In this document: piece after piece, positions 1 through 64,000 of the stretch
Position numbering within the stretch: position 1 is the first letter of the stretch
Layout: each line of letters opens with the position of its first letter
Assembly (NCBI GenBank): GCA_965225955.1
Contig: CBDDBX010000037.1
Span: 308 to 64,307 of the forward strand
Length of the DNA: 64,000 nt
Direction of reading: 5' to 3'
DNA from: Candidatus Aminicenantia bacterium
Lineage (GTDB): Bacteria > Acidobacteriota > Aminicenantia > UBA2199
The notes under the pieces: generated by a model
Database searches by the model: none
What the model was told of the DNA's origin: nothing
Seen by the model: only the letters and a program-made list of their open reading frames with translations
Position numbers and translations under genes: made by a program

Positions 1-1
1 C

Positions 2-274
2 GGGGTATATAGTAAAGTGTTAAAGAGACTGGTACTTTCTGGCGTTGCAGTACCGGAATCTGTTATGGGTGATGATTCAATCGGGGTAAAAAGGGATATC
101 TCCGGCTTTGAAAAGAAAAGAAGGGAGCTGATAACTCTGTTAGAGAACTTTTCAGCAACCGATAGTCCGGTAGAATATCCTTCTCACCCTAAACTGGGGA
201 GAATGACTTATCGTGAATGGGGTAGATTAACCTACCTCTTTCTTGATCACAATCTGAAATCTGTTGGAGTGTAG
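2..274 (+). CDS. DinB-superfamily / DUF1569-like protein, 3' part (runs off the window start)
   Basis: Frame is open from base 2. The C-terminus HPKLGRMTYREWGRLTYLFLDHNL resembles the HPxFGxLTxxEW...H(L)DHH motif. Confidence 0.6.
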   Translation, partial: GVYSKVLKRLVLSGVAVPESVMGDDSIGVKRDISGFEKKRRELITLLENFSATDSPVEYPSHPKLGRMTYREWGRLTYLFLDHNLKSVGV

Positions 275-290
275 ATTTAATTTCAACTAT

Positions 291-563
291 CACTGACACG
301 CACGGACGAAACCAGACGAGCACGGACAAACACCCTTCGGTAAACTCATGATTAAAGCTGAAAGAGAATTGATCGCTGTTAAAAACCAAAGAACTTAACG
401 CGAATGCACGCGAAGGAAAGAGGTTTTAGGCATTTTATACAAACATTGGTGTGATTTCTTAAAAGCTACGCCGGACAGACACAGACGGTCAACGACAGAT
501 ATTGTATAGCAATCCGAAGGCGGAGGCTGGTTAATTAGCGTCTATTAGTGTCCATTGGTGGTT
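291..563. repeat. Cluster of short degenerate intergenic repeats (CACGGACAAACAC, AACGCGAATGCACGCGAA and GCTACGCC...CGAAGGC types)
   Basis: Related units recur at about 19702-19720, 24398-24440, 30362-30400 and 41026-41098. Confidence 0.6.
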
Positions 564-579
564 ACTGAATAATCTTTTC

Positions 580-608
580 TTGACATGGAGAGGGCTTTGA
601 AATAGAAT
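580..608 (+). promoter_or_regulatory. Sigma70 promoter of the cobalamin operon
   Basis: TTGACA-17bp-TAGAAT immediately upstream of the first riboswitch. Confidence 0.75.
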
Positions 609-623
609 GACGTCTTAAAAATA

Positions 624-735
624 CGTTTCTGCAGAGGAAATTCCTGTTTGATTCAGGATGCTGCCCCGCAACGGTAATGCTGAAAAGCGAGCCCGGTCGA
701 CTGCTTTAACGGTAAGTATCTTCGGAGGAGGAGAA
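624..735 (+). ncRNA. Cobalamin riboswitch, short form without the P6 extension
   Basis: GCAG-AGGAAA, TCCTG/CAGGA hairpin, CTGCCCCGCAACGGTAA, GAGCCCGG..GACTGC, and a downstream CGGAGG able to form a kissing loop. Confidence 0.75.
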
Positions 736-736
736 A

Positions 737-853
737 GTGTCTGAAAAACAGTCTTTATATTTCAACTATTCAGCTAAACTACAATTCACCTACTCAGATA
801 AAGTCAGAATTTTTCTGTCTGGAAAAACTACGCTTTGTCTCTCCTTTCATTGA
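737..853 (+). CDS. Putative 38-aa leader ORF between the two riboswitches
   Basis: GTG start just after GGAGGAGGAG; translates as MSEKQSLYFNYSAKLQFTYSDKVRIFLSGKTTLCLSFH*. Confidence 0.35.
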   Translation: MSEKQSLYFNYSAKLQFTYSDKVRIFLSGKTTLCLSFH

Positions 854-879
854 TACCGGAAAATAATTTAGTTCTTTGT

Positions 880-1065
880 ACATTCTGATATAAGGGAAGA
901 GGGTTCAAAACCCCACAGCCCCCGTTGCCGTGACCGTTACTCTTAAAAAGAGTTTGAAAAATCGCCACTGCTCTGAAAATGAGTGGGAAGGCTTTCAGTA
1001 AAACGGGAGTCGGAAGACCTGTCAGATGTATCAATAGATGAAGAGCTGCGGAGGGCGGTCTCTTC
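880..1065 (+). ncRNA. Cobalamin (AdoCbl class I) riboswitch
   Basis: AAGGGAA, GGTTCAAAACC, CAGCCCCCG, GCCACTG..GGGAAGGC, GAGTCGGAAGACCTGTC, and a P13 hairpin GAAGAG-(GCGGAGGG)-CTCTTC. Confidence 0.92.
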
Positions 1066-1121
1066 GTTAAGAGTTGTTAACCAGCTCATTTACCCTCCGT
1101 TTAAAAAAAGGAGAAAGTTGT

Positions 1122-3182
1122 ATGTTTAAATTGTCAACGGTGTTAATGGTTCTTCTGCTTCTGCAGGGGATAGTTTATGGGGAGAATATCAGGGGGAAAG
1201 TGTATGATAAAGAGACAACACAGCCTGTAAAAAATGCTGTAATAGCTATTAAGAACACTTTTTATAAAGGGTTCAGCAAGAAAGATGGCAGTTTCTTTAT
1301 TGATAAGGTAAAACCAGGGAATTATACAATCAAAGTTACACGTAGTGGCCTTGTACCTGAAACAATGGAAATTACTGTTGAAGAAGGAAAAGATCTTATT
1401 GTGGATTTTCCAATGCTTGAAGATCGCCTCTTCCAGCATGAAGTAATCGTTTCGGCCACAAAAACCAACCACACTGTAGGTGACGTTCCTGTATCATCTG
1501 AAGTTGTAACAAGTGGTGAAATTGAGCAGAGAAATATTACAGATATTCAGGATCTATTCACCGATGTTCCCGGTGTTAACATCAGAAGATCTCCAAACTC
1601 ATGGGGAAACAGAGGAACAATCAGTATTCAGGGACTTGATCCCCAGCATACTCTGGTTCTGGTAAATGGTCAGAAATATGTTGGTGGGCTCGGTGGTACC
1701 GATGTATCAGCTATTCCAGTTAATCTTATTGAAAAGGTTGAAGTTGTTAAAGGCCCTGCATCAGTACTTTATGGAAGTGATGCAATGGGTGGTGTTGTAA
1801 ATATTATCACAAAATCCCCTTTCAATTACGGTTCATCATTAACTGGAGGTTACAGCTATGGTAGCGATGATAACAGAGTTTTAACTCTTTCAGGTAACTA
1901 CAATAAACAGGCCCTTGCTGCATCTTTCAGCTTTACCAGCAAACATGCAGATGGTTTCAGAGAAGGAATGGATGATGTCGACGAGTATGCTATTGGTGGT
2001 GACATTAACTACAAGTTTAATCCATTCCTTACAGCAGCAGTTCACACAAACTTCCAGAAACAGGAATTCATAAAAGACGAAAGAGATCAGAAAAGATTTA
2101 AAATTTCATCAGATCTTAAATGGTCAGATAATGAAGGCTCATCTCTGTTACTGAAAACTGCATACTTCAGATATAGAAACAAAAGAAGCGGCAAAAAAAC
2201 CAGTGACTGGAAGGACCATACTATAGAAGCGGAAGTGACCGGCTCACACCTCATGGGTAAACATCTGCTTACCGGAGGTTACAGAATAAACTTCGATAAA
2301 AGAGATGATGCTGGCAAGAAATTTGAAGCAGATCAGACTATGCACAGCTTCTACCTTCAGGATGAGATTACTTTAGGTTCATTCACCTTTGTTCCTGGTG
2401 TCAGACTTGATAAGCATGACAGATGGGGTAGCGAGTTCAATCCAAAACTTAATGTAATGTATCGCTTAAATGATATTGTAAGATTCAGAGGTTCTGTGGG
2501 CCGTGCGTTCAGATCTCCTACTCTTGTAAGTCTCTATGCTCCTGAATGGAAGATGGGAAGATCAACAATTGTTAACTCAAACCCCAATCTGAAACCCGAA
2601 ACTTCTGTTGGTTACCAGCTGGGTATGGAGATGAATCTGACAACCAACGTTAAAGCCGGAGTATCAGTTTTCAAAAACGATATTGAGAACCTCATCACCA
2701 CAGTTAATGAAGTAATTCCCGGTGGTATGAAGAAGATGACTTATGAAAATGTAGCAGAAGCTATGACAAAAGGACTGGAAGTATCACTTAAAGCAGGAAT
2801 TACAAGAAACCTTTCATTCAACGGTTCATGGACCTGGCTTGATGGAGAGGATAAAACAAAAGATAAACCTCTCTACAACAGGCCAACTCACTACATCGTT
2901 TCAGGGATAAGTTTCGATATTCCTTCAGCAGATATTAATATTACTCTCAACTCAAGATATGTAGGTAAGAGATGGGCAGTTAAATCAATAAGCATGAGAA
3001 AGAAAATCGATGTTGAACTTGATCCATATGTAACTGCTGATCTGGCAATATCAAAAAAACTCTTTGATGTATGCAGAGCATGGATCAGAGTTGAGAACAT
3101 TCTCGATAAAAAAGATATTATGGATGAATACTCCTTTGATGGAGTAAAAATCTATGGAGGAGTGGAGTTTACTATTAAATAA
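1122..3182 (+). CDS. TonB-dependent receptor (BtuB/HmuR-like) with N-terminal carboxypeptidase-regulatory-like domain
   Basis: Signal peptide; plug motif IEKVEVVKGPASVLYGSDAMGGVVNIIT; NPNLKPE; ATG 1122 after AGGAGA; under B12 riboswitches. Confidence 0.9.
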   Translation: MFKLSTVLMVLLLLQGIVYGENIRGKVYDKETTQPVKNAVIAIKNTFYKGFSKKDGSFFIDKVKPGNYTIKVTRSGLVPETMEITVEEGKDLIVDFPMLEDRLFQHEVIVSATKTNHTVGDVPVSSEVVTSGEIEQRNITDIQDLFTDVPGVNIRRSPNSWGNRGTISIQGLDPQHTLVLVNGQKYVGGLGGTDVSAIPVNLIEKVEVVKGPASVLYGSDAMGGVVNIITKSPFNYGSSLTGGYSYGSDDNRVLTLSGNYNKQALAASFSFTSKHADGFREGMDDVDEYAIGGDINYKFNPFLTAAVHTNFQKQEFIKDERDQKRFKISSDLKWSDNEGSSLLLKTAYFRYRNKRSGKKTSDWKDHTIEAEVTGSHLMGKHLLTGGYRINFDKRDDAGKKFEADQTMHSFYLQDEITLGSFTFVPGVRLDKHDRWGSEFNPKLNVMYRLNDIVRFRGSVGRAFRSPTLVSLYAPEWKMGRSTIVNSNPNLKPETSVGYQLGMEMNLTTNVKAGVSVFKNDIENLITTVNEVIPGGMKKMTYENVAEAMTKGLEVSLKAGITRNLSFNGSWTWLDGEDKTKDKPLYNRPTHYIVSGISFDIPSADINITLNSRYVGKRWAVKSISMRKKIDVELDPYVTADLAISKKLFDVCRAWIRVENILDKKDIMDEYSFDGVKIYGGVEFTIK

Positions 3183-3193
3183 CTTAATTTCCG

Positions 3194-3898
3194 ATGTTTG
3201 AAATATTATTACTTATTTTTGTAATAACAGCTGTTTTTGAACTGGTAAACCTCTCTTTCCGGCAGGAGAGGGGTTACCTCTTCTTTTTTGTTGTTGTCCT
3301 TGCTGCAGGGTTAATGCTTGCATACCCTGCAGCAACAACAGTAAATCTGAAAGATCTTCTCAGGGTAACAGAAAGAGATAATCTGTTTGCTTCAATAACT
3401 CTTGTTCTTATAGCTGAATCCTTTATACACCTGCTTTTGTCGGGGCAGTACGCTGTAAAAGAAGCGGGATTGCGTAAAGAGCAGAATAAGAGTCGGTTTT
3501 TAATGTATATTCCTTCACCTCTGTTCCTTACGGGGCTCTTCTTTTGTCAGATAGTTCTGTTCAATCAGGTGGAAGGCATCTCTTTTGGCTGGCTCGCAAC
3601 GATTATGGTCTCAGGAATTGCAATAACTCTTTTTCTGGTGCCTCTTATTTTAAGGAAACTTATCAGTAGCACAGAAAGGCTGTTGTTGAGGTTCAGACTG
3701 GGCCTTATAAGAGTAATTACTGCGCTGGCTCTTCCCCTTGTTGCTGTAGGAGCAAAACCTGCAGGAACAAATCTGGAGTTCAATTCCATAGATCTTGGGC
3801 TGCTTCTTGGAGTTCTGCTGATCTGTGGTGGAACTGGTTATTTTATGGAACCGGTATTTCTGTATTTTAAAAAGTATTTAAGGAAAAAAAATGGGTAA
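3194..3898 (+). CDS. Polytopic membrane protein, HmuT/BtuT-like
   Basis: About 7 hydrophobic segments; sits before ExbB-like, DUF2149 and CobN-like genes as in hmu/btu loci. Confidence 0.6.
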   Translation: MFEILLLIFVITAVFELVNLSFRQERGYLFFFVVVLAAGLMLAYPAATTVNLKDLLRVTERDNLFASITLVLIAESFIHLLLSGQYAVKEAGLRKEQNKSRFLMYIPSPLFLTGLFFCQIVLFNQVEGISFGWLATIMVSGIAITLFLVPLILRKLISSTERLLLRFRLGLIRVITALALPLVAVGAKPAGTNLEFNSIDLGLLLGVLLICGGTGYFMEPVFLYFKKYLRKKNG

Positions 3899-4487
3899 TC
3901 TAACAAATATTCTATTTCATATATCTTCCGGGCTACTTATTCCTGTAGTTGTTCTGTTAATAGTATTTTTTGCTCTATCAATCTTTCATCTTGGTAACTA
4001 CTATGACCTCTATATAAAAAGAAGAAAGTTCCGTCGTTCTCTGGAAACCATGAGAGAGAATAGTCCATGGGATTGTGAAGATCCCGATTTCACTGTTCTG
4101 GAAGGGAATCTTATGTTTTTGGAATCCCTTGAAAACATGAAAAGCAGAGGCTTCTCCTCTGTTGAGAGTGGCCGGATAATTGCGGATTACAGTTTTAAAA
4201 CAGACAGAAAACTCAATATCGGTCGCATTCTCATGAGAACAGGTCCGATGCTGGGACTTATGGGTACTCTTATACCAATGGGGCCGGCTCTTACGGGCCT
4301 TGCCGCTGGTGATATCAACTCAATGGCTGTAAATATGCAGGTAGCTTTTGCAACAACTGTAACCGGCATATTTGTTGGTGGAGCAGGTTATGTGCTGACC
4401 CTTGTAAAGCAGAGGTGGCGTACAGAAGACATCACAGCGCTGGAGTATATTTACGATAAGATGACAGAGGGGCAGGGAGATAATTAA
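3891..4487 (+). CDS. MotA/TolQ/ExbB proton-channel family protein (HmuU-like)
   Basis: GPMLGLMGTLIPMGPAL and AFATTVTG motifs. Confidence 0.9.
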   Translation: MGNLTNILFHISSGLLIPVVVLLIVFFALSIFHLGNYYDLYIKRRKFRRSLETMRENSPWDCEDPDFTVLEGNLMFLESLENMKSRGFSSVESGRIIADYSFKTDRKLNIGRILMRTGPMLGLMGTLIPMGPALTGLAAGDINSMAVNMQVAFATTVTGIFVGGAGYVLTLVKQRWRTEDITALEYIYDKMTEGQGDN

Positions 4488-4828
4488 TGGCTCTTAAGAA
4501 GTATTACCGGAATGATTCTGTCGAAGATGATGATCCGATGAGTGGAATGGCCAACCTCTTTGACCTGGCAATGGTTTTTGCTGTTGCGCTGATGGTTGCT
4601 ATGGTCTCCTTTTTCAGAATGAACGATTTTTTAACTAAAGAGAATGTTACGGTTGTTAAGGACCCTGGTAAGAAGAGTATGGAAATAATCGTAAAAAAAG
4701 GGAAAAAAATAGAAAAGTACAAAGGGTCTGATAAGAAGGGAAGTGGAAAAGGTCAGAAGGTAGGAACTGCTTACAGACTGGAGAGCGGAGAGATAATCTA
4801 CATTCCCGAAGGTGAAGAAAATGAGTAG
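4487..4828 (+). CDS. DUF2149 protein (HmuV/ExbD-like)
   Basis: DPMSGMANLFDLAMVFAVAL and C-terminal GTAYRLESGEIIYIPE. Confidence 0.9.
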   Translation: MALKKYYRNDSVEDDDPMSGMANLFDLAMVFAVALMVAMVSFFRMNDFLTKENVTVVKDPGKKSMEIIVKKGKKIEKYKGSDKKGSGKGQKVGTAYRLESGEIIYIPEGEENE

Positions 4829-7800
4829 AAAAATGGTTGCCCTCATTGCATTGGTTTGTATTATTGCAGGAGGATATTTTATATATGAAAAGTGGTTTGG
4901 TAAGACAGTTATAACTCTTATCAATTTCAGGGACTTCCAGTATGCAGAGTTAAAAGAGGTAGTAAAAGACCTCAATGTAGAGTTAAAAAGAGTTAAGTTC
5001 GATAAAGATAATCTCATATCCCTTACAGATGAGAGTATTGTTTTTTTGCGCTGTATGGGATTGCGGGTTGTGCCGGAGATGAAAAAACTCCTTAAAGAGG
5101 CATCAGATTCAGGGGTAAAAATCACAACCTTTTCACCAGGTTCTAATGTTGCTGATATTCCAAATATTGGAGATGAAGCAGCTAATAAACTCAGATTGTA
5201 TAAAACAAACGGAGGAAAGAGGAATCTGAAGAACCTCTTTCTCTATACACGAAAAAATATAGATAAGAAAATTGTTAATGATAATATAGATGAGCCGGAA
5301 GATATTCCGGGGGATCAGTTCTTTTACCTGGGAGACCAGGAGTATTTCAACTCATATAAAGAGTATCTTGAGTTCTACAAAAAGAGAGGACTCTATAAAA
5401 AGGGTGCTCCAAAAGTAGCACTCTTCTCAACAATTATTGGTCCCAGAACAATAAAAAGAGGCCATGTGGACGAAATGATAAAGGGGCTTGAGAAGAAAGG
5501 GTTCAATGTTTTTCCTGTATGTGCATGGAAAAAGAGGTTTGAATTTCTTAAAGAGATTGAACCTGATGTGGCTGTAGTAATGGCCTTTTTCAGATTCACC
5601 TCTGAGCAGAAAAAACTGATTAAATATCTTAAAGATAAAAAAATCCCCATGTTATGCCCTGTTATGGTGCATGAACCTGTTGAGAAGTGGATGAAATCCC
5701 AGAACGGCATTATGGGTGGAATGCTTACTCACTCAATTGTAACACCGGAAACTGATGGGGGCATAGAGCCAATGGCTTTTGCTGCTCAGTTTAAAAACGA
5801 AGAAGGACTATATCTTTACGGGGCTCTGAAAAAGCGGATAAAAAGAATCTGTACAAGAGTAGAGAACTGGATAAAACTTAAGAGAAAAGCCAACAGTAAG
5901 AAGAAAATAGCAATTGTATACTATAAAGGCCCCGGAAAGAATGCTATGGTGGCAGGGGGAATGGAGGTTGTTCCTTCTCTCTACAAACTTCTTAAAGAGT
6001 TAAAAAAGAGAGGATACAATACCGGAATACTACCGGAAGATGAGCAGGCCTTTTACGAGATAATTCAGCAGAAAGGCCCTGTAATTGGCTCATATGCAGA
6101 AGGCAGTATGGCTGAATATATGAAAAACGGTGATCCCCACCTTCTGCCTGTTCAGGAGTATAACAACTGGCTCGATAAAGACCTTGAGCTGGATTTAAAA
6201 GCAGAACTTATAAAACAGCAGGGGGCTCCTCCGGGAAACTACATGGGAGTAGTAAGAGGAGAGAAGAGGTATCTTGCAATTACAAGGGTGAAGTTTGGTA
6301 ATATTACCCTTCTGCCCCAGCCTATGCCAGGTGGAGGTAAAGATACTTCAAAACTGGTTCACGGAGTAAAAAAAGCGCCCTCACACAACTATATAGCAGC
6401 CTATTTATGGATAAAAAATGGCCTTAAAGCAGATGCTCTTATGCATTTTGGTACCCACGGTTCTCTGGAGTTTACTCCCTGGAAGCAGGTAGCCCTATCA
6501 GATTACGACTGGCCGGATCTGCTTATTGGGGATATTCCACACCCTTATCTCTACATTATAAACAATATCGGTGAAGCGGTACTTGCTAAAAGAAGAACTG
6601 CAGCTGTACTGGTATCCCATCTTACTCCTCCATTTACAGAAAGTGACCTCTATGGAGACCTTGCAAAACTTGATGATAAGGTACATGCATGGATGGAAGC
6701 AGGAGATCCTCTTCTTAAGAGAAGTATTGAAAATAAGATCCGTACAATGGTTAAGGCCATGGATATGAATAAAGATCTTCAGATAAAAGATGAAGATATG
6801 AGAGGAAACGAATTCATAGAAAGAGTTCATGACTATCTGCATAAACTTGAAAGTGCAAAGATAACCCAGGGTCTTTATACAGTTGGTAAAGGTTACTCTT
6901 CAAAAGATCTTGAAGATACCGCCAGATTAATGGTTATTGACCCTCTGTCAGTCTCAATAGCCCGTCTCAGAATAGCTAAAGGTCTGGAAAGAGCAACTGT
7001 CTTTGATAATCCCCACAACTTTAGTGAGAAGTACAGAAAGCCTGCAGAAAAGATGATTGAAAAAATGATCTCAGGTGAAAAAAGTGCTGAAGAGTACATA
7101 TCAAAAGAGGATATGGAAAGGGTAAAGAGATACGATATGTATCTTGAGAATAAGAGAAAAAAGAAGAAACGTATGATGTCCATGATGATGTCCGGTGCAA
7201 AACCCGGGGGAATGATGGGTATGATGTCTTCAATGATGAAAGGCCCTCCGCCGGGAATTATTACCGAAGCAGTTGTTGCAGATCTGAAGCTATGTCTCAA
7301 TCCTGAAACTCTTAAAGCAGAACTTAAGGGTTCAGGATACGAGAGAGTTGCTGAACTCAGCCGCAGAGCATCTCTGTTCAAAAGGTTTGGAAAGATGAAA
7401 GGTGGAAAAGGCACTGACAAGTGGAGCACTATCTTTTTTGAACTGCTGGGTAAAAAAGGAAACAGTGGATTACTTAAAAAATCTGAAGATTTAATAAAAG
7501 TTGCAGAGAAGAGAGCCCTTGGGAAAGAGAAAGAGTATGTGTCTCTTGTGAAAGGTGTGTATGACAACCTTAAAGCTGTTAACATCTATAGAGGATATCT
7601 GAAAGAGTCACCAGTCAGGGAAATTGAAGCTATGGCAACAGTGCTGGAAGGAGGTTATATTGAGCCCTCTCCCGGAGCTGATCCTATAAAGAATCCCCGT
7701 TCAATACCTACAGGTCGTAATCTCTATGCAATAGATGCTGAAGCAACTCCAACTGAAGAGGCCTGGGAAACCGGGAAGATGCTGGCTGATAAGATTATTG

Positions 7801-9197
7801 CTGCATCAATAAAGGACAAGGGAGAGGCTCCCAAAAAAGTAGCATTTACTCTGTGGGGTGGAGAGTTTATCAGGGATAAAGGTACTACTATAGCTGAAAT
7901 CTTATGGATGCTTGGGGTTGAGCCGGTTAGAGACAGAAGAGGTCGGGTATTTGATGTAAAACTGGTTCCCTCTGAGAAGCTCAAAAGAGCCAGAATAGAT
8001 GTACTTGTCCAGACTTCAGGGCAGTTCCGTGATGTTGCTGCATCAAGAATTGATCTTATAAACAAAGCTGTGAGGCTTGCTGCAGAGAGCAGGGATGAGG
8101 GTTATACAAATAATGTGTGGCAGGGAAGCCTTAATGCTGAAGCAGTAATGAAAAAACGGGGAATAACTCCTGAGAAAGCCAGATATTTTGCAACAGCCAG
8201 AGTTTTTGGCGGTATTAATGGGAATTACGGCACCAATATTATGGACAAAGTTGAGGCTTCGGATACCTGGGAAAAGGATAGTAAAATCGCAAAACAGTAT
8301 ATGAAAAATATGGGGGCAGTATATATGAAAGACAGCTGGTCAGAGTTTTTGCCGGGAATGTTTGAAGCTGCTGTCCAGAATACAGATACAGTGATACAGC
8401 CAAGATCATCAAATCAGTATGGACCTCTTACTCTTGATCACTACTACGAATTTATGGGTGGAATCTGTGCAACAGTAAGAACTGTTACAGGTAAAGATCC
8501 TGCAGCATATTTCAGTGACCTCAGAAATAACAGTAGTGTAAGAATTGAAAGCCTTAAGGATGCTGTCTGGACTGAAGCCAGAACAACTCTCTTTAACCCA
8601 CGCTACATAAAAGCTCTCATCAGAGGGGGAGCTTCATCAGCTGAGAAGTTTGCTGAAACCTTCAGAAACACCTTTGCCTGGAATGCCCTTAAACCTGCAG
8701 ATATCGATTCAGAAATATGGGATGAGATTAACAGAGTCTATATAGATGATAAACATAAACTTGAATTGAAGAAATTTTTCAAAAGAGAGAACCCCTATGC
8801 TCTTCAGGAGATGACATCAGTAATGCTGGAAACTGCAAGGAAAGGATACTGGAAGCCTTCAAAAGAGGTACTTGTTAAAATTGCCAACCTCCATGTTGCC
8901 CTTGTTAAAGAGTTTAAAGCCGGTTGCAGTGGCTTTGTCTGTAACAACAGCAAGGTAAGGGATATGGTTGCAGAACTTGTGGATAGTAAGGAGCTGAAAG
9001 ATTATCGTAAATCCATTGATGAAGCCCGGGTAAAGAAAGCAGATAGTAGGGAAAAAGAGGGTATGAAACTTGAAAAAGAGAAGAAACCTGGAGAGGAACC
9101 TCTGATTAAGATCGATTCCCGCATGGTTATAATTATTGTCTCTGTACTACTTGCAGCACTTATCCTTATGGGGTTAATAAGAAAGAAAAGAGACTGA
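4821..9197 (+). CDS. CobN/Mg-chelatase-family protein, membrane anchored (HmuS/BtuS-like)
   Basis: HFGTHGSLEF, PTGRNLY, TSGQFRD and LDHYYEFMGG motifs; N- and C-terminal TM helices; Met-rich insert. Confidence 0.9.
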   Translation: MSRKMVALIALVCIIAGGYFIYEKWFGKTVITLINFRDFQYAELKEVVKDLNVELKRVKFDKDNLISLTDESIVFLRCMGLRVVPEMKKLLKEASDSGVKITTFSPGSNVADIPNIGDEAANKLRLYKTNGGKRNLKNLFLYTRKNIDKKIVNDNIDEPEDIPGDQFFYLGDQEYFNSYKEYLEFYKKRGLYKKGAPKVALFSTIIGPRTIKRGHVDEMIKGLEKKGFNVFPVCAWKKRFEFLKEIEPDVAVVMAFFRFTSEQKKLIKYLKDKKIPMLCPVMVHEPVEKWMKSQNGIMGGMLTHSIVTPETDGGIEPMAFAAQFKNEEGLYLYGALKKRIKRICTRVENWIKLKRKANSKKKIAIVYYKGPGKNAMVAGGMEVVPSLYKLLKELKKRGYNTGILPEDEQAFYEIIQQKGPVIGSYAEGSMAEYMKNGDPHLLPVQEYNNWLDKDLELDLKAELIKQQGAPPGNYMGVVRGEKRYLAITRVKFGNITLLPQPMPGGGKDTSKLVHGVKKAPSHNYIAAYLWIKNGLKADALMHFGTHGSLEFTPWKQVALSDYDWPDLLIGDIPHPYLYIINNIGEAVLAKRRTAAVLVSHLTPPFTESDLYGDLAKLDDKVHAWMEAGDPLLKRSIENKIRTMVKAMDMNKDLQIKDEDMRGNEFIERVHDYLHKLESAKITQGLYTVGKGYSSKDLEDTARLMVIDPLSVSIARLRIAKGLERATVFDNPHNFSEKYRKPAEKMIEKMISGEKSAEEYISKEDMERVKRYDMYLENKRKKKKRMMSMMMSGAKPGGMMGMMSSMMKGPPPGIITEAVVADLKLCLNPETLKAELKGSGYERVAELSRRASLFKRFGKMKGGKGTDKWSTIFFELLGKKGNSGLLKKSEDLIKVAEKRALGKEKEYVSLVKGVYDNLKAVNIYRGYLKESPVREIEAMATVLEGGYIEPSPGADPIKNPRSIPTGRNLYAIDAEATPTEEAWETGKMLADKIIAASIKDKGEAPKKVAFTLWGGEFIRDKGTTIAEILWMLGVEPVRDRRGRVFDVKLVPSEKLKRARIDVLVQTSGQFRDVAASRIDLINKAVRLAAESRDEGYTNNVWQGSLNAEAVMKKRGITPEKARYFATARVFGGINGNYGTNIMDKVEASDTWEKDSKIAKQYMKNMGAVYMKDSWSEFLPGMFEAAVQNTDTVIQPRSSNQYGPLTLDHYYEFMGGICATVRTVTGKDPAAYFSDLRNNSSVRIESLKDAVWTEARTTLFNPRYIKALIRGGASSAEKFAETFRNTFAWNALKPADIDSEIWDEINRVYIDDKHKLELKKFFKRENPYALQEMTSVMLETARKGYWKPSKEVLVKIANLHVALVKEFKAGCSGFVCNNSKVRDMVAELVDSKELKDYRKSIDEARVKKADSREKEGMKLEKEKKPGEEPLIKIDSRMVIIIVSVLLAALILMGLIRKKRD

Positions 9198-9231
9198 TAT
9201 GTGATCTATTTAAAAAGATACAGGAGAACTT

Positions 9232-9864
9232 ATGGAATATATAAAGAAGCCCTTTGGCATTGAAGACCGCAGTATGGAAATTATAAGTGAAGAGCTGGGA
9301 GATCGCAGTTTCCCCGGTTTAACTGAGACAGTTGTTAAGAGAGTAATACATACTACTGCGGACTTTGAATATGCAGATCTTCTGGAGTTCTTCAATAATC
9401 CTGTAGAAGCCGGAATAGAGGCTATTAAGAAAGGTGCTCCTGTTGTTACAGATACAAATATGATCAGAGCAGGTTTAAATAAGAAGCTTCTGGGTAATCT
9501 GAACTGCTCAGTTAACTGCTTTATGGCTGATGAAGATGTTGCGCTGAAAGCAAAGGAGCTGGGGGTTACCAGAGCTATGGTTTCAATGGAGAAAGCAGCT
9601 CAGGAAAATCTGAATGGGATCTTTCTTGTAGGTAATGCTCCAACTGCTCTCTTCAGAATCTCTGAACTCATGAAAGAGGGAAAGCTTAAACCACAACTCA
9701 TAGTTGCTGTGCCTGTAGGCTTTGTCGGAGCTGCTGAATCAAAAGATATGGCTGCTGAACTGGATGTACCGGTTATTATCACCCGTGGTCGTAAAGGAGG
9801 CAGTACTGTTGCTGTTTCCATTATGAATGCAATTACCTATATGGTTAAGGAAAGGGAGAGATGA
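9232..9864 (+). CDS. cbiC: Cobalt-precorrin-8 methylmutase
   Basis: RVIHTTADF, GNAPTAL, PVGFVGAAESK and GRKGGS motifs. Confidence 0.95.
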   Translation: MEYIKKPFGIEDRSMEIISEELGDRSFPGLTETVVKRVIHTTADFEYADLLEFFNNPVEAGIEAIKKGAPVVTDTNMIRAGLNKKLLGNLNCSVNCFMADEDVALKAKELGVTRAMVSMEKAAQENLNGIFLVGNAPTALFRISELMKEGKLKPQLIVAVPVGFVGAAESKDMAAELDVPVIITRGRKGGSTVAVSIMNAITYMVKERER

Positions 9865-10976
9865 AAAACCTTAAGCGGTGGGTTCACGGTAAAGAGCTGC
9901 AGTGTGGTTATACTACCGGCTCCTGCGCTGCTGCAGCAGCAAAGGGTGCAGTTCAGATGCTGCTTGAGCAGAAACCCGTGACGTCTGTAACCATTACTAC
10001 TCCCGGGGATATTCTGCTGGATCTGGAGCTTGTTGATCAGGAGTTCAGTACAACGGGAGCTCAGTGTGGTGTGGTTAAGTTTTCAGGAGATGACCCGGAT
10101 ATTACAAACGGTTTTAAAGTATATGCTTCTGTTGAATATACCGATGGCAACAGCATCGAAATAGATGGTGGCGTCGGAGTGGGGCGGGTAACAAAGCCCG
10201 GCCTCTCTGTAGCTCCCGGAGAAGCAGCAATAAATCCTGTACCCCTTAAAATGATAGAGGGTTCAGTAAAGGAGATTACCAGAGGGAAGTGTGGTGTAAA
10301 GATTGTAATTTCAATACCTGAAGGTGTTGAAGCTGCTAAAAAGACCTTTAATCCTAAATTAGGAATTGAAGGGGGCATTTCAGTTCTGGGAACCACGGGA
10401 ATTGTTGAGCCAATGTCCCAGGAGGCTTCTAAAGACTCTCTGGTACTTGAACTGAAAGCAGGGCTGGATAGTGGTGGTAAAGAAATTACCCTTGTTCCGG
10501 GAAAATATGGTGAGAACTTTGCCATAAACAGCATCGGAGTGCCGCAGAAAAGTATCTTCTTTACCGGAAATTTTATTGGAGAGCTCCTTACTGCAGCAGC
10601 CTCCATGGGTGTTGAATCTGTTCTGCTGACAGGACACATTGGTAAGCTGGTGAAAGTTGCAGGTGGTATCTTTAACACTTACAGTCGTATTGCAGACGGT
10701 CGTATGGAGATAATGAGTTGCATTGCCTCTCTTATGGGTGGAAACAGTGGACTTACCAAAAAAATACTTGAAGCAAATACCACAGATGAGGCTCTTGACA
10801 TAATTGATGAAGCCGGAATTGAAGGTTTTGCAGAAGCTTTGACAGAGAGGATAAGTTCTAAATTGAGAGATCTTTCAGGCCTTGAGGTTGGGGTTGTTCT
10901 TTTCAGCCTTCAGAGAGGTTTAATCTATATGGACAGCACCGCAGAGAAGCTAATTGGGAGATTGAAGAGTGAGTAG
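9861..10976 (+). CDS. cbiD: Cobalt-precorrin-5B C1-methyltransferase
   Basis: GYTTGSCAAAAAK, GDDPDIT, GISVLGTTGIVEPMS and GHIGKLVKVAGGIFNT motifs. Confidence 0.95.
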   Translation: MKNLKRWVHGKELQCGYTTGSCAAAAAKGAVQMLLEQKPVTSVTITTPGDILLDLELVDQEFSTTGAQCGVVKFSGDDPDITNGFKVYASVEYTDGNSIEIDGGVGVGRVTKPGLSVAPGEAAINPVPLKMIEGSVKEITRGKCGVKIVISIPEGVEAAKKTFNPKLGIEGGISVLGTTGIVEPMSQEASKDSLVLELKAGLDSGGKEITLVPGKYGENFAINSIGVPQKSIFFTGNFIGELLTAAASMGVESVLLTGHIGKLVKVAGGIFNTYSRIADGRMEIMSCIASLMGGNSGLTKKILEANTTDEALDIIDEAGIEGFAEALTERISSKLRDLSGLEVGVVLFSLQRGLIYMDSTAEKLIGRLKSE

Positions 10977-11595
10977 ATTTTTTCTTGTAGGAATCGGCCC
11001 CGGAAGTATAGATTACATTCTTCCTGCAGCTATGAAAAGAGTTGAAAGTGCAGATGTACTGATTGGGGGTAAACGTAATCTTGAAACTTTTAAAGATATC
11101 TTCAGTGGTAAAACCATTGAACTGAAAAGTAATTACCCTGAAGTAACAGAATACATAAAAGAGAACAGAGATAAGAAGAGGATTGTTCTTGTGGTTTCCG
11201 GGGACCCGGGATTTTACAGTCTCTTAAATACTATGCTTAAGAGTTTTGACCGTAAGGATATTGTTGTGGAGCCGGGAATAAGTTCGCTGCAGTATTTAAT
11301 GGCTAAAGGCACTGTGACTTTGCAGGATGGGCGTATGATAAGTCTTCACGGGCGAAGTAGCGGAGAGCTTGAGAAGATAGTGGAAATCCATAAAGTGGTT
11401 GGCATACTTACGGACAAAATAAATTCCCCCACAGAGATCGCAGAACGCCTCTCAACTGCTGGTTATGGAGACAGAGATGTGCTCATTGGTGAGAGACTCT
11501 CTTATGAAGATGAGAAGATAAGTAGCATGAAGATAGATGAAGCAAAGAGCGGGGATTTTGATCCTCTCTCAGTTATGGTGGTGTACAGTGAGTAG
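10969..11595 (+). CDS. cbiE: Cobalt-precorrin-7 C5-methyltransferase
   Basis: VGIGPG, SGDPGFY, PGISSLQ, SLHGR and GERLSYEDE motifs. Confidence 0.9.
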   Translation: MSRFFLVGIGPGSIDYILPAAMKRVESADVLIGGKRNLETFKDIFSGKTIELKSNYPEVTEYIKENRDKKRIVLVVSGDPGFYSLLNTMLKSFDRKDIVVEPGISSLQYLMAKGTVTLQDGRMISLHGRSSGELEKIVEIHKVVGILTDKINSPTEIAERLSTAGYGDRDVLIGERLSYEDEKISSMKIDEAKSGDFDPLSVMVVYSE

Positions 11596-12175
11596 ATTTT
11601 ATGTACCGGGAATACCGGATGAGGAGTTCCTGAGAGAAAGAGTGCCTATGACCAAAAGAGAGGTAAGGGTACTTTCAGTTTCTGCAATGAGACTCAGTAA
11701 GAACTCTGTGGTTGCTGATATTGGTGCAGGCACAGGCTCTGTTTCGATTGAATGCGCTCTTATTGCACCGGAAGGTAGAGTTTATGCTTTTGAGAAGAAT
11801 CCCGAAGCTGTTGCTCTGATTGAGAGGAACTGCAATCACTTTGGGGTTTCAAATATAGAGGTAATTGCGGGAAATGCAGGAGCGCAGCTGAGTACTGTTG
11901 ATGATGTACTGGATGCAATGTTCATTGGAGGTTCCGGTGGAGAGATGGAGTCGGTTCTGAAAACAGGGTATAAGAAGTTGAGATCTGGTGGCAGAGTTGT
12001 AATTAATGCTGTAAATATAGAGACTCTGACTCTGGGTTTAAATACTCTTAAGAAGTGTGGTTACTCAGATATCTCTTTCATTCAGGCCTCAATATCCAGA
12101 AGCAGAAAACTTGGGAAAGGCCATGCCCTTGAGCCTCTTAACCCGGTTTTTATAATTGAAGGTTCAAAATCATGA
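11588..12175 (+). CDS. cbiT: Cobalt-precorrin-6B C15-methyltransferase (decarboxylating)
   Basis: PMTKREVR, DIGAGTGSVSIE and FIGGSGG motifs; GTG start overlaps the end of cbiE. Confidence 0.92.
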   Translation: MSRFYVPGIPDEEFLRERVPMTKREVRVLSVSAMRLSKNSVVADIGAGTGSVSIECALIAPEGRVYAFEKNPEAVALIERNCNHFGVSNIEVIAGNAGAQLSTVDDVLDAMFIGGSGGEMESVLKTGYKKLRSGGRVVINAVNIETLTLGLNTLKKCGYSDISFIQASISRSRKLGKGHALEPLNPVFIIEGSKS

Positions 12176-12861
12176 GTACCTTTACCGGAGTTGGTGTTGG
12201 TCCCGGAGATAGGTCCCTCATTACTCTCAAAGCAGTAGAGGCAATCAAAGATTCCGATGTTGTTGTAGTACCTGTAAAGAGGGAGGGGGCAGAAAGTGTT
12301 GCTCTCAACATTGCAAAAGAACATATAGGTGAGGGCACAGATGTTGAGAAACTCCTATTTCCAATGGTAAGAGATGAAGATAAGCTGAAGAGAGAGTGGC
12401 AGAAAGGGGTTGAAAAGGTAACAGAACTACTTGATAAGGGACTGGAAGTTGTGTTTCTCACTATTGGAGACCCCATGCTCTACAGTACCTGCTGGTATGT
12501 ACTGAAAGATATAAAGGCCAGAGGTTATAAAACCGCTGTTGTGCCGGGTATAACATCTTTTTCTGCTGCAGCTGCAACCCTTCAGACTCCTCTTGCAATG
12601 GGAGATGAAGCTTTTACTGTAGTACCTGTAACCCCGGGGCAAAAGTCTCTGAAAGAGGGAGTCAGGAACTATGCTTTTCTTAAGGTTTCCTCGGATTATG
12701 AGGCTTTAAGAGAAGAACTTAAAGAAGAGAAACTTATTGAAAGGAGCCGCCTTATTATTGAGTGCGGTAAAAGTAAAGAAGAGATAGTAGACAATCTTAA
12801 TAATAGAGGAGACGAGATTCCTTATCTCTCTCTGATACTCACTGGAGGAGATAACCAATGA
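12172..12861 (+). CDS. cbiL: Cobalt-factor II C20-methyltransferase
   Basis: GVGVGPGD, LFPM, TIGDPMLYST and VPGITSF motifs. Confidence 0.92.
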   Translation: MSTFTGVGVGPGDRSLITLKAVEAIKDSDVVVVPVKREGAESVALNIAKEHIGEGTDVEKLLFPMVRDEDKLKREWQKGVEKVTELLDKGLEVVFLTIGDPMLYSTCWYVLKDIKARGYKTAVVPGITSFSAAAATLQTPLAMGDEAFTVVPVTPGQKSLKEGVRNYAFLKVSSDYEALREELKEEKLIERSRLIIECGKSKEEIVDNLNNRGDEIPYLSLILTGGDNQ

Positions 12862-13613
12862 AAATCTGGTTTGTAGGAGCCGGTCCCGGAGATCCCGATC
12901 TTATTACTGTAAAAGGTGCGGGGCTTGTGGAAAAGGCTGATGTAATTATATACGCAGGGTCACTGGTTAACCCTGAAATACTTAACCGCAGAAAAGATGG
13001 TTCAGTAGTACATAATAGTGCCTCAATGACTTTGGAAGAGGTAATAGAGGTAACTGAAACTGCAGTAAAGGAAGGGAAAATGGTTGTGAGGCTCCATACC
13101 GGAGACCCTGCAATATATGGAGCTATAAGAGAGCAGATGAGGGAGCTGGATAAGAGAGGAATCTCTTATGAAGTTATTCCCGGAGTAAGCTCTTTTTCTG
13201 CTGCAGCAGCTTCAATGAATATGGAGTTTACTCTGCCCGGAGTAAGCCAGACTCTTATTCTGACCCGAATAAAAGGAAGAACTCCGGTACCTGAAAAAGA
13301 GAACCTTGCATCCCTTGCTTCACATAAAGCTTCAATGGCGATTTTTCTAAGTGTACATAAGATCGATGAGGTGGTTAAAGAGCTTCTTGTGCACTACCCC
13401 TCAACAACTCATATAGCAGTTGTTCAGAAAGCCTCATGGGAGGACCAGAAGGTTGTAAAGGGAACTCTCGAAGATATTGCAGAAAAGGTTGAAAAAGCGG
13501 ATATAACAAAAACAGCCCAGATTCTTGTAGGCGATTTTCTGGGGGATGAGTTTGATAACTCTCTTCTTTATGATGGAAGTTTTTCCCATATGTTCAGGAG
13601 CAGTGGGTCTTGA
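12858..13613 (+). CDS. cbiF: Cobalt-precorrin-4 C11-methyltransferase
   Basis: VGAGPGDPDLITVKG, YAGSLV and RLHTGDPAIYGAIREQ motifs. Confidence 0.95.
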   Translation: MKIWFVGAGPGDPDLITVKGAGLVEKADVIIYAGSLVNPEILNRRKDGSVVHNSASMTLEEVIEVTETAVKEGKMVVRLHTGDPAIYGAIREQMRELDKRGISYEVIPGVSSFSAAAASMNMEFTLPGVSQTLILTRIKGRTPVPEKENLASLASHKASMAIFLSVHKIDEVVKELLVHYPSTTHIAVVQKASWEDQKVVKGTLEDIAEKVEKADITKTAQILVGDFLGDEFDNSLLYDGSFSHMFRSSGS

Positions 13614-14668
13614 TTGCTGTAATTGCTTTAACCCGGCAGGGAGCAGAAACAGGACGCAGGATTACAGAGATGGACTCTCCTGCATCTCTTTTTCTGAGAG
13701 AAAATCTTGCGGAAGAGTTCAGTGGCAGCCGTGTAATGGAAGGAACAACAATCTATGAAATGGTTGCTGATCTATGGAAAAGATACGACTCTATTGTTTT
13801 TGTTGCAGCTGCAGGAATAGCTGTAAGAGCAGTAGCACCTCTCTTAAAACATAAGAGCTCCGATCCTGCAGTGGTTGTTGTTGATGAGAAGGGTAAGTTT
13901 GTTATTCCTATTCTTTCGGGACATATTGGAGGTGCAAACCGACTGGCTTCAAAAATAGCGGAACATATAGGTGGTACCCCTGTTATTACTACAGCTTCAG
14001 ATGTTAATGGTATAGTTGCCTTTGATGAGATGGCTGCTGAACGGGGCTGGAAAATTGAGAACCTGCATCTCCTTAAACACGTTACAGGAACTCAAATAGA
14101 TGGGGGAAAGGTGGGGTACTACTCTGATATGGAAACCGGTTTTCCCATCCAAAAATCAGTTGTTATCCTTGATAAACCCGATTCAGAACTCCCCAGTGTG
14201 GTTGTTTCAGACAGATTACTCAATATTGAGTGCAAAGAACCTACCGTTTTCCTGAGGCCTTCAACAATATGTCTGGGAGTAGGATGTCGCAGAGATACTC
14301 CGGTAGATAAGATTCTGAAGGCAGTTGAAGATGCCTGCAAAGAGGCGGGAATATCCACTCTTTCCCTGGGGTCTCTGGCTACTATTCCTCTTAAAGCAGA
14401 TGAGCCGGGAATGGTTGAAGCTGCTAAACACCTTGGAGTGCCTTTTCTGATTATTGATGAAGAGAGAGTTGCAGGCTGTGAAGGAGATTTCAGAGGTTCA
14501 GAGTTTGTAGAAGCCGTTACCGGTGGTAAGGCGGTGGCTTCCCCCTGTGCCCTCCTGTCAGCTGAAGAGCCGGAACTGCTGTTGGATAAGTTTATAAGAG
14601 AAGGAGTAACGGTTTCAGTGGTAAGAGATTTAAAGAGATATAGTAGAGAGGCTAAAAGAAATGGATAG
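13610..14668 (+). CDS. cbiG: Cobalt-precorrin-5A hydrolase
   Basis: GIAVRAVAP, DPAVVVVDE, LSGHIGGAN, PVITTASD and GVGCRR motifs. Confidence 0.93.
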   Translation: MIAVIALTRQGAETGRRITEMDSPASLFLRENLAEEFSGSRVMEGTTIYEMVADLWKRYDSIVFVAAAGIAVRAVAPLLKHKSSDPAVVVVDEKGKFVIPILSGHIGGANRLASKIAEHIGGTPVITTASDVNGIVAFDEMAAERGWKIENLHLLKHVTGTQIDGGKVGYYSDMETGFPIQKSVVILDKPDSELPSVVVSDRLLNIECKEPTVFLRPSTICLGVGCRRDTPVDKILKAVEDACKEAGISTLSLGSLATIPLKADEPGMVEAAKHLGVPFLIIDEERVAGCEGDFRGSEFVEAVTGGKAVASPCALLSAEEPELLLDKFIREGVTVSVVRDLKRYSREAKRNG

Positions 14669-15398
14669 AGGTGTTCTCCATATTGCAGGAATAGGTCCAG
14701 GTAACCCGGATCAGATGAGTGAACGGTGCAGAGCTGTTATTGCTGAAGCAGAAGTTGTTGTGGGCTACCACGTATATACCGAACTGATTACAGAGCTTAT
14801 TGCTGGAAAAGAGGTGATCAATTCGGGTATGACCAGAGAAACTGAAAGGTGCAGAATTGCTGTTAAAAGAGCTGAAGGGGGAAACCGGGTTGTTCTTGTA
14901 AGCAGCGGTGACCCCGGAGTCTACGGTATGGCGGGACTTGCACTTGAAATTGCAGGAGAAGAGAGAGCTGATATCGATATTGAGGTTGTTCCCGGCATTA
15001 CTGCAGCAACTTCAGCCGCATCAGTGCTTGGTGCTCCTCTTATTCACGATTTTGCTGTAATAAGCCTCAGTGACAGACTTACATCTATGGAACTTATTGA
15101 AAAGAGACTTGATCTGGCAGCTGAAGGGGATTTTGTTATTGTGCTCTATAACCCCAGAAGTCGTGGAAGGCAGGAGCATCTGGGAAAGGCAGTTGATATT
15201 ATAGGGAAACATCGTAAACCCGATACTCCTGCAGGAATTGTATGGAGTGCCGGGAGAGATGATCAGAGAAAAACTATCACAGATCTCTCTGGTATCTGCA
15301 GTTGCGATGTGGATATGTTTGCAACAGTTATTATAGGTAATTCAGAGACAGTTGTTATTGACGGGGGAATGGTAACACCCAGAGGTTATCGCCGGTGA
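14661..15398 (+). CDS. cbiH: Cobalt-precorrin-3 C17-methyltransferase
   Basis: SSGDPGVYGMAG, GAPLIHDFAVISLSD, YNPRS and TPRGY motifs. Confidence 0.95.
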   Translation: MDRGVLHIAGIGPGNPDQMSERCRAVIAEAEVVVGYHVYTELITELIAGKEVINSGMTRETERCRIAVKRAEGGNRVVLVSSGDPGVYGMAGLALEIAGEERADIDIEVVPGITAATSAASVLGAPLIHDFAVISLSDRLTSMELIEKRLDLAAEGDFVIVLYNPRSRGRQEHLGKAVDIIGKHRKPDTPAGIVWSAGRDDQRKTITDLSGICSCDVDMFATVIIGNSETVVIDGGMVTPRGYRR

Positions 15399-16141
15399 TC
15401 CTTCTTCTTGGTGGAACAACAGAGAGTGCTCTCTGTGCCGGAGTCCTTAAAGAACTGGGGCTAAGGTTCTGTATATCTACAGCTACAACTTACAGTGAGA
15501 ATCTCTACTCACCTGATATGAAACTGGTAAGTGGCAGGATGGATTATCAGAATATGGTTGATTTCATAAGAGATGAGAAAGTTACTATGGTTCTGGATGC
15601 CACCCACCCCTTTGCAGGTAATGTAACTGACAATGGTATAATAGCTGCAGAAATCTGCAATATCTCCTTCCTGAGATATGAACGGGAGAGCTGGATACCT
15701 GAAGATATGACTGGTATAGATTACTGTAGGGATTACAGAACTGCAGCTGAGATTGCAGGGAAGAGATCTGGTAATGTACTGTTTACCACTGGTAGTAATC
15801 ACGTGGAGATTTTTACAGAGTATATCAATAAAAGAAGGCTCTTTGTCAGGGTTCTCAATGTGGAGGAGTCGATAAACAAATGCCTCTCTGCAGGTCTCGA
15901 AGAGAACCACATTATTCCCTTTCGTGGAAGAGCTTTGGTTGAACAGAATCTTGAGATTATAAGAGATCGAAATATAGAACTGCTGATAACAAAGGAGAGC
16001 GGTATTACCGGCGGGCTGAAAGAGAAGGTTCTTTCTGCTCAGATAGCCGGAATTTCATGCCTTATTATCAGTAAACCTGAATTCAGTGGAATCAGAACCC
16101 TGAATTCAGAAGAGGAACTGAAGAGATATTTTATAAAATAG
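15395..16141 (+). CDS. cbiJ: Cobalt-precorrin-6A reductase
   Basis: LLGGTTE, DATHPFA, RYER and TKESGITGG motifs. Confidence 0.93.
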   Translation: MILLLGGTTESALCAGVLKELGLRFCISTATTYSENLYSPDMKLVSGRMDYQNMVDFIRDEKVTMVLDATHPFAGNVTDNGIIAAEICNISFLRYERESWIPEDMTGIDYCRDYRTAAEIAGKRSGNVLFTTGSNHVEIFTEYINKRRLFVRVLNVEESINKCLSAGLEENHIIPFRGRALVEQNLEIIRDRNIELLITKESGITGGLKEKVLSAQIAGISCLIISKPEFSGIRTLNSEEELKRYFIK

Positions 16142-16152
16142 TGGAGGGGTAT

Positions 16153-17868
16153 ATGAAAAAATTAATTTTATTGATTCTGTTATTAAGTTCATTTGTAATG
16201 GCAGAAAACAGTAAAGGTATTCTGGTAGTGAGTTTTGGAACCTCTTATAAAGAGGCGGAACAGAAGGGTATTTTACCTGTTGAAAAACTTATAAGGGAGA
16301 ATATGAAAGACCGTAAGTTCTATCGGGCTTTTACATCATCCTTTATAAGAAAAAAGATCCTCAAAAGAGATGGGATTAAGATCTTCTCTCCCACAGAAGT
16401 TCTTGAGGATATGAAGAAGGCGGGAATAGTGGACGTTGTTATTCAGCCACTGCACATAATTCCCGGTGCAGAGTATGAAGAAATCGTAGCTGTAGCTGGT
16501 AAATTCAGAAAAGAGTTTACCCGTCTGGCTCTTGGGAGTCCCCTTCTGTCATCTGAAAGAGATTATAAAGAGACAGCAGAAGCGGTTGCAGGAGTTCTGA
16601 AAAAAGGTGAACCCTGTGTACTTATGGGACACGGCACTCATCACAAAGCCAACAGCTGTTACAGCAGATTCCAGAAGTGTGCAGAAGAGATGAAGCTTCC
16701 TTTTCTTATGGGAACAGTAGAGGGGCATCCTGAACTTAAAGATGTAATTTCTGTTCTTGAAAAGAGAAAGATTAAAAGCTTCAGACTTGCTCCCTTCATG
16801 CTTGTAGCAGGAGATCATGCTCTTAATGATATGGCTGGGGATGAAGATGATTCCTGGAAAGTTATTCTCAGGAAAAAAGGTTTTAAACCTGATCTTTATA
16901 CCCGTGGTCTGGGAGAAAATCTTAAAATAAGACAGATTTTTCTTCGCCATGCTCTGGAGGCTGAAGGAGAGGCCGGAGCAGCAGGTATTATTCCGGCTGA
17001 AAGGATTAAAAAAGGTAGTAAGGTCAGTTATACTGATCCTGAAGGCAGAGAGTGGTCTCTGCCTTTCAAACCCCCAAGAGTTGTGTTTTGTCACAACTCT
17101 TTGCTGGAGATCTGGTATATGGCTGGAGGAGAAGCTGTGGGACGGGTTAAAGGTAATATAACAGAAGGAACCCCTGAAGAAAGAGTTCCTGTAATCGGAT
17201 TACTTGGTAACCCGGGAGTTGAGAGAATTGTTTCTGTAAAACCTGACCTTGTGGTTCTTTCAGGAAATTTCAGAAAGCATGAAGCTACAGCAAAACTCCT
17301 TGAAAGTGCAGGTATAAAATGTCTGCTTCTTAAATATACTACCTACAGTGATTTTCTGGAAATCCTTGAGCTATTCTCTTATCTTAACGGAACTGTTAAA
17401 GAAACAGGTAAACTGCTGGCAGATATTACTACTTCTGTAGATGAGGTGGTTAGTAGAAAGAGAGAAAAAAAGCCGTCAGTGCTGCTTCTTTTTGCAACAC
17501 CCAAGAATATCACCTGCGAACTTCCTGCAGGTTCAACAGGCTTCTGTATAAGAATGCTGGGGGGGAGGAATATCGCTGAAGGTGCTCCGGTTAAAGGTGG
17601 GCGCCGGGTTATGTACAGTATGGAAAAGATTGTAGCTGTTAACCCGGATGTTATTCTCATAAAAACAATGGGTGATATGGATGTGTGCAGAAGAAAACTG
17701 AAACAACAGTTTAACAGCCATGGGGGCTGGGGCTCTCTTAAAGCTGTGAAAGAGCATCGCATACACTATCTTCCAAAAAAATATTTTATGTACAAACCAA
17801 ACCGTGCCTATCCGGCTGCATTCAGATATCTCTATAAACTACTATACCCTGTAAAAGGTAAAGCTTAA
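16153..17868 (+). CDS. cbiK: Signal-peptide-bearing CbiK cobaltochelatase fused to a BtuF/FepB-type periplasmic binding domain
   Basis: Signal MKKLILLILLLSSFVMA; SFGTS, RAFTS, MGHGT, GTVEG and VAGDHA motifs; C-terminal half has ERIVSVKPDLV, EKIVAVNPDVI and WGSLKAVK. Confidence 0.88.
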   Translation: MKKLILLILLLSSFVMAENSKGILVVSFGTSYKEAEQKGILPVEKLIRENMKDRKFYRAFTSSFIRKKILKRDGIKIFSPTEVLEDMKKAGIVDVVIQPLHIIPGAEYEEIVAVAGKFRKEFTRLALGSPLLSSERDYKETAEAVAGVLKKGEPCVLMGHGTHHKANSCYSRFQKCAEEMKLPFLMGTVEGHPELKDVISVLEKRKIKSFRLAPFMLVAGDHALNDMAGDEDDSWKVILRKKGFKPDLYTRGLGENLKIRQIFLRHALEAEGEAGAAGIIPAERIKKGSKVSYTDPEGREWSLPFKPPRVVFCHNSLLEIWYMAGGEAVGRVKGNITEGTPEERVPVIGLLGNPGVERIVSVKPDLVVLSGNFRKHEATAKLLESAGIKCLLLKYTTYSDFLEILELFSYLNGTVKETGKLLADITTSVDEVVSRKREKKPSVLLLFATPKNITCELPAGSTGFCIRMLGGRNIAEGAPVKGGRRVMYSMEKIVAVNPDVILIKTMGDMDVCRRKLKQQFNSHGGWGSLKAVKEHRIHYLPKKYFMYKPNRAYPAAFRYLYKLLYPVKGKA

Positions 17869-18851
17869 TGGTAAAACTGCTCCTCTATCTTATGTTTCCT
17901 CTTATTGCAGGGCTTGTGGCTCTCACTACCGGAGCTGTTGATGTTCCGGTAAAGGAAATTTTTAAAATCTTCTCCGGTAAAGGAGATGAGATGCTTACTC
18001 AGATTATTATGAATATAAGGCTCCCCAGAGTTCTTGTGTCCGGCCTCTGCGGTGCAGCACTTTCAACTTCCGGTGCAATTCTTCAGGGAATAATGAGAAA
18101 TCCTCTTGCAAGCCCTAATATTATTGGTGTTTCTGCAGGAGCAGGTCTTGGGGGGATGATTGTTCTCATACTTCTGCCGGAATTTTCTGCTCTTGTAACT
18201 CCTGTGGCTTTTGGTTCTGCACTTCTTACAACCCTTCTTATATATTTTGTCGCCTGGCGCGGGGGAGCTGAGCCTTTGAGACTTATTCTTTCAGGTGTTG
18301 CAGTTTCAGCTTTTCTGGGGTCGGGAATAAGCAGTCTTCTTATATTTTTCCCCGACAGAGTACACAATGTTGTAGGTTTCATGGTTGGTGGTTTTGGAAC
18401 AGCCTCATGGAATGAGTTCAATATTTCCTGGGTATATATTGCTGTGGCCCTTATTATATCTTCATTAATTGCAAACAGGCTCAATATTCTGGGGCTTGGA
18501 GATGATTCAGCTGGTAATCTGGGTTTAAGAGTTGAATTGAATCGTTTTATATTTATTGCACTTGCATCACTTCTTGCAGCTGCAGCTGTAAGTGTTGCCG
18601 GCCTTCTGGGGTTTGTAGGATTAATTGTACCCCATGCTGCCAGAATGGTTGTGGGAGCTAACTATAAATACCTGGTTCCTGCATCTGCAATATTTGGTGC
18701 GGGACTTCTAATAAGCTGTGACACTCTTGCAAGAGTAGCACTGGCGCCGGTTGAGTTACCGGTTGGAGTAATAACCTCTTTTCTGGGGGCTCCGTTTTTT
18801 CTATATTTATTGAGGTACAGATTTAAACATGGCAGTAATAAAAGCAGATAG
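17868..18851 (+). CDS. FecCD/BtuC-family ABC permease
   Basis: IRLPRV, RNPLASP, GFVGLIVPH and ELPVG motifs. Confidence 0.93.
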   Translation: MVKLLLYLMFPLIAGLVALTTGAVDVPVKEIFKIFSGKGDEMLTQIIMNIRLPRVLVSGLCGAALSTSGAILQGIMRNPLASPNIIGVSAGAGLGGMIVLILLPEFSALVTPVAFGSALLTTLLIYFVAWRGGAEPLRLILSGVAVSAFLGSGISSLLIFFPDRVHNVVGFMVGGFGTASWNEFNISWVYIAVALIISSLIANRLNILGLGDDSAGNLGLRVELNRFIFIALASLLAAAAVSVAGLLGFVGLIVPHAARMVVGANYKYLVPASAIFGAGLLISCDTLARVALAPVELPVGVITSFLGAPFFLYLLRYRFKHGSNKSR

Positions 18852-19596
18852 TATATCTCTGGGTTACCAGGAGAAGATAGTTGTTAAAGATATCTCCCTT
18901 GAGATAGATAAGGGGGATTTTGTAGCTCTTGTAGGTCCAAATGGCTCTGGTAAATCGACACTTCTTAAGGCTATCTGTGGAAACCTGCAGCCTGCTAAAG
19001 GAACTGTATGGGTAGAAGAGAAAGTAGTTGAAGAGTATAGCGCCGGAGAACTGGCATTAAAAGTCGCCTGGCTGCCACAGAATCCCGTAATACCGGAGGG
19101 AGTCTCTGTTGAGGAGTTTGTAGGATATGGACGCTTTCCCCACAGGAACTGGCGGGGTATGTCTTCGGCAAAGGACAGAGAGATTGTTACCCGATCCATA
19201 GAGTCTGTGGGGCTGAACTCTTTAAAAGAGAGATTCCTTACCCGGCTTTCCGGTGGGGAGCTGCAGAGAGCCAGAATTGCTATGGTAATGGCTCAGGAAG
19301 CAGAAATAGTAGTTTTCGATGAACCTACAACCTTTCTGGATATTGCTCATCAGTATGAGATTCTTAATCAGATAAAAGAGCTTAATCAGAATCTGGGAAT
19401 AACAGTCGTTATGGTTGTTCATGACCTGAATCAGGCAGCCTCTTTTGCCCGGAGAATTATTGTTCTTGATAATGGAGGAATATATAGAGATGGTTCAGCT
19501 GAAGAGGTTATTACCGAAGATACTCTGAGAGAGGTTTTCGGGGTTAAATCCCGTATTATGAAATCTCCCTTCTACGTAATTGTAGAAGGCGTCTGA
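18829..19596 (+). CDS. BtuD/FepC-type ABC ATPase
   Basis: GPNGSGKST, LSGGELQR, DEPT and HDLN motifs. Confidence 0.93.
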   Translation: MAVIKADSISLGYQEKIVVKDISLEIDKGDFVALVGPNGSGKSTLLKAICGNLQPAKGTVWVEEKVVEEYSAGELALKVAWLPQNPVIPEGVSVEEFVGYGRFPHRNWRGMSSAKDREIVTRSIESVGLNSLKERFLTRLSGGELQRARIAMVMAQEAEIVVFDEPTTFLDIAHQYEILNQIKELNQNLGITVVMVVHDLNQAASFARRIIVLDNGGIYRDGSAEEVITEDTLREVFGVKSRIMKSPFYVIVEGV

Positions 19597-19732
19597 ATCT
19601 GTTTAATGAACCCTTAACTTAGCGTTGATTCAAAAAGTACGTTAAAAAGTGAGTAAAAAAGAGAGATAGTGGTTTTTTGTAAACTCTTTAACACTGTTTT
19701 TATTCGCGTGCATTAGCGTTGGAGTTTTTTTA

Positions 19733-20161
19733 TTATCTGGATTGAGGTAGTTCTGATTTGGTATCAACAACTATTTTACAGTAGTTACCACTTACAGTTC
19801 TTTCCAGAATAAGATGGCGATCTTTCTTTGTTAATGTAAAAAATCTTGTTCTGTTATTCTCTTCATATGCTATCTTCATAGTATCTTCCCCTTTAATTAT
19901 AAAAGATGAATCTTTGTGTATCTGTTTGCCTATTCTGAAATCACATGAAGCTGTAGAAGTATTAATATTACTGATTTCAATTGGAATAGTACGGTTATAA
20001 AGTATGAAGCTTTTTATAATATCGAATTTCAGTTCCGTACCAGAGCAGGTGTGGCATTTTATTTTTACTTTCCCATTATTTCCGGTGCCTATATATTGTA
20101 CTCCTTCATAAGTCTTCTCCTTCTCAATTCTGCAATCAAATATTGTGTTGATATTCTTCAT
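19733..20161 (-). CDS. Hypothetical protein
   Basis: 142-aa AT-rich ORF with GAGGAG-like RBS (AGAGGAG) upstream; no recognised motif. Confidence 0.5.
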   Translation of the reverse strand: MKNINTIFDCRIEKEKTYEGVQYIGTGNNGKVKIKCHTCSGTELKFDIIKSFILYNRTIPIEISNINTSTASCDFRIGKQIHKDSSFIIKGEDTMKIAYEENNRTRFFTLTKKDRHLILERTVSGNYCKIVVDTKSELPQSR

Positions 20162-20278
20162 TAATAATCTCCTCTCTAATTGTTATTAACAGGGAGACGA
20201 ATGAGAGGTAATTTAGCGGAATTTTCCAAATAATCTTACGGGTTACGTAATAGCTTATGAACGGTGGGAGGATGTTGT

Positions 20279-21598
20279 ATGAATAGTTTAAAAGTTTTCT
20301 TACTGATAACTCTTTTAATGCTTCTGGTGGCATGTACCAATGATCAGAAAAGTGAACCAAAGCAGGTTACGGTTAATGACGCTCTGATAGAACTGAATTC
20401 AATCGCAATTGAGTTTAATGGTTCATCTCCGGATCAGAACAGTACCGATCTTAAGCTTGTTAAAGGTCTTGGGGATGCAAAAATTGTTGGGCTGGGAGAA
20501 GCAACTCACGGATCTAAAGAGTTCTTTGAGATGAAGCACAGAATCTTTAAGTATCTGACTGAAGAGAGAGGTTTCAGGATATTTGGATTTGAGTGCGAAC
20601 TTGCTGAATCCCTCTATCTTGATCACTATATTACTACCGGTGAGATTTTGTCCGGGGACCCGGATTTACGGTCAATGATGAAAAGTAAAGTGCATTTCTG
20701 GACCTGGCAGGTAGAAGAGATTGCTGTTCTTATAGAGTGGATGAGAGAGTTTAATAAAGGTAGAGCAGAAGATGATATGGTTCATCTCTATGGAGTGGAT
20801 TGTCAGAGCCTTAAGGATGCAGTTTTCTTTTATAAGAGACTCTTTAATCAGTATAAACCGGAGCTTACAGATGAGTTTGGTGAGTTTCTGGAATGGATGG
20901 ACAGTATCAGAAATCCTGATATAAAGCTTCTCAGTGTTAGTGATAAGGAGAAACTTAAGAGTGGTCTTAAAAATCTGAAGAGCAGAATTACAGAGTCAAA
21001 ACCGGAACTGTTAGGTGTAGGGGAAAGAAATTATATGATCTATGAACGTATACCGGATGTGCTTCTGCAGGTGTTTTATCAGAAAACAGGTTCTCCAGGT
21101 AAAAGGGATACTTTTATGGGAGATAATGCTGTATGGTTTTCTGAGCTTAATGGAGGAGGAGTGGTGTTATGGGCTCATAATGGACACTCCTGTGTCTGGA
21201 AGGGAAATATGGGGGCCAGGATTAATAGTAAAATAGGTGATGAGTATCAGACTGTAGGTTTTGGTTTTGCCAAGGGTTCATTAAGAGCTATTGAAAGAAA
21301 GAATGGTACTTATACTGGTCTGAAAATTCATAATATTAATAGAGAACCACTTGAAGGGTCTATTAATGAGCTCTTCTATAAAGCGGATTTACAGAATCTT
21401 GTAATTAGTATGGACAGTGTCAAAAACAAAGAAAATCTTCGGATATGGCTCAATACGGGCAGAACATTTCAGAATATAGGAGCCGTTTACAGTGCAGAAG
21501 ACTGGGAGAGGTACTATGGTGATAAAAACGTTAATTTATATCTCTATTGCGATTTCTTTTTCTGGTTTAGAAATGTAGAGGCTGCAAAAGGGCTCTGA
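20279..21598 (+). CDS. Erythromycin esterase (Ere)-family lipoprotein, copy 1
   Basis: Lipobox LLVAC; LGEATHG, FGFE, YGVDCQ, RDTFMG and LWAHNGH motifs. Confidence 0.88.
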   Translation: MNSLKVFLLITLLMLLVACTNDQKSEPKQVTVNDALIELNSIAIEFNGSSPDQNSTDLKLVKGLGDAKIVGLGEATHGSKEFFEMKHRIFKYLTEERGFRIFGFECELAESLYLDHYITTGEILSGDPDLRSMMKSKVHFWTWQVEEIAVLIEWMREFNKGRAEDDMVHLYGVDCQSLKDAVFFYKRLFNQYKPELTDEFGEFLEWMDSIRNPDIKLLSVSDKEKLKSGLKNLKSRITESKPELLGVGERNYMIYERIPDVLLQVFYQKTGSPGKRDTFMGDNAVWFSELNGGGVVLWAHNGHSCVWKGNMGARINSKIGDEYQTVGFGFAKGSLRAIERKNGTYTGLKIHNINREPLEGSINELFYKADLQNLVISMDSVKNKENLRIWLNTGRTFQNIGAVYSAEDWERYYGDKNVNLYLYCDFFFWFRNVEAAKGL

Positions 21599-21665
21599 GT
21601 TCCAGCAAACAGGAACTATGTCAATTGAAAGAATTGCCTTGAAACAAATAACTGGAGGGAACTAC

Positions 21666-23000
21666 ATGAATAGTTTAAAAGTTTTCTTACTGATAACCCT
21701 TTTAATGCTTCTGGTAGCATGTACCAATGATCAGAAAAGTGAACCAAAGCAGGTTACGGTTAATGACGCTCTGATAGAACTGAATTCAATCGCAATTGAG
21801 TTTAATGGTTCAGCCCCGGATCAGAACAGTACCGATCTTAAGCTTGTTAAAGGTCTTGGTGATGCGAAAATTGTTGGGTTGGGAGAAGCAACTCACGGAT
21901 CTAAAGAGTTTTTTGAGATGAAGCATCGGATCTTTAAGTATCTGGTAGAAGAGAAGGGCTTCAGAATTATGGGTTTTGAATGTGATCTTGCGGAATCCCT
22001 CTATCTTGATCACTATATAACAACCGGAGAGATCGTAACCGGAGATCCTGATCTAAGAACAATGATGAGAAATAAGATCCATTTCTGGACCTGGAGAGTG
22101 GAAGAGGTTGCCAGACTGATAGAGTGGATGAGGGATTTCAATGTTAATCGTGAAGCTTCCGATATGGTTCACCTTTATGGGGTGGATTGCCAATCTTTAA
22201 AGGATGCCTCCTTCTTTTTTAACAGGTTTTTTGGTAGTAACAAACCGGAGATATGGGAAGAGTTTAAGGATTTTTTTGAAGAGCTGGATAAAACCGACTA
22301 CTCAACTCTTGCTGCTTTAAATGGTGATAGTAAGGAGAATTTTAAAAATAACCTTCTGGCTTTGAAAAACAGAATTATTGAATTCAGGGAACAGTTAATG
22401 GGAACTGGTGAAAGGGAGTATCTCATTCATCAACGTATTGCAGAGACTCTTTTGCAAAACTTCAACTTGATTGCAGACAACATCGGTAACCGGGACCATT
22501 ATATGGGAGAGAATGCTCTCTGGCTTTCCGAACTCAATAGTGGTGGAGTTGCTCTCTGGGCCCACAACTCTCACAGCTGTTATAAATTGAAGGCATCGGG
22601 TAAAAGTATGGGTAAGTATATGAAGGATTTGGTTGGTAACGATTACCATGCGGTAGCTTTTGGTTTTGCAAAAGGCTCTTTTGTTGCAAAAGAGGAGTTT
22701 GCCAATAAAACATATGGAAATGTTGTTGTACAGGAGATTACCAGAGAGCCGATGAAGGATTCTATCAATGAACTCTTCTATAAAGCAGATTCTGAGAAGA
22801 TTATTCTCAGGCTTAATGATGTTGAACAAGCTGGCACACTTAAGTCCTGGTTAAATACCGGAAGATACCACCAATCTATAGGCGCTCTATATGGAAACGA
22901 GATGTGGGAGAAGTACTATACCATAAACAACATCAATCTACTGGAGTACTGCGATTATTTTTTCTGGTTCAGAAACGTGAAAGCTGCAAAAAGGCTTTAG
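21666..23000 (+). CDS. Erythromycin esterase (Ere)-family lipoprotein, copy 2
   Basis: Near-identical N-terminus to copy 1; LGEATHG, RDHYMG and LWAHNSH motifs. Confidence 0.88.
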   Translation: MNSLKVFLLITLLMLLVACTNDQKSEPKQVTVNDALIELNSIAIEFNGSAPDQNSTDLKLVKGLGDAKIVGLGEATHGSKEFFEMKHRIFKYLVEEKGFRIMGFECDLAESLYLDHYITTGEIVTGDPDLRTMMRNKIHFWTWRVEEVARLIEWMRDFNVNREASDMVHLYGVDCQSLKDASFFFNRFFGSNKPEIWEEFKDFFEELDKTDYSTLAALNGDSKENFKNNLLALKNRIIEFREQLMGTGEREYLIHQRIAETLLQNFNLIADNIGNRDHYMGENALWLSELNSGGVALWAHNSHSCYKLKASGKSMGKYMKDLVGNDYHAVAFGFAKGSFVAKEEFANKTYGNVVVQEITREPMKDSINELFYKADSEKIILRLNDVEQAGTLKSWLNTGRYHQSIGALYGNEMWEKYYTINNINLLEYCDYFFWFRNVKAAKRL

Positions 23001-23016
23001 ATTAATTAAGAGAAGC

Positions 23017-23040
23017 AGGGCTGTGTCTCTACAGCCCTTT
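23017..23040. terminator. Hairpin terminator between convergent genes
   Basis: AGGGCTGT-GTCTCT-ACAGCCCT followed by TT. Confidence 0.55.
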
Positions 23041-24309
23041 GTATAAGCTGAGCATATTTCTTGCCATATTCTGGCTATTGTACTTCTCAATAATACTGTT
23101 TCTTCCTCTTACTCCGGTTTTTCTGAGCTCTTCAGGTTGTTCCAGCAGGGGGGCAATAGTTTCCGCCAGTTTTTCCGGTGTATTGGGGGTGTAGGTGTAA
23201 CCACCTTTGGTTTTAGCTATTATTTCAGGGAAAGCCCCTGTTTCAGGCTGAACCAGTGGAACAGCTGATGCCAGAGCTTCCAGTTGATATAGTCCCAGAG
23301 CTTCGCCATTTGGAACGGGAACAGTAAGAAGTGAGAGGCCTTTCAGAAAATCGAGGCGTTCAGTTCCAAAGAAATCTTCAACAATTTCACACTTACTCTG
23401 AAGATTCTCTTTTTTCAACATTTCTGTCATTGCATCGATAAAAGCCAGATCGTCCTGAGTATACCCACCACTGAGTTTCAGCTGCAGATCTTTGTAACCC
23501 TTCTGGTGAAGTATTATAAATGCCTGAACAAGAATGTCGAGGCCGTTGGCAGGGCACAGACGACTCAGATAGCCTATAACCGGAGGGTTCTGCTGTTCTG
23601 CAACTTTATAATAATCAGGGTCTATTCCTGTTTCAATTACATTGATCTTTTCCCGTGGATAATCTGCTCTTTCATGCATAAGATCTGCAAAGTAGTCACT
23701 TGCTGTTACAAAGGCATCAACCTCTTTACCTTTCTCAGACATAGTTTCCCAGCACTGGGTTCTGAATGGTTCAAACATGGCATCAAGCCAGACATCTTCA
23801 TCCTGAAGAGATACTACTATTCTGGCACCAGTCTCTTTTTTTAAAGGGCCTGCCAGGCCTATGAGGAGGGCGTTGGAAATGTGTATTATATCTGGTCTGT
23901 TTTCAGGTACTTTGAGCCATTTAATCAGATCTTTTAACTCCTGCTGTTGATTGCCTTCTTCTCCTTTCAACATGCTGAGGGTCATTTCTCCAAGGCCTTT
24001 AGCTCTGGTTGATCCTGCTTTTTTTGCTGCAAGATGCAGAAGTGAGGGGGAATCGAAAAGCTTCTGAAACCATCGGGGGGCTTTACGCAGGAAGGGAACC
24101 ATCTGTCTCAGATAGAGGCCTACTGCACCAAAGAAAACCGGTGTGTCTCCGGGACTTCCGTAATCACTTGCATTGAGAGGAAGATAGAGGGGCATCATTG
24201 TAACGTCCACTCCAAGAGTTCTCAGAGCTCCTACATATACTTTATCCCTCATACAATTACCACAATAGAAAGAGCCCCCTGAACCTGAAACCATATGTAA
24301 AACTTTCAT
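23029..24309 (-). CDS. Glycosyltransferase family 4 (GT-B)
   Basis: N-terminal FYCGNCMRD; GYLSRL; EALGLYQLEALASAVP (ExFGxxxxEA-like) motif. Confidence 0.85.
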   Translation of the reverse strand: MKVLHMVSGSGGSFYCGNCMRDKVYVGALRTLGVDVTMMPLYLPLNASDYGSPGDTPVFFGAVGLYLRQMVPFLRKAPRWFQKLFDSPSLLHLAAKKAGSTRAKGLGEMTLSMLKGEEGNQQQELKDLIKWLKVPENRPDIIHISNALLIGLAGPLKKETGARIVVSLQDEDVWLDAMFEPFRTQCWETMSEKGKEVDAFVTASDYFADLMHERADYPREKINVIETGIDPDYYKVAEQQNPPVIGYLSRLCPANGLDILVQAFIILHQKGYKDLQLKLSGGYTQDDLAFIDAMTEMLKKENLQSKCEIVEDFFGTERLDFLKGLSLLTVPVPNGEALGLYQLEALASAVPLVQPETGAFPEIIAKTKGGYTYTPNTPEKLAETIAPLLEQPEELRKTGVRGRNSIIEKYNSQNMARNMLSLYKGL

Positions 24310-24516
24310 CCACATACCTCCGATTATATTACGTATCATTAAAACCTTAAGTTATTTTTAGTGTAGAAATAGTATTAATTCAATTTTAAAAAAGATAGAG
24401 CACGGACTAACAAAGACTGACACTGACCTGCACAAACTAGCGCATTAAGATGACGCTGGTTGTTATTGTGACAAAGATTCTATTGTATGAATAGGTGCCG
24501 GAGGTATGATATTTTT

Positions 24517-25110
24517 ATGGGAATCGAATTTATACCACTTCTGTCTTTTATGCTGATAACGACTTTTACGCCGGGGCCAAATAATATAGCCTGTGCGTCA
24601 ATGGGAGTTAATTACGGATACAGACGTAGCCTGGGGTTTATGCTGGGAATTGCTTCAGGAGTAGTTGTTGTTATGATCTTATGTGCTCTGATGTCAGGTT
24701 TTCTTCTAACCAGTGTTCCTGTAGCGGAGAAGTATCTCAGGTGGGCAGGAGCTGGATATATAGTATGGCTTGCGATATCAATTTTCAGATCAGGAGCTGC
24801 TGAGAATAGCTCTGAAGAGGTTAAAGGAGCTTTTTTAAAAGGAATGGTACTGCAACTCTTTAATCCCAAGGTACTGGTTTATGGTATAACAGTGTATACT
24901 ACTTTTCTTGCTCCACTGGCGGGTAAGCCTCTGTATCAGGTAATTGCAGCTCCCGGGCTTGCACTGTTCTCATTCTTATCTATAACAACCTGGGCTCTTT
25001 TTGGAGCAGCTATTAAAATGAGGCTTAAAAACGGGAAATTCAGATTCCGGCTTAATGCTGTTCTGGCTATTCTTCTAATTTATACAGCAGTGGATCTGAT
25101 AATTTTCTGA
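24517..25110 (+). CDS. LysE-family translocator
   Basis: TPGPNN, GAGYIVWLA and LQLFNPK motifs. Confidence 0.9.
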   Translation: MGIEFIPLLSFMLITTFTPGPNNIACASMGVNYGYRRSLGFMLGIASGVVVVMILCALMSGFLLTSVPVAEKYLRWAGAGYIVWLAISIFRSGAAENSSEEVKGAFLKGMVLQLFNPKVLVYGITVYTTFLAPLAGKPLYQVIAAPGLALFSFLSITTWALFGAAIKMRLKNGKFRFRLNAVLAILLIYTAVDLIIF

Positions 25111-25122
25111 TTACTGCTTATC

Positions 25123-25468
25123 TTTTATGATTCCTGCTGGTTAATGAAAATTGTGTTTTTATGACATTCAATAACCCGTTAAACGGGTTTGATATATCAA
25201 ACCCCTACACAAACTTAAGCTTTCCACTTAGTGTGAAATCGTACAGTTGTTTTTGGTTCCTGCAGAAATTAAAAACAGGCTACCCCCATACATTCAGACA
25301 GGAAATCCGCAGCGAAGCAAGGACATAGCTCTCCTCCTGGAGGAGGAGTACCCGAAGAATGAGGGGGAGGAGGTTATTATGACTTTAATTACGCGTCATA
25401 ACAGTACAGCTTTTCAGGTTCAGCAGAATTATAATAAGAAACGTAGGGTCACAACATGTTGTGACCGT
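25123..25468. repeat. Mosaic REP-like composite repeat, copy A
   Basis: Near-identical to about 34505-34895 (which has an extra insert); 5' part also at 40576-40735; two GTAG+hairpin units at 25185-25208 (minus) and 25443-25466 (plus). Confidence 0.9.
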
Positions 25469-25497
25469 TAGTATTCTGAGATCCTTGTTTGCCCCGA

Positions 25498-28107
25498 CTA
25501 TTCGTATCTGATACAGTTCAGCGGATTGGCCATTGCTGCTTTAACAGACTGACTGATTATAGTTAAGAGAGCTATTAGTATCGAAGCTCCTGCTACAGCA
25601 GAAAGTATCCACATGTCAAATTCTGTTTTATAGGCAAAGCTCTGAAGCCAGCGATTCATCAGATACCAGGCTACAGGAGCTGCAATCAGATTTGCCGTAA
25701 GTACCAGCCACGTAAAATTTCTGGTTAAAAGAAATACTATAGATGAAACTGAAGAACCGGCAATCTTTCTTATACCGATCTCCTTTTTTCGTTGGTTTAC
25801 TGAATATGTTGACAGGCCGTACAGCCCCATACAACCAGTGAGTATTGCAATAACAGCAAAAACGGTAACAATTTCTGAAGTCTTTGATTCTTCAATATAG
25901 AACTCATTCAGTTTATCATCAAGAAATCTGTATTTAAAAGGAGCTTCAGGCATTAATGATTTCCAGATCCGGCGCAACCTTTTCAAAGTAGCAGATGTGT
26001 TACCTGATTTAAGACTTACAACCATTGTTCTCATCTTATCCGGGTAATGAAGTAGTATTACAGGAGATTCTGCTGAGTGAAGAGATCTGTGATTAAAGTT
26101 TTCCACCACTCCTGTTATTTTTCCTTTAAATCCCCATGTGGAGATAGAGTATACTCTGCCAACTATTTCTGCAGGGTTATGGTAACCAAGTTTTTCTGAA
26201 AGAGATCTGGTAATAATAAACCCTTGGGCTACATCTCCCGGATTATCGGGTGAGAAGTTGCGACCTGCTATTAATTTAAGATCAAAATGTTTCAGATAAT
26301 CGAAATCTATGCTGTTAATGTGGGCTTTTATCTCTTTTTCAGGTGTTTGACTGCTGTACATTGTTGTAATCAGTCCCATATTTATAAGAGGATACCGGCA
26401 GGCAGTTACTTCCTGTACTCCCTCTGTTATGTTAATTTTCTCTTTCAGTACCCTGTAATCATTTAATTTACCAGCTGTTGAGAAAGGGATGACTATATTA
26501 TTGTTATTCTTAAAGCCCGGATCAGCATTTGTCATGAAATCCAGCTGTTTCCTTATTACAACAACTCCGGTAATCAGGGTTATGCATATGGCAAATTGCA
26601 ATATTACAAGAGATTTTCTGAAAAAAGCATGTCCTTTTTTACTGGTCTGAATATTCTTAAAGGTACCTGTAGATTTAATGCCTGAAAGATAGGTTGCCGG
26701 GTATATACCTGCAGCGAAACCGGTTAGAAGTACAAAGGTAATAAGAGCAACAGATATCCAGGGATTTGCTGTAAAATCTGTATCTATTTCTGTCATTAGC
26801 AGTGAAGAGATGAAGGGAGCTGCCATCTTTGTTATGCCGATGGATATTATTGCCGCAAAGGCTGTTACTACAAGTGCTTCTGTAAGAAACTGCCCCGTAA
26901 GCTGTGATCTGAAAGCGCCCATTGCTTTTCTAATACCGATTTCCTGAACTCTTTCAGTTGCTCTTGCAGTTGAAAGATTCATGTAGTTAAAACCTGCAAT
27001 CAGCAAAATAAATATGGCAATCGTTGCAATTATATAGAGTTTTGCTCTGCTGTTTTTGCTGAAGAAATAGTCACCTTTTATTCTGTTGTCCAGATGTATC
27101 TTTTTAACTGGCTGATATCCCAGCTCAATTGATGCTCCCGGAGGGATGGGGATGTGTTTGGAAATAAGTCCTCTGGTTGCAGCTTTGAGTGTTTCAGAAT
27201 TGCTGGTTTCTGTTGCCAGAACATATGTGTAACATGGAGCCATAAGCCCCCAGTTGAGCTGGTAAGAGAAAATTGCTCTATTATACATATTCTCAAAAGG
27301 GAAGATGAAATCCATCTGCATGTGTGAATTGTGAGGCAGATTATCAAAAACCCCGGCTACAGTAAAATCTTTAGCATTCTTTAATCTTATGGTTTTGCCT
27401 ATAGGGTTAGATTTTCCAAAATATTTTATTGCTATGGATTTACTTATTAATGCATTGGTATGTGAATCCAGTACAGTATCAGATACCTTTGTTGTAAATT
27501 TCAAACTGAATACTTTAAGAATATCAGGATCAGCAAAGGTAACACGGTTCTCATAAAATAGCTTGTTGCCTGTTTTTACGGGCATAGGATCTCTGAAGAA
27601 AATCCGTGCTGAAGCTTCTATTCCCGGATTTGCCTGTTTAATAATATCCCCAACAGGGGGGTAAGTTAATCCGTATCTGTCTTCTGAATTCTGATTTTTC
27701 ATATTCATAACAACTCTGTAGATTCTGCTGTGGTTTTTATGAAATGAGTCGTAACCGGTTTCCTGATAGATGTAAAAGCCAGCAATAAGGCAGCAACTTA
27801 TACCAGTTATAAGACTGAATATGTTTATAAAGGTATAGGTCTTATTTTTCATCAGACTTCGTCTGGCTGTGGTGTAATAGTTACCAAGAATCTGTATTTG
27901 CGCGGAAATACTGTATTTTATAAGCCCGGGGATCATAAAGAGAGACTGCTTAAAATACCAGATGAGAGCAGCTATATATCCAGATTCTTTATATTTGCCA
28001 TCAAAGATCTCATCCATATCACCTTTAATGGAGAGTTTCTCTTCTGAGTTCATAAATATTCTGATGAACCACTGCAGAAGTCGGGGAGGGTATTTCTGGC
28101 TATTCAT
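25498..28107 (-). CDS. Duplicated MacB/FtsX-type ABC permease without an adjacent ATPase
   Basis: Prefix PPRLLQWF; two MacB-PCD/FtsX repeats (NYMNLSTARA..EIGIRKAMGA and KEIGIRKIAGSS). Confidence 0.9.
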   Translation of the reverse strand: MNSQKYPPRLLQWFIRIFMNSEEKLSIKGDMDEIFDGKYKESGYIAALIWYFKQSLFMIPGLIKYSISAQIQILGNYYTTARRSLMKNKTYTFINIFSLITGISCCLIAGFYIYQETGYDSFHKNHSRIYRVVMNMKNQNSEDRYGLTYPPVGDIIKQANPGIEASARIFFRDPMPVKTGNKLFYENRVTFADPDILKVFSLKFTTKVSDTVLDSHTNALISKSIAIKYFGKSNPIGKTIRLKNAKDFTVAGVFDNLPHNSHMQMDFIFPFENMYNRAIFSYQLNWGLMAPCYTYVLATETSNSETLKAATRGLISKHIPIPPGASIELGYQPVKKIHLDNRIKGDYFFSKNSRAKLYIIATIAIFILLIAGFNYMNLSTARATERVQEIGIRKAMGAFRSQLTGQFLTEALVVTAFAAIISIGITKMAAPFISSLLMTEIDTDFTANPWISVALITFVLLTGFAAGIYPATYLSGIKSTGTFKNIQTSKKGHAFFRKSLVILQFAICITLITGVVVIRKQLDFMTNADPGFKNNNNIVIPFSTAGKLNDYRVLKEKINITEGVQEVTACRYPLINMGLITTMYSSQTPEKEIKAHINSIDFDYLKHFDLKLIAGRNFSPDNPGDVAQGFIITRSLSEKLGYHNPAEIVGRVYSISTWGFKGKITGVVENFNHRSLHSAESPVILLHYPDKMRTMVVSLKSGNTSATLKRLRRIWKSLMPEAPFKYRFLDDKLNEFYIEESKTSEIVTVFAVIAILTGCMGLYGLSTYSVNQRKKEIGIRKIAGSSVSSIVFLLTRNFTWLVLTANLIAAPVAWYLMNRWLQSFAYKTEFDMWILSAVAGASILIALLTIISQSVKAAMANPLNCIRYE

Positions 28108-28442
28108 GATGTTTCCTTCACTTTTTTTATGAGTGAACCTGCTCCATGCCAGATGGAGTTCTGAAATGCTCTTATATCTTCAAGAGCAATTAATCCTTCC
28201 TGAGTAATGGTATAAAATATCTTTTTATGGCCTCTTCTTTTCTCTGTGGGATCTGTGAGTTCTTTGGAAATCAGGCCTTTTTTAGTCAGAATATCGAGAG
28301 AGACCCACAAGCTCCCAATGGTAATGTCTTTGCCTGTTCTCTTCTTGATTTCTTCGGAAATAGTAACTCCGTAGGCATTATCTTTTAACCTGAGAATTGC
28401 CAGAAGTAAGATTTCATCAGCTCTTGAAAGAATGTTTTTCAT
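28104..28442 (-). CDS. PadR-family transcriptional regulator
   Basis: LLLAILRL..AYGVTI..GSLWVSLDILTKKGLI..YTITQEG. Confidence 0.9.
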   Translation of the reverse strand: MKNILSRADEILLLAILRLKDNAYGVTISEEIKKRTGKDITIGSLWVSLDILTKKGLISKELTDPTEKRRGHKKIFYTITQEGLIALEDIRAFQNSIWHGAGSLIKKVKETS

Positions 28443-28459
28443 TTTACCTCCTCTTAGTT

Positions 28460-28511
28460 TCTACTAAATTTTAGTATAAGTTGAAAATTAAATCTACTAA
28501 AATTTAGTAGA
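28460..28511. promoter_or_regulatory. Two palindromic operators, probably PadR sites
   Basis: TCTACTAAATTTTAGTATA (28460-28478) and TCTACTAAAATTTAGTAGA (28493-28511) upstream of padR. Confidence 0.7.
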
Positions 28512-28582
28512 AAATAATTTTTGTGATTTCATAGGGTTCAGTGGGAGAGAGTATTGTGTTGGCTGTATGCTGTTAAATAATT

Positions 28583-28852
28583 CTATAGCTTTTCGTAGAT
28601 CTTTTTGCGGTGCCCTATATGAATTACTGTGATGATTAGTTTATCATCCTCTTTATTGAAAATAACTCTGTATTGGCCTACTCTTAACCTGAAATATTCA
28701 TATTTCCCTTTAAGTTTTTTAATGTTGTTTGAAGTTCCCTGAAAATCTTCTGCAAGGGATTTCAGTTTTACGGCAATGAGTTTCTGATAAGAACGCTCTA
28801 TTCTATAAAACTCTTTTTCTGCTTTTTTTGTAAATAGTAGTTTGTATTTCAC
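28583..28852 (-). CDS. RelE/ParE-family toxin
   Basis: IKKLKG..FRLRVGQYRVIF..IGHRKKIY. Confidence 0.9.
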   Translation of the reverse strand: MKYKLLFTKKAEKEFYRIERSYQKLIAVKLKSLAEDFQGTSNNIKKLKGKYEYFRLRVGQYRVIFNKEDDKLIITVIHIGHRKKIYEKL

Positions 28853-29085
28853 AGTTCAAGGTTGTTAAAAATATCCTCAGCAGGAACCAGTTCTTCTTTT
28901 CCATCTTTGAGATCTTTCATTCTTTTGTCTGCAATTTGTACGTCAATAGCATCAAAGTAGAAGATGAGAGCTTTTTCAACAATGTGGCTCTTCTTCTCTT
29001 TAAGTTCTTCAGAAACATAATTAAGTTCTTTCAAAATATCCTCGTCAATAGTAAAAACTGCCTTTGGTCGCCCCATTTTTTGCAC
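28849..29085 (-). CDS. Ribbon-helix-helix antitoxin
   Basis: AVFTIDEDI..KKSHIVEKAL; overlaps the toxin start. Confidence 0.8.
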   Translation of the reverse strand: MQKMGRPKAVFTIDEDILKELNYVSEELKEKKSHIVEKALIFYFDAIDVQIADKRMKDLKDGKEELVPAEDIFNNLEL

Positions 29086-29170
29086 CTCAAATCTATACTT
29101 TTATATATATAATTATATAGATAAAAAATCAAATCAAAATATCTCATACCTGATTAATTTAGATCTTTTA

Positions 29171-29290
29171 GTTTTAAAATTGTTACAAAACGACATTTAT
29201 CTTTAGAAACAGTTATAGAATGGAGTTTTTCTCAAAAAATGATTATAAATCGATATGTTTCTTAAAAAGCAGTTATATAGGGGTAGAATT
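29171..29290. repeat. Degenerate 30-bp-period tandem array, copy 1
   Basis: (G/A)TTA cores at 29182, 29212, 29242 and 29272, each after an A-run; CGA(C/T)AT at +9 in two units. Confidence 0.6.
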
Positions 29291-29381
29291 TCGTTGCACG
29301 ACTGGCAAAGGCATGACATTGATGCTCTCTTTACAATCGACCTTAACAATACAACCGTTTCTGATCAGTAGGAATTGTTTG

Positions 29382-29608
29382 AGATAAACAGAAATCCCCT
29401 CCTTCTCTGCATGAGCAGTGAGCTTGCGAACAGCGATTAATTGCGGAGATGGGAGAAAGCGTTAGCTTTTCACCTTATTCATAAAAGGAGGGGTGACCGG
29501 GGAACGAGGTCGGGGTGGTATTAGAAAGTCCACTAAGCCTTAAGGTAGAAAAACCTCCTGCACAATTTTATAAAAGCCAAACAATAGTAGAGACGCATCC
29601 TTGCGTCT
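29382..29608. repeat. Composite repeat, inverted relative to 40544-40983
   Basis: Reverse complement of about 40781-40983, plus the REP-like GTAGAGACGCATCCTTGCGTCT (29587-29608) matching 40544-40565. Confidence 0.9.
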
Positions 29609-29725
29609 GATTCCGAAGATAAAATTGAGTGAATTATTGATGTTAACCCTTTATCGTTTTGAACAAAATTTGATTGTTATTGCATTTTTGTATGACTTGT
29701 AATACAAATGTTGTAGGAGGTAAGC

Positions 29726-29941
29726 ATGTCTACATTAAGTGTGAGATTGCCTGATGAGCTCAATAAACGCCTTGAAGATCTGGCAAAAAAGAGTAGAAGA
29801 TCTAAAAGTTCATTTATTAAGCAGATGATTGAAGAGAAACTTGAAGATTATGAAGAAGCATATCGTGCATTCGAAAGGGTTAGTGATAAAAATGCAAAGT
29901 ATGTAACAACTGAAGAGTTGGAGAAAGAACTTGGTTTTTAA
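29726..29941 (+). CDS. RHH (CopG/RelB-like) antitoxin
   Basis: LSVRLPDEL..LAKKSRRSKSSFIK; overlaps the toxin. Confidence 0.88.
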   Translation: MSTLSVRLPDELNKRLEDLAKKSRRSKSSFIKQMIEEKLEDYEEAYRAFERVSDKNAKYVTTEELEKELGF

Positions 29942-30191
29942 GGTTTTATGGGATACCAGGGCTTTAAAGGATCTGAAAAAAATTGATAAAGAAGCAGCCA
30001 GAGTAATTGTAACCAGAGTAAAGCAATATCTGGCTGAAGATCCTTTCTATTTTGGAAAGCCTTTGAAAAAGCAGTTCAAAGGGTTATATCGTTACAGGTT
30101 TGAGAATTACAGAGTTATATATGCAATTGAGAAAGAAAAATTAATAATCAAAGTTGTTGCCGTAGGGCACAGGAAAAATGTATATAAATAG
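29931..30191 (+). CDS. RelE/ParE-family toxin
   Basis: GKPLK..GLYRYRFENYRVIY..VGHRKNVY. Confidence 0.9.
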   Translation: MVFKVLWDTRALKDLKKIDKEAARVIVTRVKQYLAEDPFYFGKPLKKQFKGLYRYRFENYRVIYAIEKEKLIIKVVAVGHRKNVYK

Positions 30192-30438
30192 GTTTTTCCT
30201 GTTAAAGAATAGCAGCACAGATTTAAGTAAGGTAAACAAGAAGTTCCTCCCTTCAAGTACAAAGTGAAAAGCTATTCCTTCGCAAGCGTATTACTCATGC
30301 ATAGTCTCTCGCATCCAAAGATTCTTCCTTTAATATAAAGTCTTACAGTTATTCACCCACACCTGTGTTTGTCCGTGTTTGTCATTGTTAGTCTGTTCTC
30401 TTTGTGTACCTTAAAAACAGTCTGCCAATCGCCCCAAC

Positions 30439-30516
30439 CTTGACACACATCCCACCATCTGCTCAAATAAAATCGTAAGAATTATTAATACAAAAGGTTT
30501 AAGAACCTTTTGTATT
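30439..30516 (+). promoter_or_regulatory. 67-bp promoter-like element (duplicated at 34928-34994) ending in a 13-bp hairpin
   Basis: TTGACA-17-TCAAAT; AATACAAAAGGTT-TAAG-AACCTTTTGTATT; one mismatch versus the second copy. Confidence 0.7.
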
Positions 30517-30588
30517 GACTTTGGGATGAGGATTAGTGTAGTAATTATTTGATTTGTAAAGTTTGAGTTAGTTTGTTTGGAGAGAATT

Positions 30589-31140
30589 ATGAGAAAATTG
30601 GTTCTGTATTTGGGGTTAACTTTACTCATTTTGTCGACTGTTGTTTCGGTTAAGCTTTATCTTGATAACCAGCATCTATTGGAAGCGTTTCCTATATTGA
30701 TTCAAAATGAGAGAATACCGTCTTTCGATGTAATTGATACTGATGCACAAGATTACAGTGAAGAGTCGTTGAATAAAGGAATAAATGCTGTTTTTATTTT
30801 TAAAAAACCCTGCTCTTTCTGTAGTGACAATATGCTCTATTGGGGGAGAATCGCCAGAAGGTTTACAGAGGCAGGTGGTAGAGTTTTTGGTGTAGTTTTA
30901 GGCAATCCTGACGAAATGTTCAGGTTGAAAGAAAAAGTCGGAGATGAATTTATACCATGCTCACCCAACAATGAAGTAGAGTTTGTCAAAAATATGAGAA
31001 TTAAAATGAATCTTGAGCAAACTTTGATAATAAACAATGGAAAAGTTGCTATGAGTAAGCTTGGCGCTCTGTCAGGTAATGACTTTATAGAGGTTATCAA
31101 GGTTTTTAATAAATTGAAAGGAAAGGGTAATGAGAAATAA
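30589..31140 (+). CDS. Membrane-anchored thioredoxin-fold (redoxin/TlpA-like) protein, module 1
   Basis: N-terminal TM helix; IPSF; AVFIFKKPCSFC (CxxC); QTLIINNGKV. Confidence 0.7.
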   Translation: MRKLVLYLGLTLLILSTVVSVKLYLDNQHLLEAFPILIQNERIPSFDVIDTDAQDYSEESLNKGINAVFIFKKPCSFCSDNMLYWGRIARRFTEAGGRVFGVVLGNPDEMFRLKEKVGDEFIPCSPNNEVEFVKNMRIKMNLEQTLIINNGKVAMSKLGALSGNDFIEVIKVFNKLKGKGNEK

Positions 31141-32217
31141 GTCGGTTTTTTTTAGTGGTTGTACATTTGATTGTGACGGGTTTTTTACTGAGTAAGATTG
31201 ATGTCGTTAAAAGCCCGGTTATAACTCATAAAGAGACGGGAATCTCTGACCTGATAAAGGTTGGCAAAATTCCAGCTGATTTCAGTTCAAAGCATTTTTT
31301 TGCAAGGGCATCCAGAGTACTTGTTGGATCGAATAAATACATATATGTTTATGATGATTTACTGACAAGGTTCTTTGTTTTTAACAAAGAGTATCACTTT
31401 ATTAGCTCATTTTGTAGAGAAGGACAGGGACCTGGAGAATTATCGGCATCTTTTCAGCCAAAATTTTTCAATATTACTTACGATAACAGAATCGTTGTAA
31501 CGGACCAAATGCTGAAACGGTCAATTGTTTTTGATAGTGAAGGAAAAACAATAAAAACGTACAAGTTCATTAAAGAGCTTAATACAGTATATCCTTTTCT
31601 GAAATCCGACCAGTTTTTTATTGGTGCTTCCGGCTCTAAGCATAGATTTGAAAAGATAGTTCTGCTTAACAACAAGTCTAAAACGGTTAAATGTATTGTC
31701 ACAAAAGAAGATAATAGTAAGTTTCTTTTAAAGAGCCCTGCTGAATATATATTGGTTAAAAGTTCCGGCAAGTATGGTAGTGATACAGAGGGGATTTTTA
31801 GAAGATCTGAAAGCATTGCATCCATATAATGTCACAGTAGCCAGATTGACTGAAAATTTAATGGCAGTCTATCTGAATAACTCATCGACTATGATTGTGT
31901 TTAATCAGAGTGGGGAAGTATTAAAGAAACTATCTATCGTTCCTGAATTAGCGCTGGAATATTTGAAAAAGACAATAAAAAAGGATAAGAGGTATGCTAC
32001 GCTCTTCTTCTATTTTATGACTGATATCCATTCAGAGACATTTTTGTTAGGTGCTATCTCAAATAAAGATAAATTTCTCTGGTATAAATTCGATACGTCA
32101 GGGAATCTATTAAAAGTCCTGGCTATTCCTCTGGGAAGCAGGATTATCGGTTATGGGCAGGGTCGCTATTTTTGCAGAGAGAAAGATGACATTATTATAT
32201 ATCGGGAGGAGAGTTAA
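31130..32217 (+). pseudogene. 6-bladed beta-propeller protein, module 1, split by two apparent +1 frameshifts
   Basis: ATG 31130 joins ORF 31155 if T8 (31146-31153) loses one T; ORF 31155 joins ORF 31774 if one base is lost near GAGGGGA (~31790); REGQGPGE motif. Confidence 0.7.
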
Positions 32218-32218
32218 T

Positions 32219-32533
32219 ATGAAGCAGAAAATTTTACTTGTTATTTTACTTATCTGTGCAATTGTGACGGGTATTATTGTTTCTTCAGTTCAAGCACAAG
32301 CTATGTCTGCTATGTCGTGCTACTGTTTACCATCTTTGTCAGAAGTTGCAGCTATATGTGATTATGGGGCTAGAGAGTTTATAGGCGCAAGGCTGGTAGG
32401 ACACAAGTGTTACTATACAGATTGTATTTCCAAATACCAGATTCTGTGTTTACCTGTGCATTCTCCGAAACCCCTGACAGCATATGGTAATTTTGGTAAG
32501 CATTGCATGGGGGATTGCCAGACAGATTTTTAG
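32219..32533 (+). CDS. Secreted Cys-rich small protein (8 Cys in the mature part), module 1
   Basis: GGAGGAG RBS; signal MKQKILLVILLICAIVTGIIVSSVQAQA; CxC...C...CxxxxC...C...CxxxC. Confidence 0.75.
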   Translation: MKQKILLVILLICAIVTGIIVSSVQAQAMSAMSCYCLPSLSEVAAICDYGAREFIGARLVGHKCYYTDCISKYQILCLPVHSPKPLTAYGNFGKHCMGDCQTDF

Positions 32534-32564
32534 TAAATTGTATTCAAGCTCTCACAGTAGCATA

Positions 32565-34081
32565 TTAACTGGAGCTATCAGGTTTAAAGTTTGTCTGAAC
32601 AATCTGTTCCATTCGGATTAATTCATCGTCTGTTAGGAAGTTGAAAAATGATTTCCGTTTTGAAGCTGATAGTTTTCCTCTGTTTTGTAGACAGAATTTT
32701 ATAAAGAGATCTATATAGCGATCCGGTAAGTCCGCGATATCCTGAAGTGATTTTTTGGTTTTATCATAGTTTGTAAGGAAATTGAGTTCATTGTGGAGCT
32801 CTTCCTCAATCGTTAATTTAATGAAATCGTAAAGAGATTCAGCCTGATAAGTAAGATCCATATACTTATACCATTGAGAGGTGTCATTTAATACCTCCAT
32901 TACTCCGAATTCATCAAGAGAGTAATCGGTTACATTGCTGATTGGTTTTGAAAAATGTTCCAGAGATTCGTTGTATTGTGAGTTGTGTTTTAACATTGTG
33001 GCTGATACAGGGAAAATCAGATTATGGGGTATTAAATTGTATTCAGATAAAATATTGTGGATAAGAAATCTGTGAATTCTACCATTTCCATCTTCAAAGG
33101 GGTGAAGAAAAACAAAACCATAGGAAATTATTGCTGCATGAATGACTGGATGTATTCCACCCGATTTCATTATGTTATGAGACTCTATCAACCCTTCCAT
33201 TAGTTGTTTAATATCAGTCGGTTTTGGACAAATGAAATGTATTATTTCTTTTGATACATAACTGTTTCTCCAACATAATTTTGCAGGGTTCTGTAATTGT
33301 CAGCTTTAAATCTGGGGTCAATGATCTGGTTTTGTAGTAGTATAAGATCGTTTTTGTTACAAAAATCCCTATCTTTTGCACTTTTCAGAAGCTGAGTGAA
33401 TTTTTCAGATCTTCTAATATCAGGTGATATGTTTTCGATTTCAAAAGATGATTTTGTCTCCTTTCCATAAAGATAGTTAAGTGATCTCTTTATTATATCC
33501 TGATGGAAAGTGTCAATTATTTCTTTTGATTTCTGATATATATCAATCTTTTCTCTGGATTTCAGATGCTCTGTTTTTCTTATAACAGGGCAGAAAGAAG
33601 ATGGGCCGGGGAGGTTGTTTATTATCTTTTGTCTTTTTATACGTGATCCATTTGATATTGTATAATATCTCTTCTCTTCAAGAATCTCTGTATAGTTTCC
33701 TTTTGTTAAAGGAGGAATATTTAGAATCCTGGCTGTGAGAAATTCATATAAGAACCATATCTTTCTTGTATATTTGCTGGTAGGTTTGCTTTTTATATAT
33801 GTTTCCAGTTCAACCGGATTAATTCGGTTAAATATTAGATAAAGAATACTGAGATTGATTCCATCGTATTTAATTGCAAACTCCAGATGATCTGTATAGT
33901 TATCACCAGGCCAGTAAGTATGTGGATATATTTCCTGAGTTTTATGACGACTCTGTATTGAATGGCGGTTTGCAGTATTTGAAATATAGGAGGTTTTCCA
34001 GTTGGGAATTGTTTTGAGGTTTAATTCTTTTATGAGATAAGTGTAGCCAACAGTTTGTAATTCAGAAATATTTATATTCAT
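32565..34081 (-). pseudogene. Fic-family protein split by a frameshift at about 33250
   Basis: Canonical HPFEDGNGRIHR in the 3' ORF; adding one A to CAAAAG gives continuous YVGETVMYQKEIIHFICPKP. Confidence 0.85.
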
Positions 34082-34090
34082 TCTATTTCC

Positions 34091-34200
34091 TCAGAAAATT
34101 GTTATATTATTTTAAATATAGTTATATTTCGATATAAAGTCAAAAAAATAGTTATTTTTGGATAGTTTTGTTTAAAAATGATTAAAAAAAGAGGTCTCTT
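34091..34200. repeat. Degenerate 30-bp-period array, copy 2, upstream of Fic
   Basis: Cores GTTAT/ATTAA at 34121, 34151 and 34181 (extra core at 34101); CGATAT/GGATAG at +9. Confidence 0.55.
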
Positions 34201-34264
34201 TGGAAAAATGCAGGTGTTTCCTTGTAAATTTATTTAAACACCAATTGGAAGATAGATTTATAAG

Positions 34265-34895
34265 GATAACGCTGACGCGTTGCCCATCTCACCTATATTT
34301 TCAGTCATTCACTTCGTTTTCTAAAAGGTGACAGCTACGCTGTGCCCATCTCTGCTATTAATCGCTGTTCGCAAGCTCACTGCTCATGCAGAGACCTTCA
34401 GTGGTGAGAGGTGCTCCAGACGGGTTAGGCATGCCTTAAATATAGTGACAAGCTGTTCTCTCGCAAGCTCATTACTCATGCGGAGAAGGAGGGGATTCTT
34501 CCTGTGTGTTTTTATGACATTCAATAACCCGTTAAACGGGTTTGATATATCAAACCCCTACACGACCATAAGCTTTCCACTTAGTGTGAAATCGTACAGT
34601 TGTTTTTGGTTCCTGCAGAAATTAAAAACAGGCTCCCCCCATACATTCATCCAGGAAATCCGCAGCGTCTCTGAAGGAAGGAAGTAGCGAAGCGAATGAC
34701 GACTAATATCAGAGATGGGCGACGCGCCAGCGTCATCATTAACAAAGGACATAGCTCTCCTCCTGGAGGAGGAGTACCCGAAGAATGAGGGGGAGGAGGT
34801 TATTATGACTTTAATTGCCGGTCATAACAGTACAGCTTTTCAGGTTCAGCAGAATTAAAATAAGAAACGTAGGGTCACAACATGCTGTGACCGTT
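34265..34895. repeat. Mosaic REP-like composite repeat, copy B, with a ~50-bp imperfect inverted repeat (34265-34316 / 34688-34737)
   Basis: Shares modules with the 25123-25468, 29382-29608 and 40544-40983 loci. Confidence 0.88.
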
Positions 34896-34993
34896 TGTTT
34901 GTTAAGGACAAATCAAAACAGACGAGTCTTGACACACATCCCGCCATCTGCTCAAATAAAATCGTAAGAATTATTAATACAAAAGGTTTAAGA

Positions 34994-37747
34994 ATGAGTG
35001 AGATGGTTAAGAAGTGTTTGAGTAAGGTTTTCTGGTATCTGTTTATAGCCTATATCTGGACTGTAGCAAATATTTATCTGATAGATGAGTTTAAGCTAAA
35101 GAGTAAATATTTGAAATTCTTTAAATGGTTGAATGAGGACGGATTATTGCAGATGCCGAACTGGTGGATAATAGTCATCCCTTTGAGTTTGGTAGTTCTT
35201 GGTCTGGTGTCTAAAACTACCTGGCAAAGATTTAAGCTTTGGGGTGATAGAGTAAATAGGGGGCTCTTTCTTGCTTTTTGTTTTAGTGTATCTCATTACA
35301 TAGCTTTATTTCCATATATTGATGAATCTTATATTAGCAATCTTTTTCTGGTTATAGCCTACTCTTTTTATGGATTGTTTATTGTTTCTGTACAACGTGA
35401 AACAAATCGCAGGATTGAAGAAGAAAGGAATAAAAAGGATGATCAATTTACATCAAAAGATTTGTTTGAAAGAGAATTGCTTGCTGAAGATATTTCAAGA
35501 GATATTTGTAACTATGCTAAAGAAAAGTTTTTAAATGTTGCAATATACGGTGATTGGGGATCAGGCAAAACGTTTCTCATGAGAATGTTAAAAGAAAAGT
35601 TTGATAAAAAAAAGATAAATACGGTTTGGTTTGATCCATGGAGATATACGGATTTTAATAAGATGAAAAGAGATCTTATTGTTGAAATAGCTAAATCATT
35701 AAATGGAGATAATCTTAGTTTTATAAAATTTTCAATCTTCATTGCAGAAAAGCTACCATTTCTAAAGTGGGTAGTAGATCTGATTTCAGTTAAGTCAGTC
35801 ATTGCAGGTGATTTTGTTTCATTGCTACTTAATAACTCTACTGATACAGATCAGCTTAAAAAACGTATTGGTAAGCATTTACAAAAATTGAGTAAAACTG
35901 ATTGTGTTTGCAGCGCTAACGGTAATGATAGGAATAGAAGAAATAACGGGAATTTTTCGCTGATAGTTTTCATAGATGATTTAGATAGAAGTAAACCGGA
36001 AATAGTGTATCAATTCTTTGCAGAACTTAACCAACTTCTTGATATAGAAGGATGCTGTTTCATTGCAGGGGTTGATAAGAATAAGGTTAAGTGTATTTTA
36101 AAGAATAAAGGTTTTGTTGATGGAGAGAAATTTTTAGTTAAATTGTTTCCGCTGAAACATGCCCTTGGGATAGTGGATAAGTCAGATGAAAAAATAAAAC
36201 TTATTGAATCAGTTATAAACAATAGAAGTAATAATGAAATTCTGGAAAAGTTGAAAGAATTAGATATGAATCTATTTGATGATAATTTAAGAGATTTAAA
36301 ACAGTTTTTTGAAATTTTTGAAATAAAATTAAAAGGCTTGCTTTCCAGGTGGCAAATTAATGAATTGTCATGGGAGAATGTTCTGCTTGGGTTTTGGATA
36401 AAATTTCATTTTCCAGAACATGTCAGATTCATAAACCTTAATAGATCTAAAATTGAGGATTTAGTGAAAAGTGGTTTCTCTGGGAGAAGACTTGAAGAAG
36501 CATGGAGCAGAGATATGGGAGAAGAGCATAAAGAGGACTTATTAGAAAAAAATAGAGAAGATGATGAAAAAATAGCTGAAGAACTAAAAAAATTCTTTTC
36601 TGATAGGTCCGGTAAATTAAAAAACATCATTAGATATATGAGTAACAGTATGTATGCTACTTTTAATCATCCAGAATTAAGAGTCTTTAATAAGTTGTCA
36701 ATTGTACTTTTGGTAAATTTTTTTGAAGAAGAAAAAAGATTCTATGAAATGAAAAACATGGTTGATAAAATAAAAATGGGAGATATTAGAAAAGATGAAA
36801 TGGTAGATGAGGTAATTCTTTTTATAAAGAATATTGCATTAGAATCTCATCAAAAAGATTTTCTTAAGTACATAATTTATCATAGACGAGATATGTACCA
36901 AATTGCAGATACCGAATTAAGCAATAATAAAAAGCAAGAACGACTTTACTCTAATGAAAACAATAACGTACTCTATTTGGTATCTCAAATTTCGCATGTT
37001 GTTGAGCAGGTCACATATTTCGATAAAGAAGTTTATGAATATTGTTATGGTATTTTGACGGCATATATTGATCATGTTGGTGAACATGGGACTCTTGCTA
37101 TATATAAAGAACACGTTGATGAGAATAAAAAATTATTAATTACTTTTACAGAGCAATTTTCTAAAAGGTCAGATAGAGAGCTTATATGGCTAGTAGATTT
37201 CTTAACGAAGCAATTAGATAAATTGAAATTAAGAAGAGGTGAACCTCGATTTAATGCGGAACTTTACATAGGTTTTATAATGAATTTAAAAAAGCTTACC
37301 GAAGAGTCTTTATTTGTGTTTATTAAAGACAAGCTTTTCCTTAATAAAGATGGATTCATAGGTGGAACAATCTTTCAATATGAAGTGATTGTACAAAGCT
37401 ATGTTTTAATGTTTAATAATAAAGAGTTCTATATTAATTCTGATTTCTTAAGTGGAGTGCTTAAAGAGATTATAGCGAATAAAGCAGAACTAAAAGATAA
37501 TATATTTGAATATTTTTATGCTCTGTTTTATAAACTCAGCGAAAGAAACGATGGATACAAAGAGGATTTTATTAAGAACGTGTATCGGGTTTTCTGGAAA
37601 GATCTATGGATTATGCTATGGGGATCTGACTTGAACTATGATATAAAAGAATTTAATTCTTTACGGGACTATATAAAGGAACTGAAGGCTACTCAGAAGA
37701 TACCACATGATATTTTCCCTGAACCAGATGAAAATCAGAATCTTTGA
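34994..37747 (+). CDS. KAP-family P-loop NTPase with N-terminal TM helices
   Basis: DLFERELLA; Walker A GDWGSGKT; WFDPWRY; Walker B FIDDLDRS; FLVKLF; NLRDLK. Confidence 0.88.
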   Translation: MSEMVKKCLSKVFWYLFIAYIWTVANIYLIDEFKLKSKYLKFFKWLNEDGLLQMPNWWIIVIPLSLVVLGLVSKTTWQRFKLWGDRVNRGLFLAFCFSVSHYIALFPYIDESYISNLFLVIAYSFYGLFIVSVQRETNRRIEEERNKKDDQFTSKDLFERELLAEDISRDICNYAKEKFLNVAIYGDWGSGKTFLMRMLKEKFDKKKINTVWFDPWRYTDFNKMKRDLIVEIAKSLNGDNLSFIKFSIFIAEKLPFLKWVVDLISVKSVIAGDFVSLLLNNSTDTDQLKKRIGKHLQKLSKTDCVCSANGNDRNRRNNGNFSLIVFIDDLDRSKPEIVYQFFAELNQLLDIEGCCFIAGVDKNKVKCILKNKGFVDGEKFLVKLFPLKHALGIVDKSDEKIKLIESVINNRSNNEILEKLKELDMNLFDDNLRDLKQFFEIFEIKLKGLLSRWQINELSWENVLLGFWIKFHFPEHVRFINLNRSKIEDLVKSGFSGRRLEEAWSRDMGEEHKEDLLEKNREDDEKIAEELKKFFSDRSGKLKNIIRYMSNSMYATFNHPELRVFNKLSIVLLVNFFEEEKRFYEMKNMVDKIKMGDIRKDEMVDEVILFIKNIALESHQKDFLKYIIYHRRDMYQIADTELSNNKKQERLYSNENNNVLYLVSQISHVVEQVTYFDKEVYEYCYGILTAYIDHVGEHGTLAIYKEHVDENKKLLITFTEQFSKRSDRELIWLVDFLTKQLDKLKLRRGEPRFNAELYIGFIMNLKKLTEESLFVFIKDKLFLNKDGFIGGTIFQYEVIVQSYVLMFNNKEFYINSDFLSGVLKEIIANKAELKDNIFEYFYALFYKLSERNDGYKEDFIKNVYRVFWKDLWIMLWGSDLNYDIKEFNSLRDYIKELKATQKIPHDIFPEPDENQNL

Positions 37748-37788
37748 ATAAGGGATTGCTAATTATTGCAGCGGATTTTGAGAAGTTA

Positions 37789-38220
37789 TTATATATAGTT
37801 TGTTATATAGTTTGCTAGTAAACTTGCAAAAAATCCTAATATAAACCCGATAATAATACTCCGTATGCGTGATTTTTTTGTAGCTTGAGATATAACACGC
37901 ATTAAAGATTCCGAAGATATTTTAAGAAGAGTTTCATTAGTGTCTTTATCTTTTTTTAATTCATCAACTTGCGATTTCAAATTTTTTAAAGACAACAAGT
38001 TTTTGTTGGATTCAATCTCTAGTTCTTTAACGGCATCTGCTGCATCAATCAAATCCATTCTGATGTTTTCTAGCTTCTTAATACGTTTATCTAGTTGCTC
38101 TTTATTGGTCAGATTTTGCAAATCTATTTCGTAAGTGAGACCAAGTAAACCAATTCTGAGTTTTGATCTTTTGATGTGTGATTTTAGTATATCCAGTTGA
38201 TTTAAAAGTATAGTTTTCAA
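37789..38220 (-). CDS. Hypothetical coiled-coil protein with C-terminal TM helix
   Basis: Heptad-rich middle; IIIGFILGFFASLLA tail; TTG start after GGAGA. Confidence 0.6.
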   Translation of the reverse strand: MKTILLNQLDILKSHIKRSKLRIGLLGLTYEIDLQNLTNKEQLDKRIKKLENIRMDLIDAADAVKELEIESNKNLLSLKNLKSQVDELKKDKDTNETLLKISSESLMRVISQATKKSRIRSIIIGFILGFFASLLANYITNYI

Positions 38221-38279
38221 TTCTCTTCTCCATTAATTTTATATAAACCTCTTTCATTTCATCAGATGGTAATGTTGTT

Positions 38280-38295
38280 GTCAAGGTGGGGGAAT
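38280..38295. repeat. 16-bp direct repeat GTCAAGGTGGGGGAAT, left copy, overlapping a minus-strand -35 box
   Basis: Exact copy at 40520-40535. Confidence 0.8.
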
Positions 38296-38343
38296 CGGTA
38301 CAGAGATGTATGGGGTTGGGTGTTCTTTCAGAGTAGACGCTTT

Positions 38344-38598
38344 TTAGAAATTAGGGCGTCTGGCGCAGGGAATATTAAAACAAATTATCACGTTATTCTT
38401 TTTATACTGGCACTCTATCCTGTAACCTGTGTACCATCCATTTTCGTATCCGCACTGAATCTGTACCGGAGCTGAACGGAAAAAAGGCCATGAGCCTCCC
38501 TTACCAATCTCGTCGCCGGGGTTATGATCAGTATTTGCAAGAACTAAGAGCCCGCTTGCTAAAATTAATGACAAAACAGCCAGAGAAAGTTTTCTCAT
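38344..38598 (-). CDS. Secreted Cys-rich small protein (4 Cys), module 2
   Basis: GGAGG RBS; start overlaps the redoxin stop; signal MRKLSLAVLSLILASGLLVLA. Confidence 0.75.
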   Translation of the reverse strand: MRKLSLAVLSLILASGLLVLANTDHNPGDEIGKGGSWPFFRSAPVQIQCGYENGWYTGYRIECQYKKNNVIICFNIPCARRPNF

Positions 38599-39200
38599 TT
38601 TACCTCCTTAATTATTAAAAAATATTGTGAACAGAATTGGAAAAATGTATCTGCAAACATCTCTGTACCTGGAGTCGGGAGCAGAACAGAAATAATTCTG
38701 TTATTATCCTGTAAAAACATAATTGATGGATGTGTGATACTGTTCAATTTAAAAAAACTATCATTCTGAGGGTAGAATATCGGAGCTTTAATATTAAAAT
38801 TTTTGCGGAATAGTTCTATCTGTGAGGTATTTTGAGTATCTATTATTATGGCACATGAAGTGGATGTATCTGAGGCGTATAGCCTGTTTATGAATGAGAG
38901 TTCTTTCTTAATGCATAAGTCACAGGAACTATTTTTAAAAGCAAATATTAATCTGTAATTTTCAATGCTATGATTACCTGAATCACTTATTAATGGGGGA
39001 TATGAAATACCATGAAGAAGATAGTCGAATTCCTGAGTTCTAATTGATCTGTAATATTGTTGTATAGAGTGGTGCGTTTTATTAAGACTGGTTAACTTTT
39101 TTTGAAGAGTGTTTCTGTCGGAATAGATTTTCAGAAAAGCAGAAACTACGAGTATTATTGCTGCTGAATATATGATTAGTAGACCTCTATTTATCTTCAT
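38595..39200 (-). CDS. Membrane-anchored thioredoxin-fold protein, module 2
   Basis: N-terminal TM helix and coiled coil; LIFAFKNSSCDLC (CxxC); HPSIMFLQDNNRII cis-Pro-like loop. Confidence 0.7.
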   Translation of the reverse strand: MKINRGLLIIYSAAIILVVSAFLKIYSDRNTLQKKLTSLNKTHHSIQQYYRSIRTQEFDYLLHGISYPPLISDSGNHSIENYRLIFAFKNSSCDLCIKKELSFINRLYASDTSTSCAIIIDTQNTSQIELFRKNFNIKAPIFYPQNDSFFKLNSITHPSIMFLQDNNRIISVLLPTPGTEMFADTFFQFCSQYFLIIKEVK

Positions 39201-40360
39201 AAAATCTCCTTTTTGAAGGTGTAGAGTATTATGAGGGGATTATCGCCGGGTTTGAGTTCTATATTGGATAATCTGGGGTATCTGTTTTTTAGTTTATCAA
39301 AATTACTATTATAGGCTACTGCTCCTATGAAGCCTTCTGAACAGGAACCAAAATGGGGGTTAAAGTGGATTGTACTACTGGCAGATGTGAAGCCTGATTT
39401 TGGGAAAAGAATAGCCTTTCTGGTTTTATAGTTTAATAACCAAAGGTTGAAAATTCTCTTCTCCAGCAGATATTCTGTTGCTATCAGGTAGTCACCTGAA
39501 GTTATAAGCCATGCAAATTTGTGGAGATGAAAGTTTATCTTATTTATATCATTAAGTTCCAGATTATCTTTCTTCATTAATTCTGTAACAACTTCTGATT
39601 TATGGGGGAGTAGAAGTTTCACTAGTTTCTGGCTCCCTGTGTCATAAATCGAGATAGATTGCTCAATAGGTGTCAGGTAGAAAACTTTGTCTTTAGTATT
39701 GGCAAAGAAGTTGTGAGGAAGAGAGTAGTATTTGCATGCGGAGCCATCGAACTGATCAAATCCACCAGTTATATTAAAATCCCTGTCCATTATAAGTATT
39801 CTCTTTTTCAAGCTTACTGAATGGTTATCAAAATCTGCTATATATAGAAAAAGATTGTTCTCAACTGAACAGATATCTCTTATCTGCATATCTGTTCTTA
39901 CTTCTTTAACAAGGTTTCCTTCTGCTGAGAACTGCATGATCTTACGCTGACTCAGAATAACTAATTCCCCATTTGAAAGAGAGCAGATACTGGTTATATC
40001 CTGATATTCACCAGGCCCCTGGCCCGGAGTGCCAAAAGATTTTATAAACTTACCATTTTTGTCGAATTTAAAAACTTTCCTGGATTTCTGCCTGTCACAA
40101 ATAAAATATTCCCCTTCAGCAGTACGAATTACTTTGTGTATTATTCCGATTGCTGAATTATCTGATAACTCAGGTTTTATAACTTCTTTTATAGTGAGGT
40201 TATCCATAAAGTGTCCCATCTTTTTTTTTGTGAATTTAATGGAATTGTATTCAAGTTCTGTGTAGCCCTTATTTTCATCACTGCTGCAGTTAATCAGCAT
40301 AAATGCAATGATAATAATTGCAATATAGCTGACGGTGTTTAATCTACCCAACATTCTCAT
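39197..40360 (-). CDS. 6-bladed beta-propeller (DUF5128-like) probable lipoprotein, module 2
   Basis: FKFDKNGKFIKSFGTPGQGPGEY; C-terminal DNPLIILY; possible lipobox LINC. Confidence 0.8.
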   Translation of the reverse strand: MRMLGRLNTVSYIAIIIIAFMLINCSSDENKGYTELEYNSIKFTKKKMGHFMDNLTIKEVIKPELSDNSAIGIIHKVIRTAEGEYFICDRQKSRKVFKFDKNGKFIKSFGTPGQGPGEYQDITSICSLSNGELVILSQRKIMQFSAEGNLVKEVRTDMQIRDICSVENNLFLYIADFDNHSVSLKKRILIMDRDFNITGGFDQFDGSACKYYSLPHNFFANTKDKVFYLTPIEQSISIYDTGSQKLVKLLLPHKSEVVTELMKKDNLELNDINKINFHLHKFAWLITSGDYLIATEYLLEKRIFNLWLLNYKTRKAILFPKSGFTSASSTIHFNPHFGSCSEGFIGAVAYNSNFDKLKNRYPRLSNIELKPGDNPLIILYTFKKEIL

Positions 40361-40495
40361 ATCCTCTTTATTTAAATTGCGTTGGTTACCCTCTATATTG
40401 AGTAGAATCAGGTAGAAAAATCACCTTCTGATATTCTGCCGGAACTTAATATAGCTTTTTACCAACTGTTTATGTTTAACTAATAACCCATTGAA

Positions 40496-40535
40496 TTTAT
40501 ACTTAATGTGAAGTTAATAGTCAAGGTGGGGGAAT
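40496..40535 (-). promoter_or_regulatory. Sigma70 promoter of module 2, with the right copy of the 16-bp direct repeat
   Basis: Minus strand ATTCCCCCACC-TTGACT-17bp-TATAAA. Confidence 0.7.
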
Positions 40536-40543
40536 ATTCAAAT

Positions 40544-41098
40544 AGACGCAAGGATGCGTCTCTACTACTGTTTGTTTTTTATGATTCCTGCTGGTTAATG
40601 AAAATTGTGTTTTTATGATGTTTAATAATTCGTTTAACGGGTTAGACATGCCTAACCCCTACACGACCATAAGCTTTCCACTTAGTGTAAAATTGTACAG
40701 CTGTTTTTGGTTCCTCAAAAATTAATAACAGGATTGGCCCCTTCTATGAATGAAGATGCTTCTGTCTTTTTAGCTGCGATGTTCGGGAGGGTGTTATCTT
40801 AAGGCTTGTTGGACTTTCTAATACCACCCCGTCAGCTGCACAACTTTTCCGGGAAAAGGTTGTTTGCTGCCCCCCCTCCTTTTATGAATAAGGTGAAAAG
40901 CTAACGCTTTCTCCCATCTCCGCAATTAATCGCTGCTCGCAAGCTCACTGCTCATGCGGAGAAGGAGGGGATTTCTGTTTGTCTTATAGTAAATTTGTGT
41001 GACTTGTGTGATCTGTATTGTTTCCATTCGCGTTTATTAGCGTTCCTGTCAGGGCGTAGCCGAAGGCAAAGGCTGATTATTAGCGTGAATTCGCGTTC
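40544..41098. repeat. Mosaic REP-like composite repeat, copy C
   Basis: Inverted copy of 29382-29608 interrupted by the module shared with 25123-25270, then ATTCGCGT/TTAGCGT-type repeats. Confidence 0.88.
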
Positions 41099-41147
41099 TG
41101 ATGATTAGTATTGCTGGTTAAACTGGCGTTTTGTTGTTTGCGGGAGC

Positions 41148-41195
41148 TTAGATTAGAACTTCCTTTTTGAAGGTGTAGAGTATTATGAGGGGATT
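41148..41195 (-). pseudogene. Orphan 3' end of a beta-propeller paralog
   Basis: 35-bp exact match to 39207-39241; reads NPLIILYTFKKEVLI* versus NPLIILYTFKKEIL*. Confidence 0.7.
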
Positions 41196-41403
41196 GGATT
41201 GTGAAGTAGTTTTGCTTTTGACTTTTTGTTTTTATGATAATAGAATAAAAAATAGTGTTAAAACGAATTTAAGTTTAGATTTTAAACTATTTGGGGGAAA
41301 GTTTTGAGGGGAACTTTCTTTGGTGGGTAAAATGAAAATGTACGAAAGCAATCTTAAAAATCCAGAGAAGCTCTATAAAGGTATAATTTCAGGGAGCACT
41401 ATC

Positions 41404-41796
41404 GTGAGAATAGTAGTGAAAGATATTGTTGGTATTAATTGCATTACTATTGATAGTGGGGAAAGTGTTTTTAAGCCTGCTCTAAAGGAACTAAAAAAAG
41501 GCAGAACTGTTATTCTTGATTTTCTGGGAGTGGAGAAATATGCGACACCTTTTTTTAATTTTGCAATTGGCCAGTTGCTGTTTTTTTTTGAGAAAGAAGA
41601 AATTTCTGGATTATTGAAGTTTGATAATCTGGATGAATTGGGAAGGAGAATTGTTGAGATAGTTATTAACAATTCAGAAAGGTACTACAGAGATGAAAGA
41701 TATCGTAAAGCTGTAGATGAAATTATTGGGCACAAATCAGATGAATGGGAGTGTGATTTATGTCCAGAATTTATCAAATCAGAAGCGATGTTATAG
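41404..41796 (+). CDS. STAS-like (DUF4325-type) protein
   Basis: GTG after GGGAG; MRIVVKDIVG..VILDFLGVE..TPFFNFAIGQL. Confidence 0.8.
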   Translation: MRIVVKDIVGINCITIDSGESVFKPALKELKKGRTVILDFLGVEKYATPFFNFAIGQLLFFFEKEEISGLLKFDNLDELGRRIVEIVINNSERYYRDERYRKAVDEIIGHKSDEWECDLCPEFIKSEAML

Positions 41797-42377
41797 ATAT
41801 AAGGAGAGATAAACCAACTATAGATGATTCTTTTCTTATTGATACAAACGTATGGTACTGGTTAACTTACGTTAAGTGCCTGAATGCCAGGCATTATCAG
41901 ATTACGTACTATCCTTCTTATCTGGCTAAATCTATAGAATCTGGTGGGGAACTTTATTATGCGGAGACATCTTTTGCTGAACTATCGCATCTAATAGAAC
42001 GAACTGAATATAACCTCTATTGTACAGAAAGAGAACAGATGCGATTTAAAGATTTCAGGCATAATCTGGCAGAAGAAAGGCAGCACGTCATTGATGAATT
42101 GAAGCTTGCATGGAGGATTGTTGAAATGTGTGCTCAGTGCGCCGAAATAACATTGAATGGAGAACTCAGTAGTAAGTGGTTTGTGGAAATGAGTAAAACT
42201 AAAGTTGATGGATACGATCTTTTTATTCTGGAGACAATGAAGAGTAATAATATTACCAAACTGGTTACAGATGATGGTGACTTCTCAACGGTTCAGGGGA
42301 TTCAGGTTTTCACAGCCAACAGAGGTGTAATCAATGCTGCTGAGGAGCAGGGGAAATTACTGAATCGATATTTGTAA
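41760..42377 (+). CDS. PIN-domain nuclease
   Basis: FLIDTNVW, AE, DGYD and LVTDDGDF acidic motifs. Confidence 0.85.
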   Translation: MSRIYQIRSDVIDIRRDKPTIDDSFLIDTNVWYWLTYVKCLNARHYQITYYPSYLAKSIESGGELYYAETSFAELSHLIERTEYNLYCTEREQMRFKDFRHNLAEERQHVIDELKLAWRIVEMCAQCAEITLNGELSSKWFVEMSKTKVDGYDLFILETMKSNNITKLVTDDGDFSTVQGIQVFTANRGVINAAEEQGKLLNRYL

Positions 42378-42394
42378 GACGTGCTGTTATGATT

Positions 42395-43111
42395 CTATTT
42401 TTTCGGGATCTGATTTATGAGTTGTAACATTACCGGGGTGGGGATATAGTTGATTGTAACAGAGACTCTCTTTTTTGTTTTTATTTCTGAGATTCTTAAT
42501 GCGGAAGAGATATGAAACTTTCCACATGGAAAGTGGGTTATATTCTCTGTTTTATACCCCTCTCTCTCTTTTGACTGTCTATTAAAAAGATCCATTGTTG
42601 AATTAAGAGTAGATGGTTTACCGTACTTCTTTTTGTACAATTCATTTATAGAGGCATAGGTCTTTTCAAAACTCTTTTTATTGATTCTCCATACCTTATC
42701 TTCAGTGGTTACGAAATATGTACTAAGCTCCAGGGTAAGATACCTACTGCCAGTGGTTCCATATATGAAGCGTATCTGAAAAGCCGGAGAGTCTAACCCA
42801 TCCAAAGGAAACCGATAGGTGTAAGTACTGCTCTTTTCAATTACTCCTGATTTAAGTAACTTAAGAGTGTGTTTATCCACTTCTTCAGCTGTTGAGGGGA
42901 ATATTTTATAATTCAGCAGAAATTTATCTTTGGGAATAATATTGAGGTCTTCCTCTGTTATATGATTTCTGATTTTCAGAAAAAACTCTCTGGTTTTCTG
43001 CCTCTGAGCTTCCGATTGTTTGCTGGATTCTTCTGAAATACTCGGGGTGTTTGTGCTACTGCAGCCTATTGTAAGGAAAAGCAGTGTTAATAAGAGAAGT
43101 ATGTATTTCAT
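42395..43111 (-). CDS. Hypothetical lipoprotein
   Basis: Lipobox TIGC after a hydrophobic signal. Confidence 0.7.
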   Translation of the reverse strand: MKYILLLLTLLFLTIGCSSTNTPSISEESSKQSEAQRQKTREFFLKIRNHITEEDLNIIPKDKFLLNYKIFPSTAEEVDKHTLKLLKSGVIEKSSTYTYRFPLDGLDSPAFQIRFIYGTTGSRYLTLELSTYFVTTEDKVWRINKKSFEKTYASINELYKKKYGKPSTLNSTMDLFNRQSKEREGYKTENITHFPCGKFHISSALRISEIKTKKRVSVTINYIPTPVMLQLINQIPKK

Positions 43112-43132
43112 GATTTTCAGCCTGAAATCAGA

Positions 43133-43158
43133 AGCAGGGCCTGTAAAAGCCCTGCTTT
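43133..43158. terminator. Intrinsic terminator downstream of ettA
   Basis: AGCAGGGC-CTGTAAAA-GCCCTGCT hairpin. Confidence 0.6.
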
Positions 43159-43166
43159 GAATATTT

Positions 43167-44852
43167 TTAATCTCTTGTAAGATGTCTGTATCGTATACGC
43201 TTTGGAATCAGAGCTGCAGCTCCGAGGCGCTTTTTCTTATCTTCTTCATATTCTGAGAAGTTACCTTCAAACCATAATGCTTCACTATCTCCCTCAAAGG
43301 CAAGAATGTGGGTGGCAATTCTGTCAAGGAACCATCTGTCATGACTAACTACCAGAGCGCAGCCTGCAAAATCCAGGAGTGCTTCTTCCAGTGCTCTTAG
43401 TGTATTAACATCCAGATCGTTTGTAGGTTCATCAAGAAGCAGAACATTTGCCTCCTCTTTAAGCATTAGTGCAAGATTTACACGGTTACGTTCACCACCG
43501 GAAAGCTCAGAAAGTTTTTTCTGCTGATCTCCACCGCTGAAGTTGAAACGTGCAACATAAGCTCTTGAATTGAACTCTCTGTTAGCTATTCTTATGATGT
43601 CATCTCCACCGGAAACCTGCTCCCAGATACTCTTTTCAGAATCCAGATGTTCACGACTCTGATCAGCATAGGCAAGTTTAACGGTTTGTCCAAGATTTAT
43701 CTCACCACTGTCAGGTTTTTCCTGTCCTGTAAGCATCTTCATAAGAGTTGTTTTACCAGCACCGTTGGGTCCTATAATACCAACGATAGCACCGGGAGGA
43801 ATAACAAAGTTCATGTTGTTAAGAAGTACCTTGTCATCATAGCTCTTATTAAGATCTTTTGCTTCAATAACTATATCTCCGAGTCTGGGGCCTGCAGGAA
43901 TAAATATCTGCATCTCCTTCTCTTTCTCTTTTACATCCTGATTCAGAAGGTTCTCATAAGAGTTGAGTCGGGATTTTGATTTTGTATGTCTTGCACCTGG
44001 AGTCATGCGAACCCACTCAAGTTCACGCTCAAGGGTTTTACGGCGTTCAGAAGCCTGTTTTTCTTCCTGCTCAAGACGCTTCTGTTTCTGATCCAGCCAT
44101 GATGAGTAGTTACCTTTCCAGGGGATACCTTCTCCTCTGTCAAGTTCCAGAATCCATCCGGCAACATTATCAAGGAAGTAACGATCGTGAGTAATTGCAA
44201 TAACTGTTCCTTCGTACTGCTGAAGATGGTGCTCCAGCCATGCAACGGTTTCTGCATCCAGATGGTTTGTGGGCTCGTCAAGGAGCAGAATGTCGGGTTT
44301 AGTTAATAGAAGCCTGCATAGTGCCACTCTTCTTTTTTCACCACCTGAGAGAACAGAGGTCTTCTGATCTTCAGGAGGACATCTGAGAGCATCCATAGCC
44401 ATCTCAAGTTTTGAATCGAGGTTCCATGCATCCAGAGCATCAAGGCGATCCTGAACTTCTCCCTGTTTCTGAAGAAGTTTGTCCATCTCGTCGTCACCCA
44501 TTGGCTCTGCAAAAGCTTCATTTATTCTGTCATACTCAGCCAGAAGATCTACAGTTTCCTGAACACCTTCTGAAACAACCTCTTTAACTGTTTTTTCAGG
44601 GTCCAGTTCCGGTTCCTGCTCAAGGTAGCCTATTGTGAAACCCGGGGAACAGGCTGTTTCTCCGATAAATTCTTTATCTACACCTGCCATAATACGCAGT
44701 AGTGTGGATTTACCTGAACCGTTCAATCCGATAACGCCGATTTTGGCTCCATAAAAGTATGAAAGAGAGATGTCTTTCAGTATGTTACGCTGATTGATAC
44801 GTTTACCAACCCGCATCATCGAGTAGATGATTTTATTCTGTTCTTCTGCCAC
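43167..44852 (-). CDS. ettA: Energy-dependent translational throttle ABC-F ATPase
   Basis: ILKDISLSYFYGAKIGVIGLNGSGKST, GIPWKGNYSSWL, two ABC domains; GTG start after AAGGAG. Confidence 0.95.
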   Translation of the reverse strand: MAEEQNKIIYSMMRVGKRINQRNILKDISLSYFYGAKIGVIGLNGSGKSTLLRIMAGVDKEFIGETACSPGFTIGYLEQEPELDPEKTVKEVVSEGVQETVDLLAEYDRINEAFAEPMGDDEMDKLLQKQGEVQDRLDALDAWNLDSKLEMAMDALRCPPEDQKTSVLSGGEKRRVALCRLLLTKPDILLLDEPTNHLDAETVAWLEHHLQQYEGTVIAITHDRYFLDNVAGWILELDRGEGIPWKGNYSSWLDQKQKRLEQEEKQASERRKTLERELEWVRMTPGARHTKSKSRLNSYENLLNQDVKEKEKEMQIFIPAGPRLGDIVIEAKDLNKSYDDKVLLNNMNFVIPPGAIVGIIGPNGAGKTTLMKMLTGQEKPDSGEINLGQTVKLAYADQSREHLDSEKSIWEQVSGGDDIIRIANREFNSRAYVARFNFSGGDQQKKLSELSGGERNRVNLALMLKEEANVLLLDEPTNDLDVNTLRALEEALLDFAGCALVVSHDRWFLDRIATHILAFEGDSEALWFEGNFSEYEEDKKKRLGAAALIPKRIRYRHLTRD

Positions 44853-44954
44853 GATATGTCTCCTTAATTTCCATGATAGTACTAAACACCGGCAATAAAA
44901 ACAAGATCTCCATGGATTTCTGGTAATCAGAAAGCTTTTTTTAACAAAAAGATT

Positions 44955-44978
44955 GCAGAGACGCATTATTGCGTCTCT
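44955..44978. repeat. Isolated REP-like hairpin, possibly acting as a terminator
   Basis: GCAGAGACGCATTATTGCGTCTCT has the same stem as the 29587 and 40544 copies. Confidence 0.6.
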
Positions 44979-44999
44979 TTTTATTTCAGGAACAGAGAG

Positions 45000-46094
45000 T
45001 TATTTAATTTGATATTTTATGAGGTGGGGTTCATCATCATTCTCGTTATCTTTTATAGCAGTGAAGAACTCTCTGTTCTGGTTGAATTTCATATTCCGGG
45101 GAGTAATCTTCCCATTTCTGATTTCGACTCTGCTTATGAATTTACCATTCATATCGTATGAATAGAAAGTATTCTCTTTACTGAAAAGAAGAATGTTTCC
45201 TTCAGAATCAGTAACTATTCGAGTGAAATAGGGGTGCATTTCAGGAAAGACAGTGGCTTTTATGAAATATTCCGGCACTTTGGTTGTTGTCCCTTTTCCG
45301 GTGGAAAATCTCATGCCTCCAAAAAAACCGGCTTTATCATCCTCTGTTACTGGTCTCTTCTTAATATTGTGTCTGAATTTTATCTTTTTTTTATTCCGAA
45401 GAATGGTTAGCTCTTCATCTCCATGGAAGCCTAAAACAATATCGTTATTGATGTTCAGGGCGCAGGAAATTTCGGGTGCAAAGGGTTGGGGGTGGTTACC
45501 TCTGGCTGAGTAGGTGTTTAACTTAAGTTCTCTGGTATAAAGCTGCTTCAGCTCATTGAAGTCTTTGTCGTAAATATAGATAGTGCCCCACTGTTTGCCC
45601 ATAGTTTTTCTGGAGCCCATGCTGTAAATATAAATTAAATACTTCTCTTTACTGAGAGGTATCAGATGCTTTATAAAGAGAAATTTACCATGCTTGATAT
45701 TCCTTAAAAAAGAGCCATCTTTTTTAAAAACTGAAGCTTTTCTGCTAGTCATTTCTATGATAGTAAGCTGGTCATCAAAAATAACAGGCCTGGAGGGTCT
45801 CATTAAATCTCCCGGACCTTTGCCTTTTTGCCCAACTACTTTATTAAGTGAGCCGTCTTTGTTAAGTATGAAGAACCTGCAACCTCTGTAATCCACTAAA
45901 AAAACAGTACCTTCCCTGTCTACGGTAAAATAGTTAAAATTAGTTACAAAACTGGTACTTTTCAAATTCTCATTGGTTATGTCCAGTTTTTTTTCAAGAT
46001 TGATGTAACCTCTTTTGTAAAGTTCCTTTAATGGTGTTCCCGCAAAAACCATTAACTGAAGACTTAATAGTAAAATAAGAAATCCGCTTTTCAT
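45000..46094 (-). CDS. 6-bladed beta-propeller secreted protein
   Basis: Signal peptide; GQKGKGPGDL; TVDREG and TDSEGNI blade motifs. Confidence 0.75.
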   Translation of the reverse strand: MKSGFLILLLSLQLMVFAGTPLKELYKRGYINLEKKLDITNENLKSTSFVTNFNYFTVDREGTVFLVDYRGCRFFILNKDGSLNKVVGQKGKGPGDLMRPSRPVIFDDQLTIIEMTSRKASVFKKDGSFLRNIKHGKFLFIKHLIPLSKEKYLIYIYSMGSRKTMGKQWGTIYIYDKDFNELKQLYTRELKLNTYSARGNHPQPFAPEISCALNINNDIVLGFHGDEELTILRNKKKIKFRHNIKKRPVTEDDKAGFFGGMRFSTGKGTTTKVPEYFIKATVFPEMHPYFTRIVTDSEGNILLFSKENTFYSYDMNGKFISRVEIRNGKITPRNMKFNQNREFFTAIKDNENDDEPHLIKYQIK

Positions 46095-46355
46095 TTAAAA
46101 CCTCCTTTTTCTCAATTAATTGTATTCTTTGGTTACATTTTATGACTGCAATTTTTTATAGTAAACAATAAAAAAAATTTTCCTGTAATATAGAAAAAAT
46201 ATGGTCAGATAACTGTCCAGGGGGTTTTCTGAAACAGGATCTTCAGTATTGTCGACTGGTTTGATAAGTTTTTTTGTTTTCTTCTGGATGGTTTATTGAA
46301 AAAAACAGATGAGAGGAGGATAATCTGAAGTAAGTTTAGTGCTGGAGGGGTTATT

Positions 46356-47450
46356 ATGGTCAAGTTAATGGTAACGGTGTTTCTTTTTCTGATAGTATTT
46401 ACCGGCTGTACAAATAGTGATACTGAAGATGGCAATGAGCTTTCTACAGATCTTAAGCTGGGAAGTGCTGTGCGACTGGGGGATCTGCCGGTGGAAGGTG
46501 TCGAATGGAAGGTAGATCTTTATAATCACGGAGCTACAATTTATGGAGTGATCTCCAATCATTATATTAGTTTGCATACTATCTCTTCAGACAGTGGAGC
46601 AAACTGGAGCGCTCTGGAAGTAACGGACAAGATGCACGTTCTTGGGGTATATGAGAAAAAAATATACCGTCAGAAACTGATTGATAATAAGCTGAATCTC
46701 TACTCTTCAGAAGATGGTGTTAACTGGATGGAGAAAACAGTTTTTACTCTGCCGGATAATCTGAATGTGGACTCCAATACCCAGACCACAGGTGTTGTTG
46801 CGGATAACGGAACCATCTGGTGTGCTGTATATTACTGGCTGGAAGGAGTGGATTCAAATAATTACACTCTTACTATTCTTAAATCTACAGATCAGGGTAA
46901 AAGTTTTCTTGAGAAGCCACCTGAGAAAGCCAGTGACTATTTCAGGAGAACCTTTGTCAATATGCTGGTGCAGGGTAAACATGTTGCTGTAAACGGGACC
47001 TATTTTTATGGAAAACATGGTGGTGAATCTATGCTTATCAGCAGTGATTATGGGGATAGCTTTGAAGAGGTAAGTAGTAATAATTTCTCCAGAGCTGCAG
47101 CTGATCCTGCTAATCCTGTAAGAGTCTACTACTGCCGTTATGGTGAAAATGCACCTTATCAGTGGAGTTATACTTTCCATAGGACTTCTGATTTTGGAAA
47201 AACCAGTGATATCACAGAAGATTGTGAACCCTGTGATCTTGTTGTCAGAAGTAGTAGTCTTATTGCAAGACTCGATAAGAATGGAATAAGGCAGTCGAAA
47301 GATGAGGGAATGAGCTGGTCAGAGTATGTTAATGTAACTGGTAATATTGAAGTAAAATATACAGAAATATCTTTTATTGAGAGAGTTGATAAAAAGCTCT
47401 TTTTTATGTGGATTAATGATAGCAGTCTCTACATAAGAAAAGAGAAATAG
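46356..47450 (+). CDS. Asp-box/BNR-repeat (sialidase-like) lipoprotein
   Basis: Lipobox FTGC; six SxDxGxxW/F-type repeats. Confidence 0.75.
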   Translation: MVKLMVTVFLFLIVFTGCTNSDTEDGNELSTDLKLGSAVRLGDLPVEGVEWKVDLYNHGATIYGVISNHYISLHTISSDSGANWSALEVTDKMHVLGVYEKKIYRQKLIDNKLNLYSSEDGVNWMEKTVFTLPDNLNVDSNTQTTGVVADNGTIWCAVYYWLEGVDSNNYTLTILKSTDQGKSFLEKPPEKASDYFRRTFVNMLVQGKHVAVNGTYFYGKHGGESMLISSDYGDSFEEVSSNNFSRAAADPANPVRVYYCRYGENAPYQWSYTFHRTSDFGKTSDITEDCEPCDLVVRSSSLIARLDKNGIRQSKDEGMSWSEYVNVTGNIEVKYTEISFIERVDKKLFFMWINDSSLYIRKEK

Positions 47451-47547
47451 TTTCAGTTTTAATAGATAGTGCTTGTTTTGCTCTTCTTCTGATATAACTC
47501 AAGTGTTGTGTTACGCCGGAAGTGCAATATATCAGCAGGAGGTAAAA

Positions 47548-49089
47548 ATGCCACGAAGCATTCTTAATGATGTACTGGGGCCTGTTATGAGGGGGCCCTC
47601 CAGCTCCCATACAGCAGGTTCTTTTAATATAGGACGAATAGTAAGAGAACTGGTTGGGGAAACACCTCTTAAAATAGAGATATATTTTGATGAAGATGGT
47701 TCTTATGGAGCAACTTACGATAAACAGAATGCTGATAAAGGGTTTGTTGCGGGGCTACTTGGGGTATCACTACTGGATGGAGAATTTAATCAGATACTGG
47801 AAAAAGCCTCTTCAGATGGGATTAAAATTAATTTTGAAATAAAGAGACTTAATAGAGCAGATCATCCAAACTATGTCGAACTGGAGCTCACTGACAGCAG
47901 AAGGATTGTTCACAGGTTTGCAGGTAAATCTGTTGGTGGCGGTTCCATTGAGATTTGTGGCTGGAATAACCGACGGGTATCTTTGAAAGGAACAGAGTAC
48001 GGAGCTCTTGTTTTTATAGAAAATGGAATTGATCTTACTAAAGAGTCTGAGGCCTGGTTAAAGAACAGTTTCGATGAATACTCTCTGAAACATCGTCAGA
48101 AAGGCACTCTCATTACTATTAAGAGTAGAACCCCTTTCACAAGTAGCGAAAAGACAGGTATAAAAGAGATTGCCGGAAAAGCTGATGTAAGACTCTGGTC
48201 TCCTCTCTACTATCCATTTCAGGGTAAAACCCTTTATGAGTCAGTTGGCTCTTTTATTGAATTTGCAGTTAAAAAAGAGCTAAGTGCCGGAGCAGCAGCT
48301 ATTGCAGGTGAATCGTCACTTCTTGGGATAGATGCTGACCTGTGTCGCAGTGAAATGTATAAGCGTTATGAAATAATGGAAGCATCAATAGAAGAGGGAA
48401 TGGATGACAGTAAAGTTAAAATGAACCTGCTTAAACCCTCTGCAGGTGCTATTGCAAAAGCTGTCAGTGAGAATCGTGTAGTTATTGGAGGTCCACACGC
48501 TCTTGCCGGAGCCAGAGCAATGGCAGTAATGCATGCCTGTAATAGCGGAGGTGTTGTTTGTGCTGCCCCAACCGGAGGTGCAGCGGGAGTTATTCCTGCA
48601 GTAATATCAACTCTCAGGGAAGAGTTGAATTTAAGTAAAGACGAAGTTATAAGGTGCCTGTTTGCTGCAGGGGCTGTTGGCTGGGCTGTTTCGGTTCAGG
48701 CAACTTTTGCTGCAGAAAGTGCCGGGTGTCAGGTGGAAATCGGTGCTGCCGGTGCTATGGGAGCTGCTGCGGTTGTAGAGGCGGCTGGTGGTAGTCTGAC
48801 GCAGGCATTCGATGCTGCGGCTATTGCATTTCAGAATAGTATGGGATCAGTCTGTGACCTTGTACAGGGAATGTGTGAAATTCCCTGTCATACAAGAAAT
48901 GCTGCAGCAGCCTCAAATGCATTCTTATGTGCAGATCTTATTCTGGGAGGCTATGAGAATCCGATTCCTTTAGCAGAGACAATTGATGCGGTGTACAGTA
49001 CAGGCAAAATGCTTCCATCTGAGCTGAGATGTACAGCCAGAGGTGGGATTGCCGTTACTCCATCTGCCATGAAACTGGGAGTATATTAA
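47548..49089 (+). CDS. Fe-S L-serine dehydratase, fused beta and alpha chains
   Basis: GPVMRGPSSSHTAG, HPN, SVGGG, AAPTGGAAG, GCQVE, CDLV and IPC motifs. Confidence 0.88.
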   Translation: MPRSILNDVLGPVMRGPSSSHTAGSFNIGRIVRELVGETPLKIEIYFDEDGSYGATYDKQNADKGFVAGLLGVSLLDGEFNQILEKASSDGIKINFEIKRLNRADHPNYVELELTDSRRIVHRFAGKSVGGGSIEICGWNNRRVSLKGTEYGALVFIENGIDLTKESEAWLKNSFDEYSLKHRQKGTLITIKSRTPFTSSEKTGIKEIAGKADVRLWSPLYYPFQGKTLYESVGSFIEFAVKKELSAGAAAIAGESSLLGIDADLCRSEMYKRYEIMEASIEEGMDDSKVKMNLLKPSAGAIAKAVSENRVVIGGPHALAGARAMAVMHACNSGGVVCAAPTGGAAGVIPAVISTLREELNLSKDEVIRCLFAAGAVGWAVSVQATFAAESAGCQVEIGAAGAMGAAAVVEAAGGSLTQAFDAAAIAFQNSMGSVCDLVQGMCEIPCHTRNAAAASNAFLCADLILGGYENPIPLAETIDAVYSTGKMLPSELRCTARGGIAVTPSAMKLGVY

Positions 49090-50123
49090 GACTCTTTATA
49101 AGCCTCTGTAAGGGATATTGTCTCTGATTTTGATATCATGAGGTTTTCAAAACCTGATTCATACAGCATTTTCTTACAGCTGTTTATATCCCGGCCTCTA
49201 CTTAATGAAGTATTCTCTTCTGTATCTCTGGGATTAGCTCCGGTTTCTGCATATACAACATTTGCTCCTGACGTCAGACCTATAAGATTTGGTTCATGAA
49301 CTGCAATGTTTTTCGTTTCCGGGCATCCAAGACTGGCCAGAGCAACTACCGCAGTAACCAGAGCAAGTCTTAGTTCTGTAATCTGTCCATAAGGGGCAAG
49401 TGGAGAGTCCGGCACATAAACCCTGCGCATTGCAGCATGTTGAAAACAACCATATTCAATACCAAGAAATATCTGTTCTGCTATCTCTTCTGCAGAGTGT
49501 TCAGGGCCTACAGGCTCACAGCAGTAGTACCAGTCCAGACCAGATTCTCTTATATTTACAATTGTCTGCTTTCTCTCTTCCGGATCAAGAGCTGTATCAA
49601 TTCCTTCCCGCAGGCGACATACATGATAAGCACCATTAACTCCTGCATTTTTCAACTCTTTTGCCTGTTCAAAGCAGAAATCTCCTATATTTACAACAAT
49701 CTGTGGGTAATGAGGGTTCTTTTCTCTGAGTGAATGTACTACTTCCAGTAGTTCATCAAACCCGAAATTATGCATGGTCATCAGAAAGAGGGCAAAAAGA
49801 TTCCGGGATTCAGTAAAATTGCCCGCAGTTTCAATTATTTCAGATTGAGTCATTTTTATAGGAGTAAAGCCTGTGTGCTCCTCTCCAAAACTGCAGAATT
49901 TACATTTTCCGGGACATGCATCAATCTCTATTCCTATCTGTCCCAGTATTATTCCCTCATTTCTGTAGCGCATTCTGGATAGCTGATCTGCTGTAAGCCT
50001 TATTAGTGATGCCTCGGAAGATACAGGATTACATTCAAGTAGTGTAACGCACTCTTCTTTTGAGGGTGGTTTGCCGTTTTCCGCTCTGTGCAGAATGTTT
50101 CTTATTTTACCATTAATATTCAT
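49086..50123 (-). CDS. Radical SAM protein, biotin-synthase-related
   Basis: CPGKCKFC motif; BioB-like length; lacks the YNHNL motif. Confidence 0.75.
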   Translation of the reverse strand: MNINGKIRNILHRAENGKPPSKEECVTLLECNPVSSEASLIRLTADQLSRMRYRNEGIILGQIGIEIDACPGKCKFCSFGEEHTGFTPIKMTQSEIIETAGNFTESRNLFALFLMTMHNFGFDELLEVVHSLREKNPHYPQIVVNIGDFCFEQAKELKNAGVNGAYHVCRLREGIDTALDPEERKQTIVNIRESGLDWYYCCEPVGPEHSAEEIAEQIFLGIEYGCFQHAAMRRVYVPDSPLAPYGQITELRLALVTAVVALASLGCPETKNIAVHEPNLIGLTSGANVVYAETGANPRDTEENTSLSRGRDINSCKKMLYESGFENLMISKSETISLTEAYKES

Positions 50124-50294
50124 AACAACCTCCTTGTAAGTTGCAGATTTAAGTAAGCAGGTGTGATATTAAAATTACGACGATATCCTGTATACGGTTA
50201 TTTGAATAGATTTGGGGTTTTATCTTAATAGGTGGCTATTTCTGTTTTAAAGTTGGGTACTCTGTACTCAGTACTGATTTTTAAGAGAGTAAAG

Positions 50295-50711
50295 TCAGGA
50301 AAGAATAGTCATTACCAGTCTGATAATTCCATATAAAATGAGACCAGCATATATAGCGATTGAGAGTTTATATGAGAGACTCAGAAGTCTTTTAGTAATT
50401 TTAACCGGTACTATTGAATAGAGTGATTCAGTTATAAAAAGAGTAACAAGAGCAAAAAGTACCCCGATTCCAAAGGGATGATAGGTCCATGCTGCTTCGA
50501 AATGTCCGTTTCCCGCAGCAGAAACAGATCTGGTGATTCCACATCCGGGGCATGGAAGACCTGTCATTGTATTGAAATAGCATACCGATGGGCTGTCTTC
50601 CACAGTGTTTGTGTCAACAAAAACAGCAAAGGCAATAATGAGGCCCAGAGTAATGGCAAGTATGCCGTGTAATAATCTTGTACGATCTTTTTTGTTATTA
50701 ACAGATTCCAT
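50295..50711 (-). CDS. DUF2752-family membrane protein
   Basis: CYFNTMTGLPCPGCGITRS..HP. Confidence 0.88.
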   Translation of the reverse strand: MESVNNKKDRTRLLHGILAITLGLIIAFAVFVDTNTVEDSPSVCYFNTMTGLPCPGCGITRSVSAAGNGHFEAAWTYHPFGIGVLFALVTLFITESLYSIVPVKITKRLLSLSYKLSIAIYAGLILYGIIRLVMTILS

Positions 50712-50860
50712 TATCTCTGATTCTGAATGCCTCTCTTACTGTGGGATTAAAGGGGATTACAAATACCCGGAATGTAACACCAATCCCAAAATACCTGAAA
50801 TAATCATCATTATTCCAGGTATCTGAACTATTTTTTTTACAAGTTTATCTGTTTCACCAG
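50712..50860 (-). pseudogene. Internally deleted remnant paralogous to the upstream membrane protein
   Basis: Reads VKKIVQIPGIMMIISGILGL in one frame, then VFVIPFNPTVREAF in another. Confidence 0.45.
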
Positions 50861-51289
50861 TTAATGCTGCTGCTGATGATTTGGCTGATTATCTTTGAAA
50901 GCCTGTTTTACTTCAGGTTTGAGAAGAACAACCAGACTCCATATGCCAAAAGGAATACCTATACAGCATGGAGTTAAGCAGGGGATAATTGCAAGAATTG
51001 AAGCTGCCATAGATAGTTCATAACTTTCAAGTTTCTGCATCTTCAGAGCTCCAAAAACCATAATTGTAGCAATACCTACAAATATCAGATTGAATATAAA
51101 GGCAAAGCTTCCGCCTACATATCCTGCAATTCTGTGATCAACGTTACCATATACATCCTGCAGGTTCATGAAGCCCAGATCCAGTATGGAACCCAGAAAA
51201 GAGAAAGCAGCAAACATCAGACTTAAGATACCTATAACCATTAAGCCGATAGCTGCGGGATTTACTCTGCTTTTAATGTTGTTGTCCAT
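50861..51289 (-). CDS. Small membrane protein
   Basis: ATG after GGAGG; hydrophobic helices; IPCLTPCCIGIPFGIW..PEVKQAF. Confidence 0.75.
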   Translation of the reverse strand: MDNNIKSRVNPAAIGLMVIGILSLMFAAFSFLGSILDLGFMNLQDVYGNVDHRIAGYVGGSFAFIFNLIFVGIATIMVFGALKMQKLESYELSMAASILAIIPCLTPCCIGIPFGIWSLVVLLKPEVKQAFKDNQPNHQQQH

Positions 51290-51385
51290 TTTTCCTCCCG
51301 GTTTATTTATGATGGTAAACAATTCGGGTGTGGAAATCAAGAGAGTGGTACAGGAGAATTCGGACGAATTCTCCTGATATATGAG

Positions 51386-52396
51386 TTATTTTTTTATAAA
51401 CAGCCAGATCAGCCCGGTTATTACAAGCAGTCCTGTAAGGATAATGAACCACCAGTTAACGGTTCTGTAGGAAACAGACATTGTATAGCTGGAAAAAAAG
51501 TAGTGGTTAGGTTCTACTTCCCAGTACGCTGTTGAGCCTTTAAGTGAATCTGCATTGGTATCTTCAATAATGCCTGGTACATTTACTCTGTTTTTTATGC
51601 CGATTAAGGCAATGTTCTTTGTGTGTTCAAATTTACTGAGCATTCTTCTGAAGTTTTCAGAATTTATGGCTTTTTCAAAGTCAAAATAGTCTGTGTCTGT
51701 ACTATTAAAATCTCTAAGAATCTCTATCAGGCCTTTCTTGTCCAGATTGTTATTATCTATATCAAGACGGCTGCTCAGTTTTTTATATATTCCATCTTTT
51801 GCTTTTCTGATTATGTCTCTGTTATTACTGAATTCCAGAGCCAGATTGAAAAGCTCTTCAAAAACCGAGCGGCTTATCCAGTTCTGAAACTTCTGATTCA
51901 GCAGGCTGTTTTCTGGTTTTGCAAGCTCTTTGTCCAGATCGTTGAATATATATTTATTTAAAAAGTCAGCTTCTGTGGTGGAAAAATGCCTGTTAAAAGG
52001 AATTTTGTTAAATGGAAAGAAAGGCAGATATTTTTCACTGTAAATGTGATGATTGAAAAACCAGCTGAACTCTTTGGTGTAAGTTGTTTCTATTCTGGGG
52101 AAATCTCTGTATTCAGGTATATTAAATTCCAGGTTAACTGCATCTGCATTTTTATACCTTTTTCTTATGATATTTCTGAACTTGTCAATAGACAGAGCCT
52201 TTGTTTCTTTTGAATCCGGCTTTACTATTATAGTAGGTTTTACTTTTTTTGGACGGGATTTGTAATACTCTACGGATATGGCTTTATCTATTGATCCGTC
52301 AGAGTTCACGGATGTGTCGATTGTATACTCTTCGCATCCGGTAACGATAAGAACTGCCAGTAATATAATTAATAAGTAAAGTTTTCTGTTTAACAT
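51386..52396 (-). CDS. Lipoprotein with C-terminal TM anchor
   Basis: Lipobox VTGC; VNSDGS; PGIIEDTNAD; hydrophobic tail. Confidence 0.7.
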   Translation of the reverse strand: MLNRKLYLLIILLAVLIVTGCEEYTIDTSVNSDGSIDKAISVEYYKSRPKKVKPTIIVKPDSKETKALSIDKFRNIIRKRYKNADAVNLEFNIPEYRDFPRIETTYTKEFSWFFNHHIYSEKYLPFFPFNKIPFNRHFSTTEADFLNKYIFNDLDKELAKPENSLLNQKFQNWISRSVFEELFNLALEFSNNRDIIRKAKDGIYKKLSSRLDIDNNNLDKKGLIEILRDFNSTDTDYFDFEKAINSENFRRMLSKFEHTKNIALIGIKNRVNVPGIIEDTNADSLKGSTAYWEVEPNHYFFSSYTMSVSYRTVNWWFIILTGLLVITGLIWLFIKK

Positions 52397-52407
52397 TTGT
52401 TACCTCC

Positions 52408-53106
52408 TTAATAAGAGTTCAGAATCCGCTGAATCTTATTCCGCTTTTTTAAAACTATTTCAAGCTCTTTCCTGGTGAGACCATCTTCGGGATTCACTTC
52501 AGAAAGTTCAGGAATAGCTTCTTTTAAGATGCTGTATAACTTCTGCTGCTTTCTACTGACCCTTTTTATTTCCTGCATGAGAATTTCGAGCTCTCTTTTT
52601 GAGATAACAATTTCTGTATTTTCAGAATGATTCTGCTGGATGTTTGAAGGGATAGTACCAGTAAGAAGTAGTCTTGAAGCCTGTTTTCTGAATCTGGTTG
52701 CATCAGACTCTATTCTGTAACTACTGTTTGTGAATCTGTTTTCAAGTTCATACCTGGAGTTCAGTATAGAGCCCATCTGAAATGTAAGGGTAAGTACTGA
52801 TGCTGCTATTGCTGTTTTCATAATAAGTCGCAACTTTCTGCTTCCCGGGGATGAAGAAGAGTTCTCTTTGTTACTGAAAAAGTTTTCTGATTCAAGGGTC
52901 TTCATGATTGAGAGGCTCAGATCATGATTCTCTGCAAAATCAGGGTTCCCGCTATTTATTATTGAATTCATTGTTTGCAGCTCTCCATAGAGTTGTCTGC
53001 ATTTATGACATTCTCCTATATGATTCATAAGAAGCTGCTCTTCAGTTTGTGTAAGCTCCTGGTTACCGTAAAGGTATATGAGTTGTTCAAACTTACTACA
53101 GTTCAT
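52408..53106 (-). CDS. Zinc-binding (zf-HC2) anti-sigma factor
   Basis: MNC...HIGECHKC, then a TM helix; coupled to the sigma gene. Confidence 0.85.
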   Translation of the reverse strand: MNCSKFEQLIYLYGNQELTQTEEQLLMNHIGECHKCRQLYGELQTMNSIINSGNPDFAENHDLSLSIMKTLESENFFSNKENSSSSPGSRKLRLIMKTAIAASVLTLTFQMGSILNSRYELENRFTNSSYRIESDATRFRKQASRLLLTGTIPSNIQQNHSENTEIVISKRELEILMQEIKRVSRKQQKLYSILKEAIPELSEVNPEDGLTRKELEIVLKKRNKIQRILNSY

Positions 53107-53660
53107 ACTACCTCCATAGAAAACAGACGGGTAAGTTCTCTTTTAATAAATTTTCTTGCGTGATAAAGGTTGGATTTAACAGCCCCATTACTTATTCCAA
53201 GAAGCTCTGCTGTTATATTTATTGGTAATTGCTCAACATCTCTCATGAAAAAGACCTCCTTTTGCCTTGGCTGAAGCTTTTCGGCAATCTGGAGTATTCT
53301 TGATCTGGTATCCAGTATCTCCATCTCTTTATCAGCAGAAGATTCTGAAGCAGGAGAGTAATGTTCTATTACTGAATCTGCTTTTGAGGCTCTCCTTTTC
53401 TTCTGTCTTAAACGATCAAGACATATGTTCTGGATGATTCTGTAAAACCAGGTTGTAAACTCAGATTCATAACTGAATTTATCAATATTTCTGAAAAGCC
53501 TTATAAAAGCATCCTGAGCAGCATCAACAGCATCCTCTTCATTTTTAAGATGTCGGAAGGCGACCTTTATGGCAAAACTCTGGTGACGCTTTATCAGTTC
53601 ATCAGCTGCTTTACGGTCTCTCTGTTTAATTTTTTCAATCAGGTTAAAATCGCTTTTCAT
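53103..53660 (-). CDS. ECF RNA polymerase sigma factor
   Basis: DAAQDAF, FTTWFYRIIQNICLD and GAVKSNLYHAR motifs. Confidence 0.92.
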   Translation of the reverse strand: MKSDFNLIEKIKQRDRKAADELIKRHQSFAIKVAFRHLKNEEDAVDAAQDAFIRLFRNIDKFSYESEFTTWFYRIIQNICLDRLRQKKRRASKADSVIEHYSPASESSADKEMEILDTRSRILQIAEKLQPRQKEVFFMRDVEQLPINITAELLGISNGAVKSNLYHARKFIKRELTRLFSMEVV

Positions 53661-53825
53661 CTCTTATCCTGCCAGTATCTGAAACTCCATAAGTTATACG
53701 CCACAGAGGATAAAAGGTAAAATGTCACTTCAACTTTTGCACAAAACTGAGTGTAACGGCGTTCTGAAAAGAACGTGCCGGGAATGGTATGTGTGTTTCT
53801 TTGATATAAACGCTTCCGGATGGTG

Positions 53826-53850
53826 CCGCCCTGCGTGGCAGGGCGGACTT
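53826..53850. terminator. Hairpin downstream of the TonB receptor gene
   Basis: CCGCCCTGC-GTG-GCAGGGCGG. Confidence 0.5.
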
Positions 53851-53869
53851 TGTATTAGAAAGGTCTTAT

Positions 53870-56800
53870 TTAAAAGCTTAGCTTTGCACCAAGTCTTACT
53901 GATATAGGAGGCATGAATGAATATTTCATGAGGAATCTTGGATCAGTCTTATATTCCTTCATCAATTCATTTGCATCATATGTTGCTATGATCTCTTCAT
54001 TTTTCAGAGTAGGTCTTTCATTTGTCCAGTTGTTCCAGATCTTTCTTGCAATTTTGTTGTTTGTAAGATTTGTTATATTGGCACTAAGGTTGAGATTCAT
54101 TGTTTTGAAAAGTTTGACATTCTGCTCAATATACATATCTATCTGCCATATTGAAGGAGTTCTGCCATCTGTACCTCTGCCAAGTGGGTAGTAACCATCC
54201 TGACTATTCAGGCTGAGAGATCTTGAAACCGGAGTTCCACTCTTAAAAGTTGAGTTTATACCGACAGTAAGACCAAAATCGAAAGTATAGGCACCATAAA
54301 GTTTCATGTCGATAGGTCTGTCTGTAGGAAGCAGGCCTGTGGTTTCTTTAAGGTTCTGGTCATAGTGAAGATACCATGAATCAAAATATCTTGCTCCATT
54401 GGGGTCCATTCTTACACCTTCATCAGTACTTGATAATCCAGAAAAGTTCCCCCAAAGTCTACTAAGAGTGAATGATAGACCCCCCATCCAGTTGTCGGAG
54501 AATTTTTTGTCAAGCTGAACCTGAACTGATGTGTAACGTCTCTTAGGTGTAGGGCACTTTATACCTTCTGGTATATGTGGAGACTCAGCAAATTTTTTGT
54601 TAATCCAGTCTGAACCCGGGTTACCAATGTAATAGTGCTCATTGGAACCAATAAGAACACCGATATCTTCAATTGCGTTAATTACACTGTTGTGCATGAA
54701 ACGGATTGATGCTGATACGTTGTCAGATAACATTCTCTGGTATCCAAGAGTAATTTCCAGTTTGGAGAATGGTTTCATATCAGGCTGTTTATCAGCATCT
54801 GTCGCTATAGGTCTATCGTTAATTGCTTCGAGCAATTTACCCCCAAGAATTGGGTCTGTTGAGCCTGTCCAGTTGTAACTTGTCTGATCAAGGTACTTTG
54901 TCCAGTCAGGGTCTACGATTTCATAAAATGCTTTTTTCTGTACTTTACCTCCATAATTTGTGCTGGAGAGATATAGTTTCATAACATCGTAGTAGATACC
55001 AAAGCTACCAAAAATCTTATTTTTACCATCGCCTTTCAGATCGTAAGAGAAACCCACACGTGGAGCGATTTTGTCAAAGAAATCAAATTTAAATGCTGCA
55101 GCACCTGCATTTTTTACTCCGAACTTAGGGAGATACTCTTTTTCAAGTCTCACACCTGCATTGATTGTGAGGTTGCTGCCAATTGTCCAGCTGTCCTGTA
55201 GATACATTGCCCATCTGTTTGCATGGGTTTTTCCAATTGTTCCCTGTATGTATGCTCTTACATATCCGTATTTTACATCATGCTTTTCTCCGGTTTTTGT
55301 TTTGTATGTAGAGTACGTACCATCAGGCTGCTTCCAGTAGAATCTCCAATATTCGTTTACTGTACCTGTGTTAATGTCCTGCTCGATTCTGGACCAGGAT
55401 ATACCTGCTTTAAGTACATGTTCTCCACCAAAATTAGCATAATGGGTAAAGTCGCCTTTCAGCTGGAATCTTTGGGAGATGTTTTTTTTATACTCATTGA
55501 GTTGATCCCATCCAATATTGTTCCACCAGGTGTTGTGTTTTAATTCGTCATCAATACCTGTGATGTGATGGTTGCTTGCATTAAAAAGGATTCTGGTTTT
55601 TGAGGGTGGTTCATCTCCTGAATCATACCCATTACGTCTGAAATATCCACCTGAAATTGCAAGGAATGAGTTGTTGCCTATAGACCAGTCCAGGTTACCT
55701 GCAAGAGTTACTCCAGGCATTGTATATCCAAACTTTGACCATGCTTCTTTGTCATCATAGTTTGATGTGCCTGCTAAGGAAGGCAGATTACGTTTATCTT
55801 TCTGCCAATCCATAGAACCGCTCATTGATAATCTTATATTGTTTGTGATTGATGCAGTAATTTTAGCAGTTCCTTTATAACGGATAGTTTCTGAAGTAAA
55901 GATCTCTCCATCGTGTTCAGGTTTTTCCAGGAATCTTCCAGGACGTTCAGTTTTGGAGAATCTTGGCATAAAGTTTGTATAGAACCATACTTTATCCTTA
56001 ATAATATAGCCACCAAGAGACAGGCCCAGATCTAAACCAGTCCATGTGTCTTTTTTTCTGCCGGTATCATACTCAGCTTCAGGAGGTGATGCACTTGGTT
56101 TGAGCTGCAGAACTTTTCTGGGTTTGCCGTTTAGAGCACTGTGATCCAGATATGCTGTTGCATCACCATGAAATTCGTTACCTCCTGATTTAGTGATAAC
56201 AGAGATAACACCACCCATTGAACCACCATATTCAGCAGAATAACCAGATGACTTAACCTGAACCTCTTCAACTGAATCGTAGTTAACTGACTGACCTGAA
56301 GCACCACTTGTGAGATTGGTTGTATTAACCCCATCTACAAAAAAAGTGTTTTCTGAAGCACTGGCGCCTTCAAAGAAGATACCGCTTCCAGAGCCGCCGG
56401 ATTCATGGTTAATACCAGCCTGGGTTGTAATTACTGAGGTAAAGTTTCTTCCTCTTGGAAGTTTTGTAAATACCTCTTTCGTTATGTTAATTGATGTAGA
56501 ACTTTTTCTGACATCCACAAGAGGTGAAGCACCTTCAACAATAACCTCTTCCTGAATCTGACCAGTCTGCATTACTCCGTCAATTTTCAGGGTTTTACCA
56601 ACTTCAAGAATAATTTCAGAACGGACAATCTGTTTGAAACCATCAAGGGTAAATTTAACAGTGTATTTACCCGGTGGTAGTGCCATGAGCCTGAATTTTC
56701 CATTCTCATCCGAGACGGTTGTTTTTGACCCAACAAGGTTGGTTCCTGTTGCAGTTATAGTAACACCTGGTACCACTTCCCCGCTTTCAAGCATTACTGT

Positions 56801-56887
56801 TCCGATGAATTCACCAGTCTGCTCCTGAGCACTAATAGTTACTGCAAGCAATACAACAATTAATGCTACACAAATTTTTTTGAACAT
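53870..56887 (-). CDS. Oar-like TonB-dependent receptor, paralog 1
   Basis: Signal peptide; carboxypeptidase-regulatory domain; SGYSAEYGGSMGGV; YLQDSW; APRVGFSYD; C-terminal F. Confidence 0.9.
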   Translation of the reverse strand: MFKKICVALIVVLLAVTISAQEQTGEFIGTVMLESGEVVPGVTITATGTNLVGSKTTVSDENGKFRLMALPPGKYTVKFTLDGFKQIVRSEIILEVGKTLKIDGVMQTGQIQEEVIVEGASPLVDVRKSSTSINITKEVFTKLPRGRNFTSVITTQAGINHESGGSGSGIFFEGASASENTFFVDGVNTTNLTSGASGQSVNYDSVEEVQVKSSGYSAEYGGSMGGVISVITKSGGNEFHGDATAYLDHSALNGKPRKVLQLKPSASPPEAEYDTGRKKDTWTGLDLGLSLGGYIIKDKVWFYTNFMPRFSKTERPGRFLEKPEHDGEIFTSETIRYKGTAKITASITNNIRLSMSGSMDWQKDKRNLPSLAGTSNYDDKEAWSKFGYTMPGVTLAGNLDWSIGNNSFLAISGGYFRRNGYDSGDEPPSKTRILFNASNHHITGIDDELKHNTWWNNIGWDQLNEYKKNISQRFQLKGDFTHYANFGGEHVLKAGISWSRIEQDINTGTVNEYWRFYWKQPDGTYSTYKTKTGEKHDVKYGYVRAYIQGTIGKTHANRWAMYLQDSWTIGSNLTINAGVRLEKEYLPKFGVKNAGAAAFKFDFFDKIAPRVGFSYDLKGDGKNKIFGSFGIYYDVMKLYLSSTNYGGKVQKKAFYEIVDPDWTKYLDQTSYNWTGSTDPILGGKLLEAINDRPIATDADKQPDMKPFSKLEITLGYQRMLSDNVSASIRFMHNSVINAIEDIGVLIGSNEHYYIGNPGSDWINKKFAESPHIPEGIKCPTPKRRYTSVQVQLDKKFSDNWMGGLSFTLSRLWGNFSGLSSTDEGVRMDPNGARYFDSWYLHYDQNLKETTGLLPTDRPIDMKLYGAYTFDFGLTVGINSTFKSGTPVSRSLSLNSQDGYYPLGRGTDGRTPSIWQIDMYIEQNVKLFKTMNLNLSANITNLTNNKIARKIWNNWTNERPTLKNEEIIATYDANELMKEYKTDPRFLMKYSFMPPISVRLGAKLSF

Positions 56888-56967
56888 TGTTCCTCCTTTA
56901 GTAGTAATAGACCTTTCTGTGATACGTGATATCTAATGTCAGATATATGATGTATCACTTAAAGAGA

Positions 56968-56983
56968 AGCAATAGGTATGCCA
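56968..56983 (-). promoter_or_regulatory. Sigma54 (-24/-12) promoter
   Basis: Minus strand TGGCAT-ACCTA-TTGCT, about 80 bp upstream of the ATG. Confidence 0.75.
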
Positions 56984-57223
56984 ACTTTATATTTGCTTTG
57001 TTCGGTAATGTGTAAGAGTGATAATGCGGATGTTAAGGGACATTTTGCGTGTGTAAGTGTACAGAAAAATGATGGGAATGAAAAGTAGAATACTGAGTGT
57101 TGCTATTGATAGGTACAAGAAAATGGATGGAAGCAGTGTTTTTTTGTTAAGTATTAAACTAAAAGTTGTTTTTTTTTAACATAATATCGACTTGAAACTG
57201 ACAATTGTGAGCATTAATCTGAA

Positions 57224-60214
57224 TCAGAACTGTATTGCTGCTCCAAACCTTACAGATAAGGGGGGAATAAAGTCATACTCTTTGAGAAATCTGGGATCAT
57301 TGGTATTAGATCTGATAAGATCATATATATTATATTTACTCATTATTTCCTGGTTGGTCATAATAACTGAGTTATAAGTCCACTTATTCCATATTCTACG
57401 GGCAATACTGTTGTTTGTAAGGTTGGTAATATTCATGTTAAGACTGATAGTAACGGCCTTAGTGATTCTGAACATCTGTTCAATATAGAGATCAATCTGC
57501 CATACTGGAGGAGTCCGGCCGTCAGTACATCTTCCAAGTGGGTAGTAACTGTTATAACTGTTAAGCTCAATGGATCTTGATACAGGAGTTCCGCTTTTCA
57601 GCATACCGTTGAATCCGATAGTCAGATCTGAATTAAACGTAAAAGCGCCGTAAATTCTCAGATCAACCGGCCTGTCAGTTGGCAGAAGACCTGTTGTTTC
57701 TTTGAGGTTCTGGTCGTAGTGGAGATACCAGGTGTTAAAGTGTGATGAACTATTCGGGTATACCGGGAGATCGGGATCGGTGTCTGCGAGGCCGGAGAAA
57801 TTGCCCCAGAGTCTGCTTAAGTTCAGGGAAATACCTCCAAACCACCCGGAGCTGAATTTTTTGTCAATCTGTAATTTTATCGATGTGTAGTGTCTTTTGG
57901 CAGGTGGACACTTTATACCTTCAGGTACATAGCCGGATTCAGCATATTTCCTGTTTATCCATTCTGATCCCGGATTTCCTATATATCTATGAGGACTGAA
58001 TATATCTGCAACGATTCCTATATCTTCTACAGCATTTATTACACTACTGAACATGAAGCGTATTGAGGCATACAGATTATCTGAGATCATTCTCTGATAT
58101 CCCAGAGTGAACTCCTTTTTTGAGAAAGGCTTAATACCAGGCTGCTTGTAAGCATCTTTTGCCAGAGCACTGTTGTTCAGAATTTCAAGTAGTTCCCCGC
58201 CGAGAACAGGTGAGGTGTCTCCTGTCCAGTTGTAACTCTTCTGGGTAAGATATTTTGTCCAGTCAAAATCTTTGATATTGTATACCGACTCCTGTCTTAT
58301 GCGGCCACCATATCTGGCTATTGATAAATTGAGTTTCATAACGTCATAGTAGATGCCGAAGCTACCGAAGATTTTGTTTCTGCTATCTCCTGCGGGGTCC
58401 CAGGAAAAGCCTATTCTGGGGGCAACTTTGTCGAAGAGGCCAAATGAAAATGCAGTTTTCAGCTTACCGCTGTTAAATGCCGGTAGATGTTCTGTTTCAA
58501 ATCTTAATCCCGCATTAATAGTAAAGTTATTGTTAATAGTCCAGCTGTCCTGAAGGTAAAATGCTATACGATCAGCCTGAGCTTTACCTATATCTCCGTA
58601 CCTGTAACCAACCACATAACCGTAGTCAAGAGGAGTTGAGCTGCCATCAAGTCTGGTGTAAGTGCTGTATCTTCCATCAGGTTGTTTCCAGTAAAACTTC
58701 CAGTATTCTGACATTCTCCCTTTGTTAATATCTTTATAAACTCTGGTCCATGAAATTCCGGTTTTTAAAATATGTTCTTCTTCTGAGTTCAGATTGTATG
58801 TCAGATTGGTGTTGAACTGATACCTTTTTGATTTATCTCTTTGAGAACCATTAGTCTGATAATAATCGATATATCCCGGTAAGTTGTTGAATTTCAGATG
58901 ATCTGAAATGCCAGGAATTGCCATATTGCTTGATACGAAGGTAATAGTTGCTTCTGAAGAGAAACTGTCATATGGTCTGTAACGGTTTCTGCGAAACAGG
59001 CTGCCTGTAATATTCAGAAACAGATTCTCATTTATAAGCCAGTCCATTGTTCCTGCCAGAGAAAGCCCCGGGAATTCATATGAAAATCTCTCCCGCTTGT
59101 TTTCAAGTGGATAGTTGTAGGGGTTACGGATTGCAGGATCACTGAAAGATAGCTTCTCCCAGTTAAAAGAGCCGTTTAATGATAACTTAATGTTTCTGCT
59201 CAGAGTTCCTGTTAGTTTACAGTTACTTCTGAATCCGACGGTTTCACTCCGGGAATATCTTATAATATCTGGTTCAAAATAGTTCTTCTGGGGAGTTTTG
59301 ATATTTGAATATCTGGGAACAAATGTGGCAAAAATGTGGAGTCTGTCTTTTATCAGACTTCCTCCCATGGAGAGCCCGAGATAGGTGTTGAACCATTTAC
59401 TTGCCGGATAGTCATAACTATAATTCACCTCTCTTCCAGATCTTGACTGCAGGAGCTTTTTACGGGTTCCGCTGAGGGCACTGTGTCCCATATCAATAGA
59501 CAAATTTCCATGGAATTCATTGGTTCCGGATTTTGTGATTATTGAAACAATGCCTCCCATTGCACCATCATATTCTGCAGATGAGCCGGAAGATTTAATC
59601 TGAATTTCGTCTATAGCATCATAGTTGATCTGCTGGGCAATTAATCCGGTTTGCAGATCAGTTGTGTTAATTCCATCAACGAAAAATGTGTTCTCTGGTC
59701 CGCTGGCTCCTTCAAATAGTAGTATGCCGTTGCTTGTGGTCATGCCGGACTGACTGATAAGCAGAGATAAAAAATCGTCTTTGTGGGGCAACCTGCTGAA
59801 TACCTCTCTGGGAAGATTAATAGTTGAAGAGCTTGTTTTAACATCAATTACAGATACATTACCTTTAATATCAAGTTCTCCTTTGAGTACATTCTGTTCT
59901 ATTAAGGCTACAAGCTTAAGAGTTTTGCCTGTTTCAAGTTTAATGTCTGAATAGGTAACCTGTTTGAATTTACCAATTTTAAATCTGACAACGTATGTAC
60001 CAGGAGGAAGAACCGGCAACCTGAACTTTCCGCTCTCATCTGATTCTGTTTTTCTCAGCCCCACCAGATTGCTTCCGGTAGCTGTGATTACAGCTCTGTG
60101 AACCGGGTCTCCATTTTCAAATTGTATCAGGCCGGTTATTTCACCAGTCTGTTCCTGAGAATAGCAGAAGTTTGTAATCAGAATCGTAAAAATTATAATT
60201 GCTCTCTTGTACAT
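57224..60214 (-). CDS. Oar-like TonB-dependent receptor, paralog 2
   Basis: Same architecture as paralog 1; identical WYLHYDQNLKETTGLLPTDRP block. Confidence 0.9.
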   Translation of the reverse strand: MYKRAIIIFTILITNFCYSQEQTGEITGLIQFENGDPVHRAVITATGSNLVGLRKTESDESGKFRLPVLPPGTYVVRFKIGKFKQVTYSDIKLETGKTLKLVALIEQNVLKGELDIKGNVSVIDVKTSSSTINLPREVFSRLPHKDDFLSLLISQSGMTTSNGILLFEGASGPENTFFVDGINTTDLQTGLIAQQINYDAIDEIQIKSSGSSAEYDGAMGGIVSIITKSGTNEFHGNLSIDMGHSALSGTRKKLLQSRSGREVNYSYDYPASKWFNTYLGLSMGGSLIKDRLHIFATFVPRYSNIKTPQKNYFEPDIIRYSRSETVGFRSNCKLTGTLSRNIKLSLNGSFNWEKLSFSDPAIRNPYNYPLENKRERFSYEFPGLSLAGTMDWLINENLFLNITGSLFRRNRYRPYDSFSSEATITFVSSNMAIPGISDHLKFNNLPGYIDYYQTNGSQRDKSKRYQFNTNLTYNLNSEEEHILKTGISWTRVYKDINKGRMSEYWKFYWKQPDGRYSTYTRLDGSSTPLDYGYVVGYRYGDIGKAQADRIAFYLQDSWTINNNFTINAGLRFETEHLPAFNSGKLKTAFSFGLFDKVAPRIGFSWDPAGDSRNKIFGSFGIYYDVMKLNLSIARYGGRIRQESVYNIKDFDWTKYLTQKSYNWTGDTSPVLGGELLEILNNSALAKDAYKQPGIKPFSKKEFTLGYQRMISDNLYASIRFMFSSVINAVEDIGIVADIFSPHRYIGNPGSEWINRKYAESGYVPEGIKCPPAKRHYTSIKLQIDKKFSSGWFGGISLNLSRLWGNFSGLADTDPDLPVYPNSSSHFNTWYLHYDQNLKETTGLLPTDRPVDLRIYGAFTFNSDLTIGFNGMLKSGTPVSRSIELNSYNSYYPLGRCTDGRTPPVWQIDLYIEQMFRITKAVTISLNMNITNLTNNSIARRIWNKWTYNSVIMTNQEIMSKYNIYDLIRSNTNDPRFLKEYDFIPPLSVRFGAAIQF

Positions 60215-60421
60215 AAAGGGGCCTCTGGATGATCGGAAGATATTGATGTGTGATATATCATAGTGTATGTACGTGAAAAAATCAAATTATTGGATAGAGG
60301 TGTTGGTGTTTTTGATGCAGTCTACAGCTTTATCTTAAAAAACGCCTTCATGTAAGCCTTACGGGAAGCGTTTCTTTTAATTCCTGTTCTGCTAAAATAT
60401 AGATACAGTCATGGAGGATGA

Positions 60422-61432
60422 ATGGATCTAAAGGTATATTTTTTTTCAGGAACAGGAAATGCAAAGCATTGTGCAGAGTGGATTTCTGAAGAATTTAAAC
60501 TTAAGGGACTACCTGCAGAGGTTATTAATATAGAGGAGATGGAAAAGAGAAAAAATGTTGAAACAGATTCAGATATAATAGGGTTCTGTTATCCTACTCA
60601 TGGTTTTAATCTGCCTCCAGTAATGATGAACTTTATATTGCGCTTTCCATCAGGAGCAGGAGAGTCAGTTTTTCTGCTTAACACCAGAGCTGGAACAAAA
60701 GCCGGAAGATTTCTATTGCCGGGATTGAGCGGGATTGCACTACTCTTTTCTGCAGTAGTACTGAAATGTAAGGGGTACAAAGTGGTGGGAATGAGATCTG
60801 TTGATCTGCCCTCCAACTGGACTGCAGCTCATATAGGGTTAAAAGAGTCCAAAGTTGACACTATCTATAATGTAAGAAAGAGGGAGGTATTGGAATTTGC
60901 CTCAATACTATCTGAAAAGAGAAGCTCTTTTAAATCACTAAAAGATATTCTGCAGGATATTCTTATCTCTCCGGTAGCTCTTATCTATTTTCTTATCGGA
61001 CGCTTTTTTCTGGCTAAAACTCTTGTTGCTGACAGAAGTTGTAGTCGTTGTAATTTATGTGTAAAAATGTGTCCTGTCTCAGCTATAGAAATAATTGATG
61101 AGCGCCCATACTGGACCTGGAAGTGTGAAAGCTGTATGAGGTGTATGAATATCTGTCCTGAACGTTCAGTTCAGGCTACTCACGGTTTTGTGATTTTCAT
61201 GATACTGATACTTAATTTCTTTGTTCTGAAAGGATTAAATGGTATAGCAGTTTTTGATGGGGCTTCACCGATTGTTAGATTTGTAATAAATAATCTGTTC
61301 TTTATATCAGGTATGTTTGCTGGTTATGGGATACTTCACTGGCTGATGAAGATTCCTTTTGTAGAGAAGCTGGTAACAGCAACTTCTCTTACCAGCTATA
61401 AGTTCTGGAAGAGATATAAAGCACCTGAATAG
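60422..61432 (+). CDS. EFR1-family flavodoxin/4Fe-4S ferredoxin protein
   Basis: FSGTGN; CSRCNLCVKMCP and CESCMRCMNICP; C-terminal TM helices. Confidence 0.88.
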   Translation: MDLKVYFFSGTGNAKHCAEWISEEFKLKGLPAEVINIEEMEKRKNVETDSDIIGFCYPTHGFNLPPVMMNFILRFPSGAGESVFLLNTRAGTKAGRFLLPGLSGIALLFSAVVLKCKGYKVVGMRSVDLPSNWTAAHIGLKESKVDTIYNVRKREVLEFASILSEKRSSFKSLKDILQDILISPVALIYFLIGRFFLAKTLVADRSCSRCNLCVKMCPVSAIEIIDERPYWTWKCESCMRCMNICPERSVQATHGFVIFMILILNFFVLKGLNGIAVFDGASPIVRFVINNLFFISGMFAGYGILHWLMKIPFVEKLVTATSLTSYKFWKRYKAPE

Positions 61433-61443
61433 TGTGAAGGACT

Positions 61444-62052
61444 CTATTTGAACAGATAGCGGCACAGCATATCTGTAAGGGACTTAAGGATGCGATTTTC
61501 TTCAATGGGGGATCTGTTAAGTGCTATTGAATGAATTACTTCTTCAAGACAGAGTATAACAATACGTCCTGCCGCCTCTATATCTGTAATTCTCAGCATA
61601 CCCTGTTTTTGTTTCAGTATTCTGACTGTTTCAGAGGTAATACGGTCCATCTCTTTGGCAAAGTGATCTGAAAAGTCGCTATCTTCATCTTTCATTCTGT
61701 TGAATTCTTTGTGAAAATCCGGATTGATTCTATGGGCATCCCTTGAAAAAGTAATTATTTTTTCTATTATTTCTCTACCTTCAGCCCTTTTCCAGTCTGC
61801 ATTTCTGAACAGATCGAGTACCTCTTTGTGAATTTGCCCGGCGTTTATACTAACTATTGTCAGGAATAGATCTTTCTTATCTTTGAAGTAGTTATAGAAT
61901 ATTCCAATAGAAACACCAGCAGCCTTTGCAATCTGTTTGGAACTGGTTTTGTGATAACCGGAAGATGAGAACAGCTCAAGCCCGGCATTAACTATTTTGC
62001 TCTTGGTGGCGATTGCTCTTTCCTGTTGCGGAGTACGTATTTTATCAACCAT
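61444..62052 (-). CDS. TetR/AcrR-family regulator
   Basis: IAKAAGVSIGIFYNYFKDK helix-turn-helix. Confidence 0.92.
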   Translation of the reverse strand: MVDKIRTPQQERAIATKSKIVNAGLELFSSSGYHKTSSKQIAKAAGVSIGIFYNYFKDKKDLFLTIVSINAGQIHKEVLDLFRNADWKRAEGREIIEKIITFSRDAHRINPDFHKEFNRMKDEDSDFSDHFAKEMDRITSETVRILKQKQGMLRITDIEAAGRIVILCLEEVIHSIALNRSPIEENRILKSLTDMLCRYLFK

Positions 62053-62109
62053 TTTTATCTATCCTTTTAAATAATTATATCACATTCTGGCAATGAAATT
62101 ATTTTGTTC

Positions 62110-62159
62110 TTGACAAAGCTGAACCTTGGTTCATATAATGAACCTGAACTAGAGTTCAG
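62110..62159 (+). promoter_or_regulatory. Consensus sigma70 promoter overlapped by two palindromic operators (probably TetR)
   Basis: TTGACA-18-TATAAT; TGAACCTTGGTTCA (62120-62133) and CTGAACTAGAGTTCAG (62144-62159). Confidence 0.8.
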
Positions 62160-62175
62160 TTTTGTGGAGGGTGAA

Positions 62176-64000
62176 ATGAAAAGAAAGAGATACTGGCTTA
62201 TAAGATTCAGGTGGCCGGTTATAATGTTTTTTATAGGTTTTACAGTACTTATGGGAACAGGAATGTCACGGCTTGAGTTTGATCCGGACATTATGAATCA
62301 ACTACCGGAAGATATGCCTGCCAGGTTAAGTACAGACAGAATCGAATCTGTTTTTGGTGGAACAGATATGGCTATGATTCTTGTAGAGGCAGATGATGTA
62401 CTTGAAGAAGGTACTCTCAGAGTTGTTAAGAAGATATCCCGGGCTGTAGAAAGGATAAAGGGTGTTGATAAAGTAATGTCCCTTTTTGAACTGAAAACCA
62501 TTAAGGGAGAAGATGGGGCTATGCTTGTGCACACGGCAGTAGATAAGATACCTCATAATCTGGAAGAGCGGGAAAGAGTAAGAAAAGAGATCAGGGAGAA
62601 TGATCTGGTTTATGGAAGTGTGGTTTCTCATGATTTCAGAGTCACAGGAGTAATTGCTCTGGTTAAGAATGGTACATCTGATAAACATATTGTTGGAAGT
62701 ATGCAGAAAATTATTGATCAATACTCATCTGCTGCAAAACTGTATCATGGTGGGGTTCCTTTTAACCGCATGATGAAATCCATGTATACAAAAGAGGATA
62801 TGTCTAAGCTGATGCCGGCAGGACTTATTGTAATGTTGCTGTTTCTGTATCTATGCTTCCGTCAGCTGAGAGGTGTAGTTCTTCCATTTCTTATTGTTCT
62901 TATGTCTGTAATTGTTGTAATGGGTGCAATGCCTCTTCTTGGATGGAAGATTTCCATGGTGATTATTCTTCTGCCTGTAGTGCTTATTGCAATAGCTAAT
63001 GATTATGGTATTCATATGATTGCAAAAGCCCAGGAAGACAGATCTTCGGATAAGAACTTCTCAAAAGAGGAGATAATCAGAAGAATGGTCACTTCTCTTG
63101 GGAAACCTGTGATTCTTGCAGGAATCACAACTGTTGTCGGTATGCTTTGTCTCATGGGGCATATACTTATTTCTGCAGAACAACTGGGTGTACTTGCTGC
63201 TCTGGGTATAGTTTATGCTCTTTTTGCCAGCCTTCTTTTTATTCCTGCTGTTGTTTCTCTGCTGCCTAAAGGGAGAAAAGTGCTGGGGGGTGAAAATAAG
63301 GCTGGAATGATGGAGAGAATTATGGGGTTTTTCAGCAGGCTTGTTGTAGAGAAACCTGCTAAAATTATAGTAATATCTCTTGTTTTCTCTCTGCTAACTG
63401 CATCTGGAATATTTCTTATTATAGTTGACGCAGACCCAATGAATAATTATGAAAAAGGGCACCCTGTAGTTGAGGTGGCAGATGTAATTAAAGATAATCT
63501 GGGTGGATTTTTTACAATAACAGTGGCGGTTGAAGGAGACGTTAAAAATCCTGAAATACTGAAGAAGATTGATAGTATGGAGAGAAAGTTCCTGAAAATT
63601 GAGGGAGTAAGTCATACTATTTCAATCGCCAGAGTAGTCCGGCAGATGACAAGGGCTCTTTATGAACCGGGGGATGATGGGTATGACGGGATTCCTGAAA
63701 CCAGAGATGCGGTAGCGCAGCTTTTTGAACTCTACTCAATGAATGGAGATCCTGATGATTTTGAGAAGATGGTGGACTTTGATTTCAGAAATGCTCTTAT
63801 AAATCTGAGAATAGATACTACCAGCACTCCGGTAATTAAGAAAATTCTTAAGGAAGTTGATTCTATAGTAAAGGACAATCCTGCTATTAAATATATAGGT
63901 GGAACCGGCAGAATATTTGAGGAAGTCTCTTCAAAAGTTATTCATGGCCAACTTATATCTCTGGGATTGGCGGTAGTAGTTGTAGGACTTTTGCTAATGC
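62176..64000 (+). CDS. MMPL/RND-family transporter, partial (runs off the window end)
   Basis: ATG after GGAGG; open frame with IAIANDYGIH, AGITTVVGMLCL and several TM helices; absent from the ORF track because it has no stop. Confidence 0.85.
   Translation, partial: MKRKRYWLIRFRWPVIMFFIGFTVLMGTGMSRLEFDPDIMNQLPEDMPARLSTDRIESVFGGTDMAMILVEADDVLEEGTLRVVKKISRAVERIKGVDKVMSLFELKTIKGEDGAMLVHTAVDKIPHNLEERERVRKEIRENDLVYGSVVSHDFRVTGVIALVKNGTSDKHIVGSMQKIIDQYSSAAKLYHGGVPFNRMMKSMYTKEDMSKLMPAGLIVMLLFLYLCFRQLRGVVLPFLIVLMSVIVVMGAMPLLGWKISMVIILLPVVLIAIANDYGIHMIAKAQEDRSSDKNFSKEEIIRRMVTSLGKPVILAGITTVVGMLCLMGHILISAEQLGVLAALGIVYALFASLLFIPAVVSLLPKGRKVLGGENKAGMMERIMGFFSRLVVEKPAKIIVISLVFSLLTASGIFLIIVDADPMNNYEKGHPVVEVADVIKDNLGGFFTITVAVEGDVKNPEILKKIDSMERKFLKIEGVSHTISIARVVRQMTRALYEPGDDGYDGIPETRDAVAQLFELYSMNGDPDDFEKMVDFDFRNALINLRIDTTSTPVIKKILKEVDSIVKDNPAIKYIGGTGRIFEEVSSKVIHGQLISLGLAVVVVGLLLM

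Follow-up and report, generated by a model that had tools for sequence, protein, structure and literature searches.

A cobalamin riboswitch-preceded operon of a Candidatus Aminicenantia bacterium that may use a scavenged tetrapyrrole to build the corrin ring

The closest described systems act on heme and other metalloporphyrins. HmuS is described as a membrane-bound, NADH-dependent heme de-chelatase for which His-538 is essential (PMC12583661). BtuS has been tied to metalloporphyrin salvage (Rocha 2018 citing Rodionov 2003; PMC6460266), and de-chelation of heme persisted in B. fragilis mutated in both btuS1 and btuS2 (PMC6460266). P. gingivalis is described as missing the steps that make precorrin-2 (Shelton 2019 citing Roper 2000; PMC6461909), and its exported CbiK homolog, FetB, inserted Co and Mn into a porphyrin in vitro and, with hemin, gave no reverse chelatase activity (PMC13065792). 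The same source cites the periplasmic CbiK of D. vulgaris as a binder of metallated porphyrins (PMC13065792). Elsewhere, IhtB/FetB is presented as a protein of iron acquisition, putatively a reverse ferrochelatase, with iht expression in P. gingivalis unresponsive to iron or heme starvation (PMC12094164), and the CbiK fold has been likened to periplasmic binding proteins (PMC12583661). The salvage idea developed here is not wholly new, being kin to the P. gingivalis B12 'enigma', to Iht/FetB and to HmuS/BtuS. Like P. gingivalis, the bacterium studied here lacks precorrin-2 synthesis genes and has an exported CbiK homolog. In contrast to the heme or metalloporphyrin role given by these sources for Iht/FetB and other exported CbiK homologs, we propose corrin salvage; those published roles, the FetB result with hemin and the B. 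fragilis double mutant count against this proposal.

The window, a stretch of 64,000 nt, contains a single + strand operon at 869-19596 with tightly packed genes (intergenic distances of -59 to +34 nt) and a cobalamin riboswitch in front. The gene set named in the earlier note (TonB receptor, HmuT/U/V-like proteins, CobN-like protein, Cbi enzymes, CbiK-SBP fusion and importer) was recovered in full on this strand:

869..1040, + strand: cobalamin riboswitch aptamer (RF00174, 64.8 bits vs gathering score 31.5, model 1-189 in full)
1122..3182, + strand: TonB-dependent outer-membrane receptor, HmuR lineage (Plug, beta-barrel and CarboxypepD_reg domains)
3194..3898, + strand: HmuT-like polytopic inner-membrane protein (~7 predicted TM segments, from seven hydrophobic stretches)
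3891..4487, + strand: MotA/ExbB-like proton-channel protein, HmuU-like (PF01618, 36 bits)
4487..4828, + strand: DUF2149 protein, HmuV-like, in the ExbD position (PF09919, 119 bits)
4821..9197 (ORF from 4812), + strand: HmuS-type CobN-like class I chelatase/de-chelatase (PF02514, 998.7 bits)
9232..9864, + strand: CbiC, cobalt-precorrin-8 methylmutase (PF02570, 259.8 bits)
9861..10976, + strand: CbiD (TIGR00312, 397.7 bits vs cut-off 200)
10969..11595, + strand: CbiE, cobalt-precorrin-7 C5-methyltransferase (TIGR02467, 173.2 bits vs cut-off 92.9)
11537..12175, + strand: CbiT, cobalt-precorrin-6B C15-methyltransferase, decarboxylating (TIGR02469, 133.1 bits vs cut-off 78.3)
12172..12861, + strand: CbiL (TIGR01467, 210.4 bits vs cut-off 163.25)
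12858..13613, + strand: CbiF, cobalt-precorrin-4 C11-methyltransferase (TIGR01465, 343.4 bits vs cut-off 259.65)
13610..14668, + strand: CbiG, cobalt-precorrin-5A hydrolase (CbiG_N, CbiG_mid and CbiG_C domains)
14661..15398, + strand: CbiH, cobalt-factor III C17-methyltransferase / ring contraction (TIGR01466, 317.4 bits vs cut-off 246.35)
15395..16141, + strand: CbiJ, cobalt-precorrin-6A reductase (PF02571, 208.3 bits; TIGR00715, 160.6 bits vs cut-off 129.85)
16153..17868 (ORF from 16141), + strand: CbiK + Peripla_BP_2 fusion (PF06180, 261.6 bits; PF01497, 85.9 bits)
17868..18851, + strand: FecCD/BtuC-type permease of a type II ABC importer (PF01032, 315.3 bits)
18829..19596, + strand: ABC importer ATPase (PF00005, 113.1 bits)

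The RF00174 aptamer, overlooked in the earlier note, lies directly upstream of the operon and is one of three cobalamin riboswitches in the genome. All nine Cbi enzymes, at 9232-16141, gave full-length family matches. As previously claimed, the operon contains no hem, cobA/cysG, cbiA/P/B, cobU/S/T or cbiMNQO genes. For the late genes and the cobalt transporter, this is true of the operon but not of the genome: CbiA/P-type amidases, CbiB, CobD, BtuR, CobU, CobS and CobC are encoded outside it (late B12 genes on contigs C6, C34 and C18), as are a CbiM-CbiQ-CbiO set and a separate canonical BtuB-F-D-C system under its own cobalamin riboswitch. As far as gene assignments go, the pathway is complete in the genome from cobalt insertion onward.

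Genes for the preceding steps were sought genome-wide. No cobA/cysG was found, only below-cut-off cross-matches to CbiF, CbiH and CbiL, and there was no hemB, hemC, CbiX, second CbiK or ferrochelatase. The SirC domain gave only marginal matches of 22-25 bits, in ORFs of 478-503 aa. A whole-genome tblastn search with verified hemA, hemC, cobA-hemD, hemB and hemL queries showed hemA and hemD to be absent as well, matching only the operon methylases and two aminotransferases at ~30% identity. The lack of cysG, hem genes, a cytoplasmic CbiK/CbiX and any but marginal SirC matches favours salvage and, judged by its genes, the organism is unable to synthesize either precorrin-2 or sirohydrochlorin.

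Another explanation would be that the precursor genes sit in the 6.5% of the genome that was not assembled, or that the contig comes from another organism, synthesis then being of the ordinary de novo kind. The assembly leaves some room for this (45 contigs, 93.5% completeness, 2.57% contamination), but the absence extends to five separate precursor genes, and hemB occurs in 0/24 family relatives, which argues against an assembly gap; it is present in 2/16 class relatives. The tetranucleotide correlation between the operon contig and the genome is 0.994, and the ABC-F gene of the contig shares 87% identity with that of family relative G012 and 65-67% with five others, compared with a UvrA yardstick of 63-73% to relatives. 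Since composition and ABC-F identities agree, the contig was assigned to the genome. X1 contigs span 8729-10038 and 14033-16359, and sequencing runs of two further studies covered 28/30 and 26/30 operon bins; therefore, the operon junctions are not assembly artefacts. We consider this explanation very improbable. CbiK, CbiD, CbiB and CbiA/P were each found in 0/40 relatives which, together with the hemB count, points to a tetrapyrrole-auxotrophic ancestry and a later gain of everything from cobalt insertion onward.

The only CbiK of the genome is the fusion protein, which consists of a signal peptide (1-17), a CbiK class II cobaltochelatase domain (~20-270), a short linker and a class III SBP domain (~296-571). 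Its N-terminus, MKKLILLILLLSSFVMA followed by ENSKG, carries a Sec signal peptide predicted from hydropathy, and an SD-like GGAGGGG lies 5 nt before ATG 16153. P0002, a homolog with 70% identity, has an identical signal peptide and architecture. The CbiK domain scored below the NCBI equivalog cut-off (259.8 vs 400). In the PDB, it matches the biosynthetic S. enterica CbiK best. His, Glu and His are retained at putative catalytic/metal-binding positions, which we take to correspond to the catalytic residues 145/175/207 of S. enterica CbiK. In the AF2 model (pLDDT 89.7; linker 274-277 disordered), the CbiK fold matched 1qgo (S. enterica CbiK) with a TM of 0.94, and the SBP domain matched 5joq at 0.84 and the heme binder IsdE at 0.83. 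On the basis of residues and modelled fold, the CbiK domain looks catalytically competent. It must act outside the cytoplasm, because a signal peptide precedes it and its SBP fusion partner is functional only there.

The adjoining importer is distinct from the cell's B12 importer, since a separate BtuB-F-D-C system exists and the operon SBP, permease and ATPase share 23/31/28% identity with it, compared with 34-37/51-55/42-44% with the CbiK-linked importers of loci L063 and L027. With the sole class II chelatase exported and fused to a binding protein, the simplest reading is that cobalt is inserted outside the cytoplasm and the product then imported. Alternatively, an already cobalt-loaded intermediate (cobalt-sirohydrochlorin or cobalt-precorrin) released by other microbes could be imported, with the exported CbiK as a capture and hand-over domain and no ring-supply role for the CobN-like protein. 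All earlier pathway steps are missing from the genome, the fusion with an SBP and importer is equally compatible with a binding role, and the sources cited above liken the CbiK fold to periplasmic binding proteins (PMC12583661) and cite periplasmic CbiK homologs as binding metallated porphyrins (PMC13065792). However, the domain keeps all three putative catalytic residues and is closest to a biosynthetic enzyme, FetB is reported as catalytically active with Co and Mn (PMC13065792), and a pure binding role leaves the fusion of two binding modules unexplained. We regard import of a cobalt-loaded intermediate as unlikely, though it is the strongest of the alternatives.

Extracytoplasmic cobalt insertion was next set against 50 other CbiK-bearing genomes, taken from the 80 closest CbiK loci (33 exported, 17 cytoplasmic-type). 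Exported CbiK was linked to an importer, as in this operon, with a FecCD permease in 28/33 exported against 1/17 cytoplasmic-type loci, and cobA was present in 11/33 against 15/17 genomes; these contrasts are descriptive, since a single independent pair on well-supported branches permits no valid significance test. The pattern clusters by phylogeny: only five changes on the CbiK tree are needed to account for the exported state, and 23 exported proteins form one clade. Both cobA and hemB are missing from 22/33 exported-CbiK genomes, and hemB is missing in 24/24 of the cobA-less genomes surveyed, although joint absence in MAGs does not amount to two independent observations because the genes are often neighbours. 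Of the 22 genomes with an exported CbiK and no cobA, 17 have that CbiK as the sole class II chelatase found, and seven of eight checked clusters of this type carry a B12 riboswitch. Exported CbiK is not confined to salvagers, since 11/33 of these genomes own cobA and hemB; the exported CbiK was again the sole class II chelatase found in five of the 11 (L014, L046, L065, L088 and L092).

Two loci suggest another arrangement, in which the precursor enters free of metal and receives its cobalt from the CobN-like protein as a forward cobaltochelatase, or after import, with the exported CbiK as an accessory. In L063, whose genome has neither cobA nor hemB, SBP-FecCD-ABC genes come after a cytoplasmic CbiK, and P0045 likewise combines an importer with a CbiK that has no signal. 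The aerobic B12 pathway uses CobN proteins as subunits of its cobaltochelatase, and the CbiMQO set is relevant here: a cytoplasmic Co/Ni importer would be needless for B12 if cobalt arrived chelated, which counts against extracytoplasmic loading. In the present genome, however, the only CbiK is exported and SBP-fused, and CbiX, ferrochelatase and a second CbiK were not found. Class I forward chelation also requires ATP-dependent partner subunits, and the topology predicted for the CobN-like protein places its body in the periplasm, where ATP is unavailable. This arrangement seems to us distinctly improbable.

The CobN-like protein matches B. thetaiotaomicron HmuS (9d26) over its full length with 1127 bits. 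Hydropathy, the sole basis of the export and anchor predictions, placed TM segments at residues 5-23 and 1435-1453, predicting a membrane anchor at each end and a periplasmic body; the earlier proposal of export or anchor signals on both chelatase-fold proteins is borne out at this level. The de-chelation site (site 2) shared with HmuS is intact, H546/E585/D1206/H1207 corresponding to HmuS H538/E577/D1208/H1209, and invariant in A1. At site 1, in contrast, Phe stands in place of the heme ligand His-254 (HGR 254-256 reads FFR), while Met-79 is retained and Gln-299 is His. His-254 is conserved in 71/72 other CobN-like homologs; the sole exception, L162, is the only other locus among the homologs compared in which an exported CbiK follows the CobN-like gene, so that the linkage is seen at two loci. 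From HmuS homology and the altered heme site in two CbiK-linked homologs, we infer a de-chelatase role and a siroheme-like substrate. That the protein strips metal from an imported tetrapyrrole (a 'metal swap') may be so, and is the weakest step of the route.

The uptake genes have paralogs in an hmu-type module on contig C6, which adjoins feoB and a flavodoxin gene, has no cobalamin riboswitch and encodes a CobN-like protein that retains His-254. The receptor (ORF from TTG 1074, with ATG 1122 the likely start) shares 40% identity with the C6 receptor vs 24% with the genome's BtuB, and scored below all NCBIfam equivalog cut-offs (hemin 196.5/316.85, B12 193.9/599.7). Identities to the C6 module are 26% for the HmuT-like protein, 46% for the MotA/ExbB-like protein and 77% for the DUF2149 protein. 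Profile searches matched no Pfam or NCBIfam family to the HmuT-like protein (3194-3898); in Atlas, it fell in hypothetical clusters only, apart from a distant match, at 0.88, to a DUF2162 'putative transporter'.

Given this ancestry, the transport and chelatase genes might serve heme, iron or cobalt acquisition and merely be co-transcribed with cbi genes that are fed by an unrecognized non-orthologous precursor pathway or are non-functional, recently transferred cargo. HmuS takes iron out of heme (PMC12583661), Iht is interpreted as an iron-from-heme system (PMC12094164), the receptor is of the HmuR lineage, IsdE is among the nearest structures of the SBP domain, and the operon is slightly richer in GC than the genome (41.8% vs 38.6%). 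Against this stand control by a B12 riboswitch without obvious iron-linked context, where the separate C6 module adjoins feoB and flavodoxin; the loss of His-254; and the reported indifference of P. gingivalis iht to iron or heme starvation (PMC12094164). Moreover, it was only in this lineage that nine intact ring enzymes were acquired, together with the amidases and loop genes that three other contigs carry, which argues for a working pathway. We therefore find such a role doubtful, slightly more so than import of a cobalt-loaded intermediate.

On balance, and with somewhat more confidence than doubt, we favour a B12-repressed operon that turns a scavenged tetrapyrrole into the corrin ring. 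Under B12 scarcity, its riboswitch would permit expression. The HmuR-lineage receptor, energized by the ExbB-like and DUF2149 proteins, would take an exogenous tetrapyrrole at the isobacteriochlorin level into the periplasm, sirohydrochlorin or a metallated form of it being the candidate. There, the HmuS paralog would most likely remove the resident metal, such as iron from siroheme, which would allow the exported CbiK domain to load cobalt and pass the product to its fused SBP domain for docking on the FecCD/ABC importer. Once in the cytoplasm, cobalt-sirohydrochlorin would be turned into cobyrinic acid by CbiL, H, F, G, D, J, E, T and C, and CbiA, CbiP, CbiB, CobD, BtuR, CobU, CobS and CobC, encoded elsewhere, would complete the cofactor. 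The metal-swap salvage put forward in the earlier note thus stands as regards salvage with extracytoplasmic cobalt loading and subsequent import, which genomic context supports well, whereas demetallation and the siroheme-like substrate, like the site and order of chelation, are inferences. If the route is correct, B12 would be built from a scavenged precursor by a bacterium that is unable to make the ring precursor itself.

The region from 869 to 19596 on the forward strand is a single transcription unit, in which 17 genes with intergenic gaps of -59 to +34 nt lie behind a cobalamin riboswitch that was missing from the earlier note's account of the operon:

869-1040, forward strand: cobalamin riboswitch (RF00174, 64.8 bits against a gathering threshold of 31.5, full model 1-189)

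Gene-by-gene annotation with Pfam and NCBIfam confirmed the observation in the earlier note that uptake, chelatase and cbi genes are joined in one operon, and its gene list was found to be correct. The first genes encode a TonB-dependent receptor, a seven-transmembrane protein without a family (HmuT-like), a MotA/ExbB-like protein, a DUF2149 protein and a 1458-residue protein of the CobN/Mg-chelatase family. They are followed by CbiC, D, E, T, L, F, G, H and J, each full length, and then by a protein composed of a CbiK domain at the N-terminus and a Peripla_BP_2 substrate-binding domain at the C-terminus (the CbiK-SBP fusion, 16153-17868, forward strand), a FecCD permease and an ABC ATPase. 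An Atlas search with the HmuT-like protein returned hypothetical clusters only.

Just past the operon, on the reverse strand, is a 142-aa ORF without a Pfam or NCBIfam family (19733-20161), and tandem erythromycin-esterase-family (PF05139) genes lie immediately downstream on the forward strand (20264-21598 and 21618-23000), both scoring far under the EreA/B/D cut-offs. Further into the window, the region 30577-46094 is rich in accessory and defence-like genes and without housekeeping genes. Encoded there are three six-bladed propeller proteins of the DUF5128 family, a 950-aa KAP-family NTPase, a protein with a Fic domain, and a PIN-domain protein adjoining a DUF4325 protein.

The CbiK-SBP fusion begins with MKKLILLILLLSSFVMA followed by ENSKG, and its start is positioned 5 nt behind a GGAGGGG motif. 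A protein from another assembly (P0002), 70% identical to the fusion, has the same signal and architecture and contains no internal Met from which a signal-less form could start. Export and anchoring were called by hydropathy plus logic. On this basis, the earlier note's proposal that both chelatase-fold proteins carry export or anchor signals was borne out, by the signal peptide of the fusion and by hydrophobic helices at residues 5-23 and 1435-1453 of the CobN-like protein, flanked by basic residues. The hydropathy scan also covered four Cbi enzymes (CbiC, D, L and J) and detected no export-type hydrophobic segment in them. Since a substrate-binding domain can serve a FecCD permease only from outside the cytoplasm, the CbiK domain fused to it must be located outside as well.

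The CbiK domain scored 261.6 bits with PF06180 (cut-off 26.2), and the fusion reached 259.8 with the CbiK equivalog model NF047852, under its cut-off of 400. Its best PDB match was S. enterica CbiK (1qgo; 191 bits, 42% identity, TM 0.94), followed by P. gingivalis FetB (170 bits, 37% identity over the Foldseek alignment) and the periplasmic CbiK of D. vulgaris (160 bits); the Foldseek TM scores against three CbiK structures were 0.94, 0.92 and 0.89. The MGHG, VEGHP and AGDHA motifs of the fusion align with S. enterica His145, Glu175 and His207, which we take to be the catalytic residues. Likeness to the S. enterica enzyme, a cytoplasmic sirohydrochlorin cobaltochelatase of the anaerobic pathway, is seen both in the ranking of matches and in the retained His/Glu/His positions. 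Unlike that enzyme, the fusion begins with a signal peptide and ends in a substrate-binding domain, and its gene adjoins a chelate-type ABC importer rather than a CbiMNQO cobalt transporter. D. vulgaris CbiKP (2xvx/2xvz; TM 0.92) belongs, like the fusion, to the CbiK family of class II chelatases and is exported. In the fusion, however, the position of CbiKP His96, presumably the heme-bridging residue, is occupied by Glu. D. vulgaris is said, in work by Lobo from 2008, to have a cytoplasmic CbiK for B12 synthesis as well, whereas the exported CbiK of our host is the sole one and is fused to a binding protein.

An AF2 model of the fusion, built from a 20-sequence alignment, had a pLDDT of 89.7, with two confident domains and a disordered linker at 274-277; the pTM was 0.58, the mutual orientation of the domains being undefined. 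The binding domain, which by family, fold and neighbours is a class III (cluster A-II) substrate-binding protein of FecCD/BtuCD-type importers, matched PF01497 with 85.9 bits, and the FecCD permease and ATPase genes come directly after it. Its Foldseek matches included Lmo2184 (5joq; TM 0.84) and the heme binder IsdE (TM 0.83), with siderophore binders lower and no BtuF among the matches listed. The BtuF equivalog model NF002894 gave a score of 19.8 against a cut-off of 234.

CbiK and Peripla_BP_2 domains were combined in one protein only in P0002 and P0045 among the best 120 of 4825 database matches, and within these best matches the fusion is rare. P0045 consists of a signal-less CbiK, an internal lipobox-like segment and then the binding domain; CbiK is physically tied to an importer component here too, in a topology that differs from that of the fusion. 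CbiK was also repeatedly found fused to transport or additional domains. Many proteins of 550-560 aa, including P0064-P0075, join CbiK (PF06180) to an ABC ATPase (PF00005), one of them annotated at source as an ECF transporter ATPase. A PF07833 domain is present in some CbiK proteins, and lengths of 750-980 aa also occur. Tandem double CbiK domains or genes occur at L040 10001-11566 and L071 4300-5927 (a Ruminococcaceae MAG and an archaeal MAG).

Three RF00174 matches were identified in the host genome. Besides the one heading the operon, one controls a canonical BtuB-BtuF-BtuD-BtuC set, and the third is associated with a DASS/CitMHS-type transporter:

G000:C26:56509-56697, reverse strand: third cobalamin riboswitch of the host genome (57.9 bits)

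The C26 riboswitch is upstream of a 468-aa transporter gene of the Na_sulph_symp family (L202 10680-12086, reverse strand), an unusual gene to be under B12 regulation. The binding domain, permease and ATPase of the operon are 23, 31 and 28% identical to host BtuF, BtuC and BtuD, respectively. That the operon importer is simply the B12 importer of the cell was ruled out by this low similarity together with the separate, riboswitch-controlled Btu set. The same three components are 34-37, 51-55 and 42-44% identical to the CbiK-adjoining importers of L063 (a Proteiniborus MAG) and L027 (a Treponemataceae MAG), and L063 shares the gene order cbiC-D-E-T-F-G-H-J, CbiK, SBP, FecCD, ABC. The receptor shares 24% identity with host BtuB and 40% with its counterpart in a second module of the hmu type elsewhere in the genome:

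G000:C6:75992-84414 (L114 7992-16414): second module of receptor, HmuT-like, ExbB-like, DUF2149 and CobN-like genes

Because receptor and importer are of different origins, the operon looks, from these sequence comparisons, as if an hmu-type module and a laterally acquired cbi/CbiK/importer block had been joined.

The gap in precursor genes that the earlier note had seen in the operon extended across the host assembly (3.95 Mb, 45 contigs, 93.5% complete), where no cobA/cysG, hemA-D genes, CbiX or second CbiK were found and SirC was marginal only. In family searches of the genome, cobA/cysG models returned only cross-matches to CbiF, H and L, all below cut-off; a second CbiK, hemB, hemC, CbiX and ferrochelatase were not found; and the SirC domain gave matches of just 22-25 bits in ORFs of 478-503 aa. 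A tblastn search of the genome with a verified hemA/hemC/cobA-hemD/hemB/hemL set from another locus (L017) recovered only the operon's own methylases and two aminotransferases (~30% identity). Later steps of the pathway are present. Contig C6 carries CbiB, a CobD-type aminotransferase, BtuR/CobO, CobS, CobC and CobU, two CbiA/CbiP-type amidases are encoded on C34 and C18, and a CbiM-CbiQ-CbiO set is located on C32 with none of the three RF00174 matches nearby. A second CbiE-like methylase, full length and 38% identical to the operon CbiE, lies beside CobU on C6 (L115 9003-9647 and 9714-10337, both on the reverse strand), away from the ring operon.

This gene complement resembles that of P. gingivalis, described as lacking the precorrin-2 synthesis steps (Roper 2000, cited in Shelton 2019, PMC6461909), and of the "tetrapyrrole precursor salvagers", of which Shelton 2019 distinguishes five types; in that study, only ALA salvage was verified experimentally (PMC6461909). 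As in that class, the route from cobalt insertion to cobalamin is complete and the precorrin-2 genes are missing: CbiK, L, H, F, G, D, J, E, T and C were found together with CobU, CobS and CobC, in the absence of precursor genes. Unlike P. gingivalis and the salvager class as described there, the host has the genes for uptake, chelation and ring synthesis physically joined in a single operon under riboswitch control, and a candidate salvage route can thereby be named.

We considered whether the operon or the missing genes could be artefacts of binning or assembly. The tetranucleotide use of C37, the contig carrying the operon, correlates with that of the genome at r = 0.994, and its ABC-F gene is 87% identical to that of the family relative G012 and 65-67% identical to those of five other family relatives, while UvrA, on another contig, is 63-73% identical to its counterparts in relatives. 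A mis-binned contig was ruled out by this composition and these identities. The operon alone has a GC content of 41.8% against 38.6% for the genome, and a tetranucleotide correlation of 0.941 against 0.98 ± 0.024 for randomly drawn chunks of equal size. An assembly chimera at the module junctions was likewise ruled out: Logan contigs from sequencing run X1 bridge 8729-10038 (CobN-like/CbiC/CbiD) and 14033-16359 (CbiG to the fusion), and both halves are covered by X2 and X3, runs of two other studies that bear the label coral metagenome (28 and 26 of 30 bins, at 95-99+% identity). Loss of the precursor genes through assembly incompleteness was rejected because hemB is present in none of the 24 family relatives. 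With hemB in only 2 of 16 class relatives as well, the precursor auxotrophy is ancestral. CbiK, CbiD, CbiB and CbiA/P were each found in 0 of 40 relatives, and it follows that the host lineage alone gained the pathway from cobalt insertion onward, over four contigs, and gained no earlier step. Gain of these steps without the preceding ones pays off only with an externally supplied ring.

To place the exported CbiK in context, the 80 closest CbiK loci in species genomes, mostly of Clostridia and spirochaetes, were compared. At 48 of the 80 loci, a script flagged an export signal (signal peptide or lipobox) preceding the CbiK domain. Fifty loci were used for whole-genome searches, the other 30, mostly short or near-duplicate, having been dropped before any result was obtained; after curation, 33 were classed as exported and 17 as cytoplasmic-type. 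The latter set includes L063 and four Treponema loci in which, judging by ORF lengths, a separate signal-less CbiK gene lies beside an SBP gene. A FecCD permease was encoded at the CbiK locus in 28 of 33 exported cases versus 1 of 17 cytoplasmic-type cases, and cobA scored over its cut-off in 11 of 33 exported-CbiK genomes versus 15 of 17 cytoplasmic-type genomes. The two cytoplasmic-type genomes without cobA are those of L063 and L036, in both of which an SBP gene adjoins CbiK. All 24 cobA-less genomes, and three others, are missing hemB; since the two genes frequently lie side by side, the lack of both does not amount to two observations. Searches for a second CbiK or a true CbiX found neither in 17 of the 22 exported, cobA-less genomes, and a B12 riboswitch was present in 7 of 8 exported-CbiK, cobA-less clusters checked.

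A Treponema MAG (L064 4416-15354) clusters an exported CbiK with a TonB-dependent receptor, FecCD, ABC and cbiH-J-E-T...D genes in a genome without cobA and hemB. The cluster has no CobN-like gene, and by its gene content is a diderm analogue of the operon minus that gene. On the CbiK tree, five changes suffice to account for the exported state, and 23 of the exported CbiKs form one well-supported clade; an independent-pairs test on the tree yielded one pair only on supported branches and was thus without power. In five exported-CbiK genomes cobA is present as well as hemB, and no further class II chelatase was found. The comparison suggests that the pairing of exported CbiK and chelate importer, the core of the route proposed below, is common among Clostridia and spirochaetes without cobA and hemB.

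The CobN-like protein (4821-9197, forward strand) aligns end to end with the heme de-chelatase HmuS of B. thetaiotaomicron (9d26; 1126.8 bits, residues 12-1457 against 14-1458). It scored under every cut-off of the CobN and BchH equivalog models (for example, 520.6 against 822 for TIGR02257), and no partner subunits of the ATP-dependent CobN chelatase are encoded within the operon. HmuS is described as having single transmembrane helices at both termini, a site 1 where heme is bound at Met-79/His-254, both stated to be conserved among HmuS sequences, and a site 2 where de-chelation takes place at His-538/Glu-577 and Asp-1208/His-1209, with H538A abolishing turnover (PMC12583661). BtuS, a B12-linked CobN-like protein, has been predicted to act in metalloporphyrin salvage (Rodionov 2003, as cited in PMC6460266). 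With HmuS and with BtuS1/BtuS2 of B. fragilis, the operon protein shares full-length homology, the N- and C-terminal anchors, the Met-rich insertion and the conserved site-2 residues (H546, E585, D1206 and H1207, invariant columns in alignment A1); its HFGTHGSLEF motif aligns with HmuS. The adjoining receptor, HmuT-like, ExbB-like and DUF2149 genes are likewise those of an hmu neighbourhood. Unlike HmuS and BtuS, it is under B12 riboswitch control with corrin-ring genes downstream, and its site 1 is altered: Met-79 is kept, His-Gly-Arg 254-256 is replaced by Phe-Phe-Arg, and Gln-299 by His.

His-254 is kept in 71 of 72 other N-terminal regions, which came from 71 of the 83 loci examined. The sole exception is L162, which is also the only other locus with a CbiK gene after the CobN-like gene. 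The L162 CbiK (282 aa) has a signal peptide and an intact His/Glu/His set, and cbiA/P and cbiB lie ~6 kb upstream. The CobN-like paralog paired with an exported CbiK has thus lost the heme-ligating His twice while keeping the de-chelation site (n=2), which suggests that its substrate may be a compound other than heme b. The C6 paralog (1557 aa) retains His-Gly-Arg and Gln-299; its module is followed by a DUF2325 gene, adjoins feoB, flavodoxin and DUF2023 genes, has no riboswitch, and probably constitutes the actual heme-iron (Hmu) system. The flavodoxin gene beside it on C6 fits the electron-donor idea put forward in the HmuS paper (PMC12583661).

Close homologs of the CobN-like protein were found in 3 of 300 other genomes sampled from the phylum of the host. 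A metagenome scan with the single CobN-like protein as query found no relative, and a scan with alignment A1 recovered 78 HmuS-like loci. None of the 78 has corrin-ring genes beside the CobN-like gene, and a regular-expression screen found no cobalamin riboswitch in them, as did Rfam for the nine that were run through it. The screen recovered 9/9 RF00174 controls and missed the one AdoCbl-II control, with no matches in 2.8 Mb of reversed sequence and none in the 83 loci.

The closest known systems also include the Iht system of P. gingivalis, described as comprising the receptor IhtA, the exported CbiK-like lipoprotein IhtB/FetB, the binding protein IhtC, the permease IhtD and the ATPase IhtE; it has been read as an iron-from-heme system, with expression reported as unresponsive to iron or heme starvation (PMC12094164). 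In vitro, FetB is reported to have inserted Co and Mn into a porphyrin analogue and to have shown no reverse activity on hemin (PMC13065792). The operon shares with Iht as described there a TonB receptor, an exported CbiK homolog, a binding protein, a FecCD-type permease and an ATPase. Unlike Iht, the operon encodes CbiK and the binding protein as a single polypeptide, bearing a Sec signal instead of a lipobox, and its genes share a transcript with cbiL-cbiC under B12 riboswitch control. The operon unites Hmu-like, Iht-like and Cbi parts under one B12 control, with CbiK fused to the binding protein. We found no proposal of an exported CbiK with an ABC importer as a corrin-precursor salvage route in the open-access literature searched.

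Taken together, gene content, regulation, lineage history and comparative context provide good support for a salvage reading, in which the B12 ring is built from a scavenged tetrapyrrole precursor. Cobalt loading outside the cytoplasm followed by import is the most economical mechanism. Scavenged sirohydrochlorin would receive cobalt outside the cytoplasm from the exported CbiK, and the cobalt-loaded product would be imported by the dedicated BtuCD-like ABC system. In diderm variants, the HmuS paralog without the site-1 His may first strip iron or another metal from siroheme-like compounds, which would constitute a periplasmic metal swap; on our analysis, the metal-swap step and the identity of the substrate are no more than plausible inferences. 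As a generalization, we tentatively put forward, with more doubt than confidence, that a hitherto unrecognised extracytoplasmic entry into anaerobic B12 synthesis might exist in several phyla, combining cobalt loading by exported CbiK, BtuCD-like import and, in diderms, metal swap. If this were true, Iht/FetB of P. gingivalis would be reinterpreted, and its 26-year-old B12 "enigma" would be resolved.

Many anaerobes possess corrin-ring enzymes and are missing precursor synthesis, and how their ring is supplied has been an open question ever since P. gingivalis was reported on in 2000. Because a receptor, a candidate de-chelatase, an exported cobaltochelatase-SBP and an importer are co-transcribed under a B12 riboswitch, the operon offers a concrete, testable route, and an old open question becomes directly testable through it. 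If the route is real, it would change the B12-producer status of organisms in gut, rumen and host-associated communities, and sirohydrochlorin-type compounds would join the shared public goods of microbes. It would also assign a different physiological role to exported CbiK homologs such as FetB/IhtB, and extend HmuS-type de-chelatases beyond heme.

Follow-up and report, generated by a model that had tools for sequence, protein, structure and literature searches.

In methylamine dehydrogenase the heavy subunit, MauB, is a beta-propeller, and MauA is the light subunit. According to a sequence-only reading of the DNA described here, small exported NVEALA proteins (PF14055) are encoded next to DUF5128 (PF17170) propellers in Bacteroidota. 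SdbA and BlpG, like the sublancin enzymes, are oxidoreductases of secreted-peptide loci. Proteins of the TlpA/ResA/DsbE-like type are mostly reductants in the systems that have been characterised. A 2026 preprint on the mau proteins reports that MauE can stand in for DsbB in E. coli by means of a CXC site, and it puts MauD forward as the DsbA-like partner (10.64898/2026.03.05.709764). NHLRC2 and SOQ1 are fusions of a Trx-like domain and an NHL propeller in which the redox motif lies between the two and faces the propeller, itself viewed as a scaffold or binding platform (PMC6107167; bioRxiv 10.1101/2021.03.16.435614).

Here we describe a cassette of three genes, encoding a CxxC redoxin (RED), an NHL-type propeller (PROP) and a small secreted Cys-rich protein (PEP), that is present twice in a window of 64,000 nucleotides from an uncultured Candidatus Aminicenantia bacterium. 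Our preferred reading, to which we assign a probability of about 0.5, is that the cassette is a dedicated MauE-linked oxidative-folding unit in which the propeller binds the Cys-rich protein.

Two modules of three genes in the window

A sequence-only reading of the window had proposed two such modules, and all six genes are in place in the list of open reading frames, where it had located them and with the motifs it had named:

30577-31140, + strand: RED1, redoxin of 187 aa, TTG start with an ATG at 30589, motif CSFC
31155-32217, + strand: PROP1, NHL/DUF5128 beta-propeller, motif GQGPGE, split in the window by a frameshift
32219-32533, + strand: PEP1, secreted Cys-rich protein of 104 aa, signal peptide, 8 mature Cys
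38344-38598, - strand: PEP2, secreted Cys-containing protein of 84 aa, signal peptide, 4 Cys
38595-39200, - strand: RED2, redoxin of 201 aa, TM helix and thioredoxin fold, motif CDLC
39197-40360, - strand: PROP2, NHL/DUF5128 beta-propeller of 387 aa, motif GQGPGE, lipoprotein-like signal (..MLINC|SS)
45000-46094, - strand: a third DUF5128 propeller (PF17170, E 1.2e-10), a stand-alone paralogue with no redoxin or peptide alongside and outside any triad

The genes of module 1 are separated by 14 nt (RED1-PROP1) and 1 nt (PROP1-PEP1), and those of module 2 overlap by 4 nt at both the PROP2/RED2 and the RED2/PEP2 junctions. All three kinds of product carry an export signal or an N-terminal anchor, in line with the earlier claim that they look exported. 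The two modules also share as little as had been claimed: their redoxins are 19% identical, their propellers are related at a phmmer E of 0.008 and their peptides have no similarity.

The Cys counts of 8 and 4 given in that reading hold as well, but PROP1 is not one intact frame in the window. Its sequence is divided between 31155-31829 (224 aa) and, in another frame, 31774-32217 (147 aa). Both halves align in order with an unbroken 365-aa paralogue from contig C26, and the frame shifts at a TTTTT run at 31795-31799. Because a 151-nt contig of depth 2.8 from a related public run (X5) has one T fewer in this run of T, and because the contigs of a second run (X1) end at 31798/31804 within the gene, the frameshift can be put down either to faulty assembly or to variation in the population. 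With one T fewer, PROP1 is a single 353-aa ORF across 31155-32217.

PEP2 found itself alone in a word-based search of 5.8e9 proteins, and 0 of 150 other genomes of the class gave a match. Since it has no homologue, the case for PEP2 as a real gene is one of context, namely its position, its coupling and its signal peptide.

Recurrence in the genome and in relatives

The genome (3.95 Mb) contains about 40 DUF5128/NHL propeller ORFs, with 34 matches to PF17170 (29 above cut-off). It also has 12 strong RED homologues, 11 of which lie directly beside a PROP gene; 11 of the 12 have their CxxC in one alignment column, and a homologue on contig C44 is without the motif. When a weak RED homologue on contig C3 (CSSC, HMM E 0.0016) is included, 12 cassettes in all have a signal-peptide ORF with at least 2 Cys; cassettes in which a propeller is paired with a CxxC redoxin likewise number 12. 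Of 22 ORFs in the genome that have a signal peptide, a length of no more than 135 aa and 4 or more mature Cys, 13 are on the same strand as a PROP or RED gene and no farther than 400 bp from it, against an expected fraction of 0.0115 (binomial p 3e-20, under criteria set only after the first cassettes had been inspected). In one set of 8 PROP+RED loci, 3 have a detectable PEP.

Among 40 related genomes, 12 have RED homologues, and a PROP gene adjoins RED at 16 of 18 of their loci, most of which have a Cys-rich signal-peptide ORF too. A scan for the module-1 RED subfamily, taking one genome per species, gave 13 loci. The order RED>PROP is kept at 13/13, and PEP comes next at 12/13, with 8-13 Cys and often with overlapping stop and start codons. 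Recurrence of the cassette in this genome and its relatives is thus far above chance, and the co-occurrence that the sequence-only reading had proposed to seek in a neighbourhood survey is found at each of these levels. The three genes are passed on as one unit, their pairwise divergences being correlated over 12 cassettes (Mantel r of 0.80 for RED-PROP, 0.69 for PROP-PEP and 0.57 for RED-PEP; each p = 2e-4). Their surroundings are not conserved: the 78 ORFs of 120 aa or more that flank the 13 loci include no family shared by more than 3 of these loci, in keeping with the earlier statement that no RiPP-modifying enzyme or transporter is present.

These data bear on a rival reading in which the propeller is the sole client of the redoxin and the small ORFs are unrelated or not real genes. 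RED-linked PROPs are richer in mature Cys than stand-alone ones (means of 4.4, n=13, and 2.5, n=24), because of which the redoxin may act on the propeller too; PROP+RED pairs without a detectable PEP occur, and the propeller enzyme arylsulfate sulfotransferase, with its dedicated Dsb pair of DsbL and DsbI, is a precedent. Against this stand the clustering of small Cys-rich ORFs at PROP/RED genes and the tracking of RED and PROP divergence by PEP. In addition, PEP1 homologues (n=15) keep 6 invariant Cys across genera, each encoded directly after a propeller gene, and the family comprises 139 cluster representatives at E <= 1e-3, nearly all of 83-133 aa and matching end to end. We consider a redoxin for the propeller alone very improbable, and for the module-1 type it is largely refuted.

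The peptide component is polymorphic, as had been proposed. An all-against-all BLASTP comparison of 17 small Cys-containing ORFs of this genome gave only four similarity groups, whereas RED and PROP are each homologous across cassettes; Cys counts are even in most PEPs. Non-Cys positions of mature PEP are the fastest to diverge, with a mean identity in cassettes of 24%, compared with 39% for RED and 32% for PROP, and RED-linked PROPs occupy long branches of the paralogue tree. Such hypervariability would suit the toxin and immunity protein of the sequence-only reading, PEP being a secreted, disulfide-stabilised antimicrobial or bacteriocin-like product matured by RED, and the cognate PROP its immunity protein or receptor. 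Many PROP paralogues are stand-alone or in tandem, like orphan immunity genes. The region that holds both window modules is low in GC (0.29-0.36 vs about 0.38-0.44) and also encodes ParE toxins, Fic, a KAP NTPase and a PIN protein, and bacteriocin loci with a thiol-disulfide oxidoreductase of their own are described, for example sublancin with BdbB. We nevertheless regard this alternative as rather unlikely: no conserved outer-membrane exporter, lysis gene or leader-peptidase transporter was found near the cassettes, the stand-alone PROPs form better-conserved clades of their own and are not scattered among cassette PROPs, and the PEP1 model is unlike any solved toxin or defensin.

Predicted folds of the three components

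RED1 consists of an N-terminal membrane anchor followed by a thioredoxin-like domain, with Pfam matches to AhpC-TSA at E 4.8e-5 (23.7 bits, under the 26-bit cut-off) and to Redoxin at E 0.0016. In its subfamily (alignment A2) mean column identity is 43% and both Cys are invariant; 10 of 11 members match AhpC-TSA and 5 of 11 match the NCBIfam ResA model. RED2 had no match in the Pfam search. Its CxxC aligns with that of 9 paralogues, and its predicted structure (pLDDT 71.6) has a TM helix and a beta-alpha-beta thioredoxin core that Foldseek relates to ResA, FetE and StoA (E 3.5e-6 to 1e-5) and also to DsbE. When PDB sequences are ranked by the RED profile, the leading chains are all of TlpA/ResA type (best E 2.3e-4). 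RED thus models as a TM-anchored TlpA/ResA-like thioredoxin fold, the fold that the sequence-only reading had expected of the CxxC proteins.

PROP2 matches PF17170 at E 4.6e-22 (79 bits) and the NHL repeat at E 0.0017, and the N-terminal part of PROP1 matches PF17170 at E 1.6e-8 (34.6 bits), both above the cut-off of 22.9. Matches of the PROP profile extend to peptidylglycine amidating monooxygenase (PAM), in its NHL lyase domain (E 4.9e-7), and to streptogramin lyases (E 0.016-0.045), which raises the possibility of a RiPP-like system in which PROP is an enzyme that modifies or cleaves PEP and RED handles the PEP cysteines. Elsewhere in the genome, a DUF5128 propeller gene has a YcaO gene on one side and on the other a gene for a radical-SAM/SPASM peptide maturase (CcpM-like at E 4e-79, which is under the cut-off of that family), and a 58-aa Cys-rich ORF adjoins this locus, an arrangement that would fit such a system. 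The profile fits NHL binding domains without enzymatic activity far better, however (Thin, E 4e-30; TRIM71, E 4e-23; compare SOQ1, E 3e-4). Thirteen columns are invariant in an alignment of 15 type-1 PROPs (I, P, D, G, G, P, S, P, F, D, Y, G, L), with neither a His nor any other obvious set of metal-site residues among them, and the prediction for PEP1 is a folded domain, unlike a leader-core peptide. We therefore think an enzymatic propeller improbable.

PEP1 matches nothing in Pfam or NCBIfam. Its AlphaFold2 model (pLDDT 86.4) is a folded domain of 70 residues with the Cys distributed along a beta-sheet scaffold, and it has no clear relative among solved structures (best Foldseek E 0.067; best VIA Z 4.6). 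Judged from sequence and prediction, PEP1 is a member of an unnamed family with a confident model.

The sequence-only reading had suggested complex modelling of peptide and propeller. The cognate PROP and PEP of the C26 paralogue scored 0.44, the best control 0.01. In a benchmark, 58 of 80 solved complexes reached this mark, as did 2 of 110 mismatched pairs; those that did so with a score of 0.60 or under were only 7 of the 80 solved complexes and both mismatches. Contact agreement between runs was at least 16%, with a partner pLDDT of 51-57. The prediction, made for the C26 pair and not for a window pair, weakly suggests a PROP-PEP contact, and such a contact would suit an immunity protein as well as a folding partner. 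No fused RED-PROP protein was found in the RED family, which is weak evidence.

MauE and the direction of the redox chemistry

In the genome (93.5% complete), PF01323, PF13462, PF02600 and PF07884 were not found, and no DsbA, DsbB or VKOR was detected; MauE (PF07291) has 2 matches and DsbD/CcdA-type membrane domains (DsbD_TM) have 2. One MauE, with an NCGC motif, belongs to the cassette on contig C41 (PEP>PROP>RED>MauE), where the RED stop codon overlaps the mauE start. In a genome of another family (G028), mauE lies within a cluster of order PROP>PEP>MauE>PEP>PROP>RED-like, beside which is a RED copy without CxxC, and a third genome (G019) has the order PROP>110-aa ORF>MauE. These are only 3 of the 37 MauE places in 41 genomes (E <= 1e-15), neighbours having been examined at 32 of the 37 (29 fetched loci plus C41, C29 and G028:C22), and mauE adjoins neither window module. 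RED has no match to the MauD model at E <= 1.

As the genome has DsbD/CcdA-type membrane domains, a reducing role of RED is equally feasible. A TlpA/ResA/CcmG-like RED fed by DsbD/CcdA would keep the Cys of PEP, and of PROP, reduced for a metal or cofactor, PEP being the small cofactor-bearing subunit of a propeller-based periplasmic protein. Its nearest relatives by sequence and structure (ResA, DsbE, StoA, TlpA, FetE) speak for this, as do the negative search for DsbA and DsbB and the assignment of related loci to Candidatus Aminicenantes, lineages of whose type are anaerobes with few structural disulfides. Methylamine dehydrogenase pairs a propeller subunit with a small Cys-rich cofactor-bearing subunit, and so does quinohemoprotein amine dehydrogenase. 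We find reductive maintenance unlikely all the same: mauE, a reported oxidase gene, is embedded in three sister cassettes, PEP Cys counts are mostly even, and the Cys of the PEP1 model do not form metal-binding clusters. Only the Cys columns are invariant across 135 PEP1 relatives, with no invariant Trp, His or Tyr, and no conserved cofactor-maturation gene was found near the 13 loci.

The oxidising direction is strengthened, and given a concrete basis, by the two MauE genes, one of them coupled to a cassette RED, in a genome where DsbA, DsbB and VKOR were not found. This combination, with MauE translationally coupled to a sister-cassette redoxin, goes beyond the sequence-only reading.

A proposed mechanism

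The three-gene unit probably serves to fold and hold disulfide-rich secreted proteins. Each module would be a self-contained, co-inherited operon whose products all end up outside the cytoplasmic membrane: PEP as a small Sec-exported Cys-rich protein, PROP as an exported or lipid-anchored NHL-type (DUF5128) propeller, and RED as a membrane-tethered CxxC protein of the TlpA/ResA/DsbE-like branch. We infer that RED works in the oxidising direction with PEP as its substrate. As the cassette's own disulfide catalyst, it would fill the role that DsbA or MauD has elsewhere and introduce between 1 and 6 disulfides into PEP, and perhaps disulfides into PROP, which is enriched in Cys. MauE would then re-oxidise RED, no other membrane protein recognisable as a generator of disulfides having been found in the genome. 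PROP may bind PEP, whether as its folding platform, its carrier or a cognate partner, and the folded PEP may be a competition toxin, a signal or a structural partner. The sequence-only interpretation, a polymorphic system of peptide, dedicated oxidoreductase and cognate propeller, is thus supported in part, in its recurrence, export, fold and polymorphism. It accounts less well for the PROP+RED pairs without PEP and the roughly 25 lone propellers, and its toxin or signal and its receptor or immunity protein are candidate roles.

Comparison with known systems

The NVEALA pairs of Bacteroidota share the DUF5128 propeller, but loci related to the cassettes are assigned to Candidatus Aminicenantes, and neither PEP1 nor PEP2 matched PF14055. 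A search for this family gave no match in the genome, which is weak evidence because the control genomes gave none either. Like the cassettes, the sublancin locus (sunA with bdbA/bdbB) places a disulfide-containing secreted product beside a dedicated thioredoxin-fold oxidoreductase. Loci of that type have exporters and immunity genes of known types and are without a propeller, and their products are short peptides, whereas PEPs are predicted to be folded domains of roughly 70 residues.

The mau cluster resembles the cassettes in encoding together a propeller, a Cys-rich secreted protein with several disulfides and a thioredoxin-fold CxxC protein; the likeness extends to the membrane protein MauE only in the sister cassettes of C41, G028 and G019. 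It differs in its MauD, which RED does not match, and in the invariant Trp for the TTQ cofactor, which PEPs do not have. Neither a MauG-like nor any other mau gene is conserved near the cassettes, whose PROP is an NHL/DUF5128 propeller, named 6-bladed, and not a methylamine dehydrogenase heavy chain; the cassettes are, moreover, multi-copy with unrelated PEP families.

NHLRC2 and SOQ1 likewise join a thioredoxin-like CxxC domain and an NHL propeller that work together in a compartment that is oxidising or extracytoplasmic (the thylakoid lumen for SOQ1). There the two are fused, with a CC(I/V)NC active site and a C-terminal n-DsbD-like domain; in the cassettes each of the two parts has a gene of its own, RED has CSFC or CDLC as its active site, and the n-DsbD-like domain is missing. 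Homologues of NHLRC2 had no conserved neighbours in the bacterial genomes examined in that work, whereas the cassette genes are tightly linked to a Cys-rich partner.

Two three-gene modules in the window

The window carries two modules, each composed of a membrane-anchored CxxC redoxin (RED), a propeller of the DUF5128/NHL type (PROP) and a small secreted Cys-rich protein (PEP), which we number by module.

Genes of the two modules, from the ORF map
30577-31140, + strand: RED1, 187 aa, CSFC motif
from 31155, + strand: PROP1, GQGPGE motif, in split frames 31155-31829 and 31774-32217
32219-32533, + strand: PEP1, 104 aa, 8 Cys past the signal peptide
39197-40360, - strand: PROP2, 387 aa, GQGPGE motif, lipoprotein-like N-terminus
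38595-39200, - strand: RED2, 201 aa, CDLC motif
38344-38598, - strand: PEP2, 84 aa, 4 Cys

The sequence-only reading had described two three-gene modules, and its coordinates, motifs and Cys counts agree with the ORF map, except that PROP1 is not a single frame in the window. The genes of module 2 overlap by 4 nt at both junctions. The modules are as dissimilar as had been claimed: RED1 and RED2 share 19% identity, PROP1 and PROP2 are related at a phmmer E value of 0.008, and no similarity is found between PEP1 and PEP2. Pattern scans for promoters and terminators returned counts no higher than the shuffled expectation. Rfam gave no match near the modules; its only match, far away, is a cobalamin riboswitch (869-1040, + strand, 64.8 bits, E 9.7e-14) located just upstream of a 702-aa ORF (1074-3182).

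Both halves of PROP1 are colinear with the intact 365-aa propeller of a paralogous cassette on another contig of this genome (C26), and the shift of frame sits in a TTTTT run at 31795-31799. Contigs from the public sequencing run that covers most of the region (X1) break at 31798/31804, and a contig from a second run (X5; 151 nt, depth 2.8) has one T fewer in the run. Two more runs, X2 and X3, cover small parts of the region only, and none of the runs listed for these 9.9 kb is an RNA run. With the shorter T run, PROP1 becomes a single 353-aa ORF that aligns to residues 3-364 of the C26 paralogue (E 1.4e-70). We take the break for a slip in the assembly, or else for a variant present in the population, and not for a sign that the module is dead.

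Both modules are situated in a low-GC stretch (28583-42377; 0.29-0.36 vs ~0.38-0.44 around it) that looks like a variable or defence-type island. It is crowded with accessory genes: two for ParE-type toxins, each preceded by a small partner gene, and others for part of a Fic domain, for a KAP-family NTPase of 950 aa whose N-terminus has membrane segments, for DUF4325 and for a PIN protein. An X1 contig has one extra T behind position 33248 (depth 13 of 13), the junction of a 279-aa ORF (33242-34081) and the Fic-domain ORF (32565-33200); an indel in the window may have divided what is a single gene. Between the modules, a ~480-bp element (34261-34741) with 30-nt imperfect inverted repeats (87%) at its ends and direct repeats inside looks like a multi-copy MITE-like element: public contigs cover it at a depth of 115 vs ~15-25, contain inversion and deletion joints, and match it in otherwise unrelated runs. 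It contains no tRNA and no Rfam family.

Recurrence of the cassette

The assembly of this bacterium (3.95 Mb, 93.5% complete), to which the window belongs as contig C37, matches DUF5128 (PF17170) in 34 places, 29 of them above the cut-off, and a propeller HMM iterated within the genome picks up 40 ORFs. Strong homologues of RED number twelve (E 4e-56 to 3e-18). The CxxC is kept in one alignment column in 11 of these and a propeller directly adjoins 11, a homologue on contig C44 being the sole exception on both counts. Counting a weaker RED homologue on contig C3, the genome holds 12 cassettes, in which the gene order varies (RED>PROP>PEP, PEP>PROP>RED, PROP>RED>PEP, PEP>RED>PROP and RED>PEP>PEP>PROP>PEP>PEP). 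No cassette is without a small ORF that has a signal peptide and 2-8 Cys, and the encoded proteins form several families between which similarity is not detectable. The whole genome has 22 small ORFs that combine a signal peptide with four or more Cys, and 13 of them are no further than 400 bp from a propeller or redoxin gene (1.15% expected, p 3e-20).

Related genomes contain the same association. Of 40 related genomes, 12 are matched by a profile built from 10 REDs, as are 8 of the 24 that belong to the same family. In 16 of the 18 loci retrieved from the matching genomes a propeller adjoins RED, and most loci also have a Cys-rich signal-peptide ORF. In a sample of 300 genomes of the phylum, with at most 11 candidates scored per genome, RED matches at E <= 1e-8 occur in 6, all of the same class, and in 0 of the 274 others. 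A species-level pattern scan for the module 1 RED subfamily (one genome per species) yielded 13 loci, in records labelled Candidatus Aminicenantes, 'uncultured Clostridia', Candidatus Deferrimicrobium or uncultured bacterium; the peptide sequences in two of these records are identical to those of loci in genomes rated as belonging to the window's own family, which makes the lineage Aminicenantes-like. All 13 have the order RED>PROP, followed in 12 by a protein of 90-110 aa with 8-13 Cys. Among the 78 ORFs that flank the 13 loci, no family is common to more than three, and the only one in common is a TPR Ser/Thr kinase (3/13). Across a set of 12 cassettes, pairwise divergences of RED, PROP and PEP correlate (Mantel r 0.57-0.80, p 2e-4): the three genes are inherited together as one unit. 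The co-occurrence predicted from the window is recurrent, both across the 12 cassettes of the genome and in related genomes. Searches of the literature outside subscription journals turned up no account of the triad.

The redoxin

An AlphaFold2 model of RED2 (10-row alignment, pLDDT 71.6) consists of a long N-terminal helix (residues 5-53) followed by a thioredoxin core, in which a strand (82-88) precedes a helix that runs from residue 94. The invariant Cys93 and Cys96 are at the helix start, so that the model places the CxxC at the beginning of the first helix of a thioredoxin fold, behind an N-terminal anchor. Foldseek matches the model to ResA, FetE, StoA and DsbE, with E values between 3.5e-6 and 2e-5 and target-based TM-scores of 0.54-0.60, in keeping with the thioredoxin fold expected of the CxxC proteins, and the RED sequence profile weakly matches the same TlpA/ResA-type group (best E 2.3e-4). 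In Pfam, RED1 reaches AhpC-TSA at 23.7 bits, under the 26-bit cut-off, and Redoxin likewise below threshold; RED2 has no match. AhpC-TSA is matched at E <= 1 by 10 of the 11 members of the module 1 RED subfamily (best 4.4e-7), ResA by 5 and DsbE by 3. RED is a thioredoxin-superfamily protein of the TlpA/ResA/DsbE-like branch; with its sub-threshold Pfam scores, we consider it divergent at the level of the superfamily and not a member of a curated family. The MauD model is absent among the families matching RED1, RED2 or the 11 subfamily members at E <= 1, in a search whose HMMER filters drop many weak matches. A word-based protein search, which is weak evidence on this point, found no longer, fused RED relatives.

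Around RED1 residues 147-150, presumably the site of the cis-proline that usually precedes the third strand in thioredoxin-fold proteins, nearly all members of the subfamily have Gln-Thr (..QT(I/L)..); RED2 and some other paralogues keep the Pro. The RED homologue that has lost its CxxC (C44:7220-7771; 2721-3272 of excerpt L082) and the gene for a TPR-repeat Ser/Thr kinase of 982 aa form a translationally coupled pair.

The Cys-rich proteins

A PEP1 profile searched against 1.84 billion representatives retrieved 139 at E <= 1e-3, nearly all of 83-133 aa and matched end to end. Six Cys are invariant across 15 PEP1 homologues, and among 135 relatives the columns that are invariant or nearly so are, the start Met aside, Cys only. 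The 8 family members found by a word-based search are unnamed or called 'hypothetical protein'. A confident model computed from the 135 sequences (pLDDT 86.4) shows three long strands in antiparallel arrangement and, besides the signal helix, a single helix (40-49). Compared with solved structures, among them Cys-stabilised alpha-beta defensins, cystatin-like inhibitors and other Cys-rich folds, its best Foldseek E value is 0.067 and its best VIA-align Z score is 4.6, none reaching Z >= 5; several cystatin-type chains score Z ~3.5, within noise. PEP1 represents an unnamed family of ~100-aa secreted Cys-rich proteins, and its model has no clear solved relative. The word-based search for PEP2 homologues returned only PEP2 itself, and none was found in 150 genomes of the class.

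Neither protein has a Pfam match, and neither matches NVEALA (PF14055) at E <= 1, in agreement with the earlier statement that the peptides lack this motif; a PF14055 search of the whole genome, uninformative because it was empty for every control genome too, gave no match. Enzymes that modify RiPPs, such as radical SAM or YcaO proteins or a lanthipeptide synthetase, are absent from the cassettes, as are leader-peptidase transporters, and the cassette flanks are unrelated between loci, so this part of the sequence-only reading also holds.

The propeller

Against DUF5128, PROP2 scores 79 bits and PROP1, in its N-terminal part, 34.6 bits, both above the cut-off of 22.9; the description 'six-bladed' is taken from the name of the family only. 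A 15-row profile of propellers from module 1-type cassettes matches NHL domains of known structure with E values from 4e-30 to 1e-12, including Thin (4e-30), TRIM71 (4e-23) and Brat (2e-12), and also the PAM lyase domain (5e-7), the exported bacterial protein 4raa (4.5e-6) and SOQ1 (3e-4). We rejected PAL-like catalysis because the propellers have no invariant His set.

All PROP paralogues begin with a signal peptide or lipoprotein-like signal. RED-linked propellers contain 4.4 Cys on average vs 2.5 for stand-alone copies. A tree of the 36 paralogues of at least 300 aa (shorter ORFs excluded) is poorly resolved, with 7 of 33 inner branches starred and many long branches; two stand-alone clades are well supported, and RED-linked copies lie on longer branches. 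Some PROP and RED pairs have no detectable peptide. For the C26 propeller and its peptide, complex prediction from 15-row alignments gave 'weak support' (score 0.44 vs 0.01 for the best control), with runs agreeing in at least 16% of contacts and a partner pLDDT of 51-57. Among solved complexes, 58 of 80 attain this mark, and among mismatched pairs 2 of 110 do; with scores of 0.60 or less, only 7 of the 80 attain it, along with both mismatches.

A probable RiPP locus that is arranged differently from the cassettes (C6:19500-27000; excerpt L081) also contains a propeller of the DUF5128 type, in two pieces of 236 and 115 aa. Its other genes encode a 58-aa product that has a GG motif and a tail rich in Cys, a radical-SAM/SPASM maturase (CcpM-like, E 4e-79, under the cut-off) and a 615-aa YcaO-domain protein.

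The Cys surplus, the long branches, the peptide-less pairs, the propeller of the radical-SAM/YcaO locus, the weak complex score and the precedents of the mau cluster and NHLRC2/SOQ1 (see below) fit a propeller that handles Cys-rich clients, be it as a chaperone-like platform, stable partner, receptor or immunity protein.

MauE and the direction of the redox reaction

The characterised relatives of RED (TlpA/ResA/DsbE-like) are mostly reductants, and as these are its nearest characterised relatives we retain the rival reading, in which RED acts as a reductant. The genome carries DsbD-type membrane domains; DsbA, DsbB, VKOR and Thioredoxin_4 were not found in the assembly, which is 93.5% complete. 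It does encode MauE (PF07291, cut-off 27) twice, on contigs C41 (94.3 bits) and C29 (86.8 bits), with CXC-type motifs of the form NCGC/DCGC (NCGC on C41). The C29 copy adjoins a rhodanese-like gene. On C41, mauE is the fourth gene of a cassette, PEP(6 Cys)>PROP>RED(CNSC)>MauE, and its start overlaps the RED stop; no mauE adjoins either module of the window.

MauE is present in all 24 genomes of the same family and in 34 of 41 genomes overall, and its presence does not separate genomes with RED from those without. Four genomes have a second copy, and in three of these a mauE copy is beside propellers: the C41 cassette, PROP>PEP(8 Cys)>MauE>PEP>PROP>RED-like in a genome of another family (G028), and PROP>110-aa ORF>MauE in a third genome (G019). 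The 28 other MauE loci examined have no propeller and no redoxin within 1.5 kb.

[quoted passage not shown] The MauE disulfide route has so far been argued from E. coli complementation and phylogenetic distribution. The word 'Acidobacteriota' is absent from the preprint's main text (10.64898/2026.03.05.709764). Because DsbA, DsbB and VKOR were not found, MauE occurs in cassettes and MauE is reported to replace DsbB, we favour RED as an oxidising rather than a reducing protein.

The interpretation first offered for the modules survives in part. We still prefer its mechanistic core, in which a secreted Cys-rich protein has an oxidoreductase dedicated to it and a propeller as cognate partner, and this core gains the link to MauE; a toxin/immunity role would be a further possibility. 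If this reading is true, the cassettes would be physiological client cassettes for the MauE disulfide route, from a lineage in which no DsbA, DsbB or VKOR was found. They would also add one or more new families of secreted, Cys-rich proteins of ~100 aa, the first with 139 cluster representatives, and an uncultured group might use such proteins as antimicrobials or signals.

Comparison with known systems

The mau cluster encodes a propeller heavy subunit, a Cys-rich light subunit, MauD and MauE, and offers a precedent for a propeller with a thioredoxin-fold partner. We considered a similar enzyme here and rejected it, because the 135 PEP1 relatives have no invariant Trp, whereas the light subunit of methylamine dehydrogenase contains the Trp pair that forms TTQ, and because MauG and other mau genes lie near that enzyme's genes, whereas the cassettes have no conserved neighbours and no other mau genes.

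NHLRC2 is known from FINCA disease and SOQ1 from photoprotection; to our knowledge, the substrates or clients of both are not yet known. Each is a single chain in which a Trx-like domain with CC(I/V)NC precedes an NHL propeller, whereas in the cassettes the two are separate genes and the motifs are CSFC and CDLC. In published structural accounts, the redox motif is placed in a cleft that faces the propeller, and the propeller is seen as a scaffold or a site for binding (PMC6107167; 10.1101/2021.03.16.435614). Together with the mau cluster, these proteins suggest by analogy that the cassette propeller may work with its thioredoxin-fold partner.

[quoted passage not shown] A more far-reaching proposal, which we hold to be unlikely at perhaps three chances in ten, is that the cassettes form a lineage-specific diversification system, in which, in a lineage where no DsbA or DsbB was found, extra copies of the newly described MauE oxidase and private thioredoxin-fold partners were recruited to make unrelated, fast-evolving, disulfide-locked mini-proteins that each dock on their own fast-evolving NHL propeller. 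Were it correct, the cassettes would constitute a bacterial repertoire of cognate ligand-receptor (or toxin-immunity) pairs built on a Trx and NHL core that is fused in eukaryotes as NHLRC2/SOQ1, and would be natural split, substrate-linked versions of those proteins. Overall, we rate the triad as a variant of two known kinds of system, dedicated oxidoreductase-client loci and Trx and NHL modules.
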